In this document: piece after piece, positions 1 through 64,000 of the stretch
How positions within the stretch are numbered: position 1 is the stretch's first letter
Layout: every line of letters starts with the position of its first letter
Assembly: GCA_043821725.1 (NCBI GenBank)
Contig: JBDRCM010000006.1
Location: forward strand, 38,287 to 102,286
Length of the DNA stretch: 64,000 nt
Direction of reading: 5' to 3'
Source of the DNA: a bacterium
GTDB lineage: Bacteria > Patescibacteriota > Patescibacteriia > Magasanikbacterales > GWA2-37-8
The notes under the pieces: generated by a model
The model's input: the letters and a program-made list of their open reading frames with translations, nothing else
Databases searched by the model: none
Told to the model about the DNA's origin: nothing
Made by a program: the position numbers and the translations under genes

Positions 1-1343
1 GAACTTGATCCGTTTGAACCCAAAACTTCAGATACAACTCGAATGGCATATGGAAAATCTTCTTCAGGCGGCAATACCGGCTCAATAGCGCGCTCTGCCA
101 AAGCTCCATGGCCTATTGCCCTTCGTCCCGGACCGCGCATAAATCCTGTTTCTCCATATGTGGCAGGAGTGTCATTATAATGATGCATGTATCTTTTAGT
201 TCCTTCTTCTTCCATTGAATCAAGTGTCTGCACGTCACCGGGCGCTCCAAGCGTTACTACTGAAAGCACTTGAGTGTCGCCTCTGCTGAAAAGCGCTGAA
301 CCGTGAGTGCGCGGCAAAAGCGCGATTTCTGAACTAAGATCCCGTATGTCAGTTAAAGAACGGCCGTCCAAACGTTTGTCTTTCTTGATAATCCAATCGG
401 TAATATGCTCTTCAATATATATTTTTATTCTTCCCAAAATATTTTTTTGAACTGTTTCGCTGGTTTCGCGCTCAGCCATCATCTTTACAATTACCGCTGT
501 AAAACGATCAACCATTTCATTGCGCTCTTTCCTCCCTTGCTTTACGCTGTCAAAAATCCAATCATCAACATGAGAAGTAATAAATTCTTTAATCTCCAAT
601 TCAATTTTTTCAAGCTCTAAACCCTGCTCGCTCTTTTCAATGCCAATATCTATCTTTTGTTTGCCAACTTCAGATTGAATTTTATTAATAAAATCCAAAA
701 CCGGTTGAAGTTCGGCAGCTCCAAATTTCATAGCACCCATTACTTCATCTTCGCTAACTTCCATGCATCCTGCCTCCACCATTACAAGCTTCTCCGGAGT
801 GCCAACAATTACAACATCAGTATCGCCTGCCTTTAGTTCTGTAGAAGTAGGATTAATTTTCCATTTGTTTTCCACACGGCCAATACGAGCGCCTGCAATC
901 GGGCCGTTCCAAGGTATATCTGAAATTGCCAGCACCGTTGAAGCGGCTAGTAAAGCGGCTATCTGCGTGTCATTTTCTCCGTCAACTGACAATGCCGTCA
1001 AAATGAGCTGAACATCATTGCGTATTGAATCATCAAACAAAGGTCTTATTGATCTATCAACAAGCCGTCCGCTCAAAATAGCGTCATCGCTCGGCCTGCC
1101 TTCACGCTTGATAAAACGACTCCCTTTTATCTTACCGGCGGCATATAATTTTTCCTCAAAATCAACAGACAGCGGAAAATAATCAATGCCATCACGGGTA
1201 TTCTTGCTCATTACTATTGTTGCTAAAATAACCGTATCGCCCAAGCTTACGGTGCAGGAAGCATTTGCCTGCTTAGCCAGCTTTCCAACTTCCACAGATA
1301 AGGAACGCCCGCTCCAGTCCATGGACCATTTTTTTGTTTCCAT
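1..1343 (-). CDS. pnp: polyribonucleotide nucleotidyltransferase (PNPase), N-terminal ~447 aa; C-terminus runs off the window start
   Basis: Manual translation of the minus strand from ATG at 1343..1341 gives METKKWSMDWSGRSLSVEVGKLAKQANASCTVSLGDTVILATIVMSK... with RNase-PH-like repeats typical of PNPase. It is absent from the ORF track because there is no stop inside the window. rpsO lies directly upstream, as in the conserved rpsO-pnp operon. Confidence 0.8.
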   Translation of the reverse strand, partial: METKKWSMDWSGRSLSVEVGKLAKQANASCTVSLGDTVILATIVMSKNTRDGIDYFPLSVDFEEKLYAAGKIKGSRFIKREGRPSDDAILSGRLVDRSIRPLFDDSIRNDVQLILTALSVDGENDTQIAALLAASTVLAISDIPWNGPIAGARIGRVENKWKINPTSTELKAGDTDVVIVGTPEKLVMVEAGCMEVSEDEVMGAMKFGAAELQPVLDFINKIQSEVGKQKIDIGIEKSEQGLELEKIELEIKEFITSHVDDWIFDSVKQGRKERNEMVDRFTAVIVKMMAERETSETVQKNILGRIKIYIEEHITDWIIKKDKRLDGRSLTDIRDLSSEIALLPRTHGSALFSRGDTQVLSVVTLGAPGDVQTLDSMEEEGTKRYMHHYNDTPATYGETGFMRGPGRRAIGHGALAERAIEPVLPPEEDFPYAIRVVSEVLGSNGSS

Positions 1344-1426
1344 ATTTTTCTCTTATGCTGGCTTGAGAGCTTGAGACCTCAAATCATTTGAAGTCCTTAT
1401 GTCCTCAAACCAACCATTTTAATTAA

Positions 1427-1993
1427 TTAAACTTTTTCACTTTTAATAAGTGATCTGGGTTTTGCCTTAATGAGAAATTTAGCTTTTTCCTGCGATAAAT
1501 CAACAAAATCATCAGCACACTCAATCAATTTTTTTGAAGTTGTGCCTCCAAAAGCCGCAACTTCAACCTGTTTTCCTTGATTGCGCAAATATTCAACTAA
1601 TGGGATATAGTCGCCATCGCCACTCACTAAAATCACAGCATCCAAACTCGGCGACAATCGTATTGCGTCAACAGTAATTCCTACATCCCAGTCAGCTTTT
1701 TTATCGCCTCCGTAAAAAACCTGCAAAGGCCTTTCTTTAGTTTCAATTCCCAAATTGTAAAGTGCGTCAAAAAACGGCTGTTCTTCCTTGGTTTCAGTGC
1801 GCACCACATAAGCTATTGCCCTGATTAATTTTCTTCCTGCTGTGGCTTCTTTTACAATATTGCCAAAATTCACCTTGCTACCAAACAAATTCTTGGCGCT
1901 GTAGTACATATTCTGCACATCAATAAACACCCCTACTCGTTGATCGGGGTGTTTTAAAGGATGCGTTTTTTTATTTAACAATTGGAGTTTCAT
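1427..1993 (-). CDS. NYN/LabA-like (PIN-fold) domain protein
   Basis: 188 aa. Motifs VGVFIDVQNMYYS, ...DAVILVSGDGDYIPLVEYLRNQGKQVEV resemble NYN/LabA-family nucleases. It overlaps the rpsO stop region by 23 nt. Confidence 0.5.
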   Translation of the reverse strand: MKLQLLNKKTHPLKHPDQRVGVFIDVQNMYYSAKNLFGSKVNFGNIVKEATAGRKLIRAIAYVVRTETKEEQPFFDALYNLGIETKERPLQVFYGGDKKADWDVGITVDAIRLSPSLDAVILVSGDGDYIPLVEYLRNQGKQVEVAAFGGTTSKKLIECADDFVDLSQEKAKFLIKAKPRSLIKSEKV

Positions 1994-2345
1994 TTCCTTT
2001 TTTATCTTCTACTTTGGCACCAACATTATCACTGCTTGGCGCTGTGACTTCAACGTCTTTTGGCTTGTCAATTGCGCGTGCTTTTTTAAGCTTCAATTTC
2101 TTGATAACATCTTCATAATTTTCAAGACCTTCTTTTTTCAAAAAACGTAGAAGATTACGGCGAGCGTTGACTTTGCGTAAAAGCCCTCGCCTTGATGAAT
2201 GGTCTTTTGGGTGCAATTTCAGATGGTCTATTATTTCCTGTATTTCAGTCGTTAATATGGCGATCTGCACCTGGCTGGAGCCGGTATCGCCTTCATGCGT
2301 CTGATATTTCTTAATAACTTTCTGCTTTTTTTTGACGTCTAACAT
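1971..2345 (-). CDS. rpsO: 30S ribosomal protein S15 with a ~35-aa lysine-rich C-terminal extension
   Basis: KYQTHEGDTGSSQVQIAILTTEIQEIIDHLKLHPKDHSSRRGLLRKVNARRNLLRFLKK matches the S15 consensus. It sits upstream of pnp. Confidence 0.85.
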   Translation of the reverse strand: MLDVKKKQKVIKKYQTHEGDTGSSQVQIAILTTEIQEIIDHLKLHPKDHSSRRGLLRKVNARRNLLRFLKKEGLENYEDVIKKLKLKKARAIDKPKDVEVTAPSSDNVGAKVEDKKGNETPIVK

Positions 2346-2511
2346 ACATGCATAAATTTTATTCGGCTAACCAAGAGCATGTTCCCAGCAGTCGATCTTG
2401 ACTTTGACTATGAATGCCAAAGACAAGTTAATTAAAAGTGGATAAACTATAGCATAAATTCGCTTTTTTGTCAATACATCAGCATATTTGGATGAATTGT
2501 TTCAGGTATGT

Positions 2512-2889
2512 TTAAGAAGATCCGACAAGCCGGCCAAAAATAAACGAGGATATTGCATAAGCTGAAATCGTGATTATCAGCCCTATAATAGAGGCAGTTA
2601 AAGCTGTTTTTGCCTTTTGCGAGATCTCATCATTGCCTCTGGCAGTCATCCATCGCAATCCGGCATACATCATTATACCAAAAAAGACAATTGCAATAAG
2701 GGAAAGTCCTGAACCCACAATTTTGTTGATGAGCACGTATATATCGCCTGTCTGACTGCTATATCCGGCTTTTGAGGCAGTTACTCCGGCACCAAAATCC
2801 TCAACAGCCAAAACCGAACCTGCACACAAAAAACCCATTGAAATGAACATAACCACAGAAATAATTTTTTTTATCATAAATTTAGCCAA
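2512..2889 (-). CDS. small secreted two-TM membrane protein, VirB2/TrbC-like pilin-fold candidate
   Basis: 125 aa with an N-terminal signal peptide (MAKFMIKKIISVVMFISMGFLCAGSVLA) followed by two hydrophobic helices separated by a short polar loop (RGNDEISQKAK). This topology is typical of T4SS-pilin-like proteins common in CPR, but it has not been proven here. Confidence 0.3.
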   Translation of the reverse strand: MAKFMIKKIISVVMFISMGFLCAGSVLAVEDFGAGVTASKAGYSSQTGDIYVLINKIVGSGLSLIAIVFFGIMMYAGLRWMTARGNDEISQKAKTALTASIIGLIITISAYAISSFIFGRLVGSS

Positions 2890-3061
2890 ATTCGGAATTA
2901 ATGCCTGTTTATTATATCACATCTTGATTTTATATTCAAAATATGTTAACATTGTGAGCGTAAAATATTTTTCAGAGGAAAAAAACCGGCAAGAACTGTG
3001 CCGTAAAGTAATACACAGTAACTGCTTTCTGCTCATGCTGTTTCCTCTTAACTCACACAAT

Positions 3062-3133
3062 GGCCCTGTAGTTAAATGGATATAACAGCAGCCTTCTAAG
3101 CTGTGGTTCTAGGTTCGATTCCTAGCGGGGCCA
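3062..3133 (+). tRNA. tRNA-Arg (anticodon TCT)
   Basis: A cloverleaf was folded by eye. The acceptor stem GGCCCTG pairs with CGGGGCC. The T-arm is CTAGG-TTCGATT-CCTAG. The anticodon stem GCAGC/GCTGT carries loop CTTCTAA, giving anticodon TCT. No CCA is encoded. Confidence 0.75.
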
Positions 3134-3180
3134 CTGGAACAAGATTTAATGATTTGAATTTAAAAAAGGTAAAAAATGAT

Positions 3181-3253
3181 GGTGGCTATGGTATAATGGT
3201 TATTACATCGGTTTGTGGTACCGATAATACGGGTTCAATTCCCGTTAGCCACC
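3181..3253 (+). tRNA. tRNA-His (anticodon GTG) with an encoded G-1
   Basis: An extra 5' G at 3181 pairs with discriminator C. The acceptor stem GTGGCTA pairs with TAGCCAC. The anticodon stem TCGGT/ACCGA carries loop TTGTGGT, giving GTG. The T-arm is ACGGG-TTCAATT-CCCGT. Confidence 0.75.
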
Positions 3254-3308
3254 CTAACAGGAATACTTTTTAAAAATATGGATAACTACCATTGACAAAC
3301 CATATGAT

Positions 3309-3617
3309 TTGTCATATAATATATTCATGAAATACTTTGATTGGGATAATAAAAAAAATGATAAATTGAAAACAGAACGCGGCATCTGTTTTGAAGAAAT
3401 ACTAATAGCCATTGAGGAGTGTGAGATTTTAGATATAGTTGAACATAAAAACAAAAAACGATATCCTAATCAAAAAATGTTTATTATAAAAATAGATGGG
3501 TATGCTTACTTAATTCCATTTGCAGAAGATGAACAAAAAATATTTTTAAAAACAATTATCCCTAGCCGTCAGGCAACAAAAAAATATTTATTTCAAACAA
3601 AAACTATCAAAAAATAA
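3309..3617 (+). CDS. brnT: BrnT-like toxin (DUF497/COG2929 ribonuclease toxin of a type II TA pair)
   Basis: 102 aa. FDWDNKKNDKLKTERGICFEEILIAIEE matches the BrnT signature (FEWD..K...N..KHGI.FEEA). It is immediately followed by its partner with a 1-nt gap. Confidence 0.6.
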   Translation: MSYNIFMKYFDWDNKKNDKLKTERGICFEEILIAIEECEILDIVEHKNKKRYPNQKMFIIKIDGYAYLIPFAEDEQKIFLKTIIPSRQATKKYLFQTKTIKK

Positions 3618-3618
3618 T

Positions 3619-3897
3619 ATGAAATATCTAATATTAGACAAGGGAGAAGAAAAAACAATAGATGATTTTGAAAAAAATGATTTTGTTAGTATTGTTAATT
3701 TAAAATCTTCCAAAACACAATATAAAAAATATGCTCAAAATACTTTGAATAAAAGTAAAAACATTAATCTTAGATTGAGTGAAAAAGATCTTCAAAGAGT
3801 TAAGACAAAAGCAATTAAAAACGGCATCCCCTATCAAACGCTTTTATCAACTCTTATACATCAATACGCTGATGATGTTGTTAGTATAAAAATATAA
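3619..3897 (+). CDS. brnA: BrnA-like antitoxin (CopG/RHH-like C-terminus)
   Basis: 92 aa. The C-terminal NINLRLSEKDLQRVKTKAIKNGIPYQTLLSTLIHQY matches the BrnA/COG3514 pattern. It is translationally coupled to brnT. Confidence 0.55.
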   Translation: MKYLILDKGEEKTIDDFEKNDFVSIVNLKSSKTQYKKYAQNTLNKSKNINLRLSEKDLQRVKTKAIKNGIPYQTLLSTLIHQYADDVVSIKI

Positions 3898-3924
3898 TTG
3901 GTTAATCAATTATACTTCAAAAAC

Positions 3925-4036
3925 TTAATTTTATTCCCAAACAAATCCTCCTTGGCACCCAAAATGAAACGCTAGCTCGCAGACATTATGCCTTTTGACC
4001 TGATACTCTGTGCTCTTGGCACAGGGAGGGGTTCAT
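3925..4036 (-). repeat. copy A (internally deleted) of the non-TIR structured repeat family ATGAACCCCTCC...TAATAAAA
   Basis: The reverse complement reads ATGAACCCCTCCCTGTGCCAAGAGCACAGAGTATCAGGTCAAAAGGCATAATGTCTGCGAGCTAGCG..TTTCATTTT. This is ~90% identical over about 60 nt to the copy at 50271. Confidence 0.6.
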
Positions 4037-4475
4037 TTAATAAAGATTTAATAATCATATAATTGAATTAAATCTCTAATTCCAATAAAAAATATATGTC
4101 AGAGATCAGAATACCGGGAAATTTTGATACGGAAAAGTCACAATACGCAGGTCAAGACCCTGAATATAAAAATAATAGTGTCATGCGGACAACTGACAAC
4201 AAAACGGTGTCATACAATATTTAAAAGATAAAGGCCTTTATGTTGTAATGGACGTGGATGAACCTGGCGTAAAAAGTTGTGCGTATAAAATTCATCCGGA
4301 TAAACTTATAAAAATGGAAGGAAAAAAATAAATCTTTTGAATTAAAAATTTTTTAATAAATATCATTAAGTCGCAAGACCTGCTCTTCCGGCCGTGTCAT
4401 AATGTTAGCCCATCAACTAAAAACATTTAACAAAAAACATTCCGCTGTAAAACGGAATGTTTTGGTTTGTTTCAA

Positions 4476-5378
4476 TTATTCCACTGTTATTACCTGGCCG
4501 TATGTAGTAGTCGGAGGTGCGGTTATAGTTTCAAGTGAAGCATTTCCAAATGCATTAACACCATTTTGAGGAATATAAGTGTATATGACAGCGGGAATTA
4601 GTTGGGCATTAATATCAGAAAAAACTCCAAGTGTGAGAGTATGCCCTTGCGGAATTAAATAATTAAGATTATTAAAAATAACTTCATTATGAAGAGGAAA
4701 CATTGTATGACCGATCTGTGTGCCGGTATTTTCATCTTTCAACATTAAAAAGCTAGTCTTGCTATAATCATTTATATTAATTTGTATGGAAGATATAATT
4801 ACATTTTCAATTGGTGCAGCAGTTAATTCATATTTCCCTATTAATACATTGGATGTTGGCGTAATATAATGTGCGCCATTAAATGAAGTGTCTTTTTTTA
4901 CATATAGCTCTCCTTTACTTACCACCGTGCCAGAAATATACCTGTTATATACTTCAGCATCGCTTAGGGCTTTGTTGTAAATCAATACCTCATCAATGGC
5001 ACCCATAAAGTGATAATTAATGCCATGCTTACCAATGGTAAGAGGCAAATCATTATCTTTAATAAGTCCACTGTGCGCTTTAGTTGCCTTTAACTGACCA
5101 TTGGCATATATCTTTATGAAAGCGCCATCATAAGTCATTACAATATGATTCCAAACATTTGCACTTACTGAAGATTTTGCATTTATAGTTGCTCTTGTGT
5201 TGCTTGCGTTTATTATGCCTCCGCGCAAAATTCCGCTTTTGGTAATAGTAAGCTCATAAGCCAAATTTTTTGACACAATTACTTGATATTCGGATAATGG
5301 TGATGTTGATGCCATTGGCTTAACCCATGCCTCAACTGAAACGGCATTTATCGGGCTCAAGCTGACTGAATCTTGCAC
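4476..5378 (-). CDS. second LamG/concanavalin-A-like domain, C-terminal half of the same frameshifted gene
   Basis: 300 aa. Upstream in the same frame, after a TAA, the sequence reads KNNQAAHFDGVDDFISVQDSVSLSP...VEAWVKP...WNHIVMTYDG...GAIDEVLIYNKALSDAEV. The LamG domain therefore starts before the annotated start and joins the upstream ORF at the T7 run at 5422..5428. Confidence 0.65.
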   Translation of the reverse strand: MQDSVSLSPINAVSVEAWVKPMASTSPLSEYQVIVSKNLAYELTITKSGILRGGIINASNTRATINAKSSVSANVWNHIVMTYDGAFIKIYANGQLKATKAHSGLIKDNDLPLTIGKHGINYHFMGAIDEVLIYNKALSDAEVYNRYISGTVVSKGELYVKKDTSFNGAHYITPTSNVLIGKYELTAAPIENVIISSIQININDYSKTSFLMLKDENTGTQIGHTMFPLHNEVIFNNLNYLIPQGHTLTLGVFSDINAQLIPAVIYTYIPQNGVNAFGNASLETITAPPTTTYGQVITVE

Positions 5379-6277
5379 GCTGATAAAATCATCAACCCCA
5401 TCAAAATGAGCTGCTTGATTATTTTTTTACCAATATAATATGGCGCAGCACATTGTCCTATTGCGCAACTGCCATGATTTCCATTAAAAGAAAGATCTTT
5501 ATAACTCACAGTGCTTGAAGCCATATCAAGTGGCATATATAGCAAACGATCCCCCAAATTTGCACGGTAATATGATTCAATTTCTTGAGCGCTTAAAGCT
5601 TTATTGCGAATTCTTAATTCATCAATTGAGCCATGATAATAATAACTGTTTGAAACCTGGCCAATTGTTAAAGGAAAACTATTTGTTCTGATATTGCCAT
5701 TTTGTGATTTGCTCACTGCCAATGCACCATTTACATACCCTTTAACATTAGTTCCATCATAAGTAAGCGCAATATGATTCCAAGCGCCTTTTTTTACAAT
5801 TCCAGGATTTGAATTTGTAACAACGCGAACATTCTGACTATTGATAATCCCAACGCGCAATCTACCGTCCACACTGATTGATAATTCATAATTATACTGT
5901 TTTGTCGCTATAACTTCATAATAATGATTATTGTTTGTTGAAACAGGGTAAATCCATGCTTCCACTGTTATTGCTTGCGTTGGATTTAAACTTGCACTAT
6001 TTGATACTGAAGCATAATCATCATTTCCATCAAAATAACGAGCCATGCCAAATCTTCCTAAAAATATATTAGGACAATTTGTTCCAGCACACGTTGCGTT
6101 ATTTCCACTAGGTGAAGCGTCAAAAAATGTTGTTGCCGAACTTGGCTCGTCAAAAAGCAATTCCATAATTACATCAGCAGGCGGAGCCGCATTTACTGTT
6201 GCTGTATTTATAGGAAACAAAACCGATAACGTTGCAACTTGCAACACTGCCATGATTGATATGAATAATTTTTTCAT
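5357..6277 (-). CDS. secreted LamG/concanavalin-A-like lectin domain protein, N-terminal half with signal peptide; frameshifted from the downstream half
   Basis: 306 aa with signal peptide MKKLFISIMAVLQVATLSVLF. The LamG_3-type motifs are YFDGNDDYASV...ITVEAWIYP...WNHIALTYDG...GSIDELRIRNKALSAQEI. The last ~20 aa after YYIGKK are out-of-frame read-through. Confidence 0.65.
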   Translation of the reverse strand: MKKLFISIMAVLQVATLSVLFPINTATVNAAPPADVIMELLFDEPSSATTFFDASPSGNNATCAGTNCPNIFLGRFGMARYFDGNDDYASVSNSASLNPTQAITVEAWIYPVSTNNNHYYEVIATKQYNYELSISVDGRLRVGIINSQNVRVVTNSNPGIVKKGAWNHIALTYDGTNVKGYVNGALAVSKSQNGNIRTNSFPLTIGQVSNSYYYHGSIDELRIRNKALSAQEIESYYRANLGDRLLYMPLDMASSTVSYKDLSFNGNHGSCAIGQCAAPYYIGKKIIKQLILMGLMILSACKIQSA

Positions 6278-6433
6278 ATTCGTTATTTAATGAATGAATA
6301 AAAATATATTGGTAGTAAAGCACAGATGAGAATAGAGGTCAATATACCAACGCGCCTTAATATTAAAAAATAATAGATGCAAATAATCGCAAACAGTCGA
6401 AAATTTTAGTATTCAATAGTTGTCACTTTAAAA

Positions 6434-6595
6434 GGGTCCGTCACCAAATACCATTTCTACTGTAATTAATAAATTATGGCCAAAATCGTTTCAAAATTTC
6501 TCGGCTTATCTTACAGATAGGGCTCAAAATTTGTTCAACAATTTTGTCTCATAATTTATCAATTTCGCTACGAAAGCGCATTTGGCGACAGACCC
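6434..6595 (+). mobile_element. Tn3-like MITE copy 1 (162 bp) with 5-bp TSD TAAAA
   Basis: TIR GGGTCCGTCACCAAAT ... ATTTGGCGACAGACCC. TAAAA is present at 6429..6433 and 6596..6600. Confidence 0.75.
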
Positions 6596-6639
6596 TAAAA
6601 AGAAAAAACGCTTGAATTATTGCGTTTTTTCGTATTTTT

Positions 6640-6960
6640 TTGAAAAAAAATGATGAGGGCCCCCTGTATTAGAGATGATATAGGGAGCCAACATCTTCCC
6701 TATACAGGGGGTATTTTATTTTCTGCCAGCACAGCGCATCCTAGTAGAGTAGTCCTGCGCGTTTTCCGGTGGGACGAGCCGTTATTTCACAGACGTCTTC
6801 CAAGCTCTGCACGCCAGAAGAGCTGTAAAACCACCACGGTGCACCTTGACTCTCCTTCCTGTTGTCAGGACTTCTTCTCGGGGTACTTTCTCTTCCTCCT
6901 CGACTTCCTGTTTTTTTGTATTTCTTTGCCACTGTCTGAGCTCCCTTTTTTCCGATTGAG
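6640..6960. other. GC-rich ~320-bp segment between two MITE copies; candidate structured RNA or gene remnant
   Basis: Local GC is clearly above surrounding DNA. A long imperfect hairpin sits at 6657..6710 (CCCCCTGTAT...ATACAGGGGG). Only low-complexity, unconvincing ORFs are present (6650..7006 +, 6741..6932 -). Confidence 0.25.
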
Positions 6961-6967
6961 GTTAACA

Positions 6968-7202
6968 GGATCTGTCACCAAATACCATTTCTACTGCAAT
7001 TCATAAATTATAGCCAAAATCGTTTCAAAATTTCTTGGCTTATCTTACAGATAGGCCTCAAAATTTTTTATCAAGCGAAGCGAGAGAAAAGAAAAATGAT
7101 AATTTTTCTTTTCCGAGCGAGCGAAGATAACTATGGAATTATCAACGATTTTGTCTCATAATATATTAATTTCGTTGCGAAAGCGCATTTGGCGACAGAC
7201 CC
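6968..7202 (+). mobile_element. Tn3-like MITE copy 2 (235 bp) with perfect 5-bp TSD TAACA
   Basis: TIR GGATCTGTCACCAAAT ... ATTTGGCGACAGACCC. TAACA is present at 6963..6967 and 7203..7207. Its internal sequence is shared with the copies at 19827 and 47110. Confidence 0.8.
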
Positions 7203-7383
7203 TAACAGGATTTATAATATTTTACACTTAAAACACTAAAATGTCAACAGTAATAAACCCGACATTGCAACAAGCCACCCCACATTTATGCTTGCACACC
7301 AGGCAAAAATATGCTAAAATATACTCATTCATAAACTTGTCAGATCCAAATATTTATTCATTTTTAGCAAAAAATTTACTTAT

Positions 7384-7998
7384 ATGCACATAAGCTGGCT
7401 CGGACAAACATGCGTAAAAATACAGACAAAAAATATCAATGTTGACTCTACTATTGTTATAAATGCGTATAAACCAAAAAAAGGATCTTTTCCCCGCTAT
7501 TTCAGCCCTGAAATCGCTCTGTTTTCATCAGGAATGGATAATACTGCCACTTTATCGCAAAATCCTTTTGTCATCAGTACATTAGGCGAATTTGAAATGC
7601 AAGGCATTGTGATATATTCTCTTCCGGACGATGAAAATAATCGAATTTTTAAACTGGTCAGTGAGGGAATGACCATTGTCCATCTTGGCAAATTAAACAA
7701 AAATATAGAAAACAGCCGATTGGAAAAAATAATGAATCCTGATATTTTATTCATTCCGGTTGGAGGAAGGCCGAATTATTTGGAAAGAAAAATGGCTGCC
7801 TCTTTGGCAACGGCAATTGAACCGCGCATAATTATTCCTATTGGATTCAAATGCGACACAGATCCAGACTCCAAGCCGATTTCAATGTTTGTTGATGAAG
7901 CAGGCCTTAAGCCGGAAAATCAAACCAAAAAAATTATTATCAAAAAAAAGGACTTGCCTGCGGATGAAACCAAATTGATAGTTCTGGACAAGGAGTAA
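7384..7998 (+). CDS. metallo-beta-lactamase-fold hydrolase (UPF0173-like)
   Basis: The N-terminus MHISWLGQTCVKIQ matches the M.ITWLGHSCF.IE start of UPF0173/MBL-fold metal-dependent hydrolases. 204 aa. Confidence 0.5.
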   Translation: MHISWLGQTCVKIQTKNINVDSTIVINAYKPKKGSFPRYFSPEIALFSSGMDNTATLSQNPFVISTLGEFEMQGIVIYSLPDDENNRIFKLVSEGMTIVHLGKLNKNIENSRLEKIMNPDILFIPVGGRPNYLERKMAASLATAIEPRIIIPIGFKCDTDPDSKPISMFVDEAGLKPENQTKKIIIKKKDLPADETKLIVLDKE

Positions 7999-8018
7999 AA
8001 AGAACAAAGGAATTAAAT

Positions 8019-8462
8019 ATGAATAAACCGCGGAAAAAAAATAAACATAAATTAACCATCAGGCCGGAAAATCCAAGAGCCAAAGCATTGATGTGGATCA
8101 GCGTTATTCTTTTTACGTGCGTAATTACCATCTTGTGGGCATGGTCAGCCAAAATTCAGCTGTCCGGAGTTGATCTGTCTATCAGCCAAGAAAGCGAAAT
8201 TTTAAGAAACACGCAAGCGCAATGGGAAAAAATATTTGCTGAAAATGACGTAACTCTGCCTTCTTCGCCAACATCTTCGGCCATTACAGCACCAACTTCA
8301 TCCGCTATAGAATTAATTGAATTGGAAAAAAGTTTGCGCGACTTATTTGGAAAAATGAATTCAACCACTACTGCCAGCACAACCACAAACTTTGGATCCT
8401 TAACCAAGATAACGTCAACGACAACAACCAATACTTTGAAGGCATCAACTTCATCACAATAA
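8019..8462 (+). CDS. hypothetical membrane-anchored protein with Ser/Thr-rich C-terminus
   Basis: 147 aa. A basic N-terminus is followed by one TM helix (ALMWISVILFTCVITILWAW) and an S/T-rich tail. Confidence 0.4.
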   Translation: MNKPRKKNKHKLTIRPENPRAKALMWISVILFTCVITILWAWSAKIQLSGVDLSISQESEILRNTQAQWEKIFAENDVTLPSSPTSSAITAPTSSAIELIELEKSLRDLFGKMNSTTTASTTTNFGSLTKITSTTTTNTLKASTSSQ

Positions 8463-8494
8463 GTTTTCAATATTGAAAAAGTAAATTATTATTT

Positions 8495-10981
8495 ATGCTC
8501 AAGAAAATCATTAAAAACAAGGAAGCAAAAATGTCAGATCTGAATACAACAGGCGAAACCAACATTTCAATTGTTGATGAAATGAGAAAATCATATTTGG
8601 AATACGCCTTGAGCGTAATTGTTTCGCGCGCCTTGCCTGACGTAAGAGACGGCCTCAAGCCGGTGCACAGGCGCATACTGTATGCCATGTGGAATATCGG
8701 ATTAAGGCACAACGCAAAATTCAGAAAATCAGCCCATGTGGTTGGAGAAGTGATGGCAAAATACCATCCGCACGGAGATGCCGCCATATATGATTCATTA
8801 GTAAGAATGGCACAATATTTTTCAATGCGAGAACCGCTTATCCACGGCCAAGGAAATTTCGGATCAATGGATGGCGACCCTGCGGCGGCCATGCGATATA
8901 CTGAAACTAAATTAAGAACAGCGGCCGAAGAGATGCTTTTTGACATTGAAAAAGACACTGTTGACTTCAGGCCCAATTATGACGGCTCTCACAATGAACC
9001 GGCTGTACTGCCTGCAAAAATACCCAACCTTTTGCTCAATGGAACTACCGGAATAGCTGTGGGCATGGCCACTTCAATTCCTCCCCACAATCTAATTGAA
9101 TTGTGCCAAGGAGTAGTTAAGATTATTGACAAGCCAAACTGTTCAATTGATGAACTCACTGAAATAATTAAAGGCCCTGACTTTCCTACAGGTGGCATAA
9201 TATATAATAAAAAAGATATGCTGGCCGCTTTTGCCACAGGCAAAGGCGGAATTGTAGTGCGCGCAAAAACAAACATTGAAGAATTAAAAGATTCAAAATA
9301 CCGAATTATTATCAGTGAAATTCCATACATGGTGAATAAAGCAACGCTTATCGGCAAAATTGCGACCTTAGTTCAAGAAAAAAAGATAGAAGGGATAAAA
9401 GATTTGCGGGACGAATCAAATAAAGACGGCGTAAGAATTGTTATTGAACTTAAAAAGGACTCATATCCTAAAAAAATACTAAACCGGCTATTCCAATTAA
9501 CAGACCTGCAGACAACCTTTCATTACAATATGCTTGCTTTGGTTGATGAATGCCGCCAGCCGCGAATACTCAACTTGAAAACCGTGCTTGAAGAATTTAT
9601 CAAACATAGGCAGATTATAATAAAAAGACGCACAACATTTGATTTGTTAAAAGCCAAAGAGCGAGCTCACATACTTGAGGGCTTGAAAAAAGCATTGGAT
9701 AATATCAATAAAGTAATTAAAATAATTCAGCAGTCAAAAGACAAAGAGGAAGCTAAAGTAAACTTAATTAAACAATTCAAATTTTCCGACAAGCAGACAA
9801 CAGCCATTTTGGAAATGAAACTGCAGCAGCTTGCCAACATGGAGCGCAAAAAAATATTGGACGAACTTAGGGAAAAAATGATTCTGATAAAGGGTCTTGA
9901 ATCAATTCTTGCTTCTCAAAAAAAGATGATGAACATCATCAGGGCTGAAACAATTGAAATTGAAAAAAAGTATGGAAATCCAAGGCGGACGGAAATAATA
10001 ACGCGCGGAGTCAAGGACTTTAAAATGGAGGATCTTGTGCCAAATGAAGGAACAATAATTATGGTAACTGTGGATGGCTACATTAAACGTCTGCCAATTG
10101 ATACTTTCAAACAGCAGTTGCGCGGTGGCAAGGGCGTGATAGGACTCACTACCAAAGAAGAAGATAGCATAGACATGTTGCAAGCCACTAATACGCATGA
10201 CAATATTCTTTTCTTGACCAACCGAGGCCGTGTTTTCCAAATGATGGCATATGACATTCCTCAAAGTACGCGAACATCCAAAGGCCAAGCGCTTGTTAAT
10301 TTCCTATTGCTTGCTCCAAATGAGAAGGTAACTGCTATGATTGCCATGAGCGACATTTCCAATTCAAAATACCTTGTAATGGTAACTCAAAAAGGGATTA
10401 TCAAAAAAAGCGCCATTGAAGATTTCGCAAATGTGCGCAAGAGCGGTCTTATAGCTGTAAAACTCAAAAGTGAAGACAACCTTGAATGGGTAAAGCCATC
10501 GTGCGGAAAGGATGAAATAATTATTGCCACTAAAAAAGGGCAGGCAATAAGATTTCGGGAAAAAGACATACGCGCCATGGGTCGGACCGCAGCAGGAGTA
10601 AGAGGAATACGTCTAAAGGCAAATGATGAAGTTATTTGCATGGATGTGGTTGATCCGAAAAATAAAAATCTTGAACTTTTTACAATTTCTGAAAATGGAT
10701 TGGGCAAACGAACTCCACTTTCTCAATACAGGATTCAAGGCAGGGGAGGCAGTGGAATCAAGAGCTCAACAATTAGCGCAAAGACAGGGAATCTTGCCGC
10801 ATCCCGCGTATGCGACCATATGGAAAACAAAGATAGTGATCTTATGGTTATGTCCAACAAAGGACAGGTTATACGCCTGCCTTATAAGGCAATAAGCGTT
10901 TCAAGCCGAGCCACACAAGGAGTACGGCTTATGCGATTTAAAGCTGAAGGCGATAAAGTTACAACCGTCACAATACTTTAA
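8495..10981 (+). CDS. gyrA: DNA gyrase subunit A
   Basis: [37 protein letters not shown], and the C-terminal beta-pinwheel repeats are present. The true start may be the internal MSDLNTT at 8531. Confidence 0.9.
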
Positions 10982-11005
10982 AACACAACATTAAAAAATG
11001 TTATT

Positions 11006-11035
11006 AAAAACCCCGATTTCGCAATCGGGGTTTTT
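11006..11035. terminator. bidirectional intrinsic terminator between gyrA (+) and ftsH (-)
   Basis: AAAAACCCCGATTTCGCAATCGGGGTTTTT. An 8-bp GC stem is flanked by an A-run and a T-run. Confidence 0.7.
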
Positions 11036-11073
11036 AATTAGTATGTATGTTCCAAATCTTTTTTTGCTCTGCA

Positions 11074-12924
11074 CTAAACAATAATTTCCTGCAATTTATC
11101 TTCGTCCTTAAAAATCATTCCAATCTCGTCTTGTTCAATTGTTTCTTTTTCCAACAATATCTTTACCATTTTTTCCATTTTATCACGATGTCCTCTTACA
11201 ACCTGTCCGGCCTTTTCTTTTGCCTCGTTAATAATCCTAATAATTTCCTTGTCAATTTCTTCAGCTGTCTTGTCGCTATAATCGCGCTGTTCATGAATAT
11301 CTCTACCAAGGAAAATCATATCTTCATGCTTGCCAAAAGTGCGAGGTCCGAGCTTTGACATGCCATAGCGAGTGACCATATCCCGCGCTATTTCAGTTGC
11401 CCTTTGTAAATCACTGCAGGGCCCGGTGGAAATATCGTGAAAAATCAACTGTTCAACAACATATCCGCCTAAAATCATAGCAAGGTCATCACTAAAATGT
11501 TCAAAGGTATTATATCGCCTGTCTTCTGTTGGCATATTGAGAGTATATCCGCCAGCTCTTCCGCGTGAAATGATTGAAACCTTTCTTACCGGATCGCAGT
11601 TTGGTAAAAAATGACCCACAATGGCGTGTCCTGCTTCGTGGTAAGCGGTCATATTTTTTTCCTTTTCACTGATTACCCTGTGCTTTCTTTCCGGACCAAG
11701 CAATACTTTTTCAATGCTTTCCAAAATTTCATCTTGGCTGACTTTTTTCTTATTGCGCCTTACCGCTAAAATGGCCGCCTCATTAAGAAGATTTTCAAGA
11801 TCAGCACCATTAAACCCCGGGGTTCGCTCTGCAATTATGCGCATTGATACTTCACGATTTAAGGGCTTATTTTTAGCATGAATACTCAATATTTCCTCCC
11901 TATCTTTAATGTCAGGCATATCCAGAGTAACGCGCCTGTAAAAACGACCGGGTCTTAACAGCGCAGGATCCAGCACATCAGGCCTGTTCGTTGCGGCCAT
12001 TACTATAACACCAATATTCGGTTCAAAACCATCCATTTCCACTAAAATTTGATTAAGTGTCTGCTCGCGCTCATCATGTCCGCCTCCGAGTCCGGCGCCT
12101 CTGCGCCTGCCTACCGCATCAATCTCATCAATAAATACAATGGCTGGCGCAGCTTTTTTGGCCTTGCCAAATAAATCTCTTACGCGGGAAGCTCCAACGC
12201 CAACAAACATTTCAACAAATTCAGACCCTGACATATTAAAAAACTGTACGTTTGCCTGTCCGGCAACTGCCTTTGCCAGCAATGTCTTGCCTGTTCCGGG
12301 TGCGCCCATGAGTAAAACGCCTTTTGGTATTTTTGCTCCCATTGCATCAAATTTCTTTGGATCGCGCAAAAATTCAACAATCTCCTGTAATTCTTCTTTA
12401 GCTTCTTTTACTCCGGCAACATCATCAAATGTTTTTTTGTCTTTTTTTTCTTTGGGATCTGTCTGCTTGGCTGAGCTCTGTCCAAATCCCATAGCGCGAT
12501 TATTCATCCCCTGCACTCCACGGGACATAAAATAGAAGAAAAGAACAAAGATAAGCAAGGGCAAAAGTATGGGAAAAAGATTCGCAGCCCAAAACTTTGC
12601 CGAATTCTCATCTTTAATTTCAACATCCAGCTCAGCGCGCACTGTATCTGAAACACCGTAATTTTTCATAATGTCACCGAATGACTCATTGGCTTCTTTT
12701 TTCGCTTCTTGAATCTTAGTGCTTCCGTCTTTCATTTCCGCGCTTACCATATTTCCCTGCACAATAATTTTTTTGACCTTGCTTTCATTTATCAATGCAA
12801 CCATTTTGCCCATGCTTATCTCTTCTTTCTTTTTTCCTTCATCAAATTTTACCATGCTGAAAATGCCCGCTATGAGCAAAATCACGATGAATATTATAAA
12901 AAAATTTTTAAAAAAATTCTTCAT
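11074..12924 (-). CDS. ftsH: ATP-dependent zinc metalloprotease FtsH
   Basis: N-terminal TM region, Walker [29 protein letters not shown] region, and zinc site HEAGHAIVG. Confidence 0.9.
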
Positions 12925-12939
12925 AGCAAATAATTAAGA

Positions 12940-14256
12940 TTATTCGGCTTTTGCGCCCTTGTCAGTGGTGTTAGTGGTGTCAGTGGTGTTAGTGGTGTTA
13001 GTGGTGTCAGTGGTGTTAGTGGTGTCAGTGGTGTTAGTGGTGTTAGTGGTGTCCGGGCTTTCTGCGCCACTGCCAACGTCAACATTTTCATCTTCTTTCT
13101 TGTCATCCAGCTTTTCCCCTGTCTTATCGTTGGTTGGTTTTTCCTGCTTTATTTGTGGCTTCTTTGCTGTTATGTCCGGAAGCTTTAAACCAAGACGATG
13201 CTCGGGTGGCTCCAAAGAAACCACTTCAAACTCTCTTAAATCACCTATGTTAAATTCGTTCTTTATGCTTTCATTACCATTGGACACTTCTGAAATATGA
13301 GCAAGCCCATGAATTTCTTCGTCAAGAGCAACCATCAGCCCGAAGGGTTCTATTTTTATTATTTTTCCCTGAACTTTATCTCCGACTTTATATTTATCTT
13401 TAACTTTTTTCCATGGATCATCAACCAGTCGCTTGATTGACAAATATATTTTTGATTTGTCAAGCTGAATTATTTGCGCTTCTATATTGTCACCGACTTT
13501 CAAAACATCTCTTGGGTGGTCAATGCGCTTCCATGCAATTTCAGAAATATGAACAAGTCCTTCCAGTCCGACTCCGAACTTCACAAACGCTCCGAATGAA
13601 GTAAGAGCGCTGACTTCTCCCTCAATCTTGTTGCCGATTTTGTACGATTCAAGCACTGCTTTTTGCGAATCTTCCCAAACCGCCTTTTCTGAAACTATTA
13701 ATTTTTCCTCATTTTGATTGGCATCTATAATTTTAACTTCCAGGTCATTATTGATTAGTTCCTGTAATTTTTCCAAAATTCTAAGCTTATCGCCACCTGC
13801 CACTCGCGGATAATTGTCCGGCGACAGCTGGCTAACCGGCATAAATCCGGTTAAAGCATCAACCTGCATGATTAAACCGCCTTTGTTAGCTGCCACCACT
13901 CGTGATTTAACGGCTATGCCTTCATTCATGTATTTTTTCATATTTTCCCAAGCCCGTTTATAGCCGGCACTTCTAAAAGAAAGCTCCATCTCGCCATTTT
14001 CGTTTTCCAATTCCAAAACAGTGGCTTCAACTTTGTCGCCCACTTTTATTTCTGAATATTCCTTTGATTCTGTAAACAATTCACGACCGCGCACAACGCC
14101 GACCGTTAACCCTCTGATGTCCAATTTTATTGACCCCTTGTCAATTGAGATTACTTCGCACTCAACCACTTCATTAACTTTTGGAATGTCAACCTGATAT
14201 GACTCCAATAATGTTTGAAAGCTTGGCTGGTTGCTTGTTGGTACGTTTACATTCAT
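12940..14256 (-). CDS. rpsA: 30S ribosomal protein S1 (4 S1 domains) with a C-terminal (TTN/TTD)n low-complexity tail
   Basis: S1-domain motifs EGEVSALTSFGAFVKF and GLAHISEVS are present. The C-terminus reads ...SPDTTNTTNTTDTTNTTDTTNTTNTTDTTNTTDKGAKAE. Confidence 0.8.
   Translation of the reverse strand: MNVNVPTSNQPSFQTLLESYQVDIPKVNEVVECEVISIDKGSIKLDIRGLTVGVVRGRELFTESKEYSEIKVGDKVEATVLELENENGEMELSFRSAGYKRAWENMKKYMNEGIAVKSRVVAANKGGLIMQVDALTGFMPVSQLSPDNYPRVAGGDKLRILEKLQELINNDLEVKIIDANQNEEKLIVSEKAVWEDSQKAVLESYKIGNKIEGEVSALTSFGAFVKFGVGLEGLVHISEIAWKRIDHPRDVLKVGDNIEAQIIQLDKSKIYLSIKRLVDDPWKKVKDKYKVGDKVQGKIIKIEPFGLMVALDEEIHGLAHISEVSNGNESIKNEFNIGDLREFEVVSLEPPEHRLGLKLPDITAKKPQIKQEKPTNDKTGEKLDDKKEDENVDVGSGAESPDTTNTTNTTDTTNTTDTTNTTNTTDTTNTTDKGAKAE
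12961..13053. repeat. 9-bp tandem repeat (AGTGGTGTY x ~10) encoding the S1 TTN/TTD tail
   Basis: A direct tandem array is visible in the sequence, in-frame with rpsA. Confidence 0.85.
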
Positions 14257-14505
14257 AAATTTATTTATCTTCCATCTTTGCCTTCACTTTCGGAAATATG
14301 ACAGTAGCCAAATAGCCGTAGGAGGCAATGATTGATAACAAAAAAAGATGTTCTTATCCCCTTGTCCTGCAACCAATGGGTTGAAAGACAAACGGGTGTT
14401 TTTCACTATGGTGGAAAAACTTGTTTTTTAATTGTTTGTATTATATTATATATATTACCACATGTCAATAGAGCGCAATTAAAATATTTTCTTACGCTAA
14501 ATATG

Positions 14506-14806
14506 AACTCATGTAGAGTTATTCAACATAATGCGCTATTACTAACGAAATGACAAATGTTAAAAAATGTCTGTCATTCTGAATCCCGACCTAGTCGGGA
14601 CTTATCCCGACCTAGTCGGGACTTATCCCGACCTAGTCGGGATGAAGAATCCCTTAAATAATTCACTTGAATTAATTTGAATGACCAGAGGGATCCTTCG
14701 CGGAGTTTATCCTCGAGCGTAGCGAAGGGCTCAGGATGACAGGTGAAGGAATCAGGATGACAGGTGACACGCTCAAGATGACATAGTGGTAAACTCTGTA
14801 TGAGTT
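14506..14806 (+). mobile_element. MITE family 2, copy L (~300 bp) with TIR AACTCATGTAGAGTT / AACTCTGTATGAGTT
   Basis: The terminal inverted repeats are visible. Internally there are 3 tandem 21-bp units CCCGACCTAGTCGGGACTTAT (14585..14641) and repeated TCAGGATGACAG motifs. It is an inverted near-copy of the element at 17039..17264. Confidence 0.7.
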
Positions 14807-14830
14807 CTATAACTAAAAAATACATCTTTT

Positions 14831-16180
14831 ATGAAATATTTTTTACTACGATTTCTACCAGCACTGTGTTTTGTATTGATTATAGGCGGGTGTAATACGA
14901 ATAGAAATACAGTCATTATAAAACCACCTGCAAGCGCAGTATCTAACACAAACGCAAATCCAACAGCCAATGTAAACATAACTGTTGTTGCCAAATCCAC
15001 TACCTTAAATTCAACAACAACTCCAATTGCAAAAACAATTGATAAATATGATCTTTGGTCAAAAGGCGTTAAACTGCGTGGCGCCAACATCTATCAAAGG
15101 CGGGTCTATCCGGATTTAGACGGCAACTCATTCGGTCCGGGTTTGGTTGGCCCTGTTTATACTCAAAAAGATTTTGATGGTTTATCCGCTTTAGGTGCCA
15201 ACTGGGTGCAAATTGAACATCCCGGCCTATATTCTGAAAAACCACCTTATAGATTAGATGGCGAAGTGCAAATCAATCTTGATAATCTCATTAGCATGGC
15301 TTCAAAAGCAAATATGTTTGTTACAATCGCTTTTCGAACAGGCCCGGGCAGATCTGAATTCACTTTTTATGATGAGGATGATGACGATTGGTTTGATGAC
15401 AGTTATAGAAATGACAAAGTATGGAAGGATGAAACCGCCCAGCAGGCATGGGCTGACATGTGGGAGTATACAGCTGAAAGATACAAAAACAATCCAATAG
15501 TTGTTGGCTATAATCTTATGGTTGAACCGAACGGCGAGTCCAGAGCGTTTTCAGAAGAGCTATGGGAGCCAGATGAATTTTATCCAAAATACAAAAATTC
15601 CATGGCTGATTGGAATCAAATGTATCCAAAGTTGGTTTCTGCAATCAGAAAAAACGACAAGAATACGCCGATTTTAGTCGGACATATGGCTTACAATTCC
15701 GTAAATTGGCTTCCATACTTAAATGATGTAAACGGCTCAAAAATAGTTTGGATAGCGCACCAATATGAACCATACGCATATACGCATGACGCGCAATCCA
15801 ATACAAAATACCCGTCAACATTTAAATGGTATGGAGAAAAAATTATTTTAGATAAGAACTATTTGAAAACGATTTACGATCTGGCGAAAAATACAGCAAC
15901 TAAAAATAGCAGACCGCTCGCAATTGATGAATTTGGTGTTTACAGATTTAAAGAAGGCGCTTCCCAATTTCTTGAAGATAGCATGAATCTTATGGAAGAG
16001 CGCGGTACCAATTATTGCATATGGTCATGGGATTCGGCGCAAAGGGCTAAAAACTTTCCTGAAGACGATCAATTTGATTTTACAAGAGGCGCCAACAAAA
16101 AAAATCATGAACCGGTTCAAAATCCGTTGCTGGATGTTGTAAAAAAATACTGGCAAAAAAATTCTGCCAGGCCTTTTTAA
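14831..16180 (+). CDS. glycoside hydrolase family 5 (cellulase-like) lipoprotein
   Basis: A lipoprotein signal (LIIGGC) is present. GH5 features are GANWVQIEHPG, a catalytic acid context GYNLMVEPNGE (NEP), and a nucleophile context IDEFGV. Confidence 0.6.
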   Translation: MKYFLLRFLPALCFVLIIGGCNTNRNTVIIKPPASAVSNTNANPTANVNITVVAKSTTLNSTTTPIAKTIDKYDLWSKGVKLRGANIYQRRVYPDLDGNSFGPGLVGPVYTQKDFDGLSALGANWVQIEHPGLYSEKPPYRLDGEVQINLDNLISMASKANMFVTIAFRTGPGRSEFTFYDEDDDDWFDDSYRNDKVWKDETAQQAWADMWEYTAERYKNNPIVVGYNLMVEPNGESRAFSEELWEPDEFYPKYKNSMADWNQMYPKLVSAIRKNDKNTPILVGHMAYNSVNWLPYLNDVNGSKIVWIAHQYEPYAYTHDAQSNTKYPSTFKWYGEKIILDKNYLKTIYDLAKNTATKNSRPLAIDEFGVYRFKEGASQFLEDSMNLMEERGTNYCIWSWDSAQRAKNFPEDDQFDFTRGANKKNHEPVQNPLLDVVKKYWQKNSARPF

Positions 16181-16202
16181 CAATTCTTAAACCACTGTAA
16201 TT

Positions 16203-16264
16203 TTTATTAACGCAACGTAGCGAGGATTTTGCTGAGCGGGATCTTGGCACAGGGAGGGGTTCAT
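16203..16264 (-). repeat. copy B (short, ~62 nt) of the ATGAACCCCTCC...GCGTTAATAAAA repeat family
   Basis: The reverse complement reads ATGAACCCCTCCCTGTGCCAAGATCCCGCTCAGCAAAATCCTCGCTACGTTGCGTTAATAAAA. It abuts the TGA stop of the GT2 gene. Confidence 0.6.
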
Positions 16265-17004
16265 AATTCATTTGTGCGAGGAGGCAAATAGTTGGTTTGC
16301 CTTCCAAAACACATCTTGACAAAATTCCAAGCAAGAACTGCCAGTTTTATGTTAAGTTTGAATCTGCGCGATGATACAAAATACCGCAATGAGCAATCAA
16401 CCTTGATTTTACCAAACTCACTTAATCTGCGGGTCAAGTCAGCGTCTTCTCCAAATTTTAAATTCTCATCAAACCCGCGTGTTTTATCATATAATTCTTT
16501 TTTAAAAACCATGCCATTGCCGATTGGGCCCACTTTATTGAATGAAGCTATTTTGGCAAAAAACAATATGGGTCTAAAAAAAACAACGCAAGCCGCGTTC
16601 TTCAAAATAGATCCATCATAAAAATAAAACTGTCCTCCAAGACAGGCAAGATTTTCATCCTCCTCAAATCGCTTAAGCGCCTGTTGTAAAAAATCACAAG
16701 GAAGATTAGTATCAGCGTCTATCTGTACTATGTATTTGCCTTGCGCGACTTCAGCGCCTTTTTTTCTAGCGCTTCCAACGCCTCTTTTATCTTCCTTTAC
16801 CAAACTTGCTCCTTTTGAACGCACTATTTGATTGCTCATGTCTGTTGAGCCGTTGTCAACCGCTATTATGTCATAATTAAAATCGCCTTGCTGATTTTTC
16901 GCGTGTTCAAGACAAGATCCAATATATTTCTCTTCATTATATAGAGGCACGACTATGCTGAACAATATCTCATCATTTAAATTATTGTGAGCGTTAATTT
17001 TCAT
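16261..17004 (-). CDS. family 2 glycosyltransferase
   Basis: FSIVVPLYNEEKYIGSCLEHAKNQ...DIIAVDNGSTD and the DxD context QIDADT are typical of a GT-A fold GT2. Confidence 0.7.
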   Translation of the reverse strand: MKINAHNNLNDEILFSIVVPLYNEEKYIGSCLEHAKNQQGDFNYDIIAVDNGSTDMSNQIVRSKGASLVKEDKRGVGSARKKGAEVAQGKYIVQIDADTNLPCDFLQQALKRFEEDENLACLGGQFYFYDGSILKNAACVVFFRPILFFAKIASFNKVGPIGNGMVFKKELYDKTRGFDENLKFGEDADLTRRLSEFGKIKVDCSLRYFVSSRRFKLNIKLAVLAWNFVKMCFGRQTNYLPPRTNEL

Positions 17005-17038
17005 AAATTGAACTGAATTTTTTGTAAACCTATAATTT

Positions 17039-17264
17039 AACTCATACAGAGTTTAGCACTATGTCATTCTGAACCCTTCGCTCGCTCGAGGATAAACTCC
17101 GCGAAGAATCCCTTAGATAACGCGAGAGGGCGCGGAGTTTACCCTTGAAGGAAGTGAAGGACTCCCTCAGGATGACAGGACAGATACTCAGGATGACAGA
17201 CATTTTTTAACATTTATCATTTCGCTAGTAATAGCGCACTATGTTGAATAACTCTATATGAGTT
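17039..17264 (-). mobile_element. MITE family 2, copy R (~226 bp), inverted relative to copy L
   Basis: TIR AACTCATACAGAGTT / AACTCTATATGAGTT. Its arms are reverse complements of both arms of the copy at 14506..14806, e.g. ATGTCTGTCAT(C/T)CTGA and CTTCGCGGAGTTTATCCTCGAGCG. Confidence 0.7.
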
Positions 17265-17416
17265 GGTTTACTATTGCCTTAGCAGTTTGATATTTCTTTT
17301 GCTTTTTAATATTTTATCACGACATCTCTATTATGATAAGGCCTTGAACAAATGGCCAAACTAAAAAACAAAAATACCTGTCTTCCTGACAGGTCTCATA
17401 CCATCTAAATACAAAA

Positions 17417-18622
17417 TTAGGCGTTTGGCACAAAATGCCGCATGATATCGTCAACTGTCACAATGCCGAGCAATCTATCATCATCATCAAGAACTGCAAC
17501 AGAATAAAGGTTGTATTTTGTAATAAGAGACGCCACTTCCAACAACTTATTGTTGACTTTAGCTGTGGGAATTTTTTTACCTTTTTTCATTATATCGCTC
17601 ATTTTCGCTTCTTTGTCAGCCAAAAGTAGCCAACGCAAAGATACCACTCCAAGAAACACATCATCCCGATCAATCACATAAACAAAATATATTGAACTGT
17701 GTATATGATTGATACGCCTAATTGTGCCCACCACTTCATTGACAGTATCTTCTGGGTAGGCAGTCAAATATTCAGTAGTCATCAAACCGCCGGCTTGGTC
17801 TTCATCATATTCAAGCATCTTTGTAACATGCTGTTTCTTTGCATCAGAAGGAAGCTCTTCCAAAATTTCACGCGACTCTCGCTCAGGCAAAAGTTGTATT
17901 AAATCTACCAATTCATCAACTGACATTTTCTGCATTACCAATGAAGCGCGCTCCGGCCCCAATTTTTCAACAAGAATCTTCTGAATACCCGGTTCAATTT
18001 CTTCCAACACGCGCGCAGCTGTTTGCTCATCCATGCTCTCCAAAAGCATACTGCCCTGATTCAAATTCATTTTTTCTATCAAATTCGCAACATCAGCCGG
18101 GTGTAGCTTATTCAAATCCCTGACTGAAGTGGAAAGCTGAATTTTATCATCAAGAAGGCGCACATCTTTCCATTCCAAAAGCTCTTTTCTGCCGATTTTA
18201 GTAATTCCCAATCGACGAAGCAAACCGGCCTGTCCTATGTCAATGGCTACCAAGCTCATTACATCCTTAATATACCCGACTTGTAAATCATTGACTCTTA
18301 CCACTCTTATTCCTTCCAAATCAACAATTTGCCTGTCCAATACGGCTTCCTTCAAATATATTACATCTTTATCAATTAAAATATCAGTAATAACTTCCTC
18401 AAGTTTTTTCTTAATTGTGATAACATTTTTTGAAAAACTTTCAATATCTTTGATTTTAATAAACCGCTTGTCTTTTTTGTTCAATTCAAAAATTACAACA
18501 CCAACAACAGGAGGATGATTTTGTGATGGCAAACTTTTTATTGCCACATCAACAACTATAGCTACTTTAGCATCAGTTTGATCCTGAACCGTAGCATTAA
18601 CAATGTTGCTTAAGTACAACAT
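17417..18622 (-). CDS. MgtE-N-domain plus CBS-pair protein with no transmembrane domain (Mg-sensor-like)
   Basis: The acidic MgtE_N-like helical region (LLESMDEQTAARVLEEIEP...LLPERESREILEELP) is followed by two CBS motifs (VFLGVVSLRWLL, RLLGIVTVDDIMRHF). No hydrophobic C-terminal channel domain is present. Confidence 0.5.
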   Translation of the reverse strand: MLYLSNIVNATVQDQTDAKVAIVVDVAIKSLPSQNHPPVVGVVIFELNKKDKRFIKIKDIESFSKNVITIKKKLEEVITDILIDKDVIYLKEAVLDRQIVDLEGIRVVRVNDLQVGYIKDVMSLVAIDIGQAGLLRRLGITKIGRKELLEWKDVRLLDDKIQLSTSVRDLNKLHPADVANLIEKMNLNQGSMLLESMDEQTAARVLEEIEPGIQKILVEKLGPERASLVMQKMSVDELVDLIQLLPERESREILEELPSDAKKQHVTKMLEYDEDQAGGLMTTEYLTAYPEDTVNEVVGTIRRINHIHSSIYFVYVIDRDDVFLGVVSLRWLLLADKEAKMSDIMKKGKKIPTAKVNNKLLEVASLITKYNLYSVAVLDDDDRLLGIVTVDDIMRHFVPNA

Positions 18623-18629
18623 ATATTAT

Positions 18630-19001
18630 TCAATTTAATGTTTCCAAATATGTATTAAGTAAAATGATTGCCGACTTCTCATCCCTGCTTGCGCTTTCTG
18701 CCCCTCCCATTCTATCTGACATTTGCGAGCTAAATCTTTCATCTACAAAATTAACTTCTACGCCTGATTGTTCTTTAATTTGTTCTGCAAAATTGCGGAT
18801 CTTGCGTGTATTGTCATTTTCAGAACTGTCCAAAGATAGCGGAAGACCCAACACTATTTTATCAATTTTTTCTTTTATAATCAAATCTATAACTTCAATT
18901 GGCCCGCCTGCTTGACCATAGGGAAGAACAACGTCTGCCGATGAATTCCAGATAGCAAGGCCTATTCGCTTGGTTCCAAAATCAATTGACAATATTTTCA
19001 T
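18630..19001 (-). CDS. ruvX: Holliday-junction resolvase-like RuvX/YqgF
   Basis: MKILSIDFGTKRIGLAIWNS...IVLGLPLSLD matches the YqgF consensus. Confidence 0.8.
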   Translation of the reverse strand: MKILSIDFGTKRIGLAIWNSSADVVLPYGQAGGPIEVIDLIIKEKIDKIVLGLPLSLDSSENDNTRKIRNFAEQIKEQSGVEVNFVDERFSSQMSDRMGGAESASRDEKSAIILLNTYLETLN

Positions 19002-19810
19002 ATGATTTCCTTTTGTTCATTCGGTCTTCTTGTTACGATTTTGTTGCCTCTCTTTCCTATAACCACAGTATGCTCATAATGAGCGCACAAAGAGCTGTCT
19101 GCCATTTCAATTGCCCAACCATCTGTTGCAGTGGCTATTTTATAATCGCCTAAAGACACCATTGGTTCAATGGCGATCACCATCCCGCTTTTCAATTTCC
19201 AATCCTGCAAACCCTTGTCAAAATAATTTGGAATGCGCGGCTCTTCATGAACCTCATATCCGACTCCATGCCCGACAAGATCCCGCACTATGCCATAATG
19301 ACCTTGGCTTTTTACATACTCCTCAATTGCTTTACCAATATCTGCCACGCTATTGCCGGGTTGAGCAGCTCTAATGCCCTCTTCCAGCGCCTGCTTTGTC
19401 ACTAATAATAAATCTCTGACTTCATCCGGTGCCTGTCCAATTATTATTGTTATTGATGTATCTGTATAAAAACCGCGATAATTTTTTTTAATTGGATATT
19501 CCATGCCAATATCAATGCTGAAAATATCGCCTTCTTTCAAACGCGCGCTTTTACGCGCGCAAGCATGCACCAACTGGTGATTTATAGAAGCGCAAATAGT
19601 GGAAGGAAAAGCTGATTCTTCAGGTCTGTTTCTATATCCTTTAAACGACGGCCTACCGCCTGCTTGTTGAATCATTTTTTCAGCCACCTGATCAATATCC
19701 CAAGTGCTTAATCCCGGCTTTGATATTTTAGCAAGCTTGGATAATATATTACCAAGAATTTTGCCGCCTTTTTCAATTTGTTGAATAGCTTCTTTATTCT
19801 TTATGTGCAT
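18998..19810 (-). CDS. map: methionine aminopeptidase type I
   Basis: FDIGMEYPIKKNYRGFYTDTSITI, HGVGYEVHEEPRIPNY, and the metal-ligand contexts are present. It lies at the end of the spc-secY-adk-map cluster. Confidence 0.85.
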   Translation of the reverse strand: MHIKNKEAIQQIEKGGKILGNILSKLAKISKPGLSTWDIDQVAEKMIQQAGGRPSFKGYRNRPEESAFPSTICASINHQLVHACARKSARLKEGDIFSIDIGMEYPIKKNYRGFYTDTSITIIIGQAPDEVRDLLLVTKQALEEGIRAAQPGNSVADIGKAIEEYVKSQGHYGIVRDLVGHGVGYEVHEEPRIPNYFDKGLQDWKLKSGMVIAIEPMVSLGDYKIATATDGWAIEMADSSLCAHYEHTVVIGKRGNKIVTRRPNEQKEII

Positions 19811-19826
19811 ATTATTTTGCTAATAA

Positions 19827-20089
19827 GGGTCTGTCGCCAAATACCATTTCTACTGCAATTGATAAATTATGACCAAAATCGTTTCAAAATTTCTTGGCTT
19901 ATCTTACAGATAGGCCTCAAAATTTTTTATCAAGCACTTAATATTAGGCCAAACGGTAAAGAATATCTCATATATTTTTTTCGCGCTGCCACTTCGCCGC
20001 GTCTGCGAAAAAGATATATGACATATTCTTCATCTTTATTACACTGCGTTAGTTAATTTCACTATGAAAGAGCATTTGGAGACAGACCC
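19827..20089 (+). mobile_element. Tn3-like MITE copy 3 (263 bp), inserted between the adk stop and the map start
   Basis: The left TIR GGGTCTGTCGCCAAAT is intact. The right TIR is degenerated (ATTTGGAGACAGACCC). The flanking 5-mers are AATAA and ACTAA, a 4/5 match. Confidence 0.7.
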
Positions 20090-20090
20090 A

Positions 20091-20759
20091 CTAAACAACG
20101 CCCAAAAGTATTTTTTCAATCAACAGTTCAACTTCGTCAATGGTTTTACTGCCATCAACTTTTTTCAGTACTCCCAATTGTCGGTAGTAATTCAGTATCT
20201 CAATCATTGCATTGTTTCCCTGTTTTTCAATTCTTCTTCTTATTATATCTTCAGAATCATCTTGCCGTTCAACAAGATTATTATTGCACTTTGGGCACGT
20301 TGCTAATTCTTTTGTTGATTCAAGCCAAGGAATTAATTCTTTGCATTGCTCGCACACACGCCTTTTTGTTAGACGGTTGAATGACTCTTCATCAGACAAA
20401 CTTACTTCCAATGCAATAAGTTCACTTTCCATCTTTATCTCTTTGATATGTTGCTGATACTTTTTTGCCTGCTCAATGTTGCGAACGGCTCCGTCCAAAA
20501 CAACTCCGCGCCCTTCATTAAAAATTTTATCCATTTCCTGAAATGCCAGATCATATATAAGCCAATCAGGAACTAACTTACCCTGTTTCATTTCCAAAAG
20601 AGCTTTTTTTTGCTTTTCATTGGCATTGCCATTGGCCTGAAGCGCCCGCAACAAATCACCGGTTGAAATATGGCCGTAATTGTATTTTTCAGCTATTTTT
20701 TTGGCTTGAGTTCCCTTGCCACTGCCCGGAGATCCTATCATTATGATTATTTTTTTCAT
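20091..20759 (-). CDS. adk: adenylate kinase with a zinc-binding lid
   Basis: MKKIIIMIGSPGSGKGTQAKKIAEKYNYGHISTGDLLR. The lid cysteines are CEQC...CPKC. Confidence 0.9.
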   Translation of the reverse strand: MKKIIIMIGSPGSGKGTQAKKIAEKYNYGHISTGDLLRALQANGNANEKQKKALLEMKQGKLVPDWLIYDLAFQEMDKIFNEGRGVVLDGAVRNIEQAKKYQQHIKEIKMESELIALEVSLSDEESFNRLTKRRVCEQCKELIPWLESTKELATCPKCNNNLVERQDDSEDIIRRRIEKQGNNAMIEILNYYRQLGVLKKVDGSKTIDEVELLIEKILLGVV

Positions 20760-20870
20760 ATTTTGGCTAAAATTACGATAATATTATATCACAGAGATTT
20801 ATTTCTCGCAACCATTCATTAAAAAATCCGGCCAATAACCGGATCTTAAATATAATGACAAATTATTTTT

Positions 20871-22145
20871 TTAAATCTTGTCGTAGGCATGCATTGTAAG
20901 CTGGGCATCTATTTGCTTTGATATTTCAATGGCAACGGCCACAACTATGAGCAAACTTGTACCCCCGATGGCCAAGCTTTGAGTTCCCAATCCTGCCTGC
21001 AACATTAAAGGAAGTATGGCTATCAATCCAAGAAAAGAAGCTCCTGTAAGATTTATTCTACTCATTGTTTTCTGCAAATATTTCTCAGTTTCCTTGCCCG
21101 GTCTTATGCCCGGAATAAATCCGCCTTGCTTCTGCAAATTTTCAGCTATTTTTTGCGGATGAAAAATTACAGCTGTGTAAAAATATGTAAATCCGAAAAC
21201 CAAAAAGAAATACATGAGTCCGTAAAACAATTGATTTTGGAAAAGTGCAACAGTGCCCATTGCAAATTTTGCAAGCCATGCGCTTTTAGCGCCAATAAAA
21301 AACTGCGCGACCATTGGTGGAAGTAGCACCAATGAAATGGCAAAGATGATCGGAATTACTCCGGCCATGTTTACGCGCATAGGCAGGTGCGAAGTAGATC
21401 CTCCAAAACTTTTGTTGCCTCTTACCTGCTTTGCATAATTAATCGGAATATTACGCTGCCCTTCGCTAATAAATACAACACCAACCACAGTAACGACTGC
21501 TATAACACCGAATAAAACAAAGGTATAAAAATCAGAACCAGTGTAATTGATTATAGCGTTTCTCATCAGGCCTGGCAGAGCCGCGATAATGCCGGCAAAG
21601 ATCAAAAGGGATATGCCATTGCCAACTTTTTTTTCAGAGATTAATTCGCCTATCCACATTAAAAATATTGTACCTGCCGTAATGGTGGTCATTATAATAA
21701 TCAAACGCCATGCATTTAAATCGGTAATAACCGGATTAGCTGAACTGTTCAAAATTTTTATCATTCCATATGATTGTATAAAAGCCAGCGGTACAGCCAA
21801 AAGTCGGGTATACATATTTATTTTCTGCTGTCCTGATTCTCCCTCTTTAGAAAGCTCTTCCAACTTTGGAACAATCATTGTAAGCAGTTGAAAAATGATT
21901 GAAGAGGTGATATACGGAGCAACACCAAGCATAACAACTGAAAAATTCTGCATTGTACCGCCGGAAAAAACATTAAGTAATCCCAAAATCTGATTACCGC
22001 TCAAAAAATCGCGCAAATTATCAATATTTACACCCGGAATCGGAATGTGCGCGACCAATCGAAAAATCACAAGCATTGAAATTACGAAAATAATCTTGTT
22101 TCTAATATCTTTAATTTTCCACGCCTGAATAATTTTATCAAACAT
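20871..22145 (-). CDS. secY: preprotein translocase subunit SecY
   Basis: 424 aa with 10 TM segments. SecY motifs are present and the operon position after rplO is conserved. Confidence 0.9.
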   Translation of the reverse strand: MFDKIIQAWKIKDIRNKIIFVISMLVIFRLVAHIPIPGVNIDNLRDFLSGNQILGLLNVFSGGTMQNFSVVMLGVAPYITSSIIFQLLTMIVPKLEELSKEGESGQQKINMYTRLLAVPLAFIQSYGMIKILNSSANPVITDLNAWRLIIIMTTITAGTIFLMWIGELISEKKVGNGISLLIFAGIIAALPGLMRNAIINYTGSDFYTFVLFGVIAVVTVVGVVFISEGQRNIPINYAKQVRGNKSFGGSTSHLPMRVNMAGVIPIIFAISLVLLPPMVAQFFIGAKSAWLAKFAMGTVALFQNQLFYGLMYFFLVFGFTYFYTAVIFHPQKIAENLQKQGGFIPGIRPGKETEKYLQKTMSRINLTGASFLGLIAILPLMLQAGLGTQSLAIGGTSLLIVVAVAIEISKQIDAQLTMHAYDKI

Positions 22146-22211
22146 AAACGTTTATTTCACCCCGCACCAGGAAGCAACAAACTTTGGCTTGTGGATGAAG
22201 GTGCAGAGCCG

Positions 22212-22691
22212 TTAGGCTTTCGGGGCGGAATTCCGTCCTGATGGACATCCGGACTTCACTTCTCCACCTGCAGATTTAATGGCTTCAGTAGCTTTGCCTG
22301 TGCATAAAATTTTAATAACCGTCAACTTTTTCTTGAGCTCGCCGTTGCCAAGCACTTTTGCACTTTTAGTTCCTTTTTTAATCAATTTTTTTTCAATAAG
22401 TACTTTTAAATCAACCGTATCGCCATCATTAAAATTTCTTTCAAGCACTGTAAGCGACAATTCAACCGGCTTGGTATTCAATGATTTGAAACCGCGTAAT
22501 TTAGGAGTGGATTGCAAAGTTGGCTTAAATCCTTTGAGCTTAAGGCCACTTTTTCCGCCTGAACGGCTTTTTTGTCCTTTCAATCCTCTACCTGAATAAT
22601 TACCTCTGCCTGAGGCATTACCACGCCCCTTTCTACGCTTGGATTTTTTAGCTCCTTTGGCGCATTTAATTGTATTTGGTCTTAATGGCAT
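22212..22691 (-). CDS. rplO: 50S ribosomal protein L15
   Basis: MPLRPNTIK...KGRGNASGRGNYSGRGLKGQKSRSGG. The start is taken at the internal ATG at 22691; the longer ORF running to 22742 overlaps rpsE. Confidence 0.85.
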   Translation of the reverse strand: MPLRPNTIKCAKGAKKSKRRKGRGNASGRGNYSGRGLKGQKSRSGGKSGLKLKGFKPTLQSTPKLRGFKSLNTKPVELSLTVLERNFNDGDTVDLKVLIEKKLIKKGTKSAKVLGNGELKKKLTVIKILCTGKATEAIKSAGGEVKSGCPSGRNSAPKA

Positions 22692-22701
22692 ATTGTTTAC
22701 G

Positions 22702-23268
22702 CTATTCTTTGACGTTTTTGTCAGTTTGATCAATTTTCTCAACTTGATCGTTGACTTTTTGATCGTTGACTTTTAATTTATCTTGATCAAATGAAGACAA
22801 TTTGAACGATTGAAGAGCTTGAAAAGTGGCTTTAACAATGCTGATTTTATTTTTCGTCTTTCCTAATATTTTGGCTGAAACATTAGGCACGCCTGCCAAA
22901 TCAAGCAGAGCGCGAACCGGTCCGCCTGCAATAATTCCGGTACCTTGCGGAGCAGGTTTAAGAAAAACAGTTGACGCCTTAAACTTATAATATATCGGAT
23001 GGGGAAGCGTGTTGTTAATAATCGGAACATTAATCATATTTTTCTTGGCTTGCTTTACGGCTTTTTCAACCCCTATCTGAACATCCTTGCCTTTGGCGAC
23101 GCCAAAACCAACTTTGCCCTTTCTATTTCCAAGAACAACGCAGACACGAAAACTCAAATGCTTGCCACCCTTGGTAACTCGCGTAACGCGCGCCAAGTCC
23201 AGAATGTATTGATCAAATTCCGGCTTTTCTTTCTTATAATTCATTTTTCTTCTTGTTGGTTTTCCCAT
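22702..23268 (-). CDS. rpsE: 30S ribosomal protein S5 with a C-terminal extension
   Basis: GGKHLSFRVCVVLGNRKGKVGFGVAKGKDVQIGVEKAVKQAKK. The next gene downstream in the operon is rplO, with no rpmD (L30) between them. Confidence 0.9.
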   Translation of the reverse strand: MGKPTRRKMNYKKEKPEFDQYILDLARVTRVTKGGKHLSFRVCVVLGNRKGKVGFGVAKGKDVQIGVEKAVKQAKKNMINVPIINNTLPHPIYYKFKASTVFLKPAPQGTGIIAGGPVRALLDLAGVPNVSAKILGKTKNKISIVKATFQALQSFKLSSFDQDKLKVNDQKVNDQVEKIDQTDKNVKE

Positions 23269-23293
23269 ATTTTAGTGTTGTGTGATGAAAAAA

Positions 23294-23668
23294 TTATAGC
23301 TTCAATCCTTGATCGCGCGCTCCGTCAGCCACTGCCTTGACTCTACCGTGATATTTGTAGCCGGCACGGTCAAAGACAGCTTCCTTTATATTTTTTTCAA
23401 GAGCCATTTCAGCAATTTTTTTGCCGGCCAAATAAGCTTTGGCAATCTTTCCGGAAAGCTCGCCGGCTTTTTGTTCCTTTATGGAAGCGGAATTTACAGA
23501 AGCTAAACTTACTCCGGCAACATCATCAACCAGCTGAATGTTTGTTGAGCGTAAACCTCTAAAAACCGAAATGCGGGGCCTTACAGCAGTGCCCTTTACT
23601 ATGGCGCGTACTCGCTTATGCCTTACTTGCCTAAGTGCGTTTTTGGTTTTATTGAATATTCTCTTCAT
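23294..23668 (-). CDS. rplR: 50S ribosomal protein L18
   Basis: RLSVFRGLRSTNIQLVDDVAGVSLAS...GYKYHGRVKAVADGARDQG. Confidence 0.9.
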   Translation of the reverse strand: MKRIFNKTKNALRQVRHKRVRAIVKGTAVRPRISVFRGLRSTNIQLVDDVAGVSLASVNSASIKEQKAGELSGKIAKAYLAGKKIAEMALEKNIKEAVFDRAGYKYHGRVKAVADGARDQGLKL

Positions 23669-23682
23669 AATTATTCTTCATT

Positions 23683-24258
23683 TTACTCTCCTTTTGAAGC
23701 GGTTTTTCCCGCCTTGCGCCTTATTTGCTCGTCAATATATTTAATCCCCTTGCCTTTGTATGGCTCTGGCTTTCTTATTTTTCTTATATTAGCGGCAACC
23801 TCTCCGACTAACTGTTTGTCAATGCCTTCAATGGTGATTTGATTTTTTTCCACTGAATACTGAATACGATCATTTGCTTTAACTTCAACCGGATGCGAAT
23901 AGCCGACCTCCAATATTAAATCATTACCTTTCATTGCGGCTTTATATCCAACGCCGTTAATTTCAAGCTGTTTTTTAAATCCTTCGCTCACTCCTTTAAT
24001 CATATTACCAAGTATGCTGGAATAAGTGCCCCACAAAGATTTCTGCTGTTTGTCACTTTCATCAGCAATCTTGACTGTTGCGCCTTCCTGCTCAACAATA
24101 ATGGAAACATCGGGATGTATGGCTTGTTTTAATTCACCTTTTGGGCCTTTAACGATAATCAAGCCGTCCTGAACTGCAACAGTTACGCCGTTTGGAATTT
24201 CTCTTATTATTTTTCCTATTCTGGACATATTAATAGATTTCACAAATAATTTCGCCAC
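23683..24258 (-). CDS. rplF: 50S ribosomal protein L6
   Basis: MSRIGKIIREIPNGVTVAVQDGLIIVKGPKGEL...GVGYKAAMKGNDLILEVGYSHPV. Confidence 0.9.
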   Translation of the reverse strand: MAKLFVKSINMSRIGKIIREIPNGVTVAVQDGLIIVKGPKGELKQAIHPDVSIIVEQEGATVKIADESDKQQKSLWGTYSSILGNMIKGVSEGFKKQLEINGVGYKAAMKGNDLILEVGYSHPVEVKANDRIQYSVEKNQITIEGIDKQLVGEVAANIRKIRKPEPYKGKGIKYIDEQIRRKAGKTASKGE

Positions 24259-24622
24259 CCATTTTCATCTTCCTGGCCTCTTGATTGGTCATAAGTCCTT
24301 TAGGCGTTGATATAATTGATATTCCAATTCCGCTCAGTACTTGCTTGATCTCGTCATTTTTAACATAAACACGCCTGCCCGGTTTGCTTATTCTCTTGAT
24401 ATGAGAAACTGCCGGCTCCTTATTGTTATATTTTAGAGTAACCAATAAATATGGGTGTGTTGCATCATTTTTCTTTTCCACATTTTTAAGATAACCATTG
24501 CCGACCAATATATCTGCGATAGATTTTTTAATTTTGGAAAAAGGTATGCAAACTTCGCGCTTGTTTATCATGGAAGCATTTCTGACTCTTGTTAGCATGT
24601 CCGCGATTGGGTCGGTCATCAT
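24230..24622 (-). CDS. rpsH: 30S ribosomal protein S8
   Basis: MMTDPIADMLTRVRNASMINKREVCIPFSKIKKSIADILVGNGYL. Confidence 0.9.
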   Translation of the reverse strand: MMTDPIADMLTRVRNASMINKREVCIPFSKIKKSIADILVGNGYLKNVEKKNDATHPYLLVTLKYNNKEPAVSHIKRISKPGRRVYVKNDEIKQVLSGIGISIISTPKGLMTNQEARKMKMGGEIICEIY

Positions 24623-24659
24623 ATTTTATTTTCTTTTTTTATATTTAATTATTTGATAT

Positions 24660-24848
24660 TTACCAGCTTGATTTTCTTATGCCGGGCAATCTGCCTTCAT
24701 TCGCCATTTCCCTAAAACAGATGCGGCAAATGCCGAACTTTCTAATAAAAGCTCTGGCACGGCCACACTTCCAACACCGTCTCACGATTCTGGTTGAATA
24801 TTTTGGTTTTTTATCAATTGACTTAGAAATTTTCGCTTTAGTAGCCAT
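24660..24848 (-). CDS. rpsN: 30S ribosomal protein S14 type Z (zinc-binding, 62 aa)
   Basis: [62 protein letters not shown]. The start is set at the ATG at 24848; the 102-aa ORF in the track is an upstream read-through. Confidence 0.9.
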
Positions 24849-24858
24849 AAAATATTTT

Positions 24859-25401
24859 CTATTTTTTAAACGGAAAACCGAGCATTGCCAGCAATTTTCT
24901 TCCTTCATCAGCATTAGATGCTGTCGTGCATATAGCAACTTCAAGCCCGTGTATTTTGTCAACTTCATCAGCTCTTATTTCCGGAAAAGACAGATGTTCT
25001 TTCATTCCCAAAGTATAGTTGCCGACCTTGTCAAAACTGTTTGGTGAAATTCCGCGAAAATCTCTTACTCGCGGTAAAGTCAAACATAAAAATTTTTCTA
25101 GAAAATCATACATCCTTTTGCCCCTTAATGTAACCATCACTCCAATTTCCATTCCTTGCCTTACTTTAAAATTTGATATGGCTTTTTTGGCTTTAGTGCG
25201 AATTGGCTTCTGGCCTGTGATTTTTGTTAATGTACTTTCAACATTTTCAATATATCCGGATTCCTTTAAAAATCTGCCTACTCCAACATTTAGTACTACT
25301 TTATTTATTTTAGGCACTTGCATAATGTTGGACAGCTTTAATTCGGCCTTTAGCTTAGGAACGATTACTTTTTTGTATTGTTTATACAAATTATTTTCCA
25401 T
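24859..25401 (-). CDS. rplE: 50S ribosomal protein L5
   Basis: [22 protein letters not shown]...[11 protein letters not shown]. Confidence 0.9.
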
Positions 25402-25409
25402 AATATATA

Positions 25410-25718
25410 TTATTCAACTGTTTCTTTGCACTTTCTACAAATTCTTTGCTTTTTATTTCCTTCCACCAAATAACCGACTCTGGTTCTTTTCTCGCATTTT
25501 GGACATAAAAGAGCAACCTTGGAGACTGTTAAAGGAGCTGAAATCTCAATTATCTGGCCCTTGTCTCCGCGCTTGCTGGGCTTCATGTGTTTTTTAATTA
25601 TATTGAGCCCTTCTACCACAACCTTGTTCTCTTTTGGAAAACATTGAATAACCTTTCCATTTTTTGCAAGGTCTTTCCCCTTAATTATGACTACTTTGTC
25701 TCCTGTCTTTATTTTCAT
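25410..25718 (-). CDS. rplX: 50S ribosomal protein L24 with a C-terminal zinc-ribbon-like CxxC..CxxC
   Basis: MKIKTGDKVVIIKGKDLAKNGKVIQ...CPKCEKRTRV...CRKC. Confidence 0.85.
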   Translation of the reverse strand: MKIKTGDKVVIIKGKDLAKNGKVIQCFPKENKVVVEGLNIIKKHMKPSKRGDKGQIIEISAPLTVSKVALLCPKCEKRTRVGYLVEGNKKQRICRKCKETVE

Positions 25719-25732
25719 ATTTATCTGATTGA

Positions 25733-26104
25733 TTACAGCACTTCAGGTGAGAGTGATATTATCTTCTTGTATCCTCTAAATCGCAATTCTCTTGCCACAG
25801 GCCCGAATATGCGAGTACCTTTTGGCTCTTTTGTCTTGCGATCAATAACAACGGCCGCGTTTTCATCAAATCTTATATAAATACCATTACTGCGCCTTAT
25901 TTCTTTTCTCTGGCGAACTATAACAGCATGTATAACTTCGCCTTTTTTTACCATTCCTCTTGGAACGGCTTCCTTTACTGTGCAGGTGATTACATCTCCA
26001 ATTCTGGCGTATCTCTTTTTATATCCACCCAAAACTCGGATGCACATTAGTTTCTTGGCTCCGCTGTTATCTGCAACTTTTAACATTGAACGGTGTTGAA
26101 TCAT
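25733..26104 (-). CDS. rplN: 50S ribosomal protein L14
   Basis: [27 protein letters not shown]. Confidence 0.9.
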
Positions 26105-26105
26105 A

Positions 26106-26387
26106 TTATTTTATGACTTGTAACAATCTCCATCTTACTGTCTTTGATAAAGGTCGGCAACCCATGAACGTTACTTTATCACCGGCTTTTGCCATTCCTT
26201 TTTCATCCCGCACGTGATATTTCTTTGTGCTTTTATAATATTTCTTGTATTTGCGATGCAATTTTCGGGATTCAACAACCACATTGATTGTCTTGTCCAT
26301 TGAATTTGAAAACACAACGCCGGTAAAAATCTTTAAATTTGCTTTTTTTTGCTTTTTAATTTCCATAATAATCAAATTATTTTTCAT
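26106..26387 (-). CDS. rpsQ: 30S ribosomal protein S17
   Basis: [44 protein letters not shown]. Confidence 0.85.
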
Positions 26388-26586
26388 CTTTTGCTTTTTC
26401 GAAAATTCTGGCGGCCAGTAATGAACGGAGTCTGCTTATTGTTTTCTTTGCTTCATTAACCTTATGAACCTGCTTGAGCTGTTTTGAGCTGGCCTGAAAA
26501 TTAAGATTGTGCAAAATAGACCGTTGCTCTGCCAGCAGTTCTTTAATTTCATCCGTATTTTTATTTTTTAAATCATCCCATTTCAT
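26377..26586 (-). CDS. rpmC: 50S ribosomal protein L29
   Basis: 69 aa. A helical MKWDDLKNKNTDEIKELLAEQRSILHNLNFQ sits between L16 and S17. Confidence 0.8.
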   Translation of the reverse strand: MKWDDLKNKNTDEIKELLAEQRSILHNLNFQASSKQLKQVHKVNEAKKTISRLRSLLAARIFEKAKDEK

Positions 26587-26588
26587 AA

Positions 26589-26999
26589 CTATTTTTTTAC
26601 AAACTTTGTTCTTATACCTAATTTATATCCTGCCAAATCCATAGCTTCTTTAGCTTTGACTTCTGTTATGCCGTCCATCTCAAACAGCACGGTGCCGGGC
26701 TTTACTATTGCAACATAATGATCTGGAGCTCCTTTTCCTTTACCCATTGGCATTTCATTTCCTTTTTTCGTTATGGGCTTGTCAGGAAAAATTCTTATCC
26801 AAATTTTTCCTCCCTTTCTTACGTAGCGTGTTAAAACTCTTCTGGTTGCTTCAATTTGCCGGCTTGTAATCCATCCATGGCTCAATCCTTTCATTCCAAA
26901 ACTGCCAAAATCAACTGAATTGATCCGAGTGGCCACGCCTTTGTTCCTGCGCCTGCCTTTATGCCATTTTCTATGTAATACTTTTTTGGGAATCAACAT
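26589..26999 (-). CDS. rplP: 50S ribosomal protein L16
   Basis: [39 protein letters not shown]...[14 protein letters not shown]. Confidence 0.9.
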
Positions 27000-27005
27000 A
27001 CTTGG

Positions 27006-27689
27006 TTATTTTTTTTCTTTTTCATCCTTGGAAGCGCTGAATTTATCATGTTTGCCAAATGACTCTCCCTTGTATATCCACACTTTTACTCCAATTACGC
27101 CATAAATCGTATGGGCTGTAACAAAAGCATAATCAATATCACTTCTCATTGTAATTAACGACATTTTTCCGGCGCTTATTTTTTCGGTTCTGGCAATTTC
27201 AACTCCATTTAATCTTCCGGCCATGCAAACCTTGACACCAAGCGCGCCCACACTCATAACTTTTTCTATGGCCTGCTTCATTACTCGCCTGAATGGAAAA
27301 CGCCTTTCAATTTCAGTTGCCATGGTTTGAGCCATTATAGCGGCGCTAAGAGCGGGCTGTCTGACTTCTTGAACGTTAATCTGCACTTTCAATTTGAACT
27401 GTAAAATATTCCTTTCAATGTATTTTTTAATAACGTCCAATTCTTTACCTCCACGTCCAATAATCACGCCCGGACGTCCGGCAAGAATAATTACCTTCAT
27501 TTCTTTGGCATTCCTTTCAATTCCAATAGCGTCAATAGCCGCATCTTTCAACTTCTTATTAAGGTATTCCCTAACTAACGTCTCTTGTTGAAGCATTACC
27601 GGCATGCAGTTCTTCTTGGCGAACCATTTAGAATCCCAGGTATACAATGTAGGTATCCTATATATTGTGGGGTGTACTTTATGACCCAT
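27006..27689 (-). CDS. rpsC: 30S ribosomal protein S3
   Basis: MGHKVHPTIYRIPTLYTWDSKWFAKK...KH domain...GRLNGVEIARTE. Confidence 0.9.
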   Translation of the reverse strand: MGHKVHPTIYRIPTLYTWDSKWFAKKNCMPVMLQQETLVREYLNKKLKDAAIDAIGIERNAKEMKVIILAGRPGVIIGRGGKELDVIKKYIERNILQFKLKVQINVQEVRQPALSAAIMAQTMATEIERRFPFRRVMKQAIEKVMSVGALGVKVCMAGRLNGVEIARTEKISAGKMSLITMRSDIDYAFVTAHTIYGVIGVKVWIYKGESFGKHDKFSASKDEKEKK

Positions 27690-27718
27690 AGATTGGTGGT
27701 TTGTTTTTTGTTTTTATA

Positions 27719-28225
27719 TTATTCTTTTTTCTTTGCCTCGTTGGTATCTTCTTTTAATTTTACGCCGTCTTTTTTGTCTTGCTTTTTCTCTTTTGATTTC
27801 ATTTCAGTTTTTTTCTCTTTTTTTTCATGTTTTAGCTCACTTACTTTTGATTCACCAGCTTTCAATTTTTCACTTTCCAGTTTCAAATCCTTAATTGAAG
27901 TCAAAATAATTGTAATGTGAGACGTCCTCTTCATGATTGAAGCTGCTCGACCGCGAGCTCTTGGCCTCCATCTTTTCAAGGTAGGGCCTTCATTTACTGT
28001 AATTGAAGAGATCTTAAGGTCAGCTTCGTCAAGTTGAAAATTATTTTTTGCATTCGCCACTGCTGATCTCAGTAATTCGGCAATTGGTTTTGTAGCTTTT
28101 TTTGGGAGCAAAGTCAAAATCTCCTGTGCTTTAATAGCTTTTTTTTCTCGTATTAAATTAGCCACCAATCTTGTCTTGCGCGGGCTAATTCTTAAATATC
28201 TTAGTTTTGCTTTAACTTCAATCAT
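27719..28225 (-). CDS. rplV: 50S ribosomal protein L22 with a lysine-rich C-terminal extension
   Basis: MIEVKAKLRYLRISPRKTRLVANLIREKKAIKAQEIL...HITIILTS followed by a ~60-aa K/E-rich tail. Confidence 0.85.
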   Translation of the reverse strand: MIEVKAKLRYLRISPRKTRLVANLIREKKAIKAQEILTLLPKKATKPIAELLRSAVANAKNNFQLDEADLKISSITVNEGPTLKRWRPRARGRAASIMKRTSHITIILTSIKDLKLESEKLKAGESKVSELKHEKKEKKTEMKSKEKKQDKKDGVKLKEDTNEAKKKE

Positions 28226-28286
28226 ATTTTATATATCTTTGTCCTTGGCAATAGCGCTGACATCACGCCGGCTAAATCAATTTTTT

Positions 28287-28577
28287 CTATTTTTTATCTT
28301 TTTTCTCATCTTTTGCTTTTTTTCCGCCATGACCTACAAACTTTCTGGTTGGCGAAAACTCTCCAAGCTTATGTCCTACCATATTTTCATCAACCAAAAC
28401 AGAAATAAAATTCTTTCCATTGTGAACCAAAAAAGTCATTGAGATCATTAACGGCGTTATTGTGCTGGATCTGGCCCATGTCTTAATTGGCTTATTGTCA
28501 TTCAAATCTTTGGCTTTTTTCACCTTTATCATCAATTTTTCATCAGTAAAAGGGCCTTTTTTTAAACTTCTGCTCAT
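28287..28577 (-). CDS. rpsS: 30S ribosomal protein S19
   Basis: [19 protein letters not shown]...[19 protein letters not shown]. Confidence 0.9.
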
Positions 28578-28586
28578 AATTTTATA

Positions 28587-29438
28587 TTATTTTTTTCTTC
28601 TTGATTTTCGCCTGCTTTTAACAATAAACTTAGTGCTGAATTTGCCTTTTTTCCTAGTACGCACTCCCATTGCCGTCTTGCCATAAACTGTCTGTGGACC
28701 TCTCTTCTGTCCGATCGGGCTGTGTCCTTCGCCTCCGCCATGCGGATGATCATTTGGGTTCATGTTCTTTCCTTTAACAGTTGGTCTTACGCCAAGGTGT
28801 CTTTTTCTACCGGCTTTGCCCCAACGAATCAATCGATAATCTTCATTCCCAACTTCACCTATTGTAGCAGCGCACTTTTTTGAAACTTTTCTAATTTCAG
28901 CTGATGGTAGCTTTATTATGGCATAATCTTCCTCAATTGTCATGAGCTGTGCGGAATTGCCGGCTCCTCGCACCATCTGGCCACCCTTGCCCGGTGTAAT
29001 TTCAATATTGTAGACGAACATGCCAATAGGTATGTAATCCAATGGCATTCTATTTCCAATCTTTGCTTCAATTAATTTGTCTGATGACATTACTTTATCG
29101 CCCACATTCATTCCTTTAGGGCATAAAATATATGACATTCTCTTGTCTTCATATTCCAAAAGCGCAATTCTTGGCGCTCTGTTCGGATCATATTCTATGG
29201 CTTTTACTTCAGCTTCCTTATTATAAAAACTTCTTTTAAAATCAACCATTCTATAATTTCTTTTAGCGCCTCCGCCTTTGTGTCTTACTGTAATTTTTCC
29301 TTGATTGTTGCGGCCTGCCTTTTTTTTCAACGGTTTTATTAAACTTTTTGTGGGTTCTTTTTTTGTAATGTCACTAAAAACCTGGACGCTTGATTGGCGT
29401 CTGCCCGGTGTTGTTGGTTTGTAACGTTTAATTGGCAT
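28587..29438 (-). CDS. rplB: 50S ribosomal protein L2
   Basis: MPIKRYKPTTPGRRQSSV...MNPNDHPHGGGEGHSPIG. Confidence 0.9.
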   Translation of the reverse strand: MPIKRYKPTTPGRRQSSVQVFSDITKKEPTKSLIKPLKKKAGRNNQGKITVRHKGGGAKRNYRMVDFKRSFYNKEAEVKAIEYDPNRAPRIALLEYEDKRMSYILCPKGMNVGDKVMSSDKLIEAKIGNRMPLDYIPIGMFVYNIEITPGKGGQMVRGAGNSAQLMTIEEDYAIIKLPSAEIRKVSKKCAATIGEVGNEDYRLIRWGKAGRKRHLGVRPTVKGKNMNPNDHPHGGGEGHSPIGQKRGPQTVYGKTAMGVRTRKKGKFSTKFIVKSRRKSRRKK

Positions 29439-29447
29439 AATTATTTC

Positions 29448-30014
29448 TTATACTCCCTTGTGCACGTCAATACTCTTTCCCTTTTGCAAAGTAACCACTG
29501 CTTTTTTATAATCCTGTCTGCGGCCACGCGTTCTACGAAAAGTTGTCTTTCGTCCGTCAATATTCATTATGGTTATTCCTGTAGGCCTGATTCCGTATAT
29601 TTCCTCCATTGCTTTTTTAATGTTATTCTTTGTGCTCCACTTTGCCACTAAAAAAGTATACTTTCCAAAACTTTCAGCCACAGCCGCTTTTTCAGTGACT
29701 AACGGGCTTAAAATAACTTTATCTGAAATACTATACAAAGGCAGTTTTTTAAGCTTTTTAACTTCAGTTACTTTTTCTTTTTTAGCTTCTTTGGTTTTGC
29801 GCTCGGGTTGCTTTTTCTCGGATTGCTTTTTTACGCCATCCTTTTCAGATATGTCTATACCAGTGCTTTTTTTAGCAATAGCTTTTTCAGCTGAAAAAGA
29901 TGGCAAATGTTCCGGCTCCTTTTTCTGAGTTGCTATAATCTCAACAGCTTCTTCAGCTGTTTCCTTGATTCCCTTTTTGTTTTTTTTGTTTAATATCTTG
30001 TTAAAAAATCTCAT
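29448..30014 (-). CDS. rplW: 50S ribosomal protein L23 with a ~90-aa lysine-rich N-terminal extension
   Basis: The C-terminal 95 aa (LYSISDKVILSPLVTEKAAVAE...YKKAVVTLQKG) match L23. No internal Met precedes the domain, so the extension appears real. Confidence 0.8.
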   Translation of the reverse strand: MRFFNKILNKKNKKGIKETAEEAVEIIATQKKEPEHLPSFSAEKAIAKKSTGIDISEKDGVKKQSEKKQPERKTKEAKKEKVTEVKKLKKLPLYSISDKVILSPLVTEKAAVAESFGKYTFLVAKWSTKNNIKKAMEEIYGIRPTGITIMNIDGRKTTFRRTRGRRQDYKKAVVTLQKGKSIDVHKGV

Positions 30015-30023
30015 ATGGGACGC

Positions 30024-30683
30024 CTATTTTGTATCAACCTTTTTTGTATCAACCTTTCCATTTAACATTTTTTCAAGCTTGCTAATTGCCTGCTTGCTTA
30101 ACATTAGCTGTGCTTTATTCAAAACAGCGAGAACGTTTGCATCATTAGCGCGCATAACCTCAATTTTTGGAATGTTTCGCGCCATTTTAAGCACTGCTTC
30201 ATCTTTTTTATCAGTTAGTATCAAAAATGACTTTTTTTCACACGGCAAATTCTTAATCAATTCACACAAAAATTTTGTTTTTGGCTGTTCAAAATCATAA
30301 TTTTCAATAATCCACAAATTTTTATTGTTTGCACGGTCGCTAAGACACATCTTTAAAGCTAAACGGCGTGTCTTTTTATTTATCTTCTGCTTGTAATTCT
30401 CAATGTTTCTTGGTCCAAAAGTAGCTCCGCCACCGCGCCACAAAGGCGAGCGTATTGAGCCATGTCGCGCTCTTCCAGTTCCTTTTTGAGCCCATGGTTT
30501 GCGTCCGCCTCCTCTTACTTCTCCCTTGTTTTTAACATGAGCATTAGACTCGCGCGCATTTGCACTTTGAGCCACAAAAACCTGGTGGACAACTTCCTTT
30601 TTTGGTTCAATCGAAAAAATCAAGTTATCCAACTCCATGTCTCCGCTTTCTTGTCCTTTTATATTGTAAACCTTGATCTTCAT
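30024..30683 (-). CDS. rplD: 50S ribosomal protein L4
   Basis: MKIKVYNIKGQESGDMELDNLIF...GGGRKPWAQKGTGRARHGSIRSPLWRGGG. Confidence 0.9.
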   Translation of the reverse strand: MKIKVYNIKGQESGDMELDNLIFSIEPKKEVVHQVFVAQSANARESNAHVKNKGEVRGGGRKPWAQKGTGRARHGSIRSPLWRGGGATFGPRNIENYKQKINKKTRRLALKMCLSDRANNKNLWIIENYDFEQPKTKFLCELIKNLPCEKKSFLILTDKKDEAVLKMARNIPKIEVMRANDANVLAVLNKAQLMLSKQAISKLEKMLNGKVDTKKVDTK

Positions 30684-31603
30684 ACTTTGTCTGTTTGTAA
30701 TTGCTTTTCTTGCTCTTCTTCTTCATTCAATTCCTGATTCAATTCCTGTTTTGGATTCAATTCCGTCTCTGCAATATCTTGTGCCGGCTCAATACTGTCG
30801 CCATTGTTTTCCGTTTCAACAACTGTTGTGCCTGCATTTTCTTCTATTTCTGCTTGTTCTTTACTTTGCATATCATCATTATTAACCTCAACTACATCAA
30901 CCGCATCTGTATTTACGGCGTCATTATTTACGGTGTCATTTACTTCTTCTTTAATTTGCTCATCGCTTTGAACAATTATTTTCAATTGTCCTTCTCCTTT
31001 AATAGTCAATAAGCCACTATTGGCTCCGGGAACCGCTCCTTTTACATAAAGCTCCTGCTCTTGCGGTCTAACTTCAACAACTTCCAAATTTCTTACTGTA
31101 ACTTGATTATTGCCCATGTGGCCACCCATTCGCGTTCCTTTAAATACTCTCTGCGGACCTGTTGCTCCAATGGAGCCGGGCATCCTTAGCTGATCTTTGT
31201 GGCCATGACTGGCAGGTGAGCCGGAAAAACCGTGTCTTTTAACAACTCCTTGAAATCCTTTGCCTTTGGAAACTCCGGTAACTGAAATTTTATCTCCATT
31301 AACAAAGGTTGTAACGTCTATAAAATCGCCTCTTTTCAAATCCTTGGCATCTTCCGCTTTGATTGGAATTTCACGCAAATACTTGAATTTTTTCAGCCCT
31401 TTTAAATGATTGATTTGTGGCTTGTTTAATGTTTTTTCTCTTGTTTCATGGCATCCGAGCTGTATTGACACTTTTTCCTTGTTGCTGTTATTTACCATGG
31501 TTATTTGGCACGGACCACAAAAAATTCGCGTTACCGGCACAACGGTTCCGTCTTCCTTAAACATCTGTGTCATTCCGTTTTTTTTACCTAGGATAAACTT
31601 CAT
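30680..31603 (-). CDS. rplC: 50S ribosomal protein L3 with a ~90-aa acidic C-terminal extension
   Basis: MKFILGKKNGMTQMFKEDGTVVPVTRI...GFSGSPASHGHKDQLRMPGSIG, followed by a D/E/N-rich tail. The start is the ATG at 31603. Confidence 0.9.
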   Translation of the reverse strand: MKFILGKKNGMTQMFKEDGTVVPVTRIFCGPCQITMVNNSNKEKVSIQLGCHETREKTLNKPQINHLKGLKKFKYLREIPIKAEDAKDLKRGDFIDVTTFVNGDKISVTGVSKGKGFQGVVKRHGFSGSPASHGHKDQLRMPGSIGATGPQRVFKGTRMGGHMGNNQVTVRNLEVVEVRPQEQELYVKGAVPGANSGLLTIKGEGQLKIIVQSDEQIKEEVNDTVNNDAVNTDAVDVVEVNNDDMQSKEQAEIEENAGTTVVETENNGDSIEPAQDIAETELNPKQELNQELNEEEEQEKQLQTDKV

Positions 31604-31623
31604 ATTTGAAATTCGCACTATAA

Positions 31624-31677
31624 GGATCTGTCACCAAATACCATTTCTACTGCGAAAGCGCATTTGGCGATAGACCC
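31624..31677 (+). mobile_element. Tn3-like MITE copy 4 (54-bp minimal version: fused TIRs only) with perfect 5-bp TSD TATAA, inserted between rpsJ and rplC
   Basis: GGATCTGTCACCAAATACCATTTCTACTGCGAAAGCGCATTTGGCGATAGACCC. TATAA is present at 31619..31623 and 31678..31682. Confidence 0.8.
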
Positions 31678-31680
31678 TAT

Positions 31681-31733
31681 AAAACAAAAACTAGGAACAA
31701 TGACGCTATTAACAATAGTGGCGTTGTTCCTAG
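31681..31733 (-). terminator. intrinsic terminator downstream of rpsJ (minus strand)
   Basis: The minus strand reads CTAGGAACAA-(21 nt loop)-TTGTTCCTAG followed by TTTTTGTTTT. Confidence 0.6.
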
Positions 31734-31958
31734 CCTTTCTTGTATATTAAGAGCTAATTTGGCTCTAAAGATTGGCTTGTGTGATTATTAATTTGCAATT
31801 TTTTCCTTTGTTTTCAATAAACCTGATAGATGTTTTCCAGCTTGTTGCAGGATCTTATCTACGTGGTATAAAAAAAACTTTTGTTCTGCTAAATTATACG
31901 CGATGGCTATAAAACTGTCAAGCCGATGGCTCAATTTAATAGGAAGCGTATTTATCGC

Positions 31959-32321
31959 TTACATTTTTATTTCAATATCAACTCCGGCTGGAATCTGTAA
32001 ACTCATCAAGGCGTCAATGCACTTTGGAGTCGGATTTATAACATCAATCAACCGCTTATGCACACGCATCTCGTACTGCTCGCGAGATGTCTTGTTAATA
32101 AAAGTTGACCGATTGACAGTGAACTTTGTTTTTTCGGTTGGCAATGGAACCGGTCCAACTACTTTTGCATTGTTTCTCAATGCCGTATCAATAATATTTT
32201 TAGCGGCCTGATCAATTATCTTATTGTCATAGGCCCTAATCTTTATCCGTATCCTGTTAATGACATCAGTATTGGTGCTATCCACCTTTTTCTTGATTGT
32301 GCTTTCAGTTGGGTCTGGCAT
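31959..32321 (-). CDS. rpsJ: 30S ribosomal protein S10
   Basis: INRIRIKIRAYDNKIIDQAAKNIIDTALRNNAKVVGPVPLPTEK...RLIDVINPTPK. The start is taken at the internal MPDPTES (32321); the ORF-track start 32381 nearly abuts tuf. Confidence 0.85.
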   Translation of the reverse strand: MPDPTESTIKKKVDSTNTDVINRIRIKIRAYDNKIIDQAAKNIIDTALRNNAKVVGPVPLPTEKTKFTVNRSTFINKTSREQYEMRVHKRLIDVINPTPKCIDALMSLQIPAGVDIEIKM

Positions 32322-32388
32322 GTTGTAAAAGGAAATATTCAAGAAATGCCAGATCCCCGGATATAATCCGAGGATCTGCACTTGCTTT

Positions 32389-33579
32389 TTACTTAATTAT
32401 TTTTATTACCACTCCTGCGCCAACAGTTCGGCCACCTTCGCGAATGGCAAAATTCATCTTGTCTTCCATAGCTACCGGCGTAATCAACTTTACTTTAATG
32501 TTAACGGTATCACCAGGCATTACCATTTCAGTTCCTTCAGGCAATTCAACCTCACCTGTCACATCAGTAGTTCTGATATAGAACTGTGGCTTGTATCCCT
32601 TGAAAAAAGGCTTGTGCCTGCCACCTTCTTCTTTAGTAAGAACATATACTTCTGCCTCAAATTCTGTGTGTGGAGTAATACTGCCCGGAGCAGCCAAAAC
32701 AACTCCTCTTTCAATTTCATCTTTCTTAATGCCTCGAAGTAAAATCCCCGCATTATCTCCGGCTTGTCCTTCTGAAAGAGATTTGTTAAACATTTCTATG
32801 CCAGTAACAACTGTTTTTGCGTTATTTTTGCCCAAACCAACCATTTCAACTTCATTATTGATCTTTACCATACCGCGCTCAATCCTTCCGGTTACCACTG
32901 TTCCACGGCCTTCAATACTGAATACATCTTCAATCGGCATTAAAAACGGCTTTTCAACATCTCGCTGTGGTTCAGGAATAAATTCATCCAATGCCTTAAG
33001 AAGTTCAAAAATTGGCTTTGAAGCGGCTTCATCAGTTGGATTTTCCAATGCTTTAAGAGCTGACCCGCGAATAATAGGAGTTTTGTCTCCTGGAAATTCA
33101 TATTTATTAAGGAGATCTTTAACTTCTTCTTCAACCAAATCAATCAATTCAGGATCTGAAACTTGGTCAATCTTATTTAGAAATACCACTATATAAGGAA
33201 CACCAACCTGCCTTGCAAGCAAAATATGCTCTCTGGTCTGAGGCATTGGACCATCAGCCGCAGAAACAACAAGAATGGCTCCGTCCATTTGAGCGGCGCC
33301 TGTAATCATGTTCTTCACATAATCAGCATGACCCGGACAGTCAACATGGGCATAGTGACGAGCATCGCTTTCATACTCAACATGAGCTGTGGCAATTGTA
33401 ATACCTCGCTCTTTTTCTTCAGGAGCAGAGTCAATCTCGTCCACGCTTTTGCTTTGAGCAATTTTACCGGCAGCGACTAGTACCTTAAGAATGGCAGCTG
33501 TTAAAGTTGTCTTTCCATGGTCAACATGACCTATGGTACCGACATTAACGTGAGGCTTATTTCTTACGAAGTCAGCCAT
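32389..33579 (-). CDS. tuf: elongation factor Tu
   Basis: [44 protein letters not shown]. 396 aa. Confidence 0.95.
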
Positions 33580-33770
33580 ATTAATAAACTTTACTCGGCA
33601 CTGTTTTGAGTGGTCAAAACAGATTTGTTATCCAGCCGATTTACTTTTTATAATAAGTTAATTCCCGAATATATTTCCGGGATTTTATAACGGATAAATT
33701 ATAACAAATTAATCAAAAAAAAGCAAGGGGATAAAGTGTGAATAACTCAACACAGCAAAAAAATGATCAA

Positions 33771-34511
33771 CTATTCAATCGGCTCTAAAAAAAATTGCTC
33801 TTCTTCCTCTTCTTCAGCAATATCATCAAGTGGCTCTTCAACATTAATTTCCTGAAAATCAGGCCGATTATGATCTTTTTCCGGCTCAAAACCGCTATTA
33901 CCCTGCGGTTCAATATATAGGGGATCATCAATTGGCGCATCAGTTGACATTTTATTCGGCAAACCAGAGGCAACTTTTTCATCCTTATTAAAGCCGTCAA
34001 TTGTTTCAGAATCTTGAATTGAAGAAGAATCCTTATCTCTTTCCAGATCTTCAGGCGCGTCAAAATCTTCAACTAAAAAATTTTCATTTCCGGATTTTTC
34101 CATTGATTCGGGAAAAATCTCGTTTTTTACCAAAAAATTGTCTTTTGGCTCGTTTGGCATGTCATAATCTGCCTTACTTGGCATGTCATAACCCATGCTT
34201 AAATCTTCATCGTCGTAATCTTCATCATCAAACCAATAATCATCATAATCATCAAAATCCCCACAATTATCATAAAAATCAAGCGATTGGCTCTCATTTA
34301 GAGCTCTCCATAGAGAAATATCTCTATTTATCCGGTTCATCATTTCATCTTCGGGCATTCCTTTAAGCTGAACATTGGAAGCCAGCATTCGCTCATACTC
34401 ATTAAGATCCATTAAAACAAACACGCTGTCTGATTCAGAATCAGGAACAATTATTTTATCGCCTGTCCTGCGCATTACTTTAATTATCTTTTTAAACTGG
34501 TTGGAATTCAT
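33771..34511 (-). CDS. hypothetical highly acidic protein (D/E/Y-rich)
   Basis: 246 aa. The N-terminal ~60 aa are moderately conserved-looking (KIIVPDSESDSVFVLMDLNEYERML). The rest is acidic low-complexity. Confidence 0.35.
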   Translation of the reverse strand: MNSNQFKKIIKVMRRTGDKIIVPDSESDSVFVLMDLNEYERMLASNVQLKGMPEDEMMNRINRDISLWRALNESQSLDFYDNCGDFDDYDDYWFDDEDYDDEDLSMGYDMPSKADYDMPNEPKDNFLVKNEIFPESMEKSGNENFLVEDFDAPEDLERDKDSSSIQDSETIDGFNKDEKVASGLPNKMSTDAPIDDPLYIEPQGNSGFEPEKDHNRPDFQEINVEEPLDDIAEEEEEEQFFLEPIE

Positions 34512-34694
34512 AATTAATAATGTTATTTGTGGATTTTACCATTGTTGCATAAAAAGTCAAATGGCGATGTTGAAAAATGCAGATAAAAAAACAGACCCTA
34601 AATATATAACATCTCATTGACTTTTATTTATTTGTGTTCTAAAATATGGCTCATATAATATTGAGCCGTTGGCTCAAATAATAATTTTTCCTGT

Positions 34695-36164
34695 ATGAAC
34701 AAAGTTGAATGGGTGTCGGCCAAAATAAAAAAATCAGCCGACTCAATAAACAACAAACGCGTGTTGTTTTTTCTTTTGCTACTTGGAGCAGTTATCGCGC
34801 CAACAGTATTGGCCGGGGAAAGTAATTCGGAAGTCGCTCAAAGCGCCGGACATGGTTCAGAGACCGCAGTCACGTTCTTATGGATTGCTGTTATTTTAAT
34901 AGCTGCAAAAATTTCATCACTTATTGAAAAAATCGGCCAGCCATCTGTGCTTGGAGAACTGGTGATCGGTGTGATTTTGGGAAATCTGGCATTGCTCGGC
35001 ATTGGATTGTTTGACCCAATAAAAACAAACCACATCATAGAATTTTTAGCCGAACTCGGAGTAGTCATTTTACTTTTTCAAATAGGGCTTGAATCCAACA
35101 TAAGGGAAATGAAAAAAGTGGGTTTAAAAGCCGGGCTGGTTGCGATAGTCGGAGTTGTTGCCCCGTTTGTGCTCGGAACATATGTTGTTGGACCATGGCT
35201 TCTTCCTGGGCTTGGCTTTAATGCTTATCTTTTTTTGGGAGCCACTCTGACAGCCACTTCAGTGGGTATTACCGCGCGCGTATTTAAAGATCTTAATAAA
35301 TTACAAACAAAAGAAGCTCAAATAGTGCTTGGAGCGGCTGTGATTGATGATGTGCTGGGTTTGATTATTCTAGCCGTTGTATCTGCGATTGTAACAGTCG
35401 GTTCAGTGGGCATTGGAGTAATTACATGGATAACGGCCAAAGCCGTTCTATTTCTGATTGGCTCAATTATAATCGGTCAAATTCTTGCTCCAATTTTGAG
35501 CAAATTCTTTGCAAAAATCCATACGGGAGTGGCTATGAAATTTACTTTGGCAGTATGTTTCGGCCTAGTATTTGCTTATCTGGCGCAAGTAATAGGCCTT
35601 GCCCCAATAGTTGGGGCATTTGCAGCCGGTCTTATTCTTGATCCTGTTCATTTTAGATATTTTAAAGATCCAAAAGTGGTGCGTGATGTTAAAAAATCCA
35701 TTGAAGGGATTGAATGTAGCGATAACATCAGAGAAAAAATTGGAAAGGCAATTGAACCGCACGCGCACAGGCATATTGAAGATCTGATTGAGCCACTTGG
35801 CAACTTCTTAATTCCAATATTCTTTGTAATGACTGGCATGACAGTTAAAATTGAAACAATGTTTGATTTCAAAGTTTTGGGTTTGGCAATTGGAATTACA
35901 ATAGTCGCATTTTTCGGCAAAATTATTGCAGGATTTGTTGCGGGAAAAGGCGTGAACAAAACAATTATCGGATTTGGCATGGTACCGAGAGGAGAAGTTG
36001 GTTTGATTTTCGCAGTAATCGGCAAATCACTTGGAGTTGTAACAGATGAAATATTTTCCATTATAGTCATCATGGTAATCCTAACAACGCTTCTTACTCC
36101 TCCTATTCTGACTTACTTGCTTAAAAAGCAGGATAAAAACGTAAGTAAAACGGAACAAGTTTAA
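34695..36164 (+). CDS. cation:proton antiporter (CPA1/CPA2, Kef-type membrane domain without KTN)
   Basis: 12 or more TM helices. GQPSVLGELVIGVILGNLAL and LAELGVVILLFQIGLESN match the Na_H_Exchanger family. Confidence 0.75.
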   Translation: MNKVEWVSAKIKKSADSINNKRVLFFLLLLGAVIAPTVLAGESNSEVAQSAGHGSETAVTFLWIAVILIAAKISSLIEKIGQPSVLGELVIGVILGNLALLGIGLFDPIKTNHIIEFLAELGVVILLFQIGLESNIREMKKVGLKAGLVAIVGVVAPFVLGTYVVGPWLLPGLGFNAYLFLGATLTATSVGITARVFKDLNKLQTKEAQIVLGAAVIDDVLGLIILAVVSAIVTVGSVGIGVITWITAKAVLFLIGSIIIGQILAPILSKFFAKIHTGVAMKFTLAVCFGLVFAYLAQVIGLAPIVGAFAAGLILDPVHFRYFKDPKVVRDVKKSIEGIECSDNIREKIGKAIEPHAHRHIEDLIEPLGNFLIPIFFVMTGMTVKIETMFDFKVLGLAIGITIVAFFGKIIAGFVAGKGVNKTIIGFGMVPRGEVGLIFAVIGKSLGVVTDEIFSIIVIMVILTTLLTPPILTYLLKKQDKNVSKTEQV

Positions 36165-36190
36165 GTGAAAATATTCTTAACATACCAAAA

Positions 36191-36220
36191 AAGCCCTGCA
36201 ATCGCGCGGGGCTTTTTTGT
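36191..36220 (+). terminator. intrinsic terminator after the antiporter gene
   Basis: AAGCCC-TGCAATCGCGCG-GGGCTT followed by TTTTTGTTTT. Confidence 0.6.
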
Positions 36221-36325
36221 TTTAAGTAAATTTTAATTCCTGCCGTGCCTTGCTTTAATATTTCATTATATGTGATATAATATAATTAGAGAGGCATATT
36301 TTTAATACACATAATATTTCACGAT

Positions 36326-38929
36326 ATGAAATTACAAAAATTAAAATATCTGGCAAAAATTTTAATCCCCTGTGTGATGCTATGGTGTGCAAGCATAAGC
36401 GCCCTCCCCATACAAACAGCACAAGCAAAACAAACTTACGGCAGTCCTGTAGCATGCACTTTGTTAAAAGCCGGCGATAATGTAAAAGTGAACGAACTGA
36501 ACAAGCCGGCAATATGGAATATTGGTGAGGATGGATTGTTAAGGCCATACCCGGACGGCAACATTTTCAAAAGCTGGTTTAGCAATGAAAAATATTCAGG
36601 CCATTACAAACTTATTACGGAAAGTTGTATAAACACATACAACACAGCCACAAACTTTCCAATTTATGTTAATTTTAGGCCTGCTTCATATGTCATAAAA
36701 AGAATGTATTATGACCAGCTTTATGTTGTTCTTCCAAATAATACAAAAGCGCCCATAACATGGCAGGCCGCTGAAGCACTTTATGGGAAAAAATTCAAAG
36801 TAATGGAAGTTAAATTGTATTTATGGGACAACTATTATAATGATTCCTCTGAAATATCTGGCTCTGACCCCATGCCTCATGCCGGAAGCATAGTAAAAAA
36901 AGACAATAAAAAATATTATGTAAATGAAAATGGCACGCTTAGTGAAATAAATACCAATGCCTTTATACAAAATGAATTTAAAGAGCAATTCGCGCGCCAG
37001 CTGTCCAACACATACTCTTCTTCTGTATCATTCGGAACTTCAATCTCAAATAAAATTGAAACTATTGTAAGTAAAACGCAAAACAAAAATATAACAACCA
37101 ATCCTGTCTCTTCCAATTCATCCTCAGGAGCAACTTCATCCAATTCAACAAGCTCGGGAAGCTCTGCATCTTCAGGAACAGGAACAAACGCTCCTTCAAC
37201 AAACACCGGCTCAACAAGCAGTGGCTCTTCAAGCACAGGGTCATCTTCAAGCAACACCAATTCAACCGGCAGTAGCACTACCGGCAGTGGCACTTCAACA
37301 GGAAGTTCAACCAACACAACCGGAAGCCAAACAACATCAACCAACATTTCAACTGGAACCGGTTCAACTGGAACGGGAACGGGCTCATCCTCAACAGGAT
37401 CATCAAGTTCAGGAAGTGGAACCACATATTATGTGCGCACAGATGGAGGTAGTGCCAGTCAATGCAATGGACTTTCCAACTCCGCATACCCGGGCACAGG
37501 CACCAACCAAAACTGCGCTTGGAAGCATCCGTTTGTAGCGCTTCCACCGGAAGGCACAGCGCGAATTTCAGGCGGGGATACTTTAATGATAGCAAACGGA
37601 TCTTACAAAATGGGATATGGAGCGTCTGTCGGAGCTGAAAACTGCAGTGAATACTGGCCATGGGACTGCCACATGCCCGCTATACCTTCAGGCACAAGTT
37701 CTGCAAATAAAACCAGAATACTTGGAGAATCATGGGATAGCGGATGCTCTACAAAACCACAGCTTTACGGCGCTGAAAGGTCATATATGATTTTTGACTT
37801 GCGAGGCACTAATAATATTGAAATGCAGTGTTTGGAAATAACAGACAGGTCAGCTTGCGTTGAATTCCACAGCGGAGGCAACGCGTGCAATAGAGACAAC
37901 TACCCGTATGGCAATTGGGCATCAGTCGGGATATGGGCTGAAGATTCATCAAACGGTCTTTTGAAAAATATTGATGTGCACGGACTTGCAGGCCGTGGAT
38001 TGATGGCAGGCCGACTGACCGACTGGACAATTGAAGACACAAAAATTCAAGGAAACGGATGGGCCGGCTGGGACGGAGATATTGACGGCAGTGATTCCAA
38101 CAGCGGAACGATTACTCTAACGCGCGTTAATATTGATTGGAATGGATGCGGAGAAACATACCCAGGAAGACTGCCAACCGGTTGTTGGGGACAAAGCGCC
38201 GGAGGATATGGCGACGGACTAGGAACAGGCGAAACAGGAGGAAATTGGATAATACAGGATTCAACATTTTTGCATAATACTTCAGACGGACTTGATCTGT
38301 TGTACCACAGAAGCGGAGGTACAATTACCATCAACAGAGTTCATGCCGAGGGCAATGCAGGCAATCAAGTAAAAACAACAGGAAACGCTCAAATCACTGA
38401 CAGCGTGATAGTTGGCAATTGCGCGTATTTTGAAGGCAAATCATTCACGCACAATGTTGATGCCTGCAGAGCGCTTGGTAATGCTGTATCATTAAATCTT
38501 ACAGGCGCAACCACTCCGGCATTATTCTATAACAATTCCGTTTACAGCCAAGGAGACGGGCTTTTGCTTGTTGATGGAGGAGGAACAATTAAAGCGCGCA
38601 ACAATATTTTTTACGCGGGAGTTGATTACTGGCAAAATTATGAAAATTCATTTTACTTCTATACTGAAAGCAACACTACACTGGATGGCGACTATAATCT
38701 GGTATATAACGCCAAGGACAACAGCAATTACTGCGCCACAGGTTCTCATAATTTATGCACCTCAAATCCTCAATTTAATTCAACATCTGCAAACAGTTTT
38801 AATTTAAGATTGAACGCGACAAGCCCGGCCATTGATGCGGGCACGACAGCTATCACAACAATTGATTTTACAGGCGCAAGCAGGACAAAAGGAAGTTCAC
38901 CTGATATGGGAGCTTATGAAATTAATTAA
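36326..38929 (+). CDS. large secreted protein: N-terminal ~230-aa domain, Ser/Thr/Gly-rich linker, and a C-terminal ~480-aa right-handed parallel beta-helix (pectin-lyase-fold) domain ending DMGAYE
   Basis: Signal peptide (ILIPCVMLWCASISALPIQTAQA). The linker runs 37080..37430 (NSSSGATSSNSTSSGSS...). Beta-helix rungs show repeated N/D/G motifs (GNGWAGWDGDIDGSDSNSG, NNSVYSQGDGLLLVDGGG). It is a paralogue of the next gene. Confidence 0.55.
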   Translation: MKLQKLKYLAKILIPCVMLWCASISALPIQTAQAKQTYGSPVACTLLKAGDNVKVNELNKPAIWNIGEDGLLRPYPDGNIFKSWFSNEKYSGHYKLITESCINTYNTATNFPIYVNFRPASYVIKRMYYDQLYVVLPNNTKAPITWQAAEALYGKKFKVMEVKLYLWDNYYNDSSEISGSDPMPHAGSIVKKDNKKYYVNENGTLSEINTNAFIQNEFKEQFARQLSNTYSSSVSFGTSISNKIETIVSKTQNKNITTNPVSSNSSSGATSSNSTSSGSSASSGTGTNAPSTNTGSTSSGSSSTGSSSSNTNSTGSSTTGSGTSTGSSTNTTGSQTTSTNISTGTGSTGTGTGSSSTGSSSSGSGTTYYVRTDGGSASQCNGLSNSAYPGTGTNQNCAWKHPFVALPPEGTARISGGDTLMIANGSYKMGYGASVGAENCSEYWPWDCHMPAIPSGTSSANKTRILGESWDSGCSTKPQLYGAERSYMIFDLRGTNNIEMQCLEITDRSACVEFHSGGNACNRDNYPYGNWASVGIWAEDSSNGLLKNIDVHGLAGRGLMAGRLTDWTIEDTKIQGNGWAGWDGDIDGSDSNSGTITLTRVNIDWNGCGETYPGRLPTGCWGQSAGGYGDGLGTGETGGNWIIQDSTFLHNTSDGLDLLYHRSGGTITINRVHAEGNAGNQVKTTGNAQITDSVIVGNCAYFEGKSFTHNVDACRALGNAVSLNLTGATTPALFYNNSVYSQGDGLLLVDGGGTIKARNNIFYAGVDYWQNYENSFYFYTESNTTLDGDYNLVYNAKDNSNYCATGSHNLCTSNPQFNSTSANSFNLRLNATSPAIDAGTTAITTIDFTGASRTKGSSPDMGAYEIN

Positions 38930-38963
38930 CTACTACTAATACTAAATAATTATCATTAATTAC

Positions 38964-41564
38964 ATGACCCCAACAATCAAAAAAATAACTTTTTTAAGTT
39001 CGCTTGTGATGGTTTTAATTACAGCGCTTATACTTGCAAAATATCTTCCGGCAAGTCCGGCTATTTCAGCGGACAGTTCTTGCCCCGCTCTCAATCTGGG
39101 TGACTTAATAAAAGTAAACGGTGACAGCAAAACAGTATATACTCTCAATCCCAACAACGAACTAGTGTACTTTCCAAATATAAATGTATTAAGAACTTGG
39201 GAATATAGCCCGACAAATTATGTAACAATAGGCGCGGACTGCTTGGAATCGTTTCCCGTGCCAACCGGCCAATCAGCAGTTATACAACGCGCAGGTACAT
39301 ATATTGTCAAACGCCAATACGGCAATGAACTTCGCGCTGTTCTTCCAGGCGGAATTCTATCAACAATAACACCTGAAGCGGCGCGCGTTCTTTATGGAAA
39401 CAAAAAAGGTGAATATGTTGTGCTTGCAATCAATCACTATATATGGCCAAACTACCTAACCACCGGACAACCAATCAACGCGCTGGAAGAAAGTGATGTG
39501 CGGTTGCATCCGGGAATGTTGGCTTATGTAAAAGGAAGATCATATTATGTTGATACAAGCAATGTATTGCATGAAATAACTGCTGAAGGGATAAGAGCTA
39601 ATAACTTTCAAACTCGTTTTAGACGCGGATTTTTAGAAAATGTCATAAAAGATATGACAATGGGCAGTAAAATAAACAGAGCCCTTCCTCATTTGCTTGA
39701 TATGACCCAGCGCACAACTGAAAATTATGATCTAACTCCGCCAATGCCAACTCTAACGGGAGCGGCATCAACAAATACAGTACGCGTAAACTGGAAGGCT
39801 TACGCCGGATCCGGCTTTAAAAAATATTATATTGTCAGATCTGAAACAAACACAAATCCAAAATATCCGACTGACGCTGTAATTTCCTCATCAACGCGCA
39901 TTAACTTTATTAATTATACTGACTTGAATCTGCCTGATGACTTCACATACCATTACAACTTATGCGTTGAGCAAGCAAGCAATGTTATTGTGTGCTCAGA
40001 ACCAATTACAGTTTCTCAAAGTCCTATAATACCGCCACCAACAACAAATGGAACGGTTTACTATATCCGAACGGATGGTGGTAATGCCAGCCAATGTGAT
40101 GGTTTGGAAAACACTGCATACCCGGGCACAGGCACCAACCAAAACTGCGCTTGGAAGCATCCGTTTGTAGCGCTTCCACCGGAAGGCACAGCGCGAATTT
40201 CAGGCGGGGATACTTTAATGATAGCAAACGGATCTTACAAAATGGGATATGGCGCCTCTGCAGGAGATGAAGGATGTGCAAGCGCATATTCTTATGACTG
40301 CATTATGGCTCCAATACCGTCCGGACCTGATGCCAGCCACAAGACCCTTATTCTTGGAGAAAACTGGAACACAGGATGTTCAAGCAAGCCACAGCTTTGG
40401 GGTTCAGGCAGGCCTTGGGCAATTCTTGATATGAATAATAAAAGCAACATTGAATTGCAGTGTTTGGAAATAACAGACAGGTCATCTTGCGTTGAATTCC
40501 ACAGCGGAGGTAACTCATGCAATAGAGACAGCGCGCCTTTTGGCGACTGGGCATCAACCGGATTGCGCGCTTCCGGTTCAAGCAATGTGCTGTTAAAGAA
40601 TTTGGATATTCATGGACTGGCGCACACAGGGATTTATGCCGGCCGACTAACCAACTGGACAATTGAAGATACAAAAATTCAAGGCAATGGCTGGGTTGGA
40701 TGGGACGGAGATGTTGACGGCAATGATTCAAACAGCGGAACAACCACTTTCAAACGCGTTAATATTGATTGGAATGGATGCGGAGAAACATACCCGGGAA
40801 GACTGCCAACCGGTTGCTGGGGACAAAGCGCCGGCGGATATGGAGACGGACTTGGAACAGGAGCCACAGCAGGCAACTGGCTAATTGAGGACTCAACATT
40901 TTTGCACAATACTTCTGATGGGCTTGATCTGCTATACCACAGAGGCGGAGGCAAAATTACCATCAGGCGCGTCCATGCTGAAGGCAATGCAGGCAACCAA
41001 ATTAAAACAAATGGCAATGCTGAAATAACAGACAGCGTAATAGTTGGCAATTGCGGATATTTTCAAGGAAAATCATTTACCCATAATGTTGATGCTTGCA
41101 GGGCGCTTGGAAATGCCATGTCAGTAAATATGGAGGGATCTACCAGCCCAATACTAATCTACAACAATTCAATTTACAGTGAAGGCGATTGCGCCTTAAT
41201 AAGCGAAGGCGGATCAAACACAATTACATCAAGAAATAATATATATTATGCGGGCACTGATTATTGGCAACCGTTTGAAAAATCCTGCTTATTCTATACC
41301 GGCGCTAACGCAAGATTTGATACTGACTATGATATTGCGTTTCAAACCAAAGACAGCAATAATTATTGTGCACTAGGAAGCCATAATCTTTGCAATACAG
41401 ATCCAAAATTCGCTTCAATTGAGCCAACATCATTTGATTTGCGCTTAAAGGATTCCAGCCCAGGAATCAATAGAGGAACAACGCCTATCACAACAATTGA
41501 TTTTATGGGCGACAACAGGACAAAAGGAAGTACAACTGACATTGGCGCGTATGAAATGAAATAG
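38964..41564 (+). CDS. paralogous large secreted beta-helix protein (N-terminal domain, FN3-like insert, C-terminal beta-helix ending DIGAYE)
   Basis: The C-terminal ~480 aa are roughly 75-80% identical to the upstream paralogue and include a 135-bp stretch of 100% DNA identity (40117..40251 = 37486..37620). An FN3-like segment (VRVNWKAYAGSGFKKYYIVRSE) replaces the S/T/G linker. Confidence 0.55.
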   Translation: MTPTIKKITFLSSLVMVLITALILAKYLPASPAISADSSCPALNLGDLIKVNGDSKTVYTLNPNNELVYFPNINVLRTWEYSPTNYVTIGADCLESFPVPTGQSAVIQRAGTYIVKRQYGNELRAVLPGGILSTITPEAARVLYGNKKGEYVVLAINHYIWPNYLTTGQPINALEESDVRLHPGMLAYVKGRSYYVDTSNVLHEITAEGIRANNFQTRFRRGFLENVIKDMTMGSKINRALPHLLDMTQRTTENYDLTPPMPTLTGAASTNTVRVNWKAYAGSGFKKYYIVRSETNTNPKYPTDAVISSSTRINFINYTDLNLPDDFTYHYNLCVEQASNVIVCSEPITVSQSPIIPPPTTNGTVYYIRTDGGNASQCDGLENTAYPGTGTNQNCAWKHPFVALPPEGTARISGGDTLMIANGSYKMGYGASAGDEGCASAYSYDCIMAPIPSGPDASHKTLILGENWNTGCSSKPQLWGSGRPWAILDMNNKSNIELQCLEITDRSSCVEFHSGGNSCNRDSAPFGDWASTGLRASGSSNVLLKNLDIHGLAHTGIYAGRLTNWTIEDTKIQGNGWVGWDGDVDGNDSNSGTTTFKRVNIDWNGCGETYPGRLPTGCWGQSAGGYGDGLGTGATAGNWLIEDSTFLHNTSDGLDLLYHRGGGKITIRRVHAEGNAGNQIKTNGNAEITDSVIVGNCGYFQGKSFTHNVDACRALGNAMSVNMEGSTSPILIYNNSIYSEGDCALISEGGSNTITSRNNIYYAGTDYWQPFEKSCLFYTGANARFDTDYDIAFQTKDSNNYCALGSHNLCNTDPKFASIEPTSFDLRLKDSSPGINRGTTPITTIDFMGDNRTKGSTTDIGAYEMK

Positions 41565-41621
41565 CAAATCGCGCATAATTTGCGCAACTTTGACGCAAGA
41601 AAAGCGCGAAAAAAAATAATT

Positions 41622-41653
41622 AAAAAAGCTCCGACAATATGCCGGAGCTTTTA
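41622..41653. terminator. bidirectional intrinsic terminator between the beta-helix paralogue (+) and fusA (-)
   Basis: AAAAAGCTCCG-ACAATATG-CCGGAGCTTTT. Confidence 0.65.
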
Positions 41654-41710
41654 AAAATTTTAATAGCCATATTGCCAAATTCCATTTTGGCCGGAGGGCT
41701 TGATTTACGA

Positions 41711-43786
41711 TTACTTTAATTTTCCACTTATAATATCAACTGCCGCGCTTGCCGGAACTTCAGCATAATGGCCGAATTCCATTGTAGAGCTTGCGCGCCC
41801 TTGTGATAAGGATCGCAAAGTTGTGGTGTATCCGAACATAGTAGCCAGCGGAACAATGCATTTGACTGTCTTCATTTGTCCTCTATCTCCCATTTCTTGA
41901 ATTTGAGCTCTGCGTGAATTAAGATCGCCAATAACATCACCCATATATTCTTCAGGCATTACAGCTTCAACTTTCATAATTGGCTCCAATATGATTGGAT
42001 TGGCTTTTTTGCATGCCGCTTGAAACGCCATTGATCCGGCCATTTTAAATGCCGCCTCAGAACTGTCAACTTCATGATAAGAACCGTCAAAACAAGTTGC
42101 CTTAACATCAACAACCGGATAGCCGGCTTGTATTCCGCGATCAATTGCTTCCTTAATTCCTTTTTGAATTGCAGGCAGATATTCTTTTGGAACTATCCCG
42201 CCTTTAATGGCATCCACAAATTCAAATCCAACACCGCGATCCATTGGCTCAACTTTAAGCCAGCAATGACCATATTGTCCGCGACCACCGGACTGCTTTA
42301 TGTATTTGCCTTCGCCTTCTGCGCTCATCTTTATTGTTTCTTTGTAAGCGACCTGCGGCTTGCCGACATTTGCCTGCACTTTAAATTCGCGCTTTAAACG
42401 ATCAACAATAATATCAAGATGAAGCTCGCCCATTCCGGAAATTATCGTCTGCAAAGTTTCCTCGTCAGTATGAACTTTAAAAGTTGGATCTTCTTCCATA
42501 AGCTTTTGTAATGAAAGCCCAATTCTCTCTTGATCGGATTTTGTCTGGGGTTCAATGGCAACTGATATAACTGGCTCCGGAAATGTCATTTTTTCAAGCA
42601 CAATCAATTTATTTTCATCGCATAAAGTATCTCCTGTTCCGGTATTCTTTAAACCGATGGCAGCCGCAATGTCGCCGGCAAATACTTCAGTAACATCTTC
42701 ACGGCTATTGGAATGCATTCTCACGATTCTTCCAAGCCGTTCCTTTTTCTCGCTTATTGGATTGTAAACATAGGTGCCGGCTCCCACAGTTCCGGAATAT
42801 ACTCGGAAAAAGATGAGCTTTCCAACAAACGGATCGGTTGCCACCTTAAAAGCCAGCGCGCTGAATGGAGCGTCATCGCTTGCCGGCCTGCTTTCTTCCT
42901 CTTCTGTGTCAGGATTAATTCCTTTGACAGGCAAAAGGTCGGTTGGAGCGGGCAGATAAGCTACAACAGCGTCCAGCATCGGCTGTACTCCGATATTGCT
43001 GAGAGCAGATCCGCACAGCACAGGAAAAAGATTTCCTTTTACTGTCATGATTCTTAATGCATCTTTTATTTCCTCCACAGTTAATTCTTTTCCTTCAAGA
43101 TATTTATTCATGTATTCATCATTAGCTTCAGCCACTTTTTCAATCATTTCATCTCTATATTTTTTTACTTGCTCAATCATGTCTGTTGGAATTTCAATTT
43201 CAATGACATTTTCACCATGCTGGCCTTCAAATTTATATGCCTTTTGACCAATCAAATCAATCAACCCTTTAAAAGTGCCTTCAGCGCCAATCGGCAATTG
43301 AACGGCCAGAGCATTTTTTGAAAGACGCTCGCGGATGGAACTTAAACTCGCGTAAAAGTCAGCTCCCATTTTATCCATTTTGTTAATAAATGCAAAACGA
43401 GGCACATTGTATTTGTCGGCCTGATGCCACACTGTCTCAGATTGCGGTTCAACTCCTTGAGAACCGTCAAAAACAGCTACAGCGCCATCCAATACGCGCA
43501 AGGATCTTTCAACTTCCACTGTAAAATCCACATGTCCCGGCGTATCTATAATGTTTATGCGATGATCTTTCCAAAAACACGTAGTTGCCGCTGAAGTGAT
43601 TGTAATTCCTCGCTCGCGCTCCTGCTCCATCCAATCCATCTCGGCCTCGCCTTGATGAACTTCGCCCATTTTGTGTTTTTTACCTGTATAGAAAAGCACG
43701 CGCTCGGTAGTTGTTGTTTTGCCGGCGTCAATATGGGCCATGATCCCTATATTACGAGTGTTTTCCAATGAATATTCTCTTGGCAT
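41711..43786 (-). CDS. fusA: elongation factor G
   Basis: [31 protein letters not shown]..., and domains II-V are present. The start is the ATG at 43786; the ORF-track start at 43894 runs into rpsG. Confidence 0.95.
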
Positions 43787-43802
43787 ATTAATGCTTTTAT
43801 TG

Positions 43803-44312
43803 TTATTTTTTCTTTTTTCTAAATCTGGCAAAATGGGCAAATGCCTTATTGGCTTCAGCCATGCGATGTATATCATCCCTCTTTTTAATTGCATCGCCCA
43901 AATTCTGCACGCTTTCCTGCAGTATGTCAGCCAGCTTATCGCTCATTGTCCTGCCTTTTTTGGCTTTTGCCGCCCCAATTATCCAGCGGAAAGCCAAAGC
44001 TTGCTGTCGTTTTGAACTAACCGGAATAGGCACCTGATAGTTGGCGCCACCCACCCTTCTTGACCTTACTTCAACCTGTGGAGAGACATTTTTAACTGCT
44101 TCCTCAAAAATCTTAAGCGGATCTTTTTTTGTTTCACCCTCTCCTTTTGCCTCAGCCCCTATTTTTTCCAAGGCCTTATAGACAACCGACTGAGCGATTG
44201 TCTTCTTGCCGTCCTTCATTACATAATTAATGAATTTAGCCAGTTGCTCACTGCTGTACTTTGCCTCAGCCGGCAATTTTCTGGTTAAATCCTTGTTTTT
44301 TTTACCTCTCAT
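43803..44312 (-). CDS. rpsG: 30S ribosomal protein S7
   Basis: [25 protein letters not shown]...[26 protein letters not shown]. Confidence 0.9.
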
Positions 44313-44328
44313 AGTATCAAGATGTTAA

Positions 44329-44757
44329 TTATTGCTTGGCTTCTTTGGGCTTTTTAGCGCCGTACAAGCTTCGACCACGTCTTCGCCCTTCCACCCCTTG
44401 GGCATCATAAACTCCGCGCACAACATGATAGCGCACACCCGGAAGATCACGTACTTTTCCACCGCGAAGCATTACTATTGAATGTTCCTGCAAATTGTGT
44501 CCCTCACCCGGAATATATGCGATCACTTCCATTCCATTGGATAATCTTACTTTTGCCACCTTGCGCAAAGCGGAATTCGGCTTTTTTGGAGTTGTTGTAT
44601 AAACCTTAGTACAAACTCCGCGCTTGAAAGTAGCGCCTTTGCGCAATATTGTTTTCTTGCGATGAAGAGTATCCAGAGTAAACTGCAGTGCCGGCACCTT
44701 GCTCTTTTTTACTTTTGATTGCCTTGGCTTGCGCACGAGCTGATTTATTGTAGGCAT
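44329..44757 (-). CDS. rpsL: 30S ribosomal protein S12
   Basis: [24 protein letters not shown]...[37 protein letters not shown]. Confidence 0.95.
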
Positions 44758-44926
44758 AATGTCCTATAAATTATTTAATATGCTTTGTAATTACAGACGC
44801 GAATTTTTTAAGCGCCTGATTTTGTAATAAAAAACTGACCTTTTACAATCAGCCACGATTTTTTAAGGTTTTACCCGTTCCCAGCCATATTATTATGAGC
44901 AAGGGCGGATTTAATATTCTGACAAA

Positions 44927-44955
44927 ATTATACGATAATTTAGCAAGTGTGTCAA
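44927..44955 (-). promoter_or_regulatory. consensus sigma-70-type promoter for the rpsL-rpsG-fusA operon
   Basis: The minus strand reads TTGACA (44955..44950), a 17-nt spacer, then TATAAT (44932..44927), roughly 170 nt upstream of the rpsL ATG. Confidence 0.55.
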
Positions 44956-45113
44956 TGGTACCTGTGGATTTCTTTGCAGGCTTGGCATGATCAGGACAAA
45001 AAACACAAAATTATTTCAAAGAATTCCACCGCCCTTGCCACATATCTTTCATGGTATCTGCTATAATAATATCCTCAATAATAGTGACAGAATATGGCTT
45101 TTTTAATCTTAAC

Positions 45114-45142
45114 TTGACAAACCATAGATTTTATGATATAAT
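45114..45142 (+). promoter_or_regulatory. consensus sigma-70-type promoter for the abiEii-abiEi pair
   Basis: TTGACA (45114..45119), a 17-nt spacer, then TATAAT (45137..45142), 40 nt upstream of the ATG at 45183. Confidence 0.55.
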
Positions 45143-45182
45143 AATGTTAACAAATATGATAACTTTCTCCAATCATTAAAAT

Positions 45183-45866
45183 ATGGACAATATAGAATTA
45201 GACAAGTTGGTTTCTGAATTGCAAATATCAAAAGATCAAATATTGCGTGAGGAAGCAGAAATGTTATTTTTAGATCAGCTTGGAAAAAATAGAATATCTT
45301 CAAAACTGGTTTTTTATGGTGGAACTGCTTTGCGGTTAGCATATAATTCCCCCCGTTTCTCTGAAGACATAGATTTACTAATGATTGGCAATGTATCACT
45401 ATCAGAGCTTAAAATTTTTTTGAACACAATTCTTAAAAAGAACGATAATTGGAAGTTGATTGATATAAAGAACAAGCGCCAGATATTATTTGCCTTGATA
45501 AATATCAAAGATGAAAAATTAAAACATAATTTTTCAATTAAGATAGAGATTCATAAACCCAAGAAAAAAATAGATGTTGAATATAATTTGGCCTCAATCC
45601 AGAGCCCAACAAGTATAGCTCAACCCCTGTTATTAGTACCGAGCATAGAAGCAATGAAAGAATTAAAAATAGCAACAATTAAAGACAAAAAAAAAGCGCG
45701 AGATATATTTGATTTATGGTTCATCTTCCAAAAAATGCGAGAACCCTTTGTTATAGGGCAAAAAGTTAAATACAAAGAAAATGAGTTTAAAAATGAATTA
45801 CAAGTTTTTTTACCCAAAAAATATTATCCGCTAGTAAAACAATTGTATGAACAAGTTAGTGAGTAG
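45183..45866 (+). CDS. abiEii: AbiEii/AbiGii-family nucleotidyltransferase toxin (DUF1814)
   Basis: LVFYGGTALRLAYNSPRFSEDIDLLMIGN is the hallmark AbiEii motif. 227 aa. Confidence 0.7.
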   Translation: MDNIELDKLVSELQISKDQILREEAEMLFLDQLGKNRISSKLVFYGGTALRLAYNSPRFSEDIDLLMIGNVSLSELKIFLNTILKKNDNWKLIDIKNKRQILFALINIKDEKLKHNFSIKIEIHKPKKKIDVEYNLASIQSPTSIAQPLLLVPSIEAMKELKIATIKDKKKARDIFDLWFIFQKMREPFVIGQKVKYKENEFKNELQVFLPKKYYPLVKQLYEQVSE

Positions 45867-46422
45867 AATAAAAAGGATACCGAGAATAACCTTTAATTAT
45901 AATGACTTAAAAAAAATTACCGATCTTGAGGACGGTAGTTTGCGAGTCGCTGTTTTTCGGTTGATAAAAAGCGGAGCAATAACAAGAATAAGCAAAGGTA
46001 TTTATACTACTGATATTTCTAAAGTTGATTGGGAAATCTTTGCTGTCCAGAATTATGAACCCAGCTACCTTTCTTTTGAATGGGTGTTGGGCAAATATGG
46101 TGTGTTGAGTCAAAAGCCATATAATTTAACTTTGGCGACTAGTAGACAAACTAAGATAATTAATACAGTTCATAATATTATTTCCTATCATCATCTACAA
46201 ACAAAAATGTATTGGGGTTATGTAAAAAAGAATGGGTATCTGGAAGCAGACTTGGAAAAGGCGTGGCTAGATTTGGCATATTTATCTTTAAATGGCTATA
46301 CAAAGTTTGATTGCCAAGAAATGAATTTATCTTTGCTGAATAAAAATAAAATAAAAAAATATTTAAAAAAAATAGGGATAAAAAAATTATCCAATTTGGT
46401 TTTAAGCACAGGAATGATTTAG
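45847..46422 (+). CDS. abiEi: AbiEi-family antitoxin-like winged-HTH protein
   Basis: RVAVFRLIKSGAITRISKGIYT matches the AbiEi N-terminal wHTH. It overlaps abiEii by 20 nt. The gene order (toxin first) is inverted relative to canonical AbiE. Confidence 0.5.
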   Translation: MNKLVSRIKRIPRITFNYNDLKKITDLEDGSLRVAVFRLIKSGAITRISKGIYTTDISKVDWEIFAVQNYEPSYLSFEWVLGKYGVLSQKPYNLTLATSRQTKIINTVHNIISYHHLQTKMYWGYVKKNGYLEADLEKAWLDLAYLSLNGYTKFDCQEMNLSLLNKNKIKKYLKKIGIKKLSNLVLSTGMI

Positions 46423-46488
46423 GTTCAACAGATATCCGCACGCTTGACATAAAGCCATTATAGTGTAAATGTAGTATAAAATGAGACA

Positions 46489-46938
46489 ATGGAGAAGATC
46501 ATGAAAAGATACAGAGTGATTTCGCTTTTGATGCTGTTCACACTTTCACCCGCCTGCGCGCGCAAGCAGGTGCTCAGATCCGAATTGGTTCGCGTAGAAA
46601 TCCGTGCAAAAGGCGCAAGCAATTCTAGTAGAGAAAGCCTACTTAAGGCCATTACCTTCAGTGGCTTGATGATCAGCGTCCACAAGACCGAAAGCTTGCA
46701 GGGCGTGAGCAAGCTCAGCAAGAAGGCCACTTCGCGGATGCTGTTCAACCAGTGGTCCGAGTGCATTATCGGATCTGACAATGATCAGCTTATCCTAATG
46801 CTCAGGCGATATAAGTATGAATTCGGAATTGAATTGTGGTATCTCAACAAAGCAGTGTATCCCACAAAAAAAATGGCACGTCAAACATTGAGACACTTCA
46901 TCAAAGCAGATGCCTCTGAACTTCTGTGCTTCAAGTAG
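46489..46938 (+). CDS. hypothetical exported protein encoded in a GC-rich (about 50%) islet, likely horizontally acquired
   Basis: 149 aa with an N-terminal hydrophobic signal. Local GC is well above the window average. A stem plus T-run terminator lies at about 46975..47030 (GCAACCC...GGGTTGC TTCATTTTTT). Confidence 0.4.
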   Translation: MEKIMKRYRVISLLMLFTLSPACARKQVLRSELVRVEIRAKGASNSSRESLLKAITFSGLMISVHKTESLQGVSKLSKKATSRMLFNQWSECIIGSDNDQLILMLRRYKYEFGIELWYLNKAVYPTKKMARQTLRHFIKADASELLCFK

Positions 46939-47109
46939 CACCTCCCCCCGGAGTCGAACACATCGACTGCCCCGTAGCAACCCCGGTCTTTCCGACTGCC
47001 GACAAGGGTTGCTTCATTTTTTATAATCCGCGTTTGCGCTTTGCGCGATAATGCCGTATCATAATATACAACATTTGATATTGAATCTGATGACATAAAT
47101 ATCTAATAC

Positions 47110-47344
47110 GGGTCTGTCGCCAAATGTGCTTTCGTAGCGAAATTGATAAATTATGAGACAAAATTGTTGATAATTCCATAGTTATCTTCGCTCGCTCGGA
47201 AAAGAAAAATTATCATTTTTCTTCTCTCTCGCTTCGCTTGATAAAAAATTTTGAGGCCTATCTGTAAGATAAGCCAAGAAATTTTGAAACGATTTTGGCC
47301 ATAATTTATTAATTGCAGTAGAAATGGTATTTGGTGGCAGACCC
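47110..47344 (-). mobile_element. Tn3-like MITE copy 5 (235 bp, reverse orientation) with perfect 5-bp TSD AATAC
   Basis: GGGTCTGTCGCCAAATGTGCTTTCG ... AGTAGAAATGGTATTTGGTGGCAGACCC. AATAC is present at 47105..47109 and 47345..47349. Confidence 0.8.
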
Positions 47345-47399
47345 AATACGCACATCATCAGCCATAAGTCCACATTAAATTAATTGCTAACCCACTAAT

Positions 47400-48515
47400 A
47401 TGCAACTACTGCTAACTTTTATTTTCTGCGCTCTATCGCTCGCCGTACTTGCGGCATTGTATCTTTTTTATAAAAAAATATCAGCTTCCCAAAAGTCGCC
47501 TGACTCAGACCAGCACTTGTTCGTAATGCTACAAAATCAAATTCAGGAAACAAACAGATTGATTGACCAAAAAATGAATGAAACAAACAAAACAATGAAT
47601 GATACGCGCCACAACCTCAACCAAACAATACAGGATCAGTTCGGGCAAAGCGCCAAGTTTATCAGAGGAATAACCGAGCAGAGCAACAAAATGATTGTTG
47701 ACATAACTGAAAAATTAACCAGCTTGGATAAAACCAATCAACAGGTCATTGGATTTTCCGAACAATTGAACAACTTGGAAAAAGTTTTAACAAGCCAAAA
47801 AACGCGTGGTAATCTTGGCGAAGCCGGACTTCAGCTTGTTTTGGAAAACATACTTCCGCCGGGCGCTTATAAATCCCAATACCAATTTGAAGACGGCGAC
47901 ATTGTGGACGCGGTCATAATAACAAAGGAAGGCATGATTCCGATTGATGCAAAATTCTCACTTACTAACTACCAGCGCTTGTTCGACGAAAAAGACGAGC
48001 GCAGGCGCGTTGAATTGGAAAAAGAATTTAAAAATGATTTAAAAAAGCGCATTGATGAAACATCCAAGTATATAAAACCAAAATACGGAACAATGGAATT
48101 TGCTTTTATGTTCATTCCGGCTGAAGCAATTTATTATGACTTGCTTGTAAATCAAGTTGGCGCCATAAAAAGCAACACACGCAATATGATTGATTATGCT
48201 TTTACTGAAAAAAAAGTCATCATTGTTTCGCCAACCACATTTTCCGCTTATTTGCAGACAGTGCTTCAGGGACTAAGGGCTTTCAAAATTGAAGAAAGCG
48301 CCAAAGAAATCCGCGAAAATGTGCAAAAACTGGGTAAGCACATTATTACCTATGAAGATTTCATGAAAAAGCTGGGCTCCAGCATAGGAACATCGGTCAA
48401 TCATTATAATCATGCTTACAAAGAGCTTGCTAAAATAGACAAAGATGTGGTGCGCATTACTCAAGGAGAGCGCGCCATTGAACCGGAGCTGATTGAAAAA
48501 CCTGCGGTTGAATAA
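47400..48515 (+). CDS. rmuC: DNA recombination protein RmuC
   Basis: N-terminal TM helix, a long coiled coil, and a C-terminal domain (EFAFMFIPAEAIYYDLL...VSPTTFSAYLQTV) typical of RmuC. Confidence 0.65.
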   Translation: MQLLLTFIFCALSLAVLAALYLFYKKISASQKSPDSDQHLFVMLQNQIQETNRLIDQKMNETNKTMNDTRHNLNQTIQDQFGQSAKFIRGITEQSNKMIVDITEKLTSLDKTNQQVIGFSEQLNNLEKVLTSQKTRGNLGEAGLQLVLENILPPGAYKSQYQFEDGDIVDAVIITKEGMIPIDAKFSLTNYQRLFDEKDERRRVELEKEFKNDLKKRIDETSKYIKPKYGTMEFAFMFIPAEAIYYDLLVNQVGAIKSNTRNMIDYAFTEKKVIIVSPTTFSAYLQTVLQGLRAFKIEESAKEIRENVQKLGKHIITYEDFMKKLGSSIGTSVNHYNHAYKELAKIDKDVVRITQGERAIEPELIEKPAVE

Positions 48516-48748
48516 AAACACTCAGCTATTTTTTTTACATGTCGTTCTGGGGGGCACACCTGTGGTTCCCGAACGAATTAAAGGATCCCTCCGGGAAGTG
48601 AATTTAAATTTGTTATTTCGCCAGTAATTTAATGTTAAGTTGTATAACTAACAATGAGTTCTAACAAAAAAATACTAATAAATAATAAAAGACCCCCTTT
48701 TGTAAGGAGATCTTTTGCTCGGGTAAATTTGCTATAATAATGACTTTT

Positions 48749-49237
48749 TTAGACGCTTGAGCGTAAATCCTCAACCCTTTTATCACCGCCTCTATCTTCA
48801 TCATTTTTTTGTTGAATCATGCTCCACGCCGACCTGACAATCTGTTCGCGCCCTTTAACATCGACTGCAGAACCGCGAATATCACCACCTAACTCATCCG
48901 GTGACACATTAATCAAATCCTCATACTCACCTTTTTTCGGCAATGAATTATCTATTTTTGAATCCACATTATAGAATATTTTATAACCAGCAGGACCTTG
49001 CGGCTCGGCTAAAATAATTACGAGATGCTGTTTGCCTGTAAAATCAATTATTTTGAAACCTCCGCGTGAATTTTTTATTGTTACGCCCAGATCTTTTTTT
49101 AGCTGATCGTACATTTTTCGTACTGTTTCAGGATCATCATCAAAATCCAAAACTCCTCCATCCTCTAATTTATCTTCAGGTCCTAAACCCAATACATTCT
49201 TGGCTTTTTCTGCAAAGTCAGAATTTAATTCTGGCAT
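48749..49237 (-). CDS. hypothetical protein
   Basis: 162-aa acidic ORF with no recognizable motif. Confidence 0.35.
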   Translation of the reverse strand: MPELNSDFAEKAKNVLGLGPEDKLEDGGVLDFDDDPETVRKMYDQLKKDLGVTIKNSRGGFKIIDFTGKQHLVIILAEPQGPAGYKIFYNVDSKIDNSLPKKGEYEDLINVSPDELGGDIRGSAVDVKGREQIVRSAWSMIQQKNDEDRGGDKRVEDLRSSV

Positions 49238-49366
49238 AGTATTATATTAAGAATAATAATATTTTAAATTATACCAAAATCCACTTAATTGGTCAATACG
49301 ATTCAATTAAAAAATCATGTAAAAATACTTGAAAATTAATTGTTATTATGATATAAAGCTCATAGC

Positions 49367-49438
49367 GACCCTGTAGTTAAATGGATATAACGAGAACCTC
49401 CTAAGTTCTAGTTCCAGGTTCGATTCCTGGTGGGGTCA
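49367..49438 (+). tRNA. tRNA-Arg (anticodon CCT)
   Basis: Near-paralogue of the tRNA at 3062. The acceptor stem GACCCTG pairs with TGGGGTC (two G-U pairs). The anticodon stem AGAAC/GTTCT carries loop CTCCTAA, giving CCT. The T-arm is CCAGG-TTCGATT-CCTGG. Confidence 0.7.
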
Positions 49439-49486
49439 CTAAAACAAGCTTCGTAAATCTAAACCTGTTAATCCGCAAAAACTATC

Positions 49487-49729
49487 TCATCTCTTAATTG
49501 TCTTCTTTGTTCGCACTTGCTTTAATAATTTCTTCAAATAAACAGGATCAGATATTAGCTCTAAATCATGAATTAAAACATCAAACTGATCCTTTGACAA
49601 AAAAAATCCAAGCGTATCTTTGCCTCTCAAAATTCGCGTAATCCCACGCAAATGGCGTGAAGGGCTTTTTTGCAATTCTTTAATATTCACCACATACTCA
49701 TTTTGAATTGATTTTAATGTTTTAAGCAT
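49487..49729 (-). CDS. small Phd/YefM-like antitoxin candidate (orphan)
   Basis: 80 aa. The pattern ...ITRILRGKDTLGFFLSKDQFDVLIHDLELISDPVYLKKL resembles the antitoxin fold and C-terminal DLEL..DP motif. No adjacent toxin ORF is present. Confidence 0.3.
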   Translation of the reverse strand: MLKTLKSIQNEYVVNIKELQKSPSRHLRGITRILRGKDTLGFFLSKDQFDVLIHDLELISDPVYLKKLLKQVRTKKTIKR

Positions 49730-50270
49730 ATTTGTTATATATACAATAGTATATACCTCTTCAAAATTATAGTCAAGCTTATGCTAAGCTATCATATATC
49801 TTAATTCAATCAATTACTCACTTTAACCGACTTTACATGTCCCAATAGTTAATGATATTGTTACTATCTATTAAAATCGCGCTATAAATTAGTGCATAAT
49901 TCGTCTTGGAGGTTAGATGTCAACGACAACTAACAGCGTAAAAATCGAAAATCTGAGGATATGTATCAATATAGTTCCGGTCACGAGTTTGATCGAACTG
50001 TATAAAGATGGTAAAATCTCAGAACTGAAACTGGAGTTTGAAAGAGACTCAGCCGGCAACATCATTTATACAGATAGCTTTATGGCAGACTACTGCGACA
50101 TTCTCGCCGGTTTCGGCATACAGGGGCTGATTTAAATCTGATTTTTGCATTGCTCAAAGTCCAGGCCCTCCATGCTCGTGCGTTGTTAACGGCTCAAACA
50201 CGGATGGGCAACATTATCCACTCTATTGAGGAGTGTTTTTTTATCACAATTATAGCTAATGGGGATGCGA

Positions 50271-50424
50271 ATGAACCCCTCCCTGTGCCAAGAGCACAGG
50301 GTATCAGGTCAAAAGGCATAATGTCTGCGACTCTACGCCGTGGCAAGACCACGGGGTACTTTACCTGCGCTCGCTCGGAAATGAAAACAAGTTTTCATTT
50401 CTCTCACTTCGCTTGGTAATAAAA
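50271..50424 (+). repeat. copy C (~154 nt) of the ATGAACCCCTCC...TAATAAAA structured repeat family
   Basis: ATGAACCCCTCC, then hairpin CTGTGCCAAGAGCACAG, then GGTATCAGG..., then hairpin CCGTGGCAAGACCACGG, then hairpin GGAAATGAAAACAAGTTTTCATTTC, then CTTCGCTTGGTAATAAAAAG. Confidence 0.65.
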
Positions 50425-50615
50425 AGATAATCTTGCCTAAATTTATTTTTATGATATACTTATGCTAATTTAACTTGTCCCATTGGTATCCTTTTGGGAC
50501 TTGTTCAGTAATAGAAAACTATACCTTTGACTATTCTCTACGTGCCCATCATGAGGGGCAAGCCACTGCTATGCCTTAATAACTCTGCTTCAATTTTAAA
50601 AACCCAATCAAATTT

Positions 50616-51083
50616 ATGAAGACAATCCTATTCATCGGCAGATTTCAACCTTTTCACATAGGTCATTTGTCAGTATTAAAAAAGATTGACAAGCGAAATG
50701 ATGTAAAAAAAATTATAATAGGAATTGGAAGCGCTCAATATAGCAATACGCAAAAAAATCCATACAGTTTTGAACAAAGAAAAAAGATGATTGTAAACGT
50801 TTGTAAATCCAAAATAAAAAAGTCGATTACGGTTATTCCTTTAGATGATTTTAACAATAACGCGAAATGGGTTAAAAACGTTGAAAAAATGGCTAAAATC
50901 TTCAATGAGGCCTACTCAGGAAATGATTTAGTGACAAAACTACTGTCCGAACGGGGATATTTGATCAATAAAATAGACAAATCAATTGACATTAGCGCGA
51001 CAAAAATCAGAGAAATGATTAAAAAAGGAGATATTCAATGGAAAAAATACATTCCCTATTCTGATGCTGAAATCTATAATTAA
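50616..51083 (+). CDS. nicotinamide-nucleotide adenylyltransferase-like cytidylyltransferase (archaeal NadM type)
   Basis: ILFIGRFQPFHIGHLSVLKKI matches the (H/T)xGH nucleotidyltransferase motif of NMNAT. Confidence 0.55.
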   Translation: MKTILFIGRFQPFHIGHLSVLKKIDKRNDVKKIIIGIGSAQYSNTQKNPYSFEQRKKMIVNVCKSKIKKSITVIPLDDFNNNAKWVKNVEKMAKIFNEAYSGNDLVTKLLSERGYLINKIDKSIDISATKIREMIKKGDIQWKKYIPYSDAEIYN

Positions 51084-51100
51084 TGCCTGCCATGGCCTAT

Positions 51101-51171
51101 GGGCCTATGGTCTAATGGTACGACGCCACACTCGCATTGTGGAAATAGGAGTTCGATTCTCCTTAGGTCCA
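51101..51171 (+). tRNA. tRNA-Ala (anticodon CGC) with the G3:U70 identity pair
   Basis: The acceptor stem GGGCCTA pairs with TAGGTCC, with G3 pairing T. The anticodon stem CCACA/TGTGG carries loop CTCGCAT, giving CGC. The T-arm is AGGAG-TTCGATT-CTCCT. Confidence 0.7.
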
Positions 51172-51239
51172 CGGGCGATGGCAGGCAAAAATGAATTTAC
51201 TCGCAATCAACCTCCGAAAATTTAAAAATCTTTAAAATA

Positions 51240-51560
51240 ATCGTAAAATCCTTAAAAAAACAGGCCAAGTTCCGATAAAACGCAGATTCCCCCGAAAAGA
51301 GAACTCTTTCTTTGCTAAAAACAGATAGTTCCGATAAAAGGAAATAATGCGTTTGTATACACTATCCTGTACAAAAAATACTTATTTAAGTATTTTTTTG
51401 ATTTTTTGGTATATTTTGTTAATTTTCTGTGGATAAAGTTGTGCATAAAGTGTTGAATCTGGGGATAATTTGTATAGGATAGCGTATACAAATTAAGATT
51501 TTTTGAAATTTTGCGTTTTTTTGGTCTTTTTTTTGTATAGGATACTCTATACATTTAGAA
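51240..51560. promoter_or_regulatory. AT-rich non-coding region with three copies of a 24-bp palindromic motif and a 13-bp direct repeat (operator/iteron-like)
   Basis: TTTGTATAGGATAGCGTATACAAA at 51471..51494. Variants occur at 51352..51375 (TTTGTATACACTATCCTGTACAAA) and 51532..51555. AGTTCCGATAAAA is repeated at 51258 and 51328. Confidence 0.4.
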
Positions 51561-51763
51561 CCATATTTTTTATCAATATTTTTCAAAATCGTCGTTCCCT
51601 GTGAAACCGGTATATATTTTATGTAAAAATTGATTATCAACAAAAAAACCGCCAAATGTAAATCATGGCGATTTTTTTATTCTCACTGCGCACCATATTT
51701 TGATGCGAAGAATTGAATCCCAACTTGTCCGGACGGACTTAACCTGCTGTTGGGGGAGCAGTA

Positions 51764-52237
51764 CTATTTATAATGAGCCGTAGAAGGTGGATCAACGATG
51801 GTGAGATACCCTTCTAGCCATGTACCCTCCAACTCTTTGGTCAGTAATCTAGCGAATTTTTTAACCAAGATATGGTCAAAATAGCCGAAGCTACCACTGG
51901 CGCCATAGAAACGGATGGTTCCACAGACATGGTTCACCGATATTACTCCACCACCGAAGATGTGGAGATCGCCTCCATGTTCTTGGAGGTAGTACTTGGC
52001 TATATCACTATGATAGGATCCGTCGCCTCCACTGATGAGAGTGTATTCATTGTTATGAGAGCCAACAATGAATTTAACACCATATTTATCGGCCATGACG
52101 TGTTCAATTTCGCTCATGGCATCTTCGACTTCTCCTTTCACAATCCGCTGTTCTATATCTTCCCAATCTTCTCCGATTAATTCTTCCCATTCTGCAAGTT
52201 TATCTTTATTGGTCAACCAGTCGATCACAATCTTCAT
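51764..52237 (-). CDS. hypothetical protein
   Basis: 157 aa (MKIVIDWLTNKDKLAEWEELIGEDWEDIEQR...). It is flanked by a MITE and a family-3 repeat. Confidence 0.4.
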   Translation of the reverse strand: MKIVIDWLTNKDKLAEWEELIGEDWEDIEQRIVKGEVEDAMSEIEHVMADKYGVKFIVGSHNNEYTLISGGDGSYHSDIAKYYLQEHGGDLHIFGGGVISVNHVCGTIRFYGASGSFGYFDHILVKKFARLLTKELEGTWLEGYLTIVDPPSTAHYK

Positions 52238-52281
52238 TTAACCCTCCTGTGCAATACAAGTATTTGTATATTTGCCTGTAT

Positions 52282-52361
52282 GGGCCTGTCGCCAAATACC
52301 ATTTCTACTACAATTGATAAATTATGAATTTCGTCACGAAAGCGCATTTGGCGACAGACCC
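52282..52361 (+). mobile_element. Tn3-like MITE copy 6 (80 bp) with perfect 5-bp TSD TGTAT
   Basis: GGGCCTGTCGCCAAATACCATTTCTACTACAATTGATAAATTATGAATTTCGTCACGAAAGCGCATTTGGCGACAGACCC. TGTAT is present at 52277..52281 and 52362..52366. Confidence 0.8.
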
Positions 52362-52548
52362 TGTATGCTCAAGGATTGAAAGTCTATAAGCATAGCAAGG
52401 AAATAATATTAGTAAGCGGATAAATTGTAAATACTAATCACATTATTTATATATTAATTTAGCTATAATATAATAAAAAATAAATAAAATATACAAAATG
52501 TAAGTAATCCTTGACACAAATTTCAAAATATGCTAAATTACATTCATA

Positions 52549-52715
52549 ATGAACCCCTCCCTGTTTCAAGACCTGCCTGCCCGTAGGCAGTGCATCAGAC
52601 ACAGCAGTTTGGTAGTCCGCCCCGATAGACATCGGGGGACATTTAACTTGCTTGCCGGCAGGCAAGATCGCTCGATCCCGCTAAGCGGAATCCTCGCTAC
52701 GATGCGTTAATAAAA
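52549..52715 (+). repeat. copy D (~167 nt) of the ATGAACCCCTCC...GCGTTAATAAAA structured repeat family, ending 5 nt before the trmB-like ATG
   Basis: ATGAACCCCTCC, then hairpin CTGCCTGCCCGTAGGCAG, then CACAGCAGTTTGGTAGTCCGC, then hairpin CCCCGATAGACATCGGGGG, then ATTTAACTTGCTTGCC, then hairpin GGCAGGCAAGATCGCTCGATCCCGCTAAGCGG, then CTCGCTACGATGCGTTAATAAAA. Confidence 0.65.
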
Positions 52716-52720
52716 CAACT

Positions 52721-53507
52721 ATGCAAAATTCAATAATCAAAAACCTAGGATTAGATGACAATCAAGCAAAAGTATACGAGGCCTTGTTAGGTTTGGGAGC
52801 TTCCACAGTTAGCCAAATTACAAAAAAAGCCGGAATCACCCGTACTTTTGGCTATGAAATACTGGAAAAATTAAGCGTTCAGGGTTTGGTTAATCGTGCA
52901 TCAAGCAAAGGCAAAAAAATCAAATATGTGGCTGAACATCCGCGCAGATTTGTGCAATATATAAAAAATAATAAAAACCAATGGGAAAGGCGCCTAAAAG
53001 AAGCAGAAAATAAATTGCCGGATTTAATCTCTTTGTTTAATGTTGCTGATAAGCCGATCGTTAAGTACCAAGAAGGTATTGAGGGAATTAAAAGTATATT
53101 TTGTCAAACGCTTGAATCTAAAGAAGAAATTTTATCAATACTTGATATTGAAGGATGGGATGTTCCGGAGTTTAGGCAATGGGGCAAAAAATATAATCGT
53201 GAAAGAAGCCAAAAAAAAAATAAAAGAAAGAATACTTATGCTTGATACTCCGCAAGGCAGAGAATGGATGAAAAATTACAAAGGATCTTACAAATATACG
53301 CAATATCGCTGGATTAAACCGGAAGAAATACCAGGAATTAAGAACTTTGGCGGTGAAATCAATATTTATCAGAATAAAGTAGTTATGGCTTTGTTGAAAA
53401 AGCCGAACTTAATGGGAGCTATAATTGAAAGCTCAGCGCTGTCCAATATTTTAAAGGGGCTGTTTGAATTGGCTTGGAAACAAGGGATTGAGACAAAGAA
53501 AAAATGA
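52721..53507 (+). pseudogene. TrmB-family transcriptional regulator, split by a frameshift (N-terminal HTH ORF 52721..53245, C-terminal domain ORF 53040..53507)
   Basis: The N-terminus LGLDDNQAKVYEALLGLGASTVSQITKKAGITRTFGYEILEKLSVQGLV is a TrmB HTH. The C-terminal domain continues in another frame (GAKNIIVKEAKKKIKERILMLDTPQ...). The overlap contains A6 (53186..53191) and A10 (53211..53220) homopolymers. Confidence 0.6.
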
Positions 53508-53646
53508 TGAAGTGGTTTTTAAAAGCAAATTATTTTTCGAAACAGATTTGCACTTCGTTTTAGATTAAAATAATTTTATATTTTTTTTTATTTTTATTTT
53601 ATCTTCAGTATGTTATGATTGATACACAAATAATAAATACTTTTAA

Positions 53647-53982
53647 ATGCACACTCCTAATTCTGGTAAAATGGTGAGGATTTACAGTTTAGACGTTATT
53701 ATTTCAGTTGGATATATGGTTAATTCTAAATGTGCCACTCATTTCAGAATTTGGGTCACTAGTATTCTTAAAAAATATCTAATAGATGGGTATGCAATAA
53801 ATGAAAAAAGATTATTTGGATTGACAAAACTGTCAAAATATTATAAAATGCAAGTCAATATGAATAATATATTAAATACAATTAATTTAGTAACCACCAA
53901 AGTAAAAGCTTGCATAATGTTTGGCAGCTTTTTTGGCTTCAAAAACACTGTACAAGGGAGCTTTGGGTCTAATTCCTGTTAA
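53647..53982 (+). pseudogene. truncated RhuM-family (virulence-protein-like) gene fragment
   Basis: IYSLDVIISVGYMVNSKCATHFRIWVTSILKKYLIDGYAINEKRL matches the conserved N-terminal core of RhuM-family proteins (DVIISVGYRVNS...). Full-length members are about 330 aa; this ORF is 111 aa with a non-homologous tail. Confidence 0.5.
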
Positions 53983-54010
53983 TTTGTAATAAAAATAACA
54001 AAAAATAACA

Positions 54011-54039
54011 AACTCCCAAAGCTCAAATGGGAGTTTTTT
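54011..54039 (+). terminator. intrinsic terminator after the RhuM fragment
   Basis: ACTCCCA-AAGCTCAAA-TGGGAGT followed by TTTTTT. Confidence 0.6.
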
Positions 54040-54050
54040 AATTATCAATC

Positions 54051-54197
54051 AATGAACCCCTCGCCGACTCAGTCGGGGTAATCAGGCACAGCAGTTTGGA
54101 AGACCGCTGTGGCAAAACCACAGAGGATTTAACTTGCTTGCTCGGTAATGAAAATAAATTTTCATTACCCTCCTACGCTGCGTCAACAAAAAATAAT
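54051..54197 (+). repeat. copy E (~147 nt) of the structured repeat family, ending at the ABC-F ATG
   Basis: ATGAACCCCTCG, then hairpin CCGACTCAGTCGG, then GGTAATCAGGCACAGCAGTTTGGAAGACCGC, then hairpin TGTGGCAAAACCACA, then GAGGATTTAACTTGCTTGC, then hairpin TCGGTAATGAAAATAAATTTTCATTACCC, then TCCTACGCTGCGTCAACAAAAAATAAT. Confidence 0.65.
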
Positions 54198-55655
54198 ATG
54201 TTAAAAACAAATAATTTATCTCTACATTACAGCAGTGATAATAAGCTATTCAAGAATATTAATATTTCTCTTGATAGCTCATCTAACAAAAAAGTGGCGT
54301 TAGTGGGCAGAAATGGATGTGGCAAATCATCTTTGCTTAAGATATTAAATAAAGAAATTAAGCCAACAAGTGGAAGTATAGACTTTGCCAATGAAATAAT
54401 TGGATATTTACCACAGGTAATTAATCTACCGGACTTTAAATTAGTGGGTGAATATCTAGAAAGTAAACTTGATGAATCTTGGATGGAATACAAAATTGAT
54501 ATGGCGCTGGCTGACGTTGGGCTTGCAGATGAGTGTATAATCAAAGAAATAGACGACCTTAGCGGTGGAGAAAAAGTCAGAGTTGCCCTCGCGGGTATTC
54601 TACTTGATGAACCTACCATACTACTTTTGGATGAACCTACTAATAATCTTGATTCTGAAGGTGTAGAGTGGTTAGAAAAATTTATCAACAGCTTCTATGG
54701 ATCAATAATTCTAGTTTCTCACGATAGATATTTGATAAACAATACTGTAGATAATATCTGGGAAATAGACTTGGATACGCTGGGTTTAAAAATATATGAT
54801 GGAAATTATGATAAATTCGTAGAAGAAAAAGAAAAGTGTTTCCATAAGTCAATGACTGAATATAAATCTAAAGAGCGAGAAATTAATAGAATTGAAAAAT
54901 GGCTTACAGAACATGAATTCCATCCCAAATATAGATTTGGCAGTCTTGTCATGAGCCAGAAAACTAAGTTAGAAAAATTGAAAAACGCCAGAACTGACAA
55001 ACCTGCTGGAAATACAAAAATAAAAATGCAAAAATTGGAATCTAAAAAACGTGGTTTGATTATTAATGTTAAAATAAATTCTAAAAAATTTGGTCGGAAA
55101 GAAATACTCAATAATATATCGTTCAAAATACACAAAGACAAAAAAATACTATTAAGTGGACCAAACGGTAGTGGAAAGACCACTCTTCTGCAAATCATAT
55201 ATGGTGAAGATAATGATTATGATGGTAATATTGAGCTTGGCGAAAATGTTACGATTGGATACTTAAGACAATTTAGTACGCTTAACGAAAACAAAAGCAT
55301 ATTAGATGAGTTCGAGAATAAGACTAAAATAATCAATCCTAAATCTAGAAGTACTCTGGCTACCTACTCTTTTTTTTCAGATCAAGTAATGCGCAAAGTT
55401 GGTATGTTAAGCTTTGGCCAAAGAAAAAGATTGGAATTGGCTATCATCTTAGCACAAAATCCCACTCTATTAATATTAGATGAGCCAACTAATCATCTGG
55501 ATATATATACTAGAGAAGAATTAGAAAAATTTATCTTATCACAGTCAATTCCAATGATAATCGTATCTCATGATAGATACTTTATTGAGAAAATTGGGGT
55601 TGATAAATGTGTTGAGCTATGTATAGACCAATCCATCTACAAATACCAATACTAA
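54198..55655 (+). CDS. ABC-F family ATPase (two nucleotide-binding domains, no membrane domain)
   Basis: Two Walker A boxes (GRNGCGKSSLL, GPNGSGKTTLL) and two signature/Walker B contexts (LSGGEKVRVALA...LLLDEPTNNLD, LSFGQRKRLELA...LILDEPTNHLD). The start is set at the ATG at 54198 because the upstream ORF-track extension overlaps repeat copy E. Confidence 0.7.
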   Translation: MLKTNNLSLHYSSDNKLFKNINISLDSSSNKKVALVGRNGCGKSSLLKILNKEIKPTSGSIDFANEIIGYLPQVINLPDFKLVGEYLESKLDESWMEYKIDMALADVGLADECIIKEIDDLSGGEKVRVALAGILLDEPTILLLDEPTNNLDSEGVEWLEKFINSFYGSIILVSHDRYLINNTVDNIWEIDLDTLGLKIYDGNYDKFVEEKEKCFHKSMTEYKSKEREINRIEKWLTEHEFHPKYRFGSLVMSQKTKLEKLKNARTDKPAGNTKIKMQKLESKKRGLIINVKINSKKFGRKEILNNISFKIHKDKKILLSGPNGSGKTTLLQIIYGEDNDYDGNIELGENVTIGYLRQFSTLNENKSILDEFENKTKIINPKSRSTLATYSFFSDQVMRKVGMLSFGQRKRLELAIILAQNPTLLILDEPTNHLDIYTREELEKFILSQSIPMIIVSHDRYFIEKIGVDKCVELCIDQSIYKYQY

Positions 55656-56060
55656 ACGCTTTGTATTTGTTGTGCTTGATTAAAAAGTATATTGATGAAG
55701 TATAACTTAAGTGTACACACTTATTTTATAGCTGCCAAGTATTAACAACGTATAAATATACACATATAATATGCGGCTTCCACCAACCGACGGATTAGAT
55801 CACAAATTTCGTCGCAGAGTTGCAAAAAATGGATTTATTGAAAATATTTTCCAGTCCCATTAATTAATCCCCACCACAAAAACCCAATATTGAATACTAA
55901 TTTATTGTTTTTTTAAGTTATGCTGTGATATAATATGACTTATGGAAAAGCTCAAAAAAAAGAGCAGATTTTGAATTATACTTCAACATCCGATTTTATC
56001 TTTTTTCTAATTATTTTTTTAAAAAACCATTTTTAATCTAACAAAATATTCATCCTATTT

Positions 56061-58385
56061 ATGCAAAATACCCACATAATCAAAATGCTGGAAACAGCGC
56101 AATACGCAACATTAATAGCAACAATAATAGCGGTTCCCCTTTTAATTGATAGATCTCTTATAAATTATTTTGTCTTAATCAAGCAATATTTGTTTGTAAG
56201 CTTAATTCTGCTCAACTTGATTTTATTTAGCATTAAAACGATAATATCTCGCCAGCTGAATTACTCCCAATCACTTTTAGATGTTCCGCTCGCGCTTTTG
56301 CTTGGATTTATGTTTCTGTCATCAATATTTTCTTCTAATCAGCAAACCAGCTTTCTTGGAAGGAACGATATTTTTTTGATGAATTTTACTTTTTTCGCGT
56401 TCTTAATAATTTTTTATATTATCGTCGTAAACTGCATTTCAAATTATGAAAAGTGGAAAACAGCCATAATGATATTGGCCGGAGTAGGTGGCATAAGCGC
56501 CTTGTCATTTATACTTACATCTTTTTTCAAATTTCAAATTCCATATATCAATTCAACTTTAAACATTGTGTCTGCCTCAATTACCGGATTTGGAATATGG
56601 CTTGTAGCGATTTTTTTAATCTGCGCCGGACAAATCTTAAAAAAGAACACAAAAATCAACTCAACCGTTTATTACTGGATAGTTATGGCTCTATGCGGAT
56701 GGGGAATTATTCTTATCAGCTATAACGTGCTTTGGTGGCTCCTATTAATTGGAACGTTAATAATATTGCTTATTGGCATAAGCTTTATTAAAGAGGTCAG
56801 AATGTATTTTCTTTCGTTTTTATTCGCCTTAATGGTAGCTGTAGTAATTTTCATTATTATGGGAAGCCCAAAATCACTGCAAGCAAACCTGCCTCTGGAA
56901 ATGTCTCTTGGATTTAAGCCGTCATGGTCAATAACAAGCGAGTCAATATTTGACAATGCTAAAAATTTCATTCTTGGAAGCGGTCCGGGTTCTTTTAGCG
57001 CTGATTTTTCAAAATTTCGCACAACAGAATTCAACTATAACCAACTGGCGTGGTCTTTGCGCTTTAGCCAGCCATTTAATACATACCTCGCGATTTTAAG
57101 CGAGCATGGAATAGCAACCGGCTTGGCATTTGTGCTTGTTATTTTGCTTGCCATTGGCTCTATTTTTAATTCAAACAGGAAAAAAAGATTTGGATTGGAA
57201 AATTTTGCCATTATGACCGACAAAACCAACCAAGCCAGCCAGATTGATATTTATCTTCTGCTTTCGGTTTTCCTTATTTTGCTTGGCGGAATGACAATCA
57301 ACTTTTTCAGCCCAAGTTTATGGATGATGTGGTGGCTATTACTTGGATTGCTCATTTCAGGTCTGCACTTAAATGGAAACAAGATCATTAAATCCAGATC
57401 ACTTGTCTTGCAAAATGTTCCTCAATATAATTTAGCTTTTTCTTTCAGCATAATAGTAATAACAGGACTTGTAATAATGCTCGGAATTCTTGGAACAAGA
57501 TTTTATCTTGCTGAATTCGCGTATGCTCAAGCCGTGCATGAAACAGAATATCCTAAAATTGACGCCAAACTGCAAAAAGCAATCAGCTTAAGATCCAACT
57601 ATGATTCCTATCATATGGCTCAAGCCAGAAGCTATTTAAATCAAGCGGCTAATGATGCAAAGCAAGGAGCCAAAGAGGAAGATATTGCCGCGCTGGTTGC
57701 GTCAGCTGTAAATGAAGCTAAAAGAGCAACTGAGCTATCTCCTAATACAGTATCAGCTTGGGAAAACTTGGCCACAATGTATGAAAACGCATCAATGCTT
57801 GTTCCTGAAGCAAATGAATGGGCTGTTAAATCATTAGAAAAAGCAATTGAACTTGAACCAACAAACGCGATGTTGCACTGGCAGTTGGCAAATAATTATT
57901 ATTTTGCGAATAATTTACCCAAAGCTGAAACAAATTTTAAAAAAGCCATTGATTTAAAAAACGATTACTTGCAGGCATATTTGGGATTGGCCCAGGTTTA
58001 TGAAGCCAATAATAAAATAGATGAAGCAATAAATACACTTGACTTAATAACCCGCAACAGTCCGAGAGACACAGGCGTTCTATTCAACTATGGCCGTCTG
58101 TTATATAACCGCAATCGCGCGGGTGATCGCGTTAAAGCAGAGCGCTTGTGGCTATTAGTAATACAAGACCAGCCAAAATATTCCAATGCACTCTACAGCT
58201 TGGGACTTCTCTATGAAACACAAGGCGAAAAGCAAAAGGCATTATATTATTACTACAAAGTCAGGGATTTGAATCCAACAAATCAAGAAATTAAAAAAAA
58301 GATAGACAATCTAAACTATGTTGTAAAGCCAGCTCCAGTTTTTCCGACCAGCACAAGCACTACCTCCAGTTTTGGCAATAATTAA
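56061..58385 (+). CDS. O-antigen ligase/polymerase-like (Wzy_C) polytopic membrane protein fused to C-terminal TPR repeats
   Basis: About 12 TM helices, with an extracellular loop carrying the GSGPGSF motif. The C-terminal ~270 aa contain TPR-like repeats (AWENLATMYENAS, AMLHWQLANNYYFANNLPKAETNFKKAIDL, AYLGLAQVYEANNKIDEA). Confidence 0.55.
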   Translation: MQNTHIIKMLETAQYATLIATIIAVPLLIDRSLINYFVLIKQYLFVSLILLNLILFSIKTIISRQLNYSQSLLDVPLALLLGFMFLSSIFSSNQQTSFLGRNDIFLMNFTFFAFLIIFYIIVVNCISNYEKWKTAIMILAGVGGISALSFILTSFFKFQIPYINSTLNIVSASITGFGIWLVAIFLICAGQILKKNTKINSTVYYWIVMALCGWGIILISYNVLWWLLLIGTLIILLIGISFIKEVRMYFLSFLFALMVAVVIFIIMGSPKSLQANLPLEMSLGFKPSWSITSESIFDNAKNFILGSGPGSFSADFSKFRTTEFNYNQLAWSLRFSQPFNTYLAILSEHGIATGLAFVLVILLAIGSIFNSNRKKRFGLENFAIMTDKTNQASQIDIYLLLSVFLILLGGMTINFFSPSLWMMWWLLLGLLISGLHLNGNKIIKSRSLVLQNVPQYNLAFSFSIIVITGLVIMLGILGTRFYLAEFAYAQAVHETEYPKIDAKLQKAISLRSNYDSYHMAQARSYLNQAANDAKQGAKEEDIAALVASAVNEAKRATELSPNTVSAWENLATMYENASMLVPEANEWAVKSLEKAIELEPTNAMLHWQLANNYYFANNLPKAETNFKKAIDLKNDYLQAYLGLAQVYEANNKIDEAINTLDLITRNSPRDTGVLFNYGRLLYNRNRAGDRVKAERLWLLVIQDQPKYSNALYSLGLLYETQGEKQKALYYYYKVRDLNPTNQEIKKKIDNLNYVVKPAPVFPTSTSTTSSFGNN

Positions 58386-58407
58386 TCTCTTTCGCACTAA
58401 GATCCTT

Positions 58408-59097
58408 ATGACAACAGAATTGATTGTCAGAAAAAAAGCAAGCAAAAAAATATTTAAAAATAACGTTGTAATTTATCCTTTTTCAACGGTTTTTTTGTGT
58501 TTGCTCATCTGTCTTGTTTTTGTTCAACCGGTTTTTTGCTTAATGTCATCAACAAATTACACCATATTTGCAGATGATTTTCATTCTGGATTGGTTGCTA
58601 CTTCAACAAATTATCGACTAGAAGGCACTGCTGGTGAATCGCCTGTGGGATCAACCACTGGAGCAACTTACCAAATATTAGGAGGTTATCAATCAATGGA
58701 CAGATCGTCATTGAGCATGTCCATAACCGACTCATCAATAAATCTGGGGGACTTGAGCACAACTGCTGTGAGCTCTGCAAATACCACTGTAACCATTACA
58801 ACTGATTCTTCAAGCGGATACACTCTTTCAATTTCAAATGTTTCAGGAAGTACGATCACATCTGTTGCTGATGGAGCTGTAACAGCCGGACAAACAGAAT
58901 ATGGCTTTTCAGCAAGCGGTAGTCAGTCAATTATTTCCGGAGATGTTTCTGTTTCAGCAAAAGACATATCAACGGCTGTAGCGGCAATTACAAACAGTCA
59001 AACCGTGCTATCTTTTAAGGCATCAGTTGCTTCTTTGGGATCAAGCAGGCAAACATATCAGCAAACAATTACTCTATCGGCCAGCAATAATTTGTGA
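58408..59097 (+). CDS. secreted Ser/Thr-rich hypothetical protein
   Basis: Signal/TM FSTVFLCLLICLVFVQPVFC is followed by a beta-rich S/T/G-rich region. The start is uncertain (58372 or 58408). Confidence 0.4.
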   Translation: MTTELIVRKKASKKIFKNNVVIYPFSTVFLCLLICLVFVQPVFCLMSSTNYTIFADDFHSGLVATSTNYRLEGTAGESPVGSTTGATYQILGGYQSMDRSSLSMSITDSSINLGDLSTTAVSSANTTVTITTDSSSGYTLSISNVSGSTITSVADGAVTAGQTEYGFSASGSQSIISGDVSVSAKDISTAVAAITNSQTVLSFKASVASLGSSRQTYQQTITLSASNNL

Positions 59098-59984
59098 AAA
59101 AAACTGTCTTACAAATCTCTATCATAATAATCTCGCTGATTGCTCTCGTTAATAACGCGAGCGCTTTTAGCATAACTCCAAGCAAGCTGGGAATATCAAT
59201 AGATCCCGGACAATCAGCCAATTTCTCAATATCTTTGGAAAATACTGAAAAATCCGATCTTGTATTTGAAACAAAAATTTTAAGCGTAAGGCAAAATAAT
59301 GCCGGACGACCTGAATTTCTATCAAATTTTTCAAATACTGAAAAATGGGTGGCTTCTTTAACAAAAAATGAAGTTGTGAAAGCCAATAAGCAAGCGGAAT
59401 TTGATTTTAACTTATCAGTGCCAATTAAAACAGCGCCAGGCACATATTATATTGGAATGGCTTTCCAACCAATGCCAACAGCACAAGCAGACATGGGAAT
59501 TACTCCTCAATTGGTGACTATTTTAGAAGTAAAAGTAAGTGGAACTGCTTATGAAAATCTTGAAATCACAAAATGGGAGTTAAATAAGGGAATTTCAGGA
59601 AAAAATAATTGGGAATTTTGGCTAAATCTTAACAATGCAAGCAATGTTGAAATTTTTGCAAGCTCCACTGTTTCAATCCAAAAGAAAAAAGGGCAGGAAA
59701 TATTTTCCTCTGCAATCAATCTTGGAGGAGTAATTCTGCCGGAAACAGTCAGATTCTTAAAACCTTCAGTTATACTACCGGATAGCATCAATAAATGGCC
59801 GGCAATATATGTTGCTAAAATAAAAATTGAATATGGAAAAACCAGACAAACAATAGAATCTCAAACCGCAATTATTGTCTTGCCGGCGTGGTTTAAAATT
59901 TTAATTATCCTGTTGCTTGTTATTACTTTTTGTATCATTTTTTGGCGCATTTTTCTTAGAAAGAAAATTAACAAGAATAACTAA
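59094..59984 (+). CDS. cell-surface protein with N-terminal signal peptide and C-terminal TM anchor
   Basis: Signal MKKTVLQISIIIISLIALVNNASA, a ~230-aa beta-rich ectodomain, then a C-terminal helix WFKILIILLLVITFCIIFW and a basic tail RKKINKNN. The topology resembles DUF916/DUF3324-type surface proteins. Confidence 0.4.
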   Translation: MKKTVLQISIIIISLIALVNNASAFSITPSKLGISIDPGQSANFSISLENTEKSDLVFETKILSVRQNNAGRPEFLSNFSNTEKWVASLTKNEVVKANKQAEFDFNLSVPIKTAPGTYYIGMAFQPMPTAQADMGITPQLVTILEVKVSGTAYENLEITKWELNKGISGKNNWEFWLNLNNASNVEIFASSTVSIQKKKGQEIFSSAINLGGVILPETVRFLKPSVILPDSINKWPAIYVAKIKIEYGKTRQTIESQTAIIVLPAWFKILIILLLVITFCIIFWRIFLRKKINKNN

Positions 59985-60010
59985 AGGATACAAAACATTC
60001 TTATCCACAC

Positions 60011-60035
60011 ATCTCGCTAAAAAACGAGATTTTTT
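60011..60035 (+). terminator. intrinsic terminator after the 59094..59984 gene
   Basis: ATCTCG-CTAAAAAA-CGAGAT followed by TTTTTT. Confidence 0.5.
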
Positions 60036-60045
60036 AATAAAAAAA

Positions 60046-60054
60046 TGGTATAAT
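60046..60054 (+). promoter_or_regulatory. extended -10 promoter element (TGGTATAAT) upstream of the giant surface-protein gene
   Basis: TG-n-TATAAT at 60046..60054, 34 nt upstream of the ATG at 60088. Confidence 0.4.
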
Positions 60055-60087
60055 ACATAAAATTTAATTCAAAGCGACCAAACAACG

Positions 60088-63000
60088 ATGAGAAATACCC
60101 GATTGCAAGAAAGTAGGATTTCAAAACCTCAAATTTTTGGTATTTTGAGTTTGTTTTTGTGTACAATTTTTGTTATTTTTGCCATTGCTTTTGTGCAAGC
60201 ACAAAGAGCTGAAGCAGCTATCCCCCCAGGCCTAATTACATATCAAGGAAAACTGTTGGACAATGGCTCTCTTGCCACCACCACTAAGAGCGCAACATTT
60301 ACTTTGCACGACGCTCTAACAGGAGGCAACACTCTGCACACAACTGCGACAAGCGTTGTGCCTTCTGACGGATTATTTTCAATTGATATTTCAGCGACAT
60401 CAACAATCTTTAGAGATAATTCAGCTGTATATTTGCAGGTACAAATTGATGGCGAAACATTAAGCCCTCGTAAGCGCATTACTGCCTCTCCATATTCTTT
60501 TAACTCGCGTTATCTTGATGGAGTGGCACCTGACACGGTTTCCACTTCGCAATATATTCCTCTTTCAGATACCAATGGATTTTTTACATTTACTAGCGCC
60601 ACCATTACAACAGCCACTGTGAGCAATCTTACTGTAAGCGGGCAGATGACAATGAGCAATGTGAGTACAACTAATTTAACAGTTTCAGGAAATCTTGCAG
60701 TAAGCGGCACAACTACTTTGGCAACAACCACAATAACAAGTTCAACAATCACAAACTTAATTGTGGGAACTTCAATCCAGCTTCCAAATGATTCAATTGA
60801 CGTTGACGCAATGGCGCCGAATTCAGTTGGTTCGTCAGAGCTCATATCATCAGGCGTTGTTGCTGAAATTTACGGCTCATCAACTCATTCCGGAAGAATT
60901 ACAGTTGATGAGGACGGAAGAATCACTTCAGCATCTTCGCAATTGATTTCCATAAATGCCAACCAAGTGAGCGCCGGAATATTGGCAACAGCAAGAGGCG
61001 GAACAGGCACTTCAACGCTTGGATCCAATGGCTCAATGGTTTATTCCAACGGTACAACTTACTCTTTTGTATCTCCGGGAACATCCGGACAAATCTTGCT
61101 ATCAAACGGCGCTGCATCACCCAGCTGGACAAACACTTCCACTCTAGGTCTTGCAGCTGCTTCTCATGATCATGACAGCGCTTATGTAAATGTAAGCGGT
61201 GATATAATGACCGGCGCGTTAAGCATAAACAACACTTTGGGAGTATCAGGCACAACTACTTTGGCAACCAGTTCAGGCCGAGTCGGAATAGGTACTACCT
61301 CCCCAAGCTCAAGCTTGCATATAAACGAAGGCGGATTATTAATAACAGGCACGACTGGCGCCACTCCTGTTTCAGGAGCAGGAACGCGGTTGATGTGGAT
61401 ACCTGCTAAAAGCGCGTTTAGAGCAGGAATAGTAACGGGTGCTCAATGGGATGATGCAAATATTGGAAACTATTCGATGGCTTTTGGTTATGATTCAATG
61501 GCAACAGGCACTCAGACTTATGCTTTTGGTAGTGAAGCTGTTGCAGGAGGTGAAGCATCATATGCTTTTGGACCAAACGCGGTTGTAAATGGCGCCGGTT
61601 CATTTGCAATTGGACAGTCAGCAAATGTAACGGGTTATAATTCTTATGCGATTGGACGTGAAGGAACAGTAAACGGCAATTATTCACAACTATTTACATT
61701 AAATTCAGCCGGCCATACTCTTTCTGATTCAAATACATTATCCATTATGGGTGGGGAAGTCGGAATAGGTACTACAACGCCCATAGCTGAATTGGATATA
61801 TATGGAAACATAGCTTTAACAGGAGGATCGCCTAGATACATCAATTTTAATACCTCAACAGGATCCGATGGATATGGCTTAAGAGATAACAGCGGAACAA
61901 TGCAATATAAAAATCTAAGCGGCAGCTGGCTTAATTTAAGCAATGCCGGTTCATATTGGACTTTGAACGGATCAGATATTTACTACAACAACGGAAATGT
62001 GGGCATCGGCACAACCACCCCATCATACTTATTAGATGTTGCAGGCGATGTCCGCATAGGCACATCAACTTCTTCCACAATAATAATACGCGGATTGGTT
62101 GGCTCTGATATTATACCTACAACCGACGCCACCTACGCCCTAGGTTCATCTGCTTTACGCTGGTCAAATGTTTATTCTGCAACAGGCACATTTGGCAATT
62201 CCACAATAATCGGCACCAATAGCATTACCGCTGACACAGATTCACTATGGAGCACCACGAACAGCTCTAATTTATCAATAATGAGCTCAGCTAATTTAAC
62301 AATATCATCACAAGGAGAGATGATGTTTGGAACGCAAGGAAGTGAAAAAATGAGAATAGCTTCATCTACAGGTTATGTTGGAATAAATAATACAGATCCA
62401 CAACAGCTTTTACATATTAGCGGAGTTACACCGGCAATACTGGTGCAAACAACTAACAGTACCACTGACTCCAGCATCAATTTCGCGGACACCGAAGGCG
62501 GAGACACATGGCAAATAGGAAAGAAAGGATCAAACGACGGAGGTGTAAATAACTATTTGTTTTTCTCCTATGCCGGAGAAAAAGTGGTTGTAAATCCTGA
62601 CGGGCAAATGGGAATAGGCACTTTAGCTCCGCAAACCCTTTTGCATTTAAGCGAGGAGGATGGAGGAGGAGCTGACTCTTCAGCACCCTTAACGCTTTTA
62701 ACTCTCACGCATACGGCTGCTTCCACTTCATCCGCTGGCATTGGGGCTCAAATAAATTTTGAACTTGAACATGAGGGAGGCGCAACTGTGACAGGAGCGG
62801 CAATAACCGGAGAACTATCAGATGCAAGCTCTACTGTGCCTTTAGGCGCATTATTATTTAAAACCAACGATGCAAATCCAATGCTTGGATTACAGGAAAG
62901 AGCTAGAATAAATTCTAATGGATATATGGGTATAGGCACTGATGATCCTGGCGCGCGTCTTCAAATAGAGAATCAAGACGTATCAAACGCGCAATTAAGA

Positions 63001-64000
63001 ATATCACAAAATGCTTCCAATTATGTTGACTTTAAAATGAGCACAACTTCGCTATACATCAATACTTCAGTACCGACCACTACTTTAAACAGCGTATATT
63101 TCTATCTAACTAACAACACAAACACATCAACTTTGGTGATTGAAAGTAATGTTGACAGCGGCCCGTTCGGCTCGGAAATCCGTCTAATAGACAACCACAG
63201 TGAGGGATGGAGAATATTCAGTGATTCACAAGACCATCACTTATTTTTTAGAAATCAAAATCAAACAGTCACTACCACGCTATTTTTAGATAATAATACA
63301 GGATATGTAGGTATTGGAGCGGCATCAGCTTCTTCATCACTATTTGTCAACGGACTTGCTGGAGGCACAGATACATGGTACTCATCTTCTGACATGCGCC
63401 TTAAAACCAATGTTGTATCAATTGAAAATGCTTTGGAAAAAGTTAAACAGTTGCGTGGAGTACAATTTGATTGGATTGATGACACAAATAGATCCAAAGG
63501 AAAACAAATTGGCTTTATTGCACAAGAAACCTTGCCGATTGTACCTGAAGTTGTAAATCAAATAGGAGATATGTATAGCATTAAATATGGCGCCTTAACA
63601 GCTCTGCTTGCTGAAGCGATAAAGGAACAGCAAATAAAAATTGAACAGCTGGAAGGCATGCTTACATTAAATGCTTCTTCCACAAGCGTTGGCCCAATAT
63701 CATATATTGGCGACAACATAAATCTGAATGGAAATATAATACTCAATACTGGAGGAATTATTGGATTTAATAATGCCTGGCAAATTGATACGTCAGGAAA
63801 TTTAATCCGCCGTCTGGCTACTAACAAAGGAGTAAAAGAGGTTTATGGATTGCAATCAACATCAAAAAGCGAAATCGTCATATCTGGAACCAGCCAACTT
63901 CAAGGCGGACAAAAGAAAATTAAACTTGATGATTTGGACGTTGAAATTATAGATACAAGCATTCCTTTAAAAGTGAGTATTACCATGGCAGGACCTTCGG
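60088..64000 (+). CDS. giant fibrous surface protein (>1304 aa, 3' end beyond window): signal anchor, long Thr/Ser/Gly-rich beta-repeat shaft with recurring VGIGTTTP motifs, and a phage-tail-fibre/endosialidase-type intramolecular chaperone (peptidase S74-like) domain
   Basis: Manual translation of frame 1 from the ATG at 60088 finds no stop through 64000; it is absent from the ORF track only because it is open-ended. The N-terminus is MRNTRLQESRISKPQIFGILSLFLCTIFVIFAIAFVQA. Repeats include GRVGIGTTSPSSSLH, GEVGIGTTTPIAELD, GNVGIGTTTPSYLLD and GQMGIGTLAPQTLLH. Residues ~1100-1190 (63395..63660) read SSDMRLKTNVVSIENALEKVKQLRGVQFDWIDDTNRSKGKQIGFIAQETLPIVPEVV...YSIKYGALTALLAEAIKEQQIKIEQLEG. This matches the S-D-x-R-x-K...G.IAQE...Y.....L..E.IKEL pattern of the S74 auto-processing chaperone domain. 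Confidence 0.7.
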   Translation, partial: MRNTRLQESRISKPQIFGILSLFLCTIFVIFAIAFVQAQRAEAAIPPGLITYQGKLLDNGSLATTTKSATFTLHDALTGGNTLHTTATSVVPSDGLFSIDISATSTIFRDNSAVYLQVQIDGETLSPRKRITASPYSFNSRYLDGVAPDTVSTSQYIPLSDTNGFFTFTSATITTATVSNLTVSGQMTMSNVSTTNLTVSGNLAVSGTTTLATTTITSSTITNLIVGTSIQLPNDSIDVDAMAPNSVGSSELISSGVVAEIYGSSTHSGRITVDEDGRITSASSQLISINANQVSAGILATARGGTGTSTLGSNGSMVYSNGTTYSFVSPGTSGQILLSNGAASPSWTNTSTLGLAAASHDHDSAYVNVSGDIMTGALSINNTLGVSGTTTLATSSGRVGIGTTSPSSSLHINEGGLLITGTTGATPVSGAGTRLMWIPAKSAFRAGIVTGAQWDDANIGNYSMAFGYDSMATGTQTYAFGSEAVAGGEASYAFGPNAVVNGAGSFAIGQSANVTGYNSYAIGREGTVNGNYSQLFTLNSAGHTLSDSNTLSIMGGEVGIGTTTPIAELDIYGNIALTGGSPRYINFNTSTGSDGYGLRDNSGTMQYKNLSGSWLNLSNAGSYWTLNGSDIYYNNGNVGIGTTTPSYLLDVAGDVRIGTSTSSTIIIRGLVGSDIIPTTDATYALGSSALRWSNVYSATGTFGNSTIIGTNSITADTDSLWSTTNSSNLSIMSSANLTISSQGEMMFGTQGSEKMRIASSTGYVGINNTDPQQLLHISGVTPAILVQTTNSTTDSSINFADTEGGDTWQIGKKGSNDGGVNNYLFFSYAGEKVVVNPDGQMGIGTLAPQTLLHLSEEDGGGADSSAPLTLLTLTHTAASTSSAGIGAQINFELEHEGGATVTGAAITGELSDASSTVPLGALLFKTNDANPMLGLQERARINSNGYMGIGTDDPGARLQIENQDVSNAQLRISQNASNYVDFKMSTTSLYINTSVPTTTLNSVYFYLTNNTNTSTLVIESNVDSGPFGSEIRLIDNHSEGWRIFSDSQDHHLFFRNQNQTVTTTLFLDNNTGYVGIGAASASSSLFVNGLAGGTDTWYSSSDMRLKTNVVSIENALEKVKQLRGVQFDWIDDTNRSKGKQIGFIAQETLPIVPEVVNQIGDMYSIKYGALTALLAEAIKEQQIKIEQLEGMLTLNASSTSVGPISYIGDNINLNGNIILNTGGIIGFNNAWQIDTSGNLIRRLATNKGVKEVYGLQSTSKSEIVISGTSQLQGGQKKIKLDDLDVEIIDTSIPLKVSITMAGPS

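Follow-up and report, generated by a model that had tools for sequence, protein, structure and literature searches.

Origin of the repeats

Five short, hairpin-rich repeats lie in the window (the whole 64,000-nt stretch of DNA that was analysed), and the question is what kind of element they are. The original prediction offered two readings, a structured RNA such as a small-RNA or 5'-leader family, and PATEs (palindrome-associated transposable elements), which are gene-less elements of the IS200/IS605 type. It is very likely that the five repeats are PATEs; they probably move as single-stranded DNA, with TnpA acting in trans.

Detection of copies in the window

Exact matches to the 11-mer ATGAACCCCTC were found at five positions: 4036-4026 (-), 16264-16254 (-), 50271-50281 (+), 52549-52559 (+) and 54052-54062 (+), referred to below as copies A to E. 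Shuffled versions of the window held a mean of 0.71 matches, and five were reached in 0 of 100 shuffles, so the five predicted repeats stand. A covariance model (R1) of the kind that had been proposed as a check, built on the conserved end, recovered all five copies when scanned across the window and detected no sixth. Copies A and C have 60 nt in common at 98% identity, and copies B and D have 42 nt at 90%. The conserved blocks that had been described are found in copies D and E, at 95% identity for CACAGCAGTTTGG.AG.CCGC and 100% for ATTTAACTTGCTTGC. Stems are unlike in sequence between copies but each is self-complementary, the embedded reading frames are not conserved (the elements have no conserved ORF), and terminal inverted repeats are absent, which fits IS200/IS605; in all three respects the earlier description was correct.

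Several details of that description were revised. The orientation first given to the repeats is opposite to the transposon top strand used here. The sequence ATAAA(A), taken before as the 3' end of the element, is best regarded as a flanking target motif (TTTAT on the opposite strand). Copy E starts at 54052 rather than 54051. Copies D and E do not end exactly at start codons: the final conserved base of copy D is 52715 and the trmB-like ATG is at 52721, while the boundary of copy E is at 54185/54190 and the ABC-F ATG is at 54198.

Element boundaries and layout

On the top strand, the left side reads TTTAT/T (a slash marks the element boundary), 10-17 nt, a 4-nt guide (AATA or a variant) and the left-end hairpin. 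A variable, hairpin-rich interior follows, and then TGATA, the right-end hairpin (loop usually CTTG) and the tip AGGGGTTCAT/. This IS200/IS605 layout was seen in every window copy when reverse-complemented. A guide and hairpin near both ends, on one strand and in the same orientation, were present in copies C and E, in the related loci L008, L010, L022, L041 and L045, and in others. The R1 model of the right end also matches the left-end hairpins of copies C and E. Boundaries were placed by alignment of many copies and by two reconstructions, each weak alone (the stop codon at copy B and an ORF across the L022 junction); no true empty site was recovered from a sister genome.

The flanking 5-mer was TTTAT at 24 of 29 distinct sites, the remainder being TTCAT (2), TTTAA, TTTTT and TTTGT, and the base upstream of it was not conserved. 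TTCAT was present at all right tips. Spacing in the PATEs was 10 nt on the right side and 14-19 nt on the left side, longer where a fold-out hairpin was present. Guides were paired with predicted cleavage motifs as AATA with TTAT at left ends, TATT with TTAA in the P0039 insertion sequence (IS), and GATA with TCAT at all right ends and at the left end of L024. Guide and motif appear to shift together, in line with the known IS200/IS605 rule (PMC10055086; PMC3201880), over a small number of independent changes. The exceptions are L034 (TCAT at the left end with guide AATA), copy D, and copy E, in which the guide mismatches its flanking TTTGT. Interiors differ between subfamilies (A/C, D/E and the L010 type).

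Copy A (3935..4036, top strand on window +; R1 59.3 bits) is bordered on the left by TTTAT at 3930..3934, a target or transposon-adjacent motif. Its right-end module is intact, with guide GATA at 4002-4005, a hairpin at 4006-4026 and the tip AGGGGTTCAT at 4027-4036. At the left end the hairpin is decayed and half deleted. With both boundaries kept, copy A is, on its sequence, more than a simple truncation.

Copy B (16208..16264, +) is an internal-deletion derivative in which a D-type left end runs directly into the tip and the 3' half of the hairpin at the right end, the other half of that hairpin being gone. TTTAT lies at 16203..16207, 33 nt downstream of a terminator-like hairpin (16150-16170). 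The tip of copy B gives a GT2 gene (16261-17004, minus strand) its last base and TGA stop; in the reconstructed empty site the GT2 C-terminus is unchanged (...NEL) and the stop is TAA.

Copy C (50271..50418, -; R1 63.1 bits) has TTTAT at 50419..50423. On its right side are the tip (50271-50280), the right-end hairpin (50281-50301) and guide GATA (50302-50305), and on its left side the left-end hairpin (50338-50356; R1 match 50336-50356) and guide AGTA (50357-50360). An extra AT-rich hairpin (50378-50403) is folded out where TTACC, at the start of the left end, pairs with GGTAA.

Copy D (52549..52709, -) has TTTAT at 52710..52714 and a conserved tip at 52549-52560, and matched R1 at only 17.9 bits. 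Its right-end hairpin has lost the 5' half, in whose place another hairpin stands (52573-52590), and additional hairpins lie at 52620-52637, 52651-52666 and 52678-52688. Copy D is probably immobile.

Copy E (54052..54185, -; R1 39 bits; tip CGAGGGGTTCAT) belongs to a compact two-hairpin subfamily with relatives L024, L038 and L041. Its hairpins are the right-end (54064-76), the left-end (54107-54124; R1 match 54107-54123) and an extra AT-rich one (54144-54169), and the motif by its left end is the variant TTTGT (54186..54190). A C-type left-end fragment was also found at 7072..7123 (+), embedded in a different, terminal-inverted-repeat MITE (6957-7220), and the same fragment lies at 47189..47240 (+) within a second copy of that MITE (47103-47345).

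Judged by these features, most window copies are decayed and copy C is the most intact. It alone appears competent, as hairpins are damaged in A, B and D and the flanking motif is a variant in E.

A transposase-bearing relative and copies in different flanks

More than 30 relatives were collected in total, 7 from four Patescibacteria/Saccharibacteria genome bins and approximately 28 from groundwater metagenomes (about 20 contigs), and all share one layout. One metagenome locus (represented by L032, L020 and L046) contains an intact 165-aa ORF between a matching left end and a PATE right end. This ORF matched Pfam Y1_Tnp (PF01797) at 2.4e-34 and the NCBIfam IS200/IS605 transposase equivalog (NF033573) at 122 bits (cut-off 55). 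The search for a Y1-transposase gene carrying the same termini, suggested with the original prediction, was therefore positive (L032/L046). Its homologue P0039, at 68% identity, is a sequence match to the ISDra2 and IS608 TnpA structures.

The left side of L032 reads TTTAT/TCTCTCTTAGGGTTCAATACC followed by a hairpin, and the right side reads CCCTGATACC, hairpin, GGAGGGGTTCAT/, which is the PATE right end. Its flanking motif sits 19 nt to the 5' side of the left hairpin's conserved CC foot, and predicted cleavage falls 10 nt past the foot of the right hairpin, on its 3' side, the same values that are described for IS608 (PMC3201880).

Identical or nearly identical elements occur in many flanks. 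The L010-type element (approximately 165 nt, >95% identical) was found in nine (L010, L011, L014, L017, L021, L023, L027, L031 and L039), and the transposase-bearing IS P0039 was found with at least five different left flanks. In L037, B and L040 the element is damaged by truncation, internal deletion or an inserted IS, and short forms of 68 nt (L012) and 95 nt (L041) exist.

Taken together, conserved tips, subterminal hairpins, a lack of terminal inverted repeats and the Y1 gene with the same ends support the PATE reading. By analogy with IS608, a Y1 HUH transposase (TnpA) encoded elsewhere would grip the subterminal hairpins of both ends while the DNA is single-stranded, and the guide tetranucleotide on the 5' side of each foot would pair with a cleavage motif. 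That motif is TCAT at the right tip and, beyond the left end, TTAT. The top strand would then be cut out by TnpA as a circle and inserted 3' of another TTTAT, an insertion expected to leave neither inverted repeats nor a target duplication. Neither tnpA nor tnpB was found among the window ORFs scanned, so a mobilising enzyme in this genome is putative. We observe the anatomy, the covariation, a transposase-bearing element with matching ends and identical copies in many flanks, and infer cleavage at these positions, mobilisation in trans and activity in this genome.

Hairpin covariation and the structured RNA reading

In order to evaluate the right-end hairpin, aligned copies were compared with shuffles. 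Pairing was retained in 96.1% of cells versus 77.3% in shuffles, and double-change cells numbered 29 versus 9.3 +/- 2.4, a value matched in 0 of 500 shuffles. Compensatory changes were present in 5 of 8 pairs, and controls with the hairpin slid out of register were paired at just 41-58%. The right-end hairpin thus covaries strongly. Mispairs in its stem, read on the top strand, were about 5 G·T versus 3 A·C, which does not reveal which strand is active. Two points count against the PATE reading: stems vary widely even inside one genome, an unusual state of affairs were one TnpA to bind all of them, and transposition needs alone do not account for the long GC-rich interiors.

Most likely these covarying hairpins are DNA handles gripped by a single-strand transposase, so the repeats are probably not a new RNA. 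We propose that the hairpins covary because TnpA reads mainly their structure. The alternative is a family of structured non-coding RNA in many copies (a 5' leader, 3' UTR element or small RNA) that acts as RNA, with a merely secondary likeness to IS ends or with domestication of the elements. Regions of copies C, D and E fold far more stably than shuffles (z = -4.4, -2.8 and -4.3), covariation extends beyond the two transposase-binding hairpins, and an AT-rich hairpin with compensatory changes recurs in C, E, L035, L042 and the MITE fragments. CUUG-type loops occur on the top strand, transcription from a sigma-70-like site at 52511-52539 would begin right at copy D, and many copies lie between a stop codon and a terminator and would therefore be transcribed.

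An RNA family is nonetheless an unlikely primary explanation. Rfam 15 gave no match at gathering score in the window, and with relaxed cut-offs only chance-level matches appeared, both in 50000-54500 (E <= 10) and in ten related loci (E <= 1). The covariation is as expected of DNA hairpins bound by a transposase. Copies occupy all gene contexts and orientations, which does not agree with a single RNA role (B has convergent genes on its two sides and a tip that overlaps a stop codon, the genes around D are divergent, and some copies lie within other mobile elements), and the truncated, deleted and interrupted loci resemble junk DNA. Promoter predictions in the region were not above shuffles (24 vs 17.5 +/- 4.5). 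The conserved parts are precisely the end features of IS200/IS605, and in L032 a transposase gene lies between such ends.

Omega RNA and REP/RAYT readings

PATEs often encode omega RNAs acting in trans (PMC10055086), and the copies could be PATEs bearing such a guide-RNA scaffold for a TnpB or IscB encoded elsewhere, with the interior and right end transcribed and the flank used as guide. Long forms do have 150-250 nt of highly structured sequence adjoining the right end, and the top strand of L034 has a weak HgcC-like match (E = 0.087) whose end is a hairpin followed by GGAGG..TCA. This version is very improbable, as a tnpB- or iscB-like ORF was found by the right end in 0 of approximately 35 loci, the autonomous relatives found are tnpA-only, and the two Rfam searches with relaxed cut-offs matched no family above chance level. 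The interior is also unconserved across subfamilies, and L012 and L041 are too small for a scaffold.

There is only a very slim chance that the copies are REP/REPIN-type extragenic palindromes kept by a domesticated, single-copy RAYT transposase and not derived from an IS. In favour of this reading, the copies form short intergenic hairpins that are GC-rich while the genome is AT-rich, they are tied to the same Y1 HUH superfamily, some homologues are labelled 'REP element-mobilizing transposase RayT' by JGI, and RAYT-like Y1 gene fragments lie near or in L022 and L036. Against it, the enzyme scores 122-126 bits on the IS200/IS605 equivalog (an IS200-type assignment by NCBIfam) and 26 bits (cut-off 80) on REP_Tyr_transpos. 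The elements measure 60-300 nt, their left and right ends are distinct and asymmetric and their boundary motifs are fixed, unlike palindromes of 20-40 nt. Several copies of the related IS exist, with different flanks, and the RAYT-like gene of L022 is interrupted by the element, not flanked by it.

Comparison with known elements

As PATEs, the repeats resemble IS608 of Helicobacter pylori and ISDra2, the paradigm of the IS200/IS605 family, in that terminal inverted repeats are absent, subterminal hairpins occur at both ends in the same orientation, cleavage motifs are found beyond the left end and within the right tip, and a 4-nt guide lies 5' of each hairpin foot. The TnpA of the relatives is a sequence homologue of the solved TnpA structures, and the 19- and 10-nt spacings of the L032 IS are those of IS608. 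They differ in their motifs (TTTAT/TTCAT here, TTAC/TCAA in IS608 and TTGAT in ISDra2), in that the autonomous relatives are tnpA-only without tnpB (IS200 group, approximately 0.55-0.7 kb), and in that the window copies carry no gene.

The PATEs of Haloquadratum and those of the Geobacillus stearothermophilus ISGst families are likewise gene-less, keep only IS200/IS605 ends and are presumed to be moved by TnpA in trans, and the flanking motif here resembles the TTCAT/TTCAC of ISGst (PMC10055086; PMC3119063). Unlike those, the present elements have unrelated end sequences and modular, variable interiors in which additional hairpins fold out. No link to TnpB or omega RNA was detected for them, and the host lineage is Patescibacteria/Saccharibacteria from groundwater. 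The IS200/IS605-type jumping gene to which the repeats are related is widespread in these tiny groundwater bacteria (Patescibacteria).

Repeat copies in the window

Inspection of the window sequence bore out the five repeat copies that the original prediction had placed there, referred to here as A (3935..4036), B (16208..16264), C (50271..50418), D (52549..52709) and E (54052..54185). The 64 kb contain exactly five occurrences of the 11-mer ATGAACCCCTC (shuffle mean 0.71; none of 100 shuffles reached five), and a covariance model built from the conserved end recovered these five copies and no others when scanned against the window. Folding of the full copies was far more stable than that of shuffles (z of -2.8 to -4.4). 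Copies A and C are 98% identical over 60 nt, pairwise relations among the copies are mosaic, and in copy B the conserved end is fused to the opposite end of a D-type copy (90% over 42 nt). Both sequence blocks previously described as single-stranded are common to D and E. The embedded ATG reading frames are not conserved, in line with the original prediction: an ORF that would begin with the ATG of ATGAAC runs to 53 aa in copy D and 9 aa in copy E, and a small conserved ORF was rejected on that ground.

A transposase gene between the same ends

At one locus found by pattern matching (L032, also present as L020 and L046), the segment originally read as the 5' end plus first hairpin immediately follows a gene of the opposite strand. 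The product of this gene was matched to Pfam Y1_Tnp (2.4e-34), a Y1 HUH transposase (TnpA), and scored 122 bits against the NCBIfam IS200/IS605 transposase equivalog (cut-off 55). A 68%-identical homologue, P0039, was matched by sequence to the solved TnpA structures of ISDra2 and IS608. A search for a Y1-transposase gene with the same termini, suggested alongside the original prediction, succeeded at this locus.

Read in the gene direction, the left side of L032 runs from GGGGATTTTAT across the boundary into TCTCTCTTAGGGTTCAATACC and CCGCAGCTCTGCTGCGG and on to the ATG of tnpA; after tnpA, the right side comprises CCCTGATACC, CCGTAGCTCTGCTGCGG and GGAGGGGTTCAT, with TGG following beyond the boundary. 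The two subterminal hairpins share one orientation and are nearly identical. From the flanking TTTAT to the conserved CC foot of the left hairpin is 19 nt, and from the foot of the right hairpin to the right tip is 10 nt; these are the distances of IS608 (PMC3201880). Judged by its sequence, L032 is a complete IS200-type insertion sequence (IS).

Element layout, target motif and hairpin covariation

Every copy was reverse-complemented so that GAGGGGTTCAT formed the right tip, and all copies then showed a single common layout. On the left, a flank ending in TTTAT is followed by an element that begins with T and continues through a guide (AATA or similar) plus CC, the left hairpin and a variable interior. 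On the right, TGATA plus CC leads into the right hairpin (loop usually CTTG) and GG-AGGGGTTCAT, after which the flank starts with T. Together with the transposase gene lying between the same ends in L032, this layout supports the half of the original prediction that invoked palindrome-associated transposable elements (PATEs), gene-less relatives of IS200/IS605. By these sequence features, Patescibacteria have an IS200-group family, and the repeats are its PATEs.

Of 29 distinct sites, 24 have TTTAT as the 5-mer outside the left end and 2 have TTCAT; TTTAA, TTTTT and TTTGT make up the others. Since this 5-mer is so constant and the base preceding it is variable, the ATAAA(A) that had been assigned to the 3' end of the repeat is best read as the flanking target motif, lying outside the element. 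TTTAT is often the rho-independent terminator tail of a neighbouring gene (L010, L012, L017, L023, L026, L042 and others), and for this reason copies sit just past gene ends.

The hairpin covariation proposed earlier proved to be real and strong. Across 20 distinct sequences, the right hairpin was 96.1% paired, compared with 41-58% for slid controls, and compensatory changes were found in five of its eight pairs. Double-change cells numbered 29 versus 9.3 +/- 2.4 in shuffles, and 0 of 500 shuffles reached 29. The asymmetry of G·T versus A·C gave no clear pointer to the folding strand.

Pairing of guides with cleavage motifs

In IS608, the four bases that lie 5' of a hairpin foot recognise the cleavage motif by pairing with it (PMC3201880), and in families that contain PATEs the guide and cleavage motif covary (PMC3201880; PMC10055086). 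Here, AATA accompanies TTAT at left ends, both in the PATEs and in the L032 IS, and GATA accompanies TCAT at all right ends and at the left end of L024, where the flank is TTCAT. Sister copies of L024 (L038, L041) carry GAATACC with TTTAT, and the related transposase-bearing IS P0039 carries TATT with TTAA. When three guide/motif pairs were compared position by position, the last two bases were complementary in all three. Given the small sample and the exceptions (L034, D and E), the guide rule is rated as suggestive only in these elements.

Condition of the window copies

Copy C, the top strand of which lies on the minus strand, has both hairpins with guides and is the only window copy that looks competent from its sequence; it also contains an extra AT-rich hairpin, folded out via pairing of the left-end start with GGTAA. 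Copy E has kept both hairpins, with TTTGT outside its left end and a non-matching guide. The left hairpin of copy A is half deleted, beside a right end 98% identical to that of C. In copy D the 5' half of the right hairpin has been replaced, and copy B has lost most of its interior. No tnpA or tnpB was found among the window ORFs scanned.

A glycosyltransferase gene takes its last base and its TGA stop from the tip of copy B, and removing the copy in silico restored the same C-terminus with a TAA stop, an arrangement that would be the product expected from precise insertion after TTTAT.

Relatives in other genomes and signs of mobility

One genome per species was scanned with a degenerate pattern of the conserved end plus ATCAG, yielding 15 matches. 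Seven were true copies, in four bins labelled Patescibacteria or Saccharibacteria (JAHIVO01, JBAZZL01, JBBTUM01 and CAYHQI01), with one Saccharibacteria bin holding three near-identical copies. A second pattern gave 30 matches in metagenomes, about 28 of them true and mostly from groundwater samples. The remaining 8 of 15 genome and 2 of 30 metagenome matches (L001-4, L006, L007, L009, L013, L025, L030) were taken as chance matches within coding sequence of unrelated phyla and were excluded. Three scans of viral contigs gave no matches.

An element of ~165 nt, >95% identical between copies, was found with nine different flanks (L010, L011, L014, L017, L021, L023, L027, L031, L039), and the P0039 IS with at least five different left flanks. 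At L022 (275-625), a PATE is inserted in a Y1/RAYT-like transposase pseudogene that also has frameshifts, and the reading frame of the pseudogene runs on across the reconstructed junction. The L037 copy is truncated. At L040 (about 420-895), a PATE is interrupted by another IS, putatively of the DDE type, from a DUF772-like N-terminus recognised by eye. In related Saccharibacteria, L010 (1288-1460) and L017 (380-550) carry the same PATE with the same right flank (the end of ruvC) and entirely different left flanks; the synteny break coincides exactly with the element, which recombination between copies would be expected to produce.

Alternative explanations

Transposition leaves the long GC-rich interiors unexplained. 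The long copies L008, L022, L005 and L034 contain an internal segment with complementarity to both transposon tips (for example GGCGA/ATGAAC versus ...GTTCAT/TCGCC..., and in L022 GCAGATA...TGAACCCCTCCCC), and in L008 and L022 its left-tip half changes between copies in step with the left-end start. It is improbable, in our estimate, that these hairpin-rich interiors are more than stuffer. Speculatively, the internal segment might act as a self-splint that juxtaposes both cleavage sites in single-stranded DNA; it could otherwise specify an RNA, antisense or guide-like, directed at the junction of the excised circle. Either form, if true, would give non-autonomous IS200 elements a nucleic-acid function of their own. 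Some copies (D, E) might in addition serve as 5' leaders, co-opted in the gene-poor genomes of Patescibacteria.

An omega-RNA-bearing PATE was a reasonable idea, as PATEs often bear omega RNAs (PMC10055086), but a tnpB- or iscB-like ORF adjoined the right end in 0 of ~35 loci and the autonomous relatives carry tnpA only.

An independent RNA function, the other half of the original prediction, is improbable, is not needed and went unsupported: copies occur in every kind of context, their conserved parts are exactly the features of transposon ends, and there was no Rfam match. Only chance-level matches were obtained when Rfam was searched with the window at gathering thresholds, with 50000-54500 at E <= 10 and with ten related loci at E <= 1, namely plastid petD domain-5 (E = 0.07, in the AT-rich hairpin of copy E) and HgcC (E = 0.087, in L034). 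Transcription from a promoter-like site would run into copy D, which makes it probable that some copies are transcribed as passengers. The weak archaeal HgcC match (23.8 bits) covers 932-1111 of L034 on the minus strand, which is the transposon top strand. The HgcC consensus ends 3' in a hairpin and then GGAGGAGGUCAG, resembling the right end of these PATEs, and HgcC might itself be an IS200/IS605-derived element.

A REP/RAYT system is argued against by the asymmetric element ends and by the enzyme, which is assigned to the IS200/IS605 equivalog and not to the REP-associated clade (model cut-off 80; no match for the L032 protein, 26 bits for P0039). The domain-5 match raised the idea of a group II intron fragment, which was rejected for want of bulged domain-5 geometry, a 5' GUGYG or a domain 6. 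Integron attC sites, considered because variable palindromes adjoin cassette-like genes, were rejected since the ends are not inverse core sites and there are several separate hairpins instead of one long imperfect palindrome. An argument from replication-strand bias was dropped: the GC-skew minimum lies near 34-50 kb, but the gene at 34695 encodes a Na+/H+ exchanger, not dnaA.

Window surroundings and other repeats

The window has a G+C content of ~38% and a ribosomal-protein operon at 22-33 kb, in which the L30 gene is absent between S5 and L15 (22212-23268). Absence of L30 has been reported as a trait of candidate-phyla-radiation bacteria and fits the Patescibacteria origin to which the relatives of the repeat point; the window as a whole resembles a Patescibacteria genome.

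A second repeat family, unrelated to the first, consists of classical MITEs. They are bounded by the terminal inverted repeats GGGTCTGTCGCCAAAT... and by target duplications of 5 bp (AATAC for the copy at 47103-47345, TGTTA for that at 6957-7220), the other copies lying at 6423-6607, 19809-20097, 31613-31685 and 52271-52369. Inside two MITE copies is a ~75-nt fragment of a PATE left end (7072-7123; 47189-47240). A third family forms an inverted pair of 270-340 bp with its own terminal repeats (AACTCATRTAGAGTT), at 14490-14830 (+) and 17020-17290 (-), one copy having three tandem TCCCGACCTAGTCGGGACTTA hairpins. The pair brackets a cellulase gene, a GT2 gene and PATE copy B, and resembles a composite or invertible segment.

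In the 5' part of a minus-strand gene for a four-S1-domain protein (12940-14256), a 9-nt unit (GTGGTGTYA-type) is present in 11 tandem copies (12942-13076). Tandem paralogous genes at 36326-38929 and 38964-41564 encode 867 and 866 aa; repeat blocks are 73-88% identical in DNA between them, and the first had no Pfam match at E <= 1e-5. Downstream of copy D, a trmB-like gene (52721-53507) is apparently split by a frameshift (ORFs 52721-53245 and 53040-53507) and the next ORF (53647-53982) is only a fragment of a RhuM-family gene, which suggests that 52721-53982 is a decaying accessory region. A BrnT/CopG-type toxin-antitoxin pair (3309-3897) adjoins copy A, and a nucleotidyltransferase toxin gene of the AbiEii type lies at 45183-45866; both are typical accessory-region content.

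Implications

These GC-rich 'structured' repeats of AT-rich candidate-phyla genomes are read as mobile DNA and not as a new RNA class, by which their mis-annotation as riboswitches or small RNAs is avoided. A previously undescribed IS200-group family with its PATEs is thereby defined for Patescibacteria and Saccharibacteria; a description of the family was absent among the matches listed in a literature search on Patescibacteria with IS200 or MITE. Explicit boundaries, the target motif TTTAT and the guide rule can be used in genome annotation and in marking disrupted genes and breaks in synteny. With their natural variety, the hairpins and guide/motif pairs offer a substrate set for studying the tolerance of one TnpA towards divergent hairpins. 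For the organisms themselves, the family points to putative single-strand transposition, active or recent, in symbionts with very small genomes.

Follow-up and report, generated by a model that had tools for sequence, protein, structure and literature searches.

MITE-like repeats with exact 5-bp target-site duplications in a Patescibacteria genome and their possible relation to Tn3-family elements

Insertions of ERIC and Correia elements duplicate a TA, and REP sequences and REPINs, which depend on the RAYT (HUH) enzyme, have no target-site duplication (TSD). Genomes of CPR bacteria (Patescibacteria) are about 1 Mb in size, densely coded and generally seen as poor in mobile DNA. [quoted passage not shown] Here we describe a family of small repeats found in a 64-kb stretch of DNA (64,000 nucleotides in all; the window), which a preliminary description had assigned to a CPR-type genome. 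Indeed, the best relatives of the L2 protein are from Magasanikbacteria, Parcubacteria and Patescibacteria. The L2 protein of the window has the accession MFH1789610.1, and the contig from which the window comes is 127,915 bp long.

Six copies and their palindromic architecture

The tip 16-mer GGGTCTGTCGCCAAAT, with up to 3 mismatches allowed, matches the window 12 times against a chance expectation of ~0.4 (12 matches were reached in 0/100 shuffles), and these matches are all 12 ends of the six copies that had been reported:

c1, 6434..6595, + strand: canonical element of 162 bp, its left end coming first on the + strand; perfect TSD TAAAA/TAAAA (6429-6433 and 6596-6600)
c2, 6968..7202, + strand: 235 bp, canonical element with an inserted hairpin module of ~69-73 bp at about 7073-7141; perfect TSD TAACA/TAACA (6963-6967 and 7203-7207)
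c3, 19827..20089, + strand: 263 bp, left half canonical, right half different and chimeric, interior replaced at about 19933-20039; TSD AATAA (19822-19826) / ACTAA (20090-20094), 4/5 matching
c4, 31624..31677, + strand: 54 bp, internal deletion leaving the two ends only; perfect TSD TATAA/TATAA (31619-31623 and 31678-31682)
c5, 47110..47344, - strand: 235 bp, inverted orientation, internal module as in c2; perfect TSD AATAC/AATAC (47105-47109 and 47345-47349)
c6, 52282..52361, + strand: 80 bp, internal deletion joining a 45-nt left end to a 35-nt right end; perfect TSD TGTAT/TGTAT (52277-52281 and 52362-52366)

Comparison of the flanks thus reproduced the five perfect TSDs and the single 4/5 match of the preliminary description, and its size range of 54 to 263 bp corresponds to c4 and c3, respectively. 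A profile HMM of 40 canonical elements matched c1 over its full length (E=1e-35) and found no seventh copy in the window, so that the density is 6 copies per 64 kb, about one per 10 kb. Copies within the source genome are 94-98% identical and their expansion is therefore fairly recent, which agrees with the recent activity proposed earlier. In addition, c2 and c5 are 95% identical in opposite orientations and have the internal insert of ~69-73 bp in common; because an insert of identical type is carried at different loci, the c2-type variant transposed as a unit. A composite transposon bounded by c1 and c2 was ruled out, as the outer flanks differ (TAAAA vs TAACA).

The canonical element of the family is an imperfect palindrome over its whole length of 160-164 bp (mode 161 bp). 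Each arm consists of the near-invariant 16-nt tip GGGTCTGTCGCCRAAT (92-100% conserved), a 14-nt block that differs between left and right, and a common sequence starting with AATTGATAAATTATG. Pairing between the arms extends ~58 nt into each arm and on into a central stem-loop, nearly reaching the element's centre. The terminal repeat had been described as an imperfect ~38-bp TIR; the inverted-repeat ends are real, but the end-specific 14-nt block and the pairing nearly to the centre do not fit a simple 38-mer. The two arms are complementary in 92% of alignment cells, compared with 78% in shuffled and 30-48% in slid controls, and double-sided changes between them number 124 against 42 expected. 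This covariation exceeds the needs of a simple transposase-binding TIR, and a second constraint may act on the arms, either hairpin formation, in DNA or RNA, or gene conversion from one arm to the other. The predicted folds are stable: single-stranded DNA of c1 forms a long hairpin (-23.6 kcal/mol, z=-4.6), and the values are -27.7 kcal/mol (z=-6.9) for c4 in the mRNA sense and -26.5 kcal/mol (z=-5.9) for c6 as RNA.

Across the family, the elements are small, non-coding and multi-copy, with sizes from 37 to 263 bp. Short forms recur at three sizes (37, 44 and 75 bp) with identical deletion junctions, and of 14 truncated solo ends, 9 cluster in the range of 36-41 nt. TSDs flank 10/26 of the 37/44-bp forms, whose arms are only ~18-22 nt long, and 16/40 of the full copies; such short forms, made of ends only, are apparently mobile.

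Target-site duplications and genomic sites

Among the matches listed, at least 83 non-redundant elements were available for comparing the two flanks. Identical flanks were found in 34/83 listed elements at k=5 and in 0/83 at k=6, 7 and 8, and offset controls on the same elements gave identical flanks in 0-1/83. The TSDs are 89% AT compared with 76% in the flanks; the preceding base is T in 23/34 sites and the following base is a purine in 28/34, giving the AT-rich target consensus T-[WWWWW]-R. As the flanking repeats vary from copy to copy, insertion is not at one fixed motif. Small multi-copy elements with terminal inverted repeats and a TSD of fixed length are what is generally called MITEs, and the six repeats are very probably copies of a MITE that has no transposase gene of its own and belongs to a family spread across Patescibacteria. 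A transposase supplied in trans would bind both element ends, make a cut staggered by 5 bp at an AT-rich T-[WWWWW]-R target site and join the element in, and gap repair would then produce the 5-bp direct repeats; DDE-type chemistry and the enzyme's identity are what we infer. In 36/83 listed elements the TSD is absent (at least 2 mismatches), which could result from recombination between copies or from chimeric MAG assembly at repeats. Because chimeric assembly gives an identical pattern, these copies are unsafe as evidence of replicative transposition and were not used as such.

All assessable elements lie between ORFs, except that some overlap the end of an ORF by up to 30 nt. Copies survive only between genes, and those within operons contribute a stable hairpin to the transcript. 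In the window, c5 lies upstream of rmuC (47400-48515, + strand) and c6 between the divergent genes at 51764-52237 (- strand) and 52721-53245 (+ strand). The other two copies with assigned neighbours had both been placed in tight spacers of essential operons, which holds for only one of them. c3 separates adk (20091-20759, - strand) from map (18998-19810, - strand), and their spacer without the element and one TSD copy is about 12-13 nt; the adk stop codon is contained in the right TSD copy, and no terminator-like site was found inside c3. In contrast, the rpsJ-rplC spacer that holds c4 is 340 nt long, with a predicted promoter matching the sigma-70 consensus at 12/12 positions and an rplC leader containing a terminator-like hairpin with a T-tract, which is likely an attenuator. 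c4 is inserted after this T-tract, ~20 nt upstream of the ATG that is likely the true rplC start. The preliminary description had proposed to look for empty sites in sister strains, and empty sites exist in relatives: the c4 site is empty in L172 and L177, and their adk-map spacers are free of the MITE, measuring 17 nt in L177 and 56 nt in L172. In three syntenic relatives, no copy was found in 47 kb, and the adk-map and rplC-leader sites are short and empty.

The preliminary description had also named as an alternative that the repeat is a host REP-like element with chance TSDs. More broadly, a host repeat or structural RNA serving mRNA stabilisation, termination or regulation would accord with the whole-length hairpin, the strong compensatory covariation, the very stable folds and the presence of copies in ribosomal-protein operons of several genomes. 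However, because the excess of 5-bp TSDs (34/83 listed elements vs 0-1/83 in controls) goes beyond coincidence, this explanation is largely refuted and we consider it highly improbable. Moreover, the flanking repeats differ between copies, close syntenic relatives lack the family, and Rfam contains no family matching the element or its neighbourhood. Orientation relative to transcription was uniform in the window (5/5), but the counts were 11 vs 12 in a larger set; since the bias vanished, an orientation-specific RNA function was dropped. Individual copies of the MITE may nevertheless have been co-opted for a secondary role.

Spread across Patescibacteria and the search for a mover

Elements bounded by GGGTCTGTCGCCRAAT number at least about 80 in dozens of Patescibacteria MAGs. 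Among the matches listed, the hosts are Falkowbacteria, Magasanikbacteria, Vogelbacteria and unclassified Patescibacteria MAGs, together with groundwater metagenomes, and viral contigs gave single chance-type matches only. Between H43-bin112_1 and Modern_marine.mb.217, copies are 94-97% identical, whereas the orthologues DksA and LspA are only 71% and 51% identical, respectively, which points to recent horizontal spread between distant species. Across lineages, element interiors are only 48-82% identical. Many contigs end in the element, where MAG assemblies break.

We searched 172 related loci among the matches listed (1.15 Mb in total, up to 8-14 kb per match). As previously stated for the 64 kb, the window contains no Tn3 transposase, and no transposase of any kind was found in it by Pfam analysis of 40 ORFs and by tblastn. 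Against the listed 1.15 Mb, tblastn with TnpA and TnpR of Tn1546 gave a best E of 1.9, and no homologue of the IS26 and IS257 transposases was found. An autonomous element with matching IRs was sought as IR pairs 1-6 kb apart, as ORFs beside solo ends and as contigs bounded by inward-facing IRs; none was found in the window or in the 34 genome, at least 120 metagenome and 17 viral loci listed, where only host genes were recovered and no contig was bounded in this way. Neither was another multi-copy or IR-flanked transposase found in the window and the 172 listed loci. All-against-all clustering of 583 ORFs from 104 listed AT-rich loci yielded only housekeeping families as multi-copy proteins, and no candidate gene recurs beside the elements in the listed loci. 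Blastn of the IR against 72,556 plasmids found no relative. Thus the autonomous Tn3-family element whose existence the preliminary description had suggested checking was found neither among the 172 listed loci nor among these plasmids. Matches on high-GC contigs were of the chance type and were set aside, one lying beside an ISL3 transposase with a real IR starting with GGCTCTTC and another adjoining a phage integrase.

The elements had been called Tn3-derived, with the first 12 nt said to resemble classic Tn3-family IRs. Using reference IRs of Tn3 and IS257 confirmed in public records, hand alignment with a one-base offset showed that the tip agrees with the Tn3 IR at 10/11 of the first 11 nt and 12/16 of the first 16 nt, and that the likeness falls to about background past the tip. 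The tip resemblance stands, and the IR of IS257 (IS6 family), GGTTCTGTTGCAAAGT, also agrees at 12/16; what remains of the earlier claim is that the repeats form a family of MITEs whose 5-bp TSDs are genuine, and for which Tn3 descent is not established. Many Tn3-family IRs have a TAAG motif at their inner end. This motif is absent here, and the tip starts with GGG, one G short of GGGG. What speaks for Tn3 over other families is confined to the length of the TSD, its AT-rich target and the GGG tip; among known families, Tn3 is tentatively the best fit. The combination of a G-rich tip with a 5-bp TSD is not known from any other family (ISfinder family table).

It is possible, though short of probable, that the family consists of TIMEs mobilised by a putative Tn3-family TnpA in a replicative, cointegrate-forming manner. 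The exactly 5-bp, AT-rich TSD is like those of published TIMEs and Tn3-family transposons (PMC4133298), the termini are GGG...CCC, and the length of most solo ends is a weak hint, being near the 38-40 bp of Tn3-family IRs. A TIME would have a 5-bp (rarely 6-bp) AT-rich TSD, as is found here, and also a GGGG tip and a ~38-40-bp IR alignable over its full length to an identified Tn3-family transposon, which is not the case here. Against this assignment also stand the absence of TnpA/TnpR homologues in the listed 1.15 Mb and of IR relatives among the plasmids, the equal likeness to IS257, and the 37/44-bp forms, which carry TSDs at a rate equal to that of full copies; this is odd if a 38-bp IR is required, although recurrent in-place deletion at microhomologies could explain them. 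Moreover, no paper linking Tn3 with CPR bacteria was found in the literature searched.

A non-Tn3 transposase might equally be the mover, either of another or undescribed family with 5-bp TSDs or encoded by a rare or single-copy resident gene without IRs, in a relationship like that of REPINs and RAYT but target-duplicating. The cognate element was not found in dozens of listed MITE-rich loci, many of whose contigs break at the repeat, the short end-only forms appear mobile, and the tips are near-invariant though the interiors diverge, which argues for a conserved, long-lived partner. MAGs, however, routinely lose multi-copy transposase genes, and this proposal rests on negatives among listed matches of at most 8-14 kb each, in which no candidate gene recurs beside the elements. 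A more specific version, which we regard as rather unlikely, is an orphan lineage of MITEs confined to CPR bacteria, moved between species by a transposase of an undescribed family or by a rare single-copy gene, with the whole-length hairpin selected as a mobilisation structure or tolerated as a transcript stabiliser; if true, the most streamlined of bacterial genomes would harbour a new kind of relationship between host and element.

Comparison with known systems

No description of MITEs in CPR bacteria was found in the literature searched, and here one occurs about once per 10 kb, even inside the S10-spc ribosomal-protein cluster. The near-identity of copies in far-apart species implies ongoing horizontal exchange among CPR episymbionts. 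As a marker, the family can help to type strains, to flag assembly errors and to track down the transposase and its vector.

IS6-family insertions are flanked by 8-bp duplications (ISfinder). The CPR elements resemble IS6/IS26-family ends in the 12/16 tip positions identical to the IS257 IR, and the outward-facing -35-box-like motif of the tip is TTGGCG here vs TTGCAA in IS26/IS257 IRs. Unlike an IS6/IS26-derived MITE, they show 8-bp repeats in 0/83 listed elements, and no IS6 transposase homologue was found in the listed 1.15 Mb. With ERIC/IRU, Correia/NEMIS and REPIN/REP they share the form of intergenic imperfect palindromes of ~100-160 bp that give transcript hairpins, size variants arising by internal deletion or insertion, and presence in operons, but they differ in their exact 5-bp TSDs and unrelated sequence. 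Likewise, REP/REPIN and IS200/IS605 elements are characterised by no TSD, a fixed motif and an HUH (Y1) enzyme, and the variable 5-bp duplications do not fit this pattern. Like TIMEs and IS101, the elements are small, non-coding and multi-copy, with long terminal inverted repeats, 5-bp AT-rich TSDs and, presumably in the present case, a transposase acting in trans. Unlike TIMEs, they have no known cognate transposon, resemble Tn3-family IRs at the tip only, reside in the CPR phylum and form a covarying palindrome of ~161 bp over their whole length.

Copies in the window and their insertion sites

All six copies of the preliminary description were recovered at its coordinates, since the 12 matches to GGGTCTGTCGCCAAAT in the window (up to 3 mismatches; ~0.4 expected by chance) are exactly their outward ends. 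Copy structure was derived from alignment of the copies, repeat finding and a profile-HMM search, which revealed no seventh copy, whole or partial, in the 64 kb.

Copies of the element (c1 to c6)
6434-6595: c1, 162 bp, basic unit
6968-7202: c2, 235 bp, basic unit plus a common internal hairpin module of ~69-73 bp
19827-20089: c3, left half retained, right interior replaced
31624-31677: c4, 54 bp, internal deletion
47110-47344: c5, 235 bp, built as c2
52282-52361: c6, 80 bp, internal deletion

Copies c2 and c5 are 95% identical and lie in opposite orientation at separate loci. Their hairpin module (CGCTCGCTCGGAAA.GAAAA...TTTTC.TTTCTCTC.CTTCGCTTG; 7073-7141 and 47171-47239) has a third, free-standing copy at 50368-50422 and may represent a second small repeat family. 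The left and right ends of the element have the outermost 16 nt (the tip) in common, differ over the following 14 nt (left ACCATTTCTACTGC, right GCGCTTTCGTAGCG) and are alike again further inward (AATTGATAAATTATG...). The terminal inverted repeat is therefore longer than the suggested ~38 nt and bipartite. The 5-bp flanking repeats are identical at five copies and agree at 4 of 5 positions at the copy at 19827-20089. In every element, the tip carries, at 8 nt from its end, an outward-facing TTGGCG that looks like a -35 promoter box; together with an AT-rich target, it could form a weak hybrid promoter-like site, with a 9/12 match at c3 (19811-19840, minus strand).

Genes flanking c3 and c4 (Pfam)
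18998-19810, minus: map
20091-20759, minus: adk
30680-31618, minus: rplC
31959-32381, minus: rpsJ

Copy c3 is located between adk and map, with the adk stop codon inside its right target-site duplication (TSD), and the site is tight as described, leaving a spacer of ~12-13 nt after subtraction of c3 and one TSD copy. The same claim for rpsJ and rplC was not borne out: their spacer is 340 nt and contains, on the minus strand within 31678-31958, its own promoter (TTGACA-17-TATAAT, 12/12 consensus, 31921 to 31893), a conserved leader and, directly before rplC, a long hairpin with a T-tract that is a likely attenuator. Two related CPR genomes have the same layout (L172 7588-7995; L177 4277-4590). 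No Rfam family matches this region, which may be a ribosomal-protein leader or attenuator not described so far. Copy c4, with a predicted folding energy of -27.7 kcal/mol in mRNA sense, lies between this T-tract and the probable true rplC start (ATG AAG TTT ATC CTA GGT..., ~15 nt inside the GTG-started ORF). The remaining copies are intergenic; their neighbours are rmuC, a gene for a TrmB-type regulator and a GC-rich segment. This segment (6596-6967, ~370 bp; genome GC 38%) is flanked by c1 and c2 and carries a strong hairpin and T-run on the minus strand (~6640-6700); it has no Rfam match, and its 63-aa ORF has no Pfam match. It may be a gene for a small RNA or a small protein.

Other repeats and genes in the window
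3309-3617: BrnT-like toxin; this and the next two are toxin/defence-type genes near elements
45183-45866: AbiEii nucleotidyltransferase
53647-53982: RhuM-family fragment
3977-4037 and 50270-50330: inverted duplicate of 61 nt (98% identity), sharply bordered and containing a hairpin (CCCTGTGC...GCACAGGG); no Rfam match
12940-14256, minus: S1-domain protein gene, with a 9-nt tandem repeat array (GTGGTGTYA) at 12942-13076, its C-terminal end (low-coordinate, 3' end)
14506-14806 and 17039-17264: ~300-bp inverted duplicates, each bounded by AACTCATGTAGAGTT...AAACTCTGTATGAGTT and bearing CAGGATGACAG-type motifs, the former (at least) with a 21-nt tandem repeat whose core is palindromic; they lie upstream of the next two, divergently placed genes
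14831-16180, plus: GH5 cellulase-family gene
16261-17004, minus: GT2 glycosyltransferase gene
36326-38929 and 38964-41564: two paralogues of ~866 aa arranged in tandem (blocks of 73-88% nucleotide identity); a weak beta-helix Pfam match in the first

Distribution and spread of the family

A scan for the exact pattern in one genome per prokaryotic species yielded 34 loci. Thirty came from MAGs labelled Patescibacteria, Falkowbacteria, Magasanikbacteria, Vogelbacteria or plain 'bacterium', and three from Gammaproteobacteria-labelled MAGs, at least one of which has a CPR-like gene neighbour. The last, a single site inside a glycosyltransferase-like ORF of a Chitinophagaceae MAG, is probably a chance match. 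The metagenome scan gave at least 120 matches, many of them in contigs from groundwater (Hainich wells H41, H43 and H51, ERZ12926xx assemblies, and others) and some of them chance matches in high-GC DNA, and viral contigs showed single matches of chance type only. Pairing of opposite ends no more than 450 bp apart defined 83 non-redundant elements among the loci retrieved, with 40 at 160-164 bp, 17 at 37 bp, 5 at 44 bp, 5 at 75 bp and a few longer. In the MAGs H43-bin112_1 (JBBTVV01, groundwater) and Modern_marine.mb.217 (JAHJAP01; loci of both among L001-L034), many contigs begin or end inside an element, whose copy number there is evidently high enough to interrupt assembly. Other CPR copies also lie in the ribosomal-protein/translation cluster, between tuf and fusA, directly upstream of rpsE and directly upstream of adk (L056 10887-11049; L057 11253; L116 1072-1146; L169 53).

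Three syntenic relatives (L2 identity 76-81%) have no copy in 47 kb; the adk-map spacer, without the element, measures 17 nt in L177 and 56 nt in L172, and neither of these two has a copy at the rplC-leader site. Copies within the window are 94-98% identical, and the nearest copies from other genomes show 82% identity to them. Because copies of H43-bin112_1 and Modern_marine.mb.217 are 94-97% identical, the same as within each genome, while the orthologues of the two MAGs are only 71% (DksA) and 51% (LspA) identical, the sequences indicate an active element that has spread horizontally in recent time; otherwise, implausibly strong selection at every position would have to be assumed.

Target-site duplication and search for a transposase

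The flanks were perfectly identical at k=5 in 34 of the 83 elements and at k=6, 7 or 8 in none, and an offset control with one flank shifted by 5 nt gave 0-1 identical pairs. The TSD is real and exactly 5 bp. Its A+T content is 89% versus 76% in adjacent DNA, and reconstruction of the target gave a symmetric T-[WWWWW]-R (T at -1, 23/34 sites; purine at +6, 28/34). The matches are bimodally distributed, with 34 elements perfect, 13 having a single mismatch and 36 at least two, a distribution left out of any inference on transposition mechanism. Elements without a TSD could result from recombination between copies, or from chimeric assembly over a repeat longer than the assembler k-mer.

In agreement with the reported absence of a Tn3 transposase from the window, Pfam assigned no transposase, integrase or resolvase to any of the 40 window ORFs scanned. 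Searches for IR pairs 1-6 kb apart, ORFs beside solo ends and ORFs common to loci returned ordinary host genes only, tblastn of 1.15 Mb with Tn1546 TnpA and TnpR and the transposases of IS26 and IS257 as queries yielded no match below E=0.4, and no relative of the IR was present in the plasmid collection. The Tn3 and Tn1546 IRs used match public records at 100%, and the IS257 IR was taken from pLW043. The tip matches the Tn3 IR (one-base offset) and the IS257 IR equally, at 12/16 each, so IR similarity does not discriminate between them. TSD length does, because IS6-family elements generate 8-bp repeats; these are ruled out here. [quoted passage not shown] We tentatively regard Tn3 as the best fit among known families, a choice somewhat more doubtful than secure. 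The remaining 5-bp families in the ISfinder table are not known to start with GGG, but with TG, TGT, C or CC. Of the proposed Tn3 derivation, the 5-bp AT-rich TSD thus stands, but the IR likeness does not discriminate and no TnpA was found; the interpretation is a reasonable, unproven lead. The family is not filed as a TIME, because its IR did not align along the full length with a known Tn3-family IR, a defining TIME feature, and no cognate TnpA, another such feature, was found (tblastn against 1.15 Mb; 40 window ORFs by Pfam).

Architecture and comparison with known elements

Alignment of 24 diverse canonical elements showed pairing of the left arm with the right over ~58 positions each, with standard pairs in 92% of alignment cells versus 78% in column shuffles and 30-48% with partners slid by 1-3 columns. 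Compensatory changes on both sides occurred at 21/36 pairs, and double-sided compensatory cells numbered 124 versus 42 expected, a value reached in 0/500 shuffles. The central stem-loop sequence varies by lineage (TTATCT/AGATAG, TTAAC/GTTAA, GTAGC/GCTAC, CTTGCTT/AAGCAAG, TGATAT/ATATCA), and symmetry is broken only at nt 17-30, where CGAAAG or CAAAAG occurs in almost every right end. This covariation fits co-evolution of the ends with one binding protein, hairpin selection and arm-to-arm gene conversion, singly or combined. A strand-specific RNA role is unsupported, since orientation relative to co-directional flanking genes is unbiased (11 vs 12).

Since the junctions of the 37-bp and 75-bp forms are constant and at short direct repeats, these forms may be mobile themselves or form recurrently by in-place deletion. 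TSDs are retained equally often in forms below 60 bp (37-54 bp; 10/26) and in full copies (16/40). Of 14 truncated solo ends, which extend 25-55 nt inward from the tip, nine stop at 36-41 nt.

The family behaves as a classical MITE. The literature searched contained no mention of MITEs in CPR, and a survey of 183,232 genomes for MITEs did not mention CPR. What is new here is CPR as a host group of MITEs, how widespread and dense the family is in very small genomes, the evidence that it moved between species recently and the missing transposase partner. Among known systems, TIMEs are closest by insertion signature, and ERIC/Correia-type palindromic MITEs are closest by shape and presence in transcripts.

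Follow-up and report, generated by a model that had tools for sequence, protein, structure and literature searches.

Inverted copies of a MITE-like mosaic element flank a conserved GH5/GT2 gene pair at a rearranged junction in a CPR genome

BIMEs and REPINs are mosaics of REP hairpins in Proteobacteria, and REP sequences are species-specific, are linked to RAYT transposases, carry a conserved 5' GTAG and have no outer shell of terminal repeats. The IS200/IS605 family is characterized by a 4-5-nt target motif 5' of the left end and by the lack of true terminal inverted repeats, and the bodies of classical MITEs are confined to one lineage. The genomes of CPR/Patescibacteria are small. In Enterobacteriaceae, IMU composites of 2,160-2,799 bp are formed by inverted MITE copies and are mobilisable, some of them without flanking repeats (PMC13367494). 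The TIME elements, which are Tn3-derived MITEs, have ~38-nt Tn3-family terminal repeats starting with GGGG, and the mechanism of intramolecular replicative transposition has been described for IS26 (PMC13367494). Full-text literature searches found no paper describing MITEs in CPR/Patescibacteria, and searches with nucleotide strings of the elements characterized here and with peptide strings of their spurious ORFs returned nothing relevant.

The window analysed here is a 64-kb stretch of DNA from a Magasanikbacteria (CPR) genome in which two MITE-like elements, L and R, enclose two genes (Table 1). The arrangement resembles TIME-COMPs, IMU and the MITE-flanked integrons of Acinetobacter in that two non-coding elements of 200-300 nt with terminal repeats bracket a cargo of a few kb; L and R are inverted, which is the common and stable form of TIME-COMPs and IMU, and the block of 2,759 bp is similar in size to the IMU composites that lack flanking direct repeats (PMC13367494, PMC6382973). 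In contrast to TIME-COMPs and IMU, the terminal repeats are 15 nt long and unrelated to the ~38-nt GGGG-type repeats of the Tn3 family, neither a transposition footprint nor a cognate transposase was found for L and R, and the cargo is a chromosomal, host-like pair of carbohydrate-enzyme genes in a CPR genome instead of a plasmid resistance gene. A Tn3-derived origin was rejected, since the ends read AACTCAT... With classical MITEs (Correia elements, RUP, Nezha, MITEAba12; PMC6382973), L and R share the small size, the lack of coding capacity, the strong folding, the intergenic location and the terminal inverted repeats; they differ in having no target-site duplication, only two known copies, no parent IS that could be found, and a body that is a mosaic with a main module common to several phyla. 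The mosaic arrays of short hairpin units, variable in number and order and intergenic, recall BIMEs and REPINs, whereas species-specificity, a RAYT link, a 5' GTAG and a missing shell were all unseen for L and R. Like the IS200/IS605-derived PATEs, they lack a target-site duplication, form a hairpin at either end and are structured differently on their two strands; unlike PATEs, they share no 5' target motif (ATATG versus AAACC), and they have true terminal inverted repeats. A PATE origin was rejected because of these repeats and because the 5' flanks differ in both orientations.

L and R are short (<~600 bp) and without coding capacity, as is typical of MITEs, and, as in composites, two copies of one element bound a cargo with the outermost repeats intact. 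The structure is MITE-bounded and composite-like and belongs to an already known kind. The reading preferred here, with a probability of about one half, is that L and R are two copies of a non-autonomous MITE-like repeat beside an older, host-like GH5/GT2 pair at a rearranged junction.

Table 1. Features of the bracketed locus and its immediate flanks (positions in the 64-kb window)
Feature	Coordinates	Strand	Remarks
S1 promoter, consensus sigma-70-type TTGACA-17-TATAAT, 12/12	14440..14468	-	intact, 38 nt outside L head
Element L	14506..14806	+	301 nt, head to tail
L head terminal inverted repeat AACTCATGTAGAGTT	14506..14520	+	itself a 5-bp-stem hairpin, AACTC-N5-GAGTT
Three tandem 21-nt hairpin units ATCCCGACCTAGTCGGGACTT	14583..14645	+	L only
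Right half of cross-phylum core unit, GATCC-TTCGCGGAGTTTATCCTCGA-GCGTAGCGAAGGGCTCAGGATGACA	14689..14741	+	copy within L
21-nt periodic repeat with 2-3 copies of TCAGGATGACAG	14724..14783	+	tandem-repeat analysis
L tail terminal inverted repeat AACTCATACAGAGTT	14792..14806	-	identical to R tail repeat
GH5-family glycoside hydrolase, 449 aa	14831..16180	+	PF00150, E 2.4e-23
Short, internally deleted copy of repeat family 3	16202..16264	-	repeat comparison
GT2 glycosyltransferase, 247 aa	16261..17004	-	PF00535, E 6.9e-26
Element R	17039..17264	-	226 nt, head to tail
R tail terminal inverted repeat AACTCATACAGAGTT	17039..17053	+	
R head terminal inverted repeat AACTCATATAGAGTT	17250..17264	-	
MgtE_N terminator-like hairpin	17376..17394	-	intact, ~110 nt outside R head

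In a pairwise alignment, L and R proved to be the same non-coding element in opposite orientations, bounded by terminal inverted repeats. A first-pass annotation had described them as reverse complements along their arms with 15-bp terminal repeats, and both observations were borne out. The arms comprise 77 nt (14506-14582 / 17188-17264, 94%), 34 nt (14773-14806 / 17039-17072, 91%) and 31 nt (14689-14719 / 17083-17113, 97%), and the homology begins and ends exactly at the 15-nt termini, beyond which the flanks are unrelated. The terminus AACTCATRTAGAGTT, with up to two mismatches allowed, occurs at exactly four sites in 64 kb, which are the four ends of L and R; 0.25 sites are expected by chance, and four were reached in none of 100 shuffles. 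The motif bounding the element copies is AACTCATRYAGAGTT. Within a copy, the terminal repeats are complementary at 13 (L) or 14 (R) of 15 positions. All four ends are intact, the outermost being identical at 14 of 15 positions and the inner ones throughout.

From the head terminal repeat, L continues through a 47-nt private head, a mosaic hairpin centre and a private tail to the tail terminal repeat. The shell and the insertion point are common to L and R, but the centres differ strongly, and blastn-short recovered common stretches of 77, 53 and 29 nt at 92-97%. In R, the centre consists of two halves of the core module (see below) placed head-to-head, yielding a long hairpin. The three tandem 21-bp hairpin units annotated in L correspond to 2.9 copies with 100% matches (14583-14642); the strings quoted in that annotation are all present, and a 21-nt periodicity of the TCAGGATGACAG type extends over 14724-14783. 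The family-1 repeats of the same window likewise combine conserved arms with a variable hairpin centre. As single-stranded DNA, L folds at -52.7 kcal/mol (z -6.0) and R at -34.5 kcal/mol (z -4.8). The ORFs of both elements are all spurious and without a Pfam or NCBIfam match, including an 83-aa ORF of L that has no match in Pfam. In Rfam 15, no family was found at the gathering threshold or at E<=10, with the exception of one chance-level match to a miRNA model (21 bits versus a cut-off of 85 bits).

It should be noted that "MITE family" is too simple a label, as the shell of the element is private, whereas the hairpin module inside it is common to several phyla. In each copy, head and tail with their terminal repeats enclose a 94-nt hairpin unit, which runs TGTCAYNCTGAGCGAAGCGAAGNNTCT...AGAYYCTTCGCGGAGTTTAYCCTYGAGCGAAGCGAAGGGCTCAGNNTGACA; the core module is TTCGCGGAGTTTAYCCTYGA. 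Part of the 94-nt unit is present in at least 120 metagenome contigs with a GC content of 0.39-0.67, and the phylum labels on four unit-bearing contigs name Chloroflexota, Planctomycetota and Thermodesulfobacteriota. Nucleotide-level conservation of the module extends over genomes with 39 to 67% GC and, counting Patescibacteria, over at least four phyla. About half of the core units lie between unrelated flanking inverted repeats (41/86, compared with 15/80 in a displaced-flank control), and G-U pairs favour one strand of the core. A function of the core as a cis-regulatory RNA was rejected because the 124 metagenome instances have no orientation bias towards neighbouring ORFs. String searches of the literature found no description of the module. 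A more far-reaching interpretation, possible though on balance doubtful, is that L and R represent an undescribed cross-phylum class of non-autonomous elements, in which the 94-nt unit, with stems kept by compensatory changes and ~45 nt nearly invariant, lies between unrelated, lineage-specific inverted repeats in Chloroflexota, Planctomycetota, Thermodesulfobacteriota and Patescibacteria, and that the two elements captured and relocated a surface-glycan gene pair in this CPR genome. If this class exists, the core would either move between phyla and nest in local MITEs or make such elements transposable. Its conservation across phyla suggests either that non-coding DNA has spread from one phylum to another or that some constraint acts on the module.

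Between L and R, the annotation of only a GH5 lipoprotein gene and a convergent GT2 gene, together with a short copy of a third repeat family, was correct. The GH5 protein has a lipobox-like N-terminal signal, LIIGGC, as read from the sequence, and is distant from solved endoglucanases (best E 3e-12). The GT2 family is narrow, comprising 32 proteins at E<=1e-20, and its few labelled members are Magasanikbacteria. The head of the family-3 copy, ATGAACCCCTCCCTGTGCCAAGA, matches positions 4014, 50271 and 52549, and its tail matches 52674-52715; the head runs up to and into the stop codon of GT2, and the copy occupies the convergent spacer, where the relative L141 has a plain terminator hairpin. 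A distinct composition of the cassette, proposed as a check, was not observed: its GC, GC3, codon usage and tetranucleotides do not depart from the window median, and a signature of foreign origin was rejected on these host-like values. Promoter donation by the elements was rejected as well, since no outward sigma-70-like site towards GH5 or GT2 was found.

The pair itself is conserved. Two GH5 homologues, with 72% and 69% identity, both have a convergent, adjacent GT2 homologue, and the two genes overlap in L002 and are 46 nt apart in L141. Neither pair has an L/R-type repeat on the DNA examined (in L002 the space upstream of GH5 is too small for one, and the L141 sequence covers 39 nt upstream). 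The search for the pair in other contexts, proposed with the annotation, found convergent GH5/GT2 pairs with different neighbours in relatives. One of them, adjacent to GH114, comes from a sample that also yielded a relative with the ancestral gene order, and its contig is similar to that relative in GC and coverage. The GH5/GT2 pair predates the bracket.

In relatives with 72-75% amino acid identity, MgtE_N is followed by GyrA-small-MBL and then by S1-FtsH, with no GH5, GT2 or repeat at this place, and two relatives show this ancestral order with nothing between MgtE_N and GyrA. The closest assembly, L134, has other genes at the junction and is without GH5, GT2 and repeat after MgtE_N up to the end of its contig ~640 nt later. 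Therefore, the whole block is lineage-specific at this junction; from the terminator of MgtE_N to the promoter of S1, the lineage-specific DNA is made up of the block and short spacers. The bracketed pair sits exactly where the gene order changed, at a rearranged junction. The MgtE_N|S1 junction is in none of the relatives compared, so that any scenario requires a minimum of one additional rearrangement. Repeats are present at two of the three new junctions of the block swap: MgtE_N|S1 carries family 2 (L and R), and the region upstream of MBL carries family 1, while the third, FtsH|GyrA, is a clean, repeat-free bidirectional terminator. The Map|Adk spacer measures 17 nt in L134 and is occupied by a family-1 copy here; such repeats have inserted in this lineage.

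Direct traces of transposition were sought around the composite and around each element. Under five schemes, with a null drawn from intergenic DNA, no direct repeat abuts the composite, L alone or R alone, and all values are at chance level. The outer flanks of the composite, ...AAATATG and GGTTTAC..., share a 1-nt match (P 0.33). Lengthening the terminal repeat of L by 1 nt yields the lone duplication candidate, TAT (uncorrected P 0.03). The search for further copies, also proposed with the annotation, was negative in every collection: the only known copies are L and R, both in the 64-kb window. The head pattern AACTCATNNAGAGTTATTCAAC had 0 matches each in GTDB representative genomes, viral contigs and JGI metagenomes; whole elements (blastn-short) and head and tail profiles (nhmmer, 999,024 bases of loci) revealed no third copy in the window or in the loci of relatives; and blastn of L against phage records and of the 51-nt core module against PLSDB plasmids gave no match. 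No second copy of the 2.76-kb unit was found in GTDB representative genomes, JGI metagenomes, viral/phage sets or the loci searched. There is no transposase among the large ORFs of the window, the candidates being Laminin_G_3, RmuC, NYN, AbiEii and similar proteins. As only two copies are known, "family" and "mobile" are used here as terms of structure alone. By our own estimate, two random insertions in the 64-kb window would be within 2.8 kb of each other in ~9% of cases, so that L and R are probably not independent.

The first-pass annotation had viewed the locus as a MITE-flanked, mobilisable cassette. This view is supported in part. The bracket architecture, the intact ends, the lineage-specific block and the occurrence of the pair elsewhere speak for it; the duplication, the second copy, the transposase and the foreign composition that should accompany it were not found. 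Two independent insertions, the counter-hypothesis of that annotation, are matched by a pair that is conserved without repeats, but independent duplications could not be shown.

That the block R-GT2-GH5-L reached its place as one unit, with the outermost head repeats recognised by a transposase in trans, is unlikely. Such a move between MgtE_N and S1 would account for the intact and nearly identical outer ends, the identical inner ends and the confinement of the lineage-specific DNA to the block and short spacers; the occurrence of the pair elsewhere, adjacent to GH114, is also in its favour, and known MITE-bounded composites of like size are mobilisable, some without flanking repeats (PMC13367494). 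Nevertheless, the composite has no flanking direct repeat, no second copy in the collections searched, no transposase in the window and no compositional signature, and the novel MgtE_N|S1 junction calls for an additional rearrangement anyway. There is no trace of movement of the block as one unit. Rather improbable is an origin of the bracket as a scar of the swap of GyrA-small-MBL and S1-FtsH, in which intramolecular replicative transposition of a single copy gave rise to its inverted partner, or the segment was inverted or reshuffled when copies recombined. Repeats at two of three new junctions are in agreement with this, and inverted orientation, close spacing and the lack of ordinary duplications are the expected trace of intramolecular replicative transposition as in IS26 (PMC13367494). 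However, the predicted flank relations (L outer equal to R inner, and the reverse) are absent (P ~0.3), FtsH|GyrA carries no repeat, and the two junction repeats belong to different families.

Two further explanations dispense with mobility or with the locus itself. That L and R are not mobile and serve as cis-acting leaders or regulatory hairpin arrays of GH5 and GT2 is very improbable. Both tails end 24-34 nt from a start codon, both elements are oriented alike relative to their own gene, with the better-pairing "top" core strand, the one favoured by the G-U pairs, as the sense strand, and the stretch from either element to its gene showed no sigma-70-like promoter, which would place the element within the transcript. 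With inverted copies and convergent genes, however, the like orientation is a single outcome of 50% probability, the metagenome cores are not biased in orientation, no Rfam family matches, and the relatives presumably express the pair without the elements. Least probable of all is a mis-join of the contig at the repeats: the source is a metagenome-assembled genome, and inverted repeats flank a 2.2-kb segment, the orientation of which short reads may not fix, but the common stretches are short and the centres different, and thus assemblers can read through L and R; moreover, the flanking promoter and terminator are intact and the FtsH|GyrA junction is free of repeats.

In the preferred reading of two repeat copies beside an older pair, a shell composed of a 15-nt terminal inverted repeat, a 62-nt head and a ~25-nt tail would enclose a swappable mosaic of DNA hairpins, the main piece of which would be the module common to several phyla. 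The copies occupy both intergenic spaces that flank the older, conserved, host-like convergent pair, which in this lineage would have come to lie downstream of the ribosomal-protein / Map / RuvX / MgtE_N cluster, at a variable, rearranged junction. In the most likely course of events, one copy would have landed beside the pair, and the second would then have arisen on the other side by short-range transposition or duplication. The outcome would be a structural composite with four intact ends, which a matching transposase could move in trans as a block. If the bracket is mobilisable, it would give organisms dependent on contact with a host a means of reshuffling their genes for cell-surface carbohydrates.

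Two observations concern the wider locus. The position of the block exactly at the change of gene order, set against a history of two insertions, fits a joint event equally well. Furthermore, the 64-kb region contains at least three families of structured repeats, two of which are situated at breakpoints of the gene-order change by the ribosomal-protein cluster.

The elements L and R, which bracket the GH5/GT2 gene pair, are two copies of one discrete element with terminal inverted repeats. As the first-pass annotation had claimed, they are mutual reverse complements with 15-nt inverted ends: the homology comprises three blocks (77 nt, 94%; 31 nt, 97%, or 53 nt, 92% by blastn; 34 nt, 91%) and stops exactly at the 15-nt ends, beyond which the flanking DNA is unalignable. 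The end motif AACTCATRTAGAGTT, with up to two mismatches, occurs four times in the 64 kb, always at an end of L or R, versus 0.25 expected by chance (0 of 100 shuffles reached four), and every end is a small hairpin (AACTC-N5-GAGTT). The copies have in common a shell (15-nt end, 47-nt head, and about 25 nt of tail) and differ in their centres; the tandem 21-nt hairpin units and the TCAGGATGACAG periodicity described earlier were both recovered by repeat analysis. Single-strand folding is far above shuffled controls (z of -6.0 for L and -4.8 for R), the only ORFs are spurious, and neither copy matched an Rfam family. We infer that the element is, or formerly was, mobile.

Coordinates of the repeat elements and of the hairpin core module in the window
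Feature	Position	Length
Element L	14506-14806	301 nt
Element R	17039-17264	226 nt
Core module in L	14689-14741	
Core module in R	17062-17179	
Family-1 repeats	6423-6603, 6957-7210, 19816-20097, 31613-31685, 47103-47345, 52271-52369	
Family-3 repeats	3977-4037, 16202-16264, 50270-50420, 52548-52715, 54051-54190	

Together, L and R bracket, in the manner of a composite, a gene pair that is conserved and host-like. As described earlier, its members are a GH5 hydrolase, whose N-terminus is lipobox-like, and a GT2 transferase; they are convergent, with a short family-3 repeat in the spacer (16202-16264). A foreign k-mer or GC signature was not found; in GC, GC3, codon usage and tetranucleotides, both genes match the gene median of the window. 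The two closest GH5 homologues, from separate samples, have 72% (L002) and 69% (L141) identity, and each has a convergent adjacent GT2 homologue (48% and 45%, respectively). The pair predates the bracket: both loci keep the convergent arrangement on contigs that contain no copy of the L/R repeat. In L002 the two genes overlap, and a GH114 hydrolase gene lies only 61 nt upstream of GH5; in L141 they are separated by 46 nt with a plain terminator hairpin, where in the window the family-3 copy overlaps the stop codon of GT2. GT2 orthologues at a greater distance (50-51% identity) end arrays of T4SS_pilin-domain genes and have no GH5 beside them, so the neighbourhood of the pair has changed in the course of the group's history. 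In three other Magasanikbacteria loci (L138, L139, L140) the small GT2 orthologue follows 8-10 T4SS_pilin-domain (PF18895) genes, which suggests a role in the modification of pilins or surface proteins.

Comparison of gene order indicates that the bracket lies at a lineage-specific rearranged junction. Relatives of the neighbouring S1 protein (55-73% identity) are mostly from Candidatus Magasanikbacteria (Patescibacteria), and window positions 7384-14256 were compared with a 211-kb NCBI contig (L135) and an ENA contig (L136), whose MgtE_N proteins have 72-73% identity. Both have the order ribosomal-protein operon > SecY > Adk > Map > RuvX > MgtE_N > < GyrA < small protein < MBL-fold protein, then > S1 > FtsH. 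In this direction, the window reads Map > RuvX > MgtE_N > (R) GT2 > < GH5 (L) > S1 > FtsH, then < GyrA < small protein < MBL-fold protein and two family-1 repeats. Thus, the GyrA and S1 blocks have swapped places, and the bracketed pair lies exactly at the new MgtE_N/S1 junction; neither GH5, GT2 nor the L/R repeat was found at the equivalent position in the relatives. Signals bordering the bracket are intact: the 12/12 consensus S1 promoter is 38 nt outside the L head and, on the other side, the terminator of MgtE_N is about 110 nt beyond the R head. The closest assembly (one MAG, comprising L011, L134 and L140; MgtE_N 75%) keeps the upstream part on a contig that stops about 640 nt past MgtE_N, and differs in the genes found downstream of MgtE_N and in those upstream of GyrA, so the spot is variable within the group. 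L002 and L136 come from one sample and have similar GC (0.364 and 0.362) and coverage (4.5 and 5.6), so that an organism with the pair elsewhere and the MgtE_N locus in ancestral order is plausible. The 3' end of the S1 gene in the window contains a 9-nt tandem repeat (12942-13076) encoding a TNTTDTT-type low-complexity tail, which S1 proteins of relatives lack, their matches stopping near residue 365.

The more unusual point is a cross-phylum core within lineage-specific shells. The mosaic centre of L and R is built from a hairpin module, GATYC-TTCGCGGAGTTTAYCCTYGA-GCGAAGCGAAGGGCTCAGRATGACA, that is not private to them: the 20-nt pattern TTCGCGGAGTTTAYCCTYGA occurs in at least 120 stretches of JGI metagenomes. 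Among the matches listed, contig GC ranges from 0.39 to 0.67, and the 25 nt downstream of the pattern, outside the query, are at least 70% conserved. Protein labels on four such contigs (Chloroflexia; Ktedonobacteraceae; Sedimentisphaerales, Planctomycetota; Syntrophales, Thermodesulfobacteriota), together with Magasanikbacteria, place the core in at least four phyla. The commonest complete unit among these matches is 94 nt long, with TGTCAYNCTGAG and CTCAGNNTGACA as its bounds; pairing in its left hairpin is maintained by compensatory changes (one pair being CG in 7, GC in 7 and UA in 5), and the many G-U pairs of its right stem make one strand fold better than the other. About half of the listed units (41 of 86, versus 15 of 80 in a displaced-flank control) are enclosed by additional inverted repeats, which belong to several unrelated classes, and thus have the plan of shell plus core seen in L and R. 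A shorter core signature, CTCAGRRTGAC, is confined to L and R in the window, and it or its complement has one match in about 250 kb of Magasanikbacteria relatives. The 51-nt module matched no PLSDB plasmid, the core matched no Rfam family, and literature searches with sequence strings and peptide strings of its spurious ORFs found no description. When translated, the module seems to resemble motifs that often occur in spurious hypothetical proteins from environmental genomes, so others may already have noticed informally how widespread it is.

The first-pass annotation had proposed a MITE-flanked mobilisable cassette, of which the architecture is plausible; the mechanism is unproven, and no positive footprint of unit movement was found. 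Direct repeats abutting the ends were found neither for L alone, R alone or the composite nor for the exchanged flanks that inversion or intramolecular replicative transposition would leave. These schemes were all at chance (P about 0.3), the sole exception being TAT (3 nt) at L, which requires a one-base extension of the terminal repeat (P 0.03, uncorrected). Further copies did not appear: GTDB representative genomes, viral contigs and JGI metagenomes had no exact match to the head pattern, blastn of L against phage records returned nothing, and profile searches of the window and 999,024 bases of fetched loci returned only L and R. The window contains no transposase genes. These negative results are compatible with a mobilisable block: composites bounded by IMU, equal in size and orientation to this one, have no flanking repeats, yet were experimentally moved (PMC13367494). 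The whole block could be moved if a transposase were provided in trans. True composite transposition is rather unlikely. We favour, at even odds (about 0.5), MITE-like copies flanking a resident or relocated pair that has never been shown to move as a unit. Short-range transposition would have produced the second copy; for two insertions to land independently within 2.8 kb of each other in 64 kb is, by our estimate, roughly a 9% event.

A scar of repeat-mediated rearrangement is a still weaker candidate. Repeats occur at two of the three new junctions of the block swap, and the third, FtsH/GyrA (10984-11073), is a clean, repeat-free bidirectional terminator. It is very improbable that L and R are regulatory leaders; among the matches listed, core units have no orientation bias towards neighbouring ORFs, a result that favours a DNA repeat over a regulatory RNA. 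An assembly artefact is hardly credible. The favoured MITE-like copies fit the general definition of MITEs in size, non-coding nature and terminal inverted repeats, but fail it in target-site duplication, and are closest in architecture to MITE-bounded composites (TIME-COMPs, IMU and the MITE-flanked integrons of Acinetobacter). A Tn3-derived class was ruled out by the terminal-repeat sequence, and IS200/IS605-type and REP/BIME-type origins were considered and found unsupported. A literature search found no paper on MITEs in CPR bacteria.

Family 1, with ends GGGTCTGTCGCCAAAT, resembles L and R in having conserved arms and differing hairpin inserts at one central point of a variable centre: long forms contain a 76-nt GCGAAGCGAGAG...CGAGCGAGCGAAG hairpin, the short form lacks it, and the copy at 19816 has another insert. 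This copy occupies the Map/Adk spacer, which is 17 nt (an empty site) in L134, and thus repeat insertion has occurred within the lineage. Family 3 has the head ATGAACCCCTCCC and the tail CTCGCTACGNTGCGTTAATAAAA with modular GC-rich hairpins between them, and some copies have a hairpin insert in common with family 1. A second bracketed segment (6604-6956), with about 300 nt of GC-rich sequence, is flanked by two family-1 copies in direct orientation; it has no Rfam match and contains only short, odd ORFs, one of them a basic 63-aa ORF on the minus strand. Two adjacent paralogous genes (36326-38929 and 38964-41564; 867 and 866 aa), with 73-88% DNA identity over long stretches, represent a tandem duplication. 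A low-GC ORF pair at 45183-46422 (0.30-0.31 versus 0.38 for the window), one encoding an AbiEii toxin-family protein, adjoins the family-1 copy at 47103 and might have been acquired as a small island.
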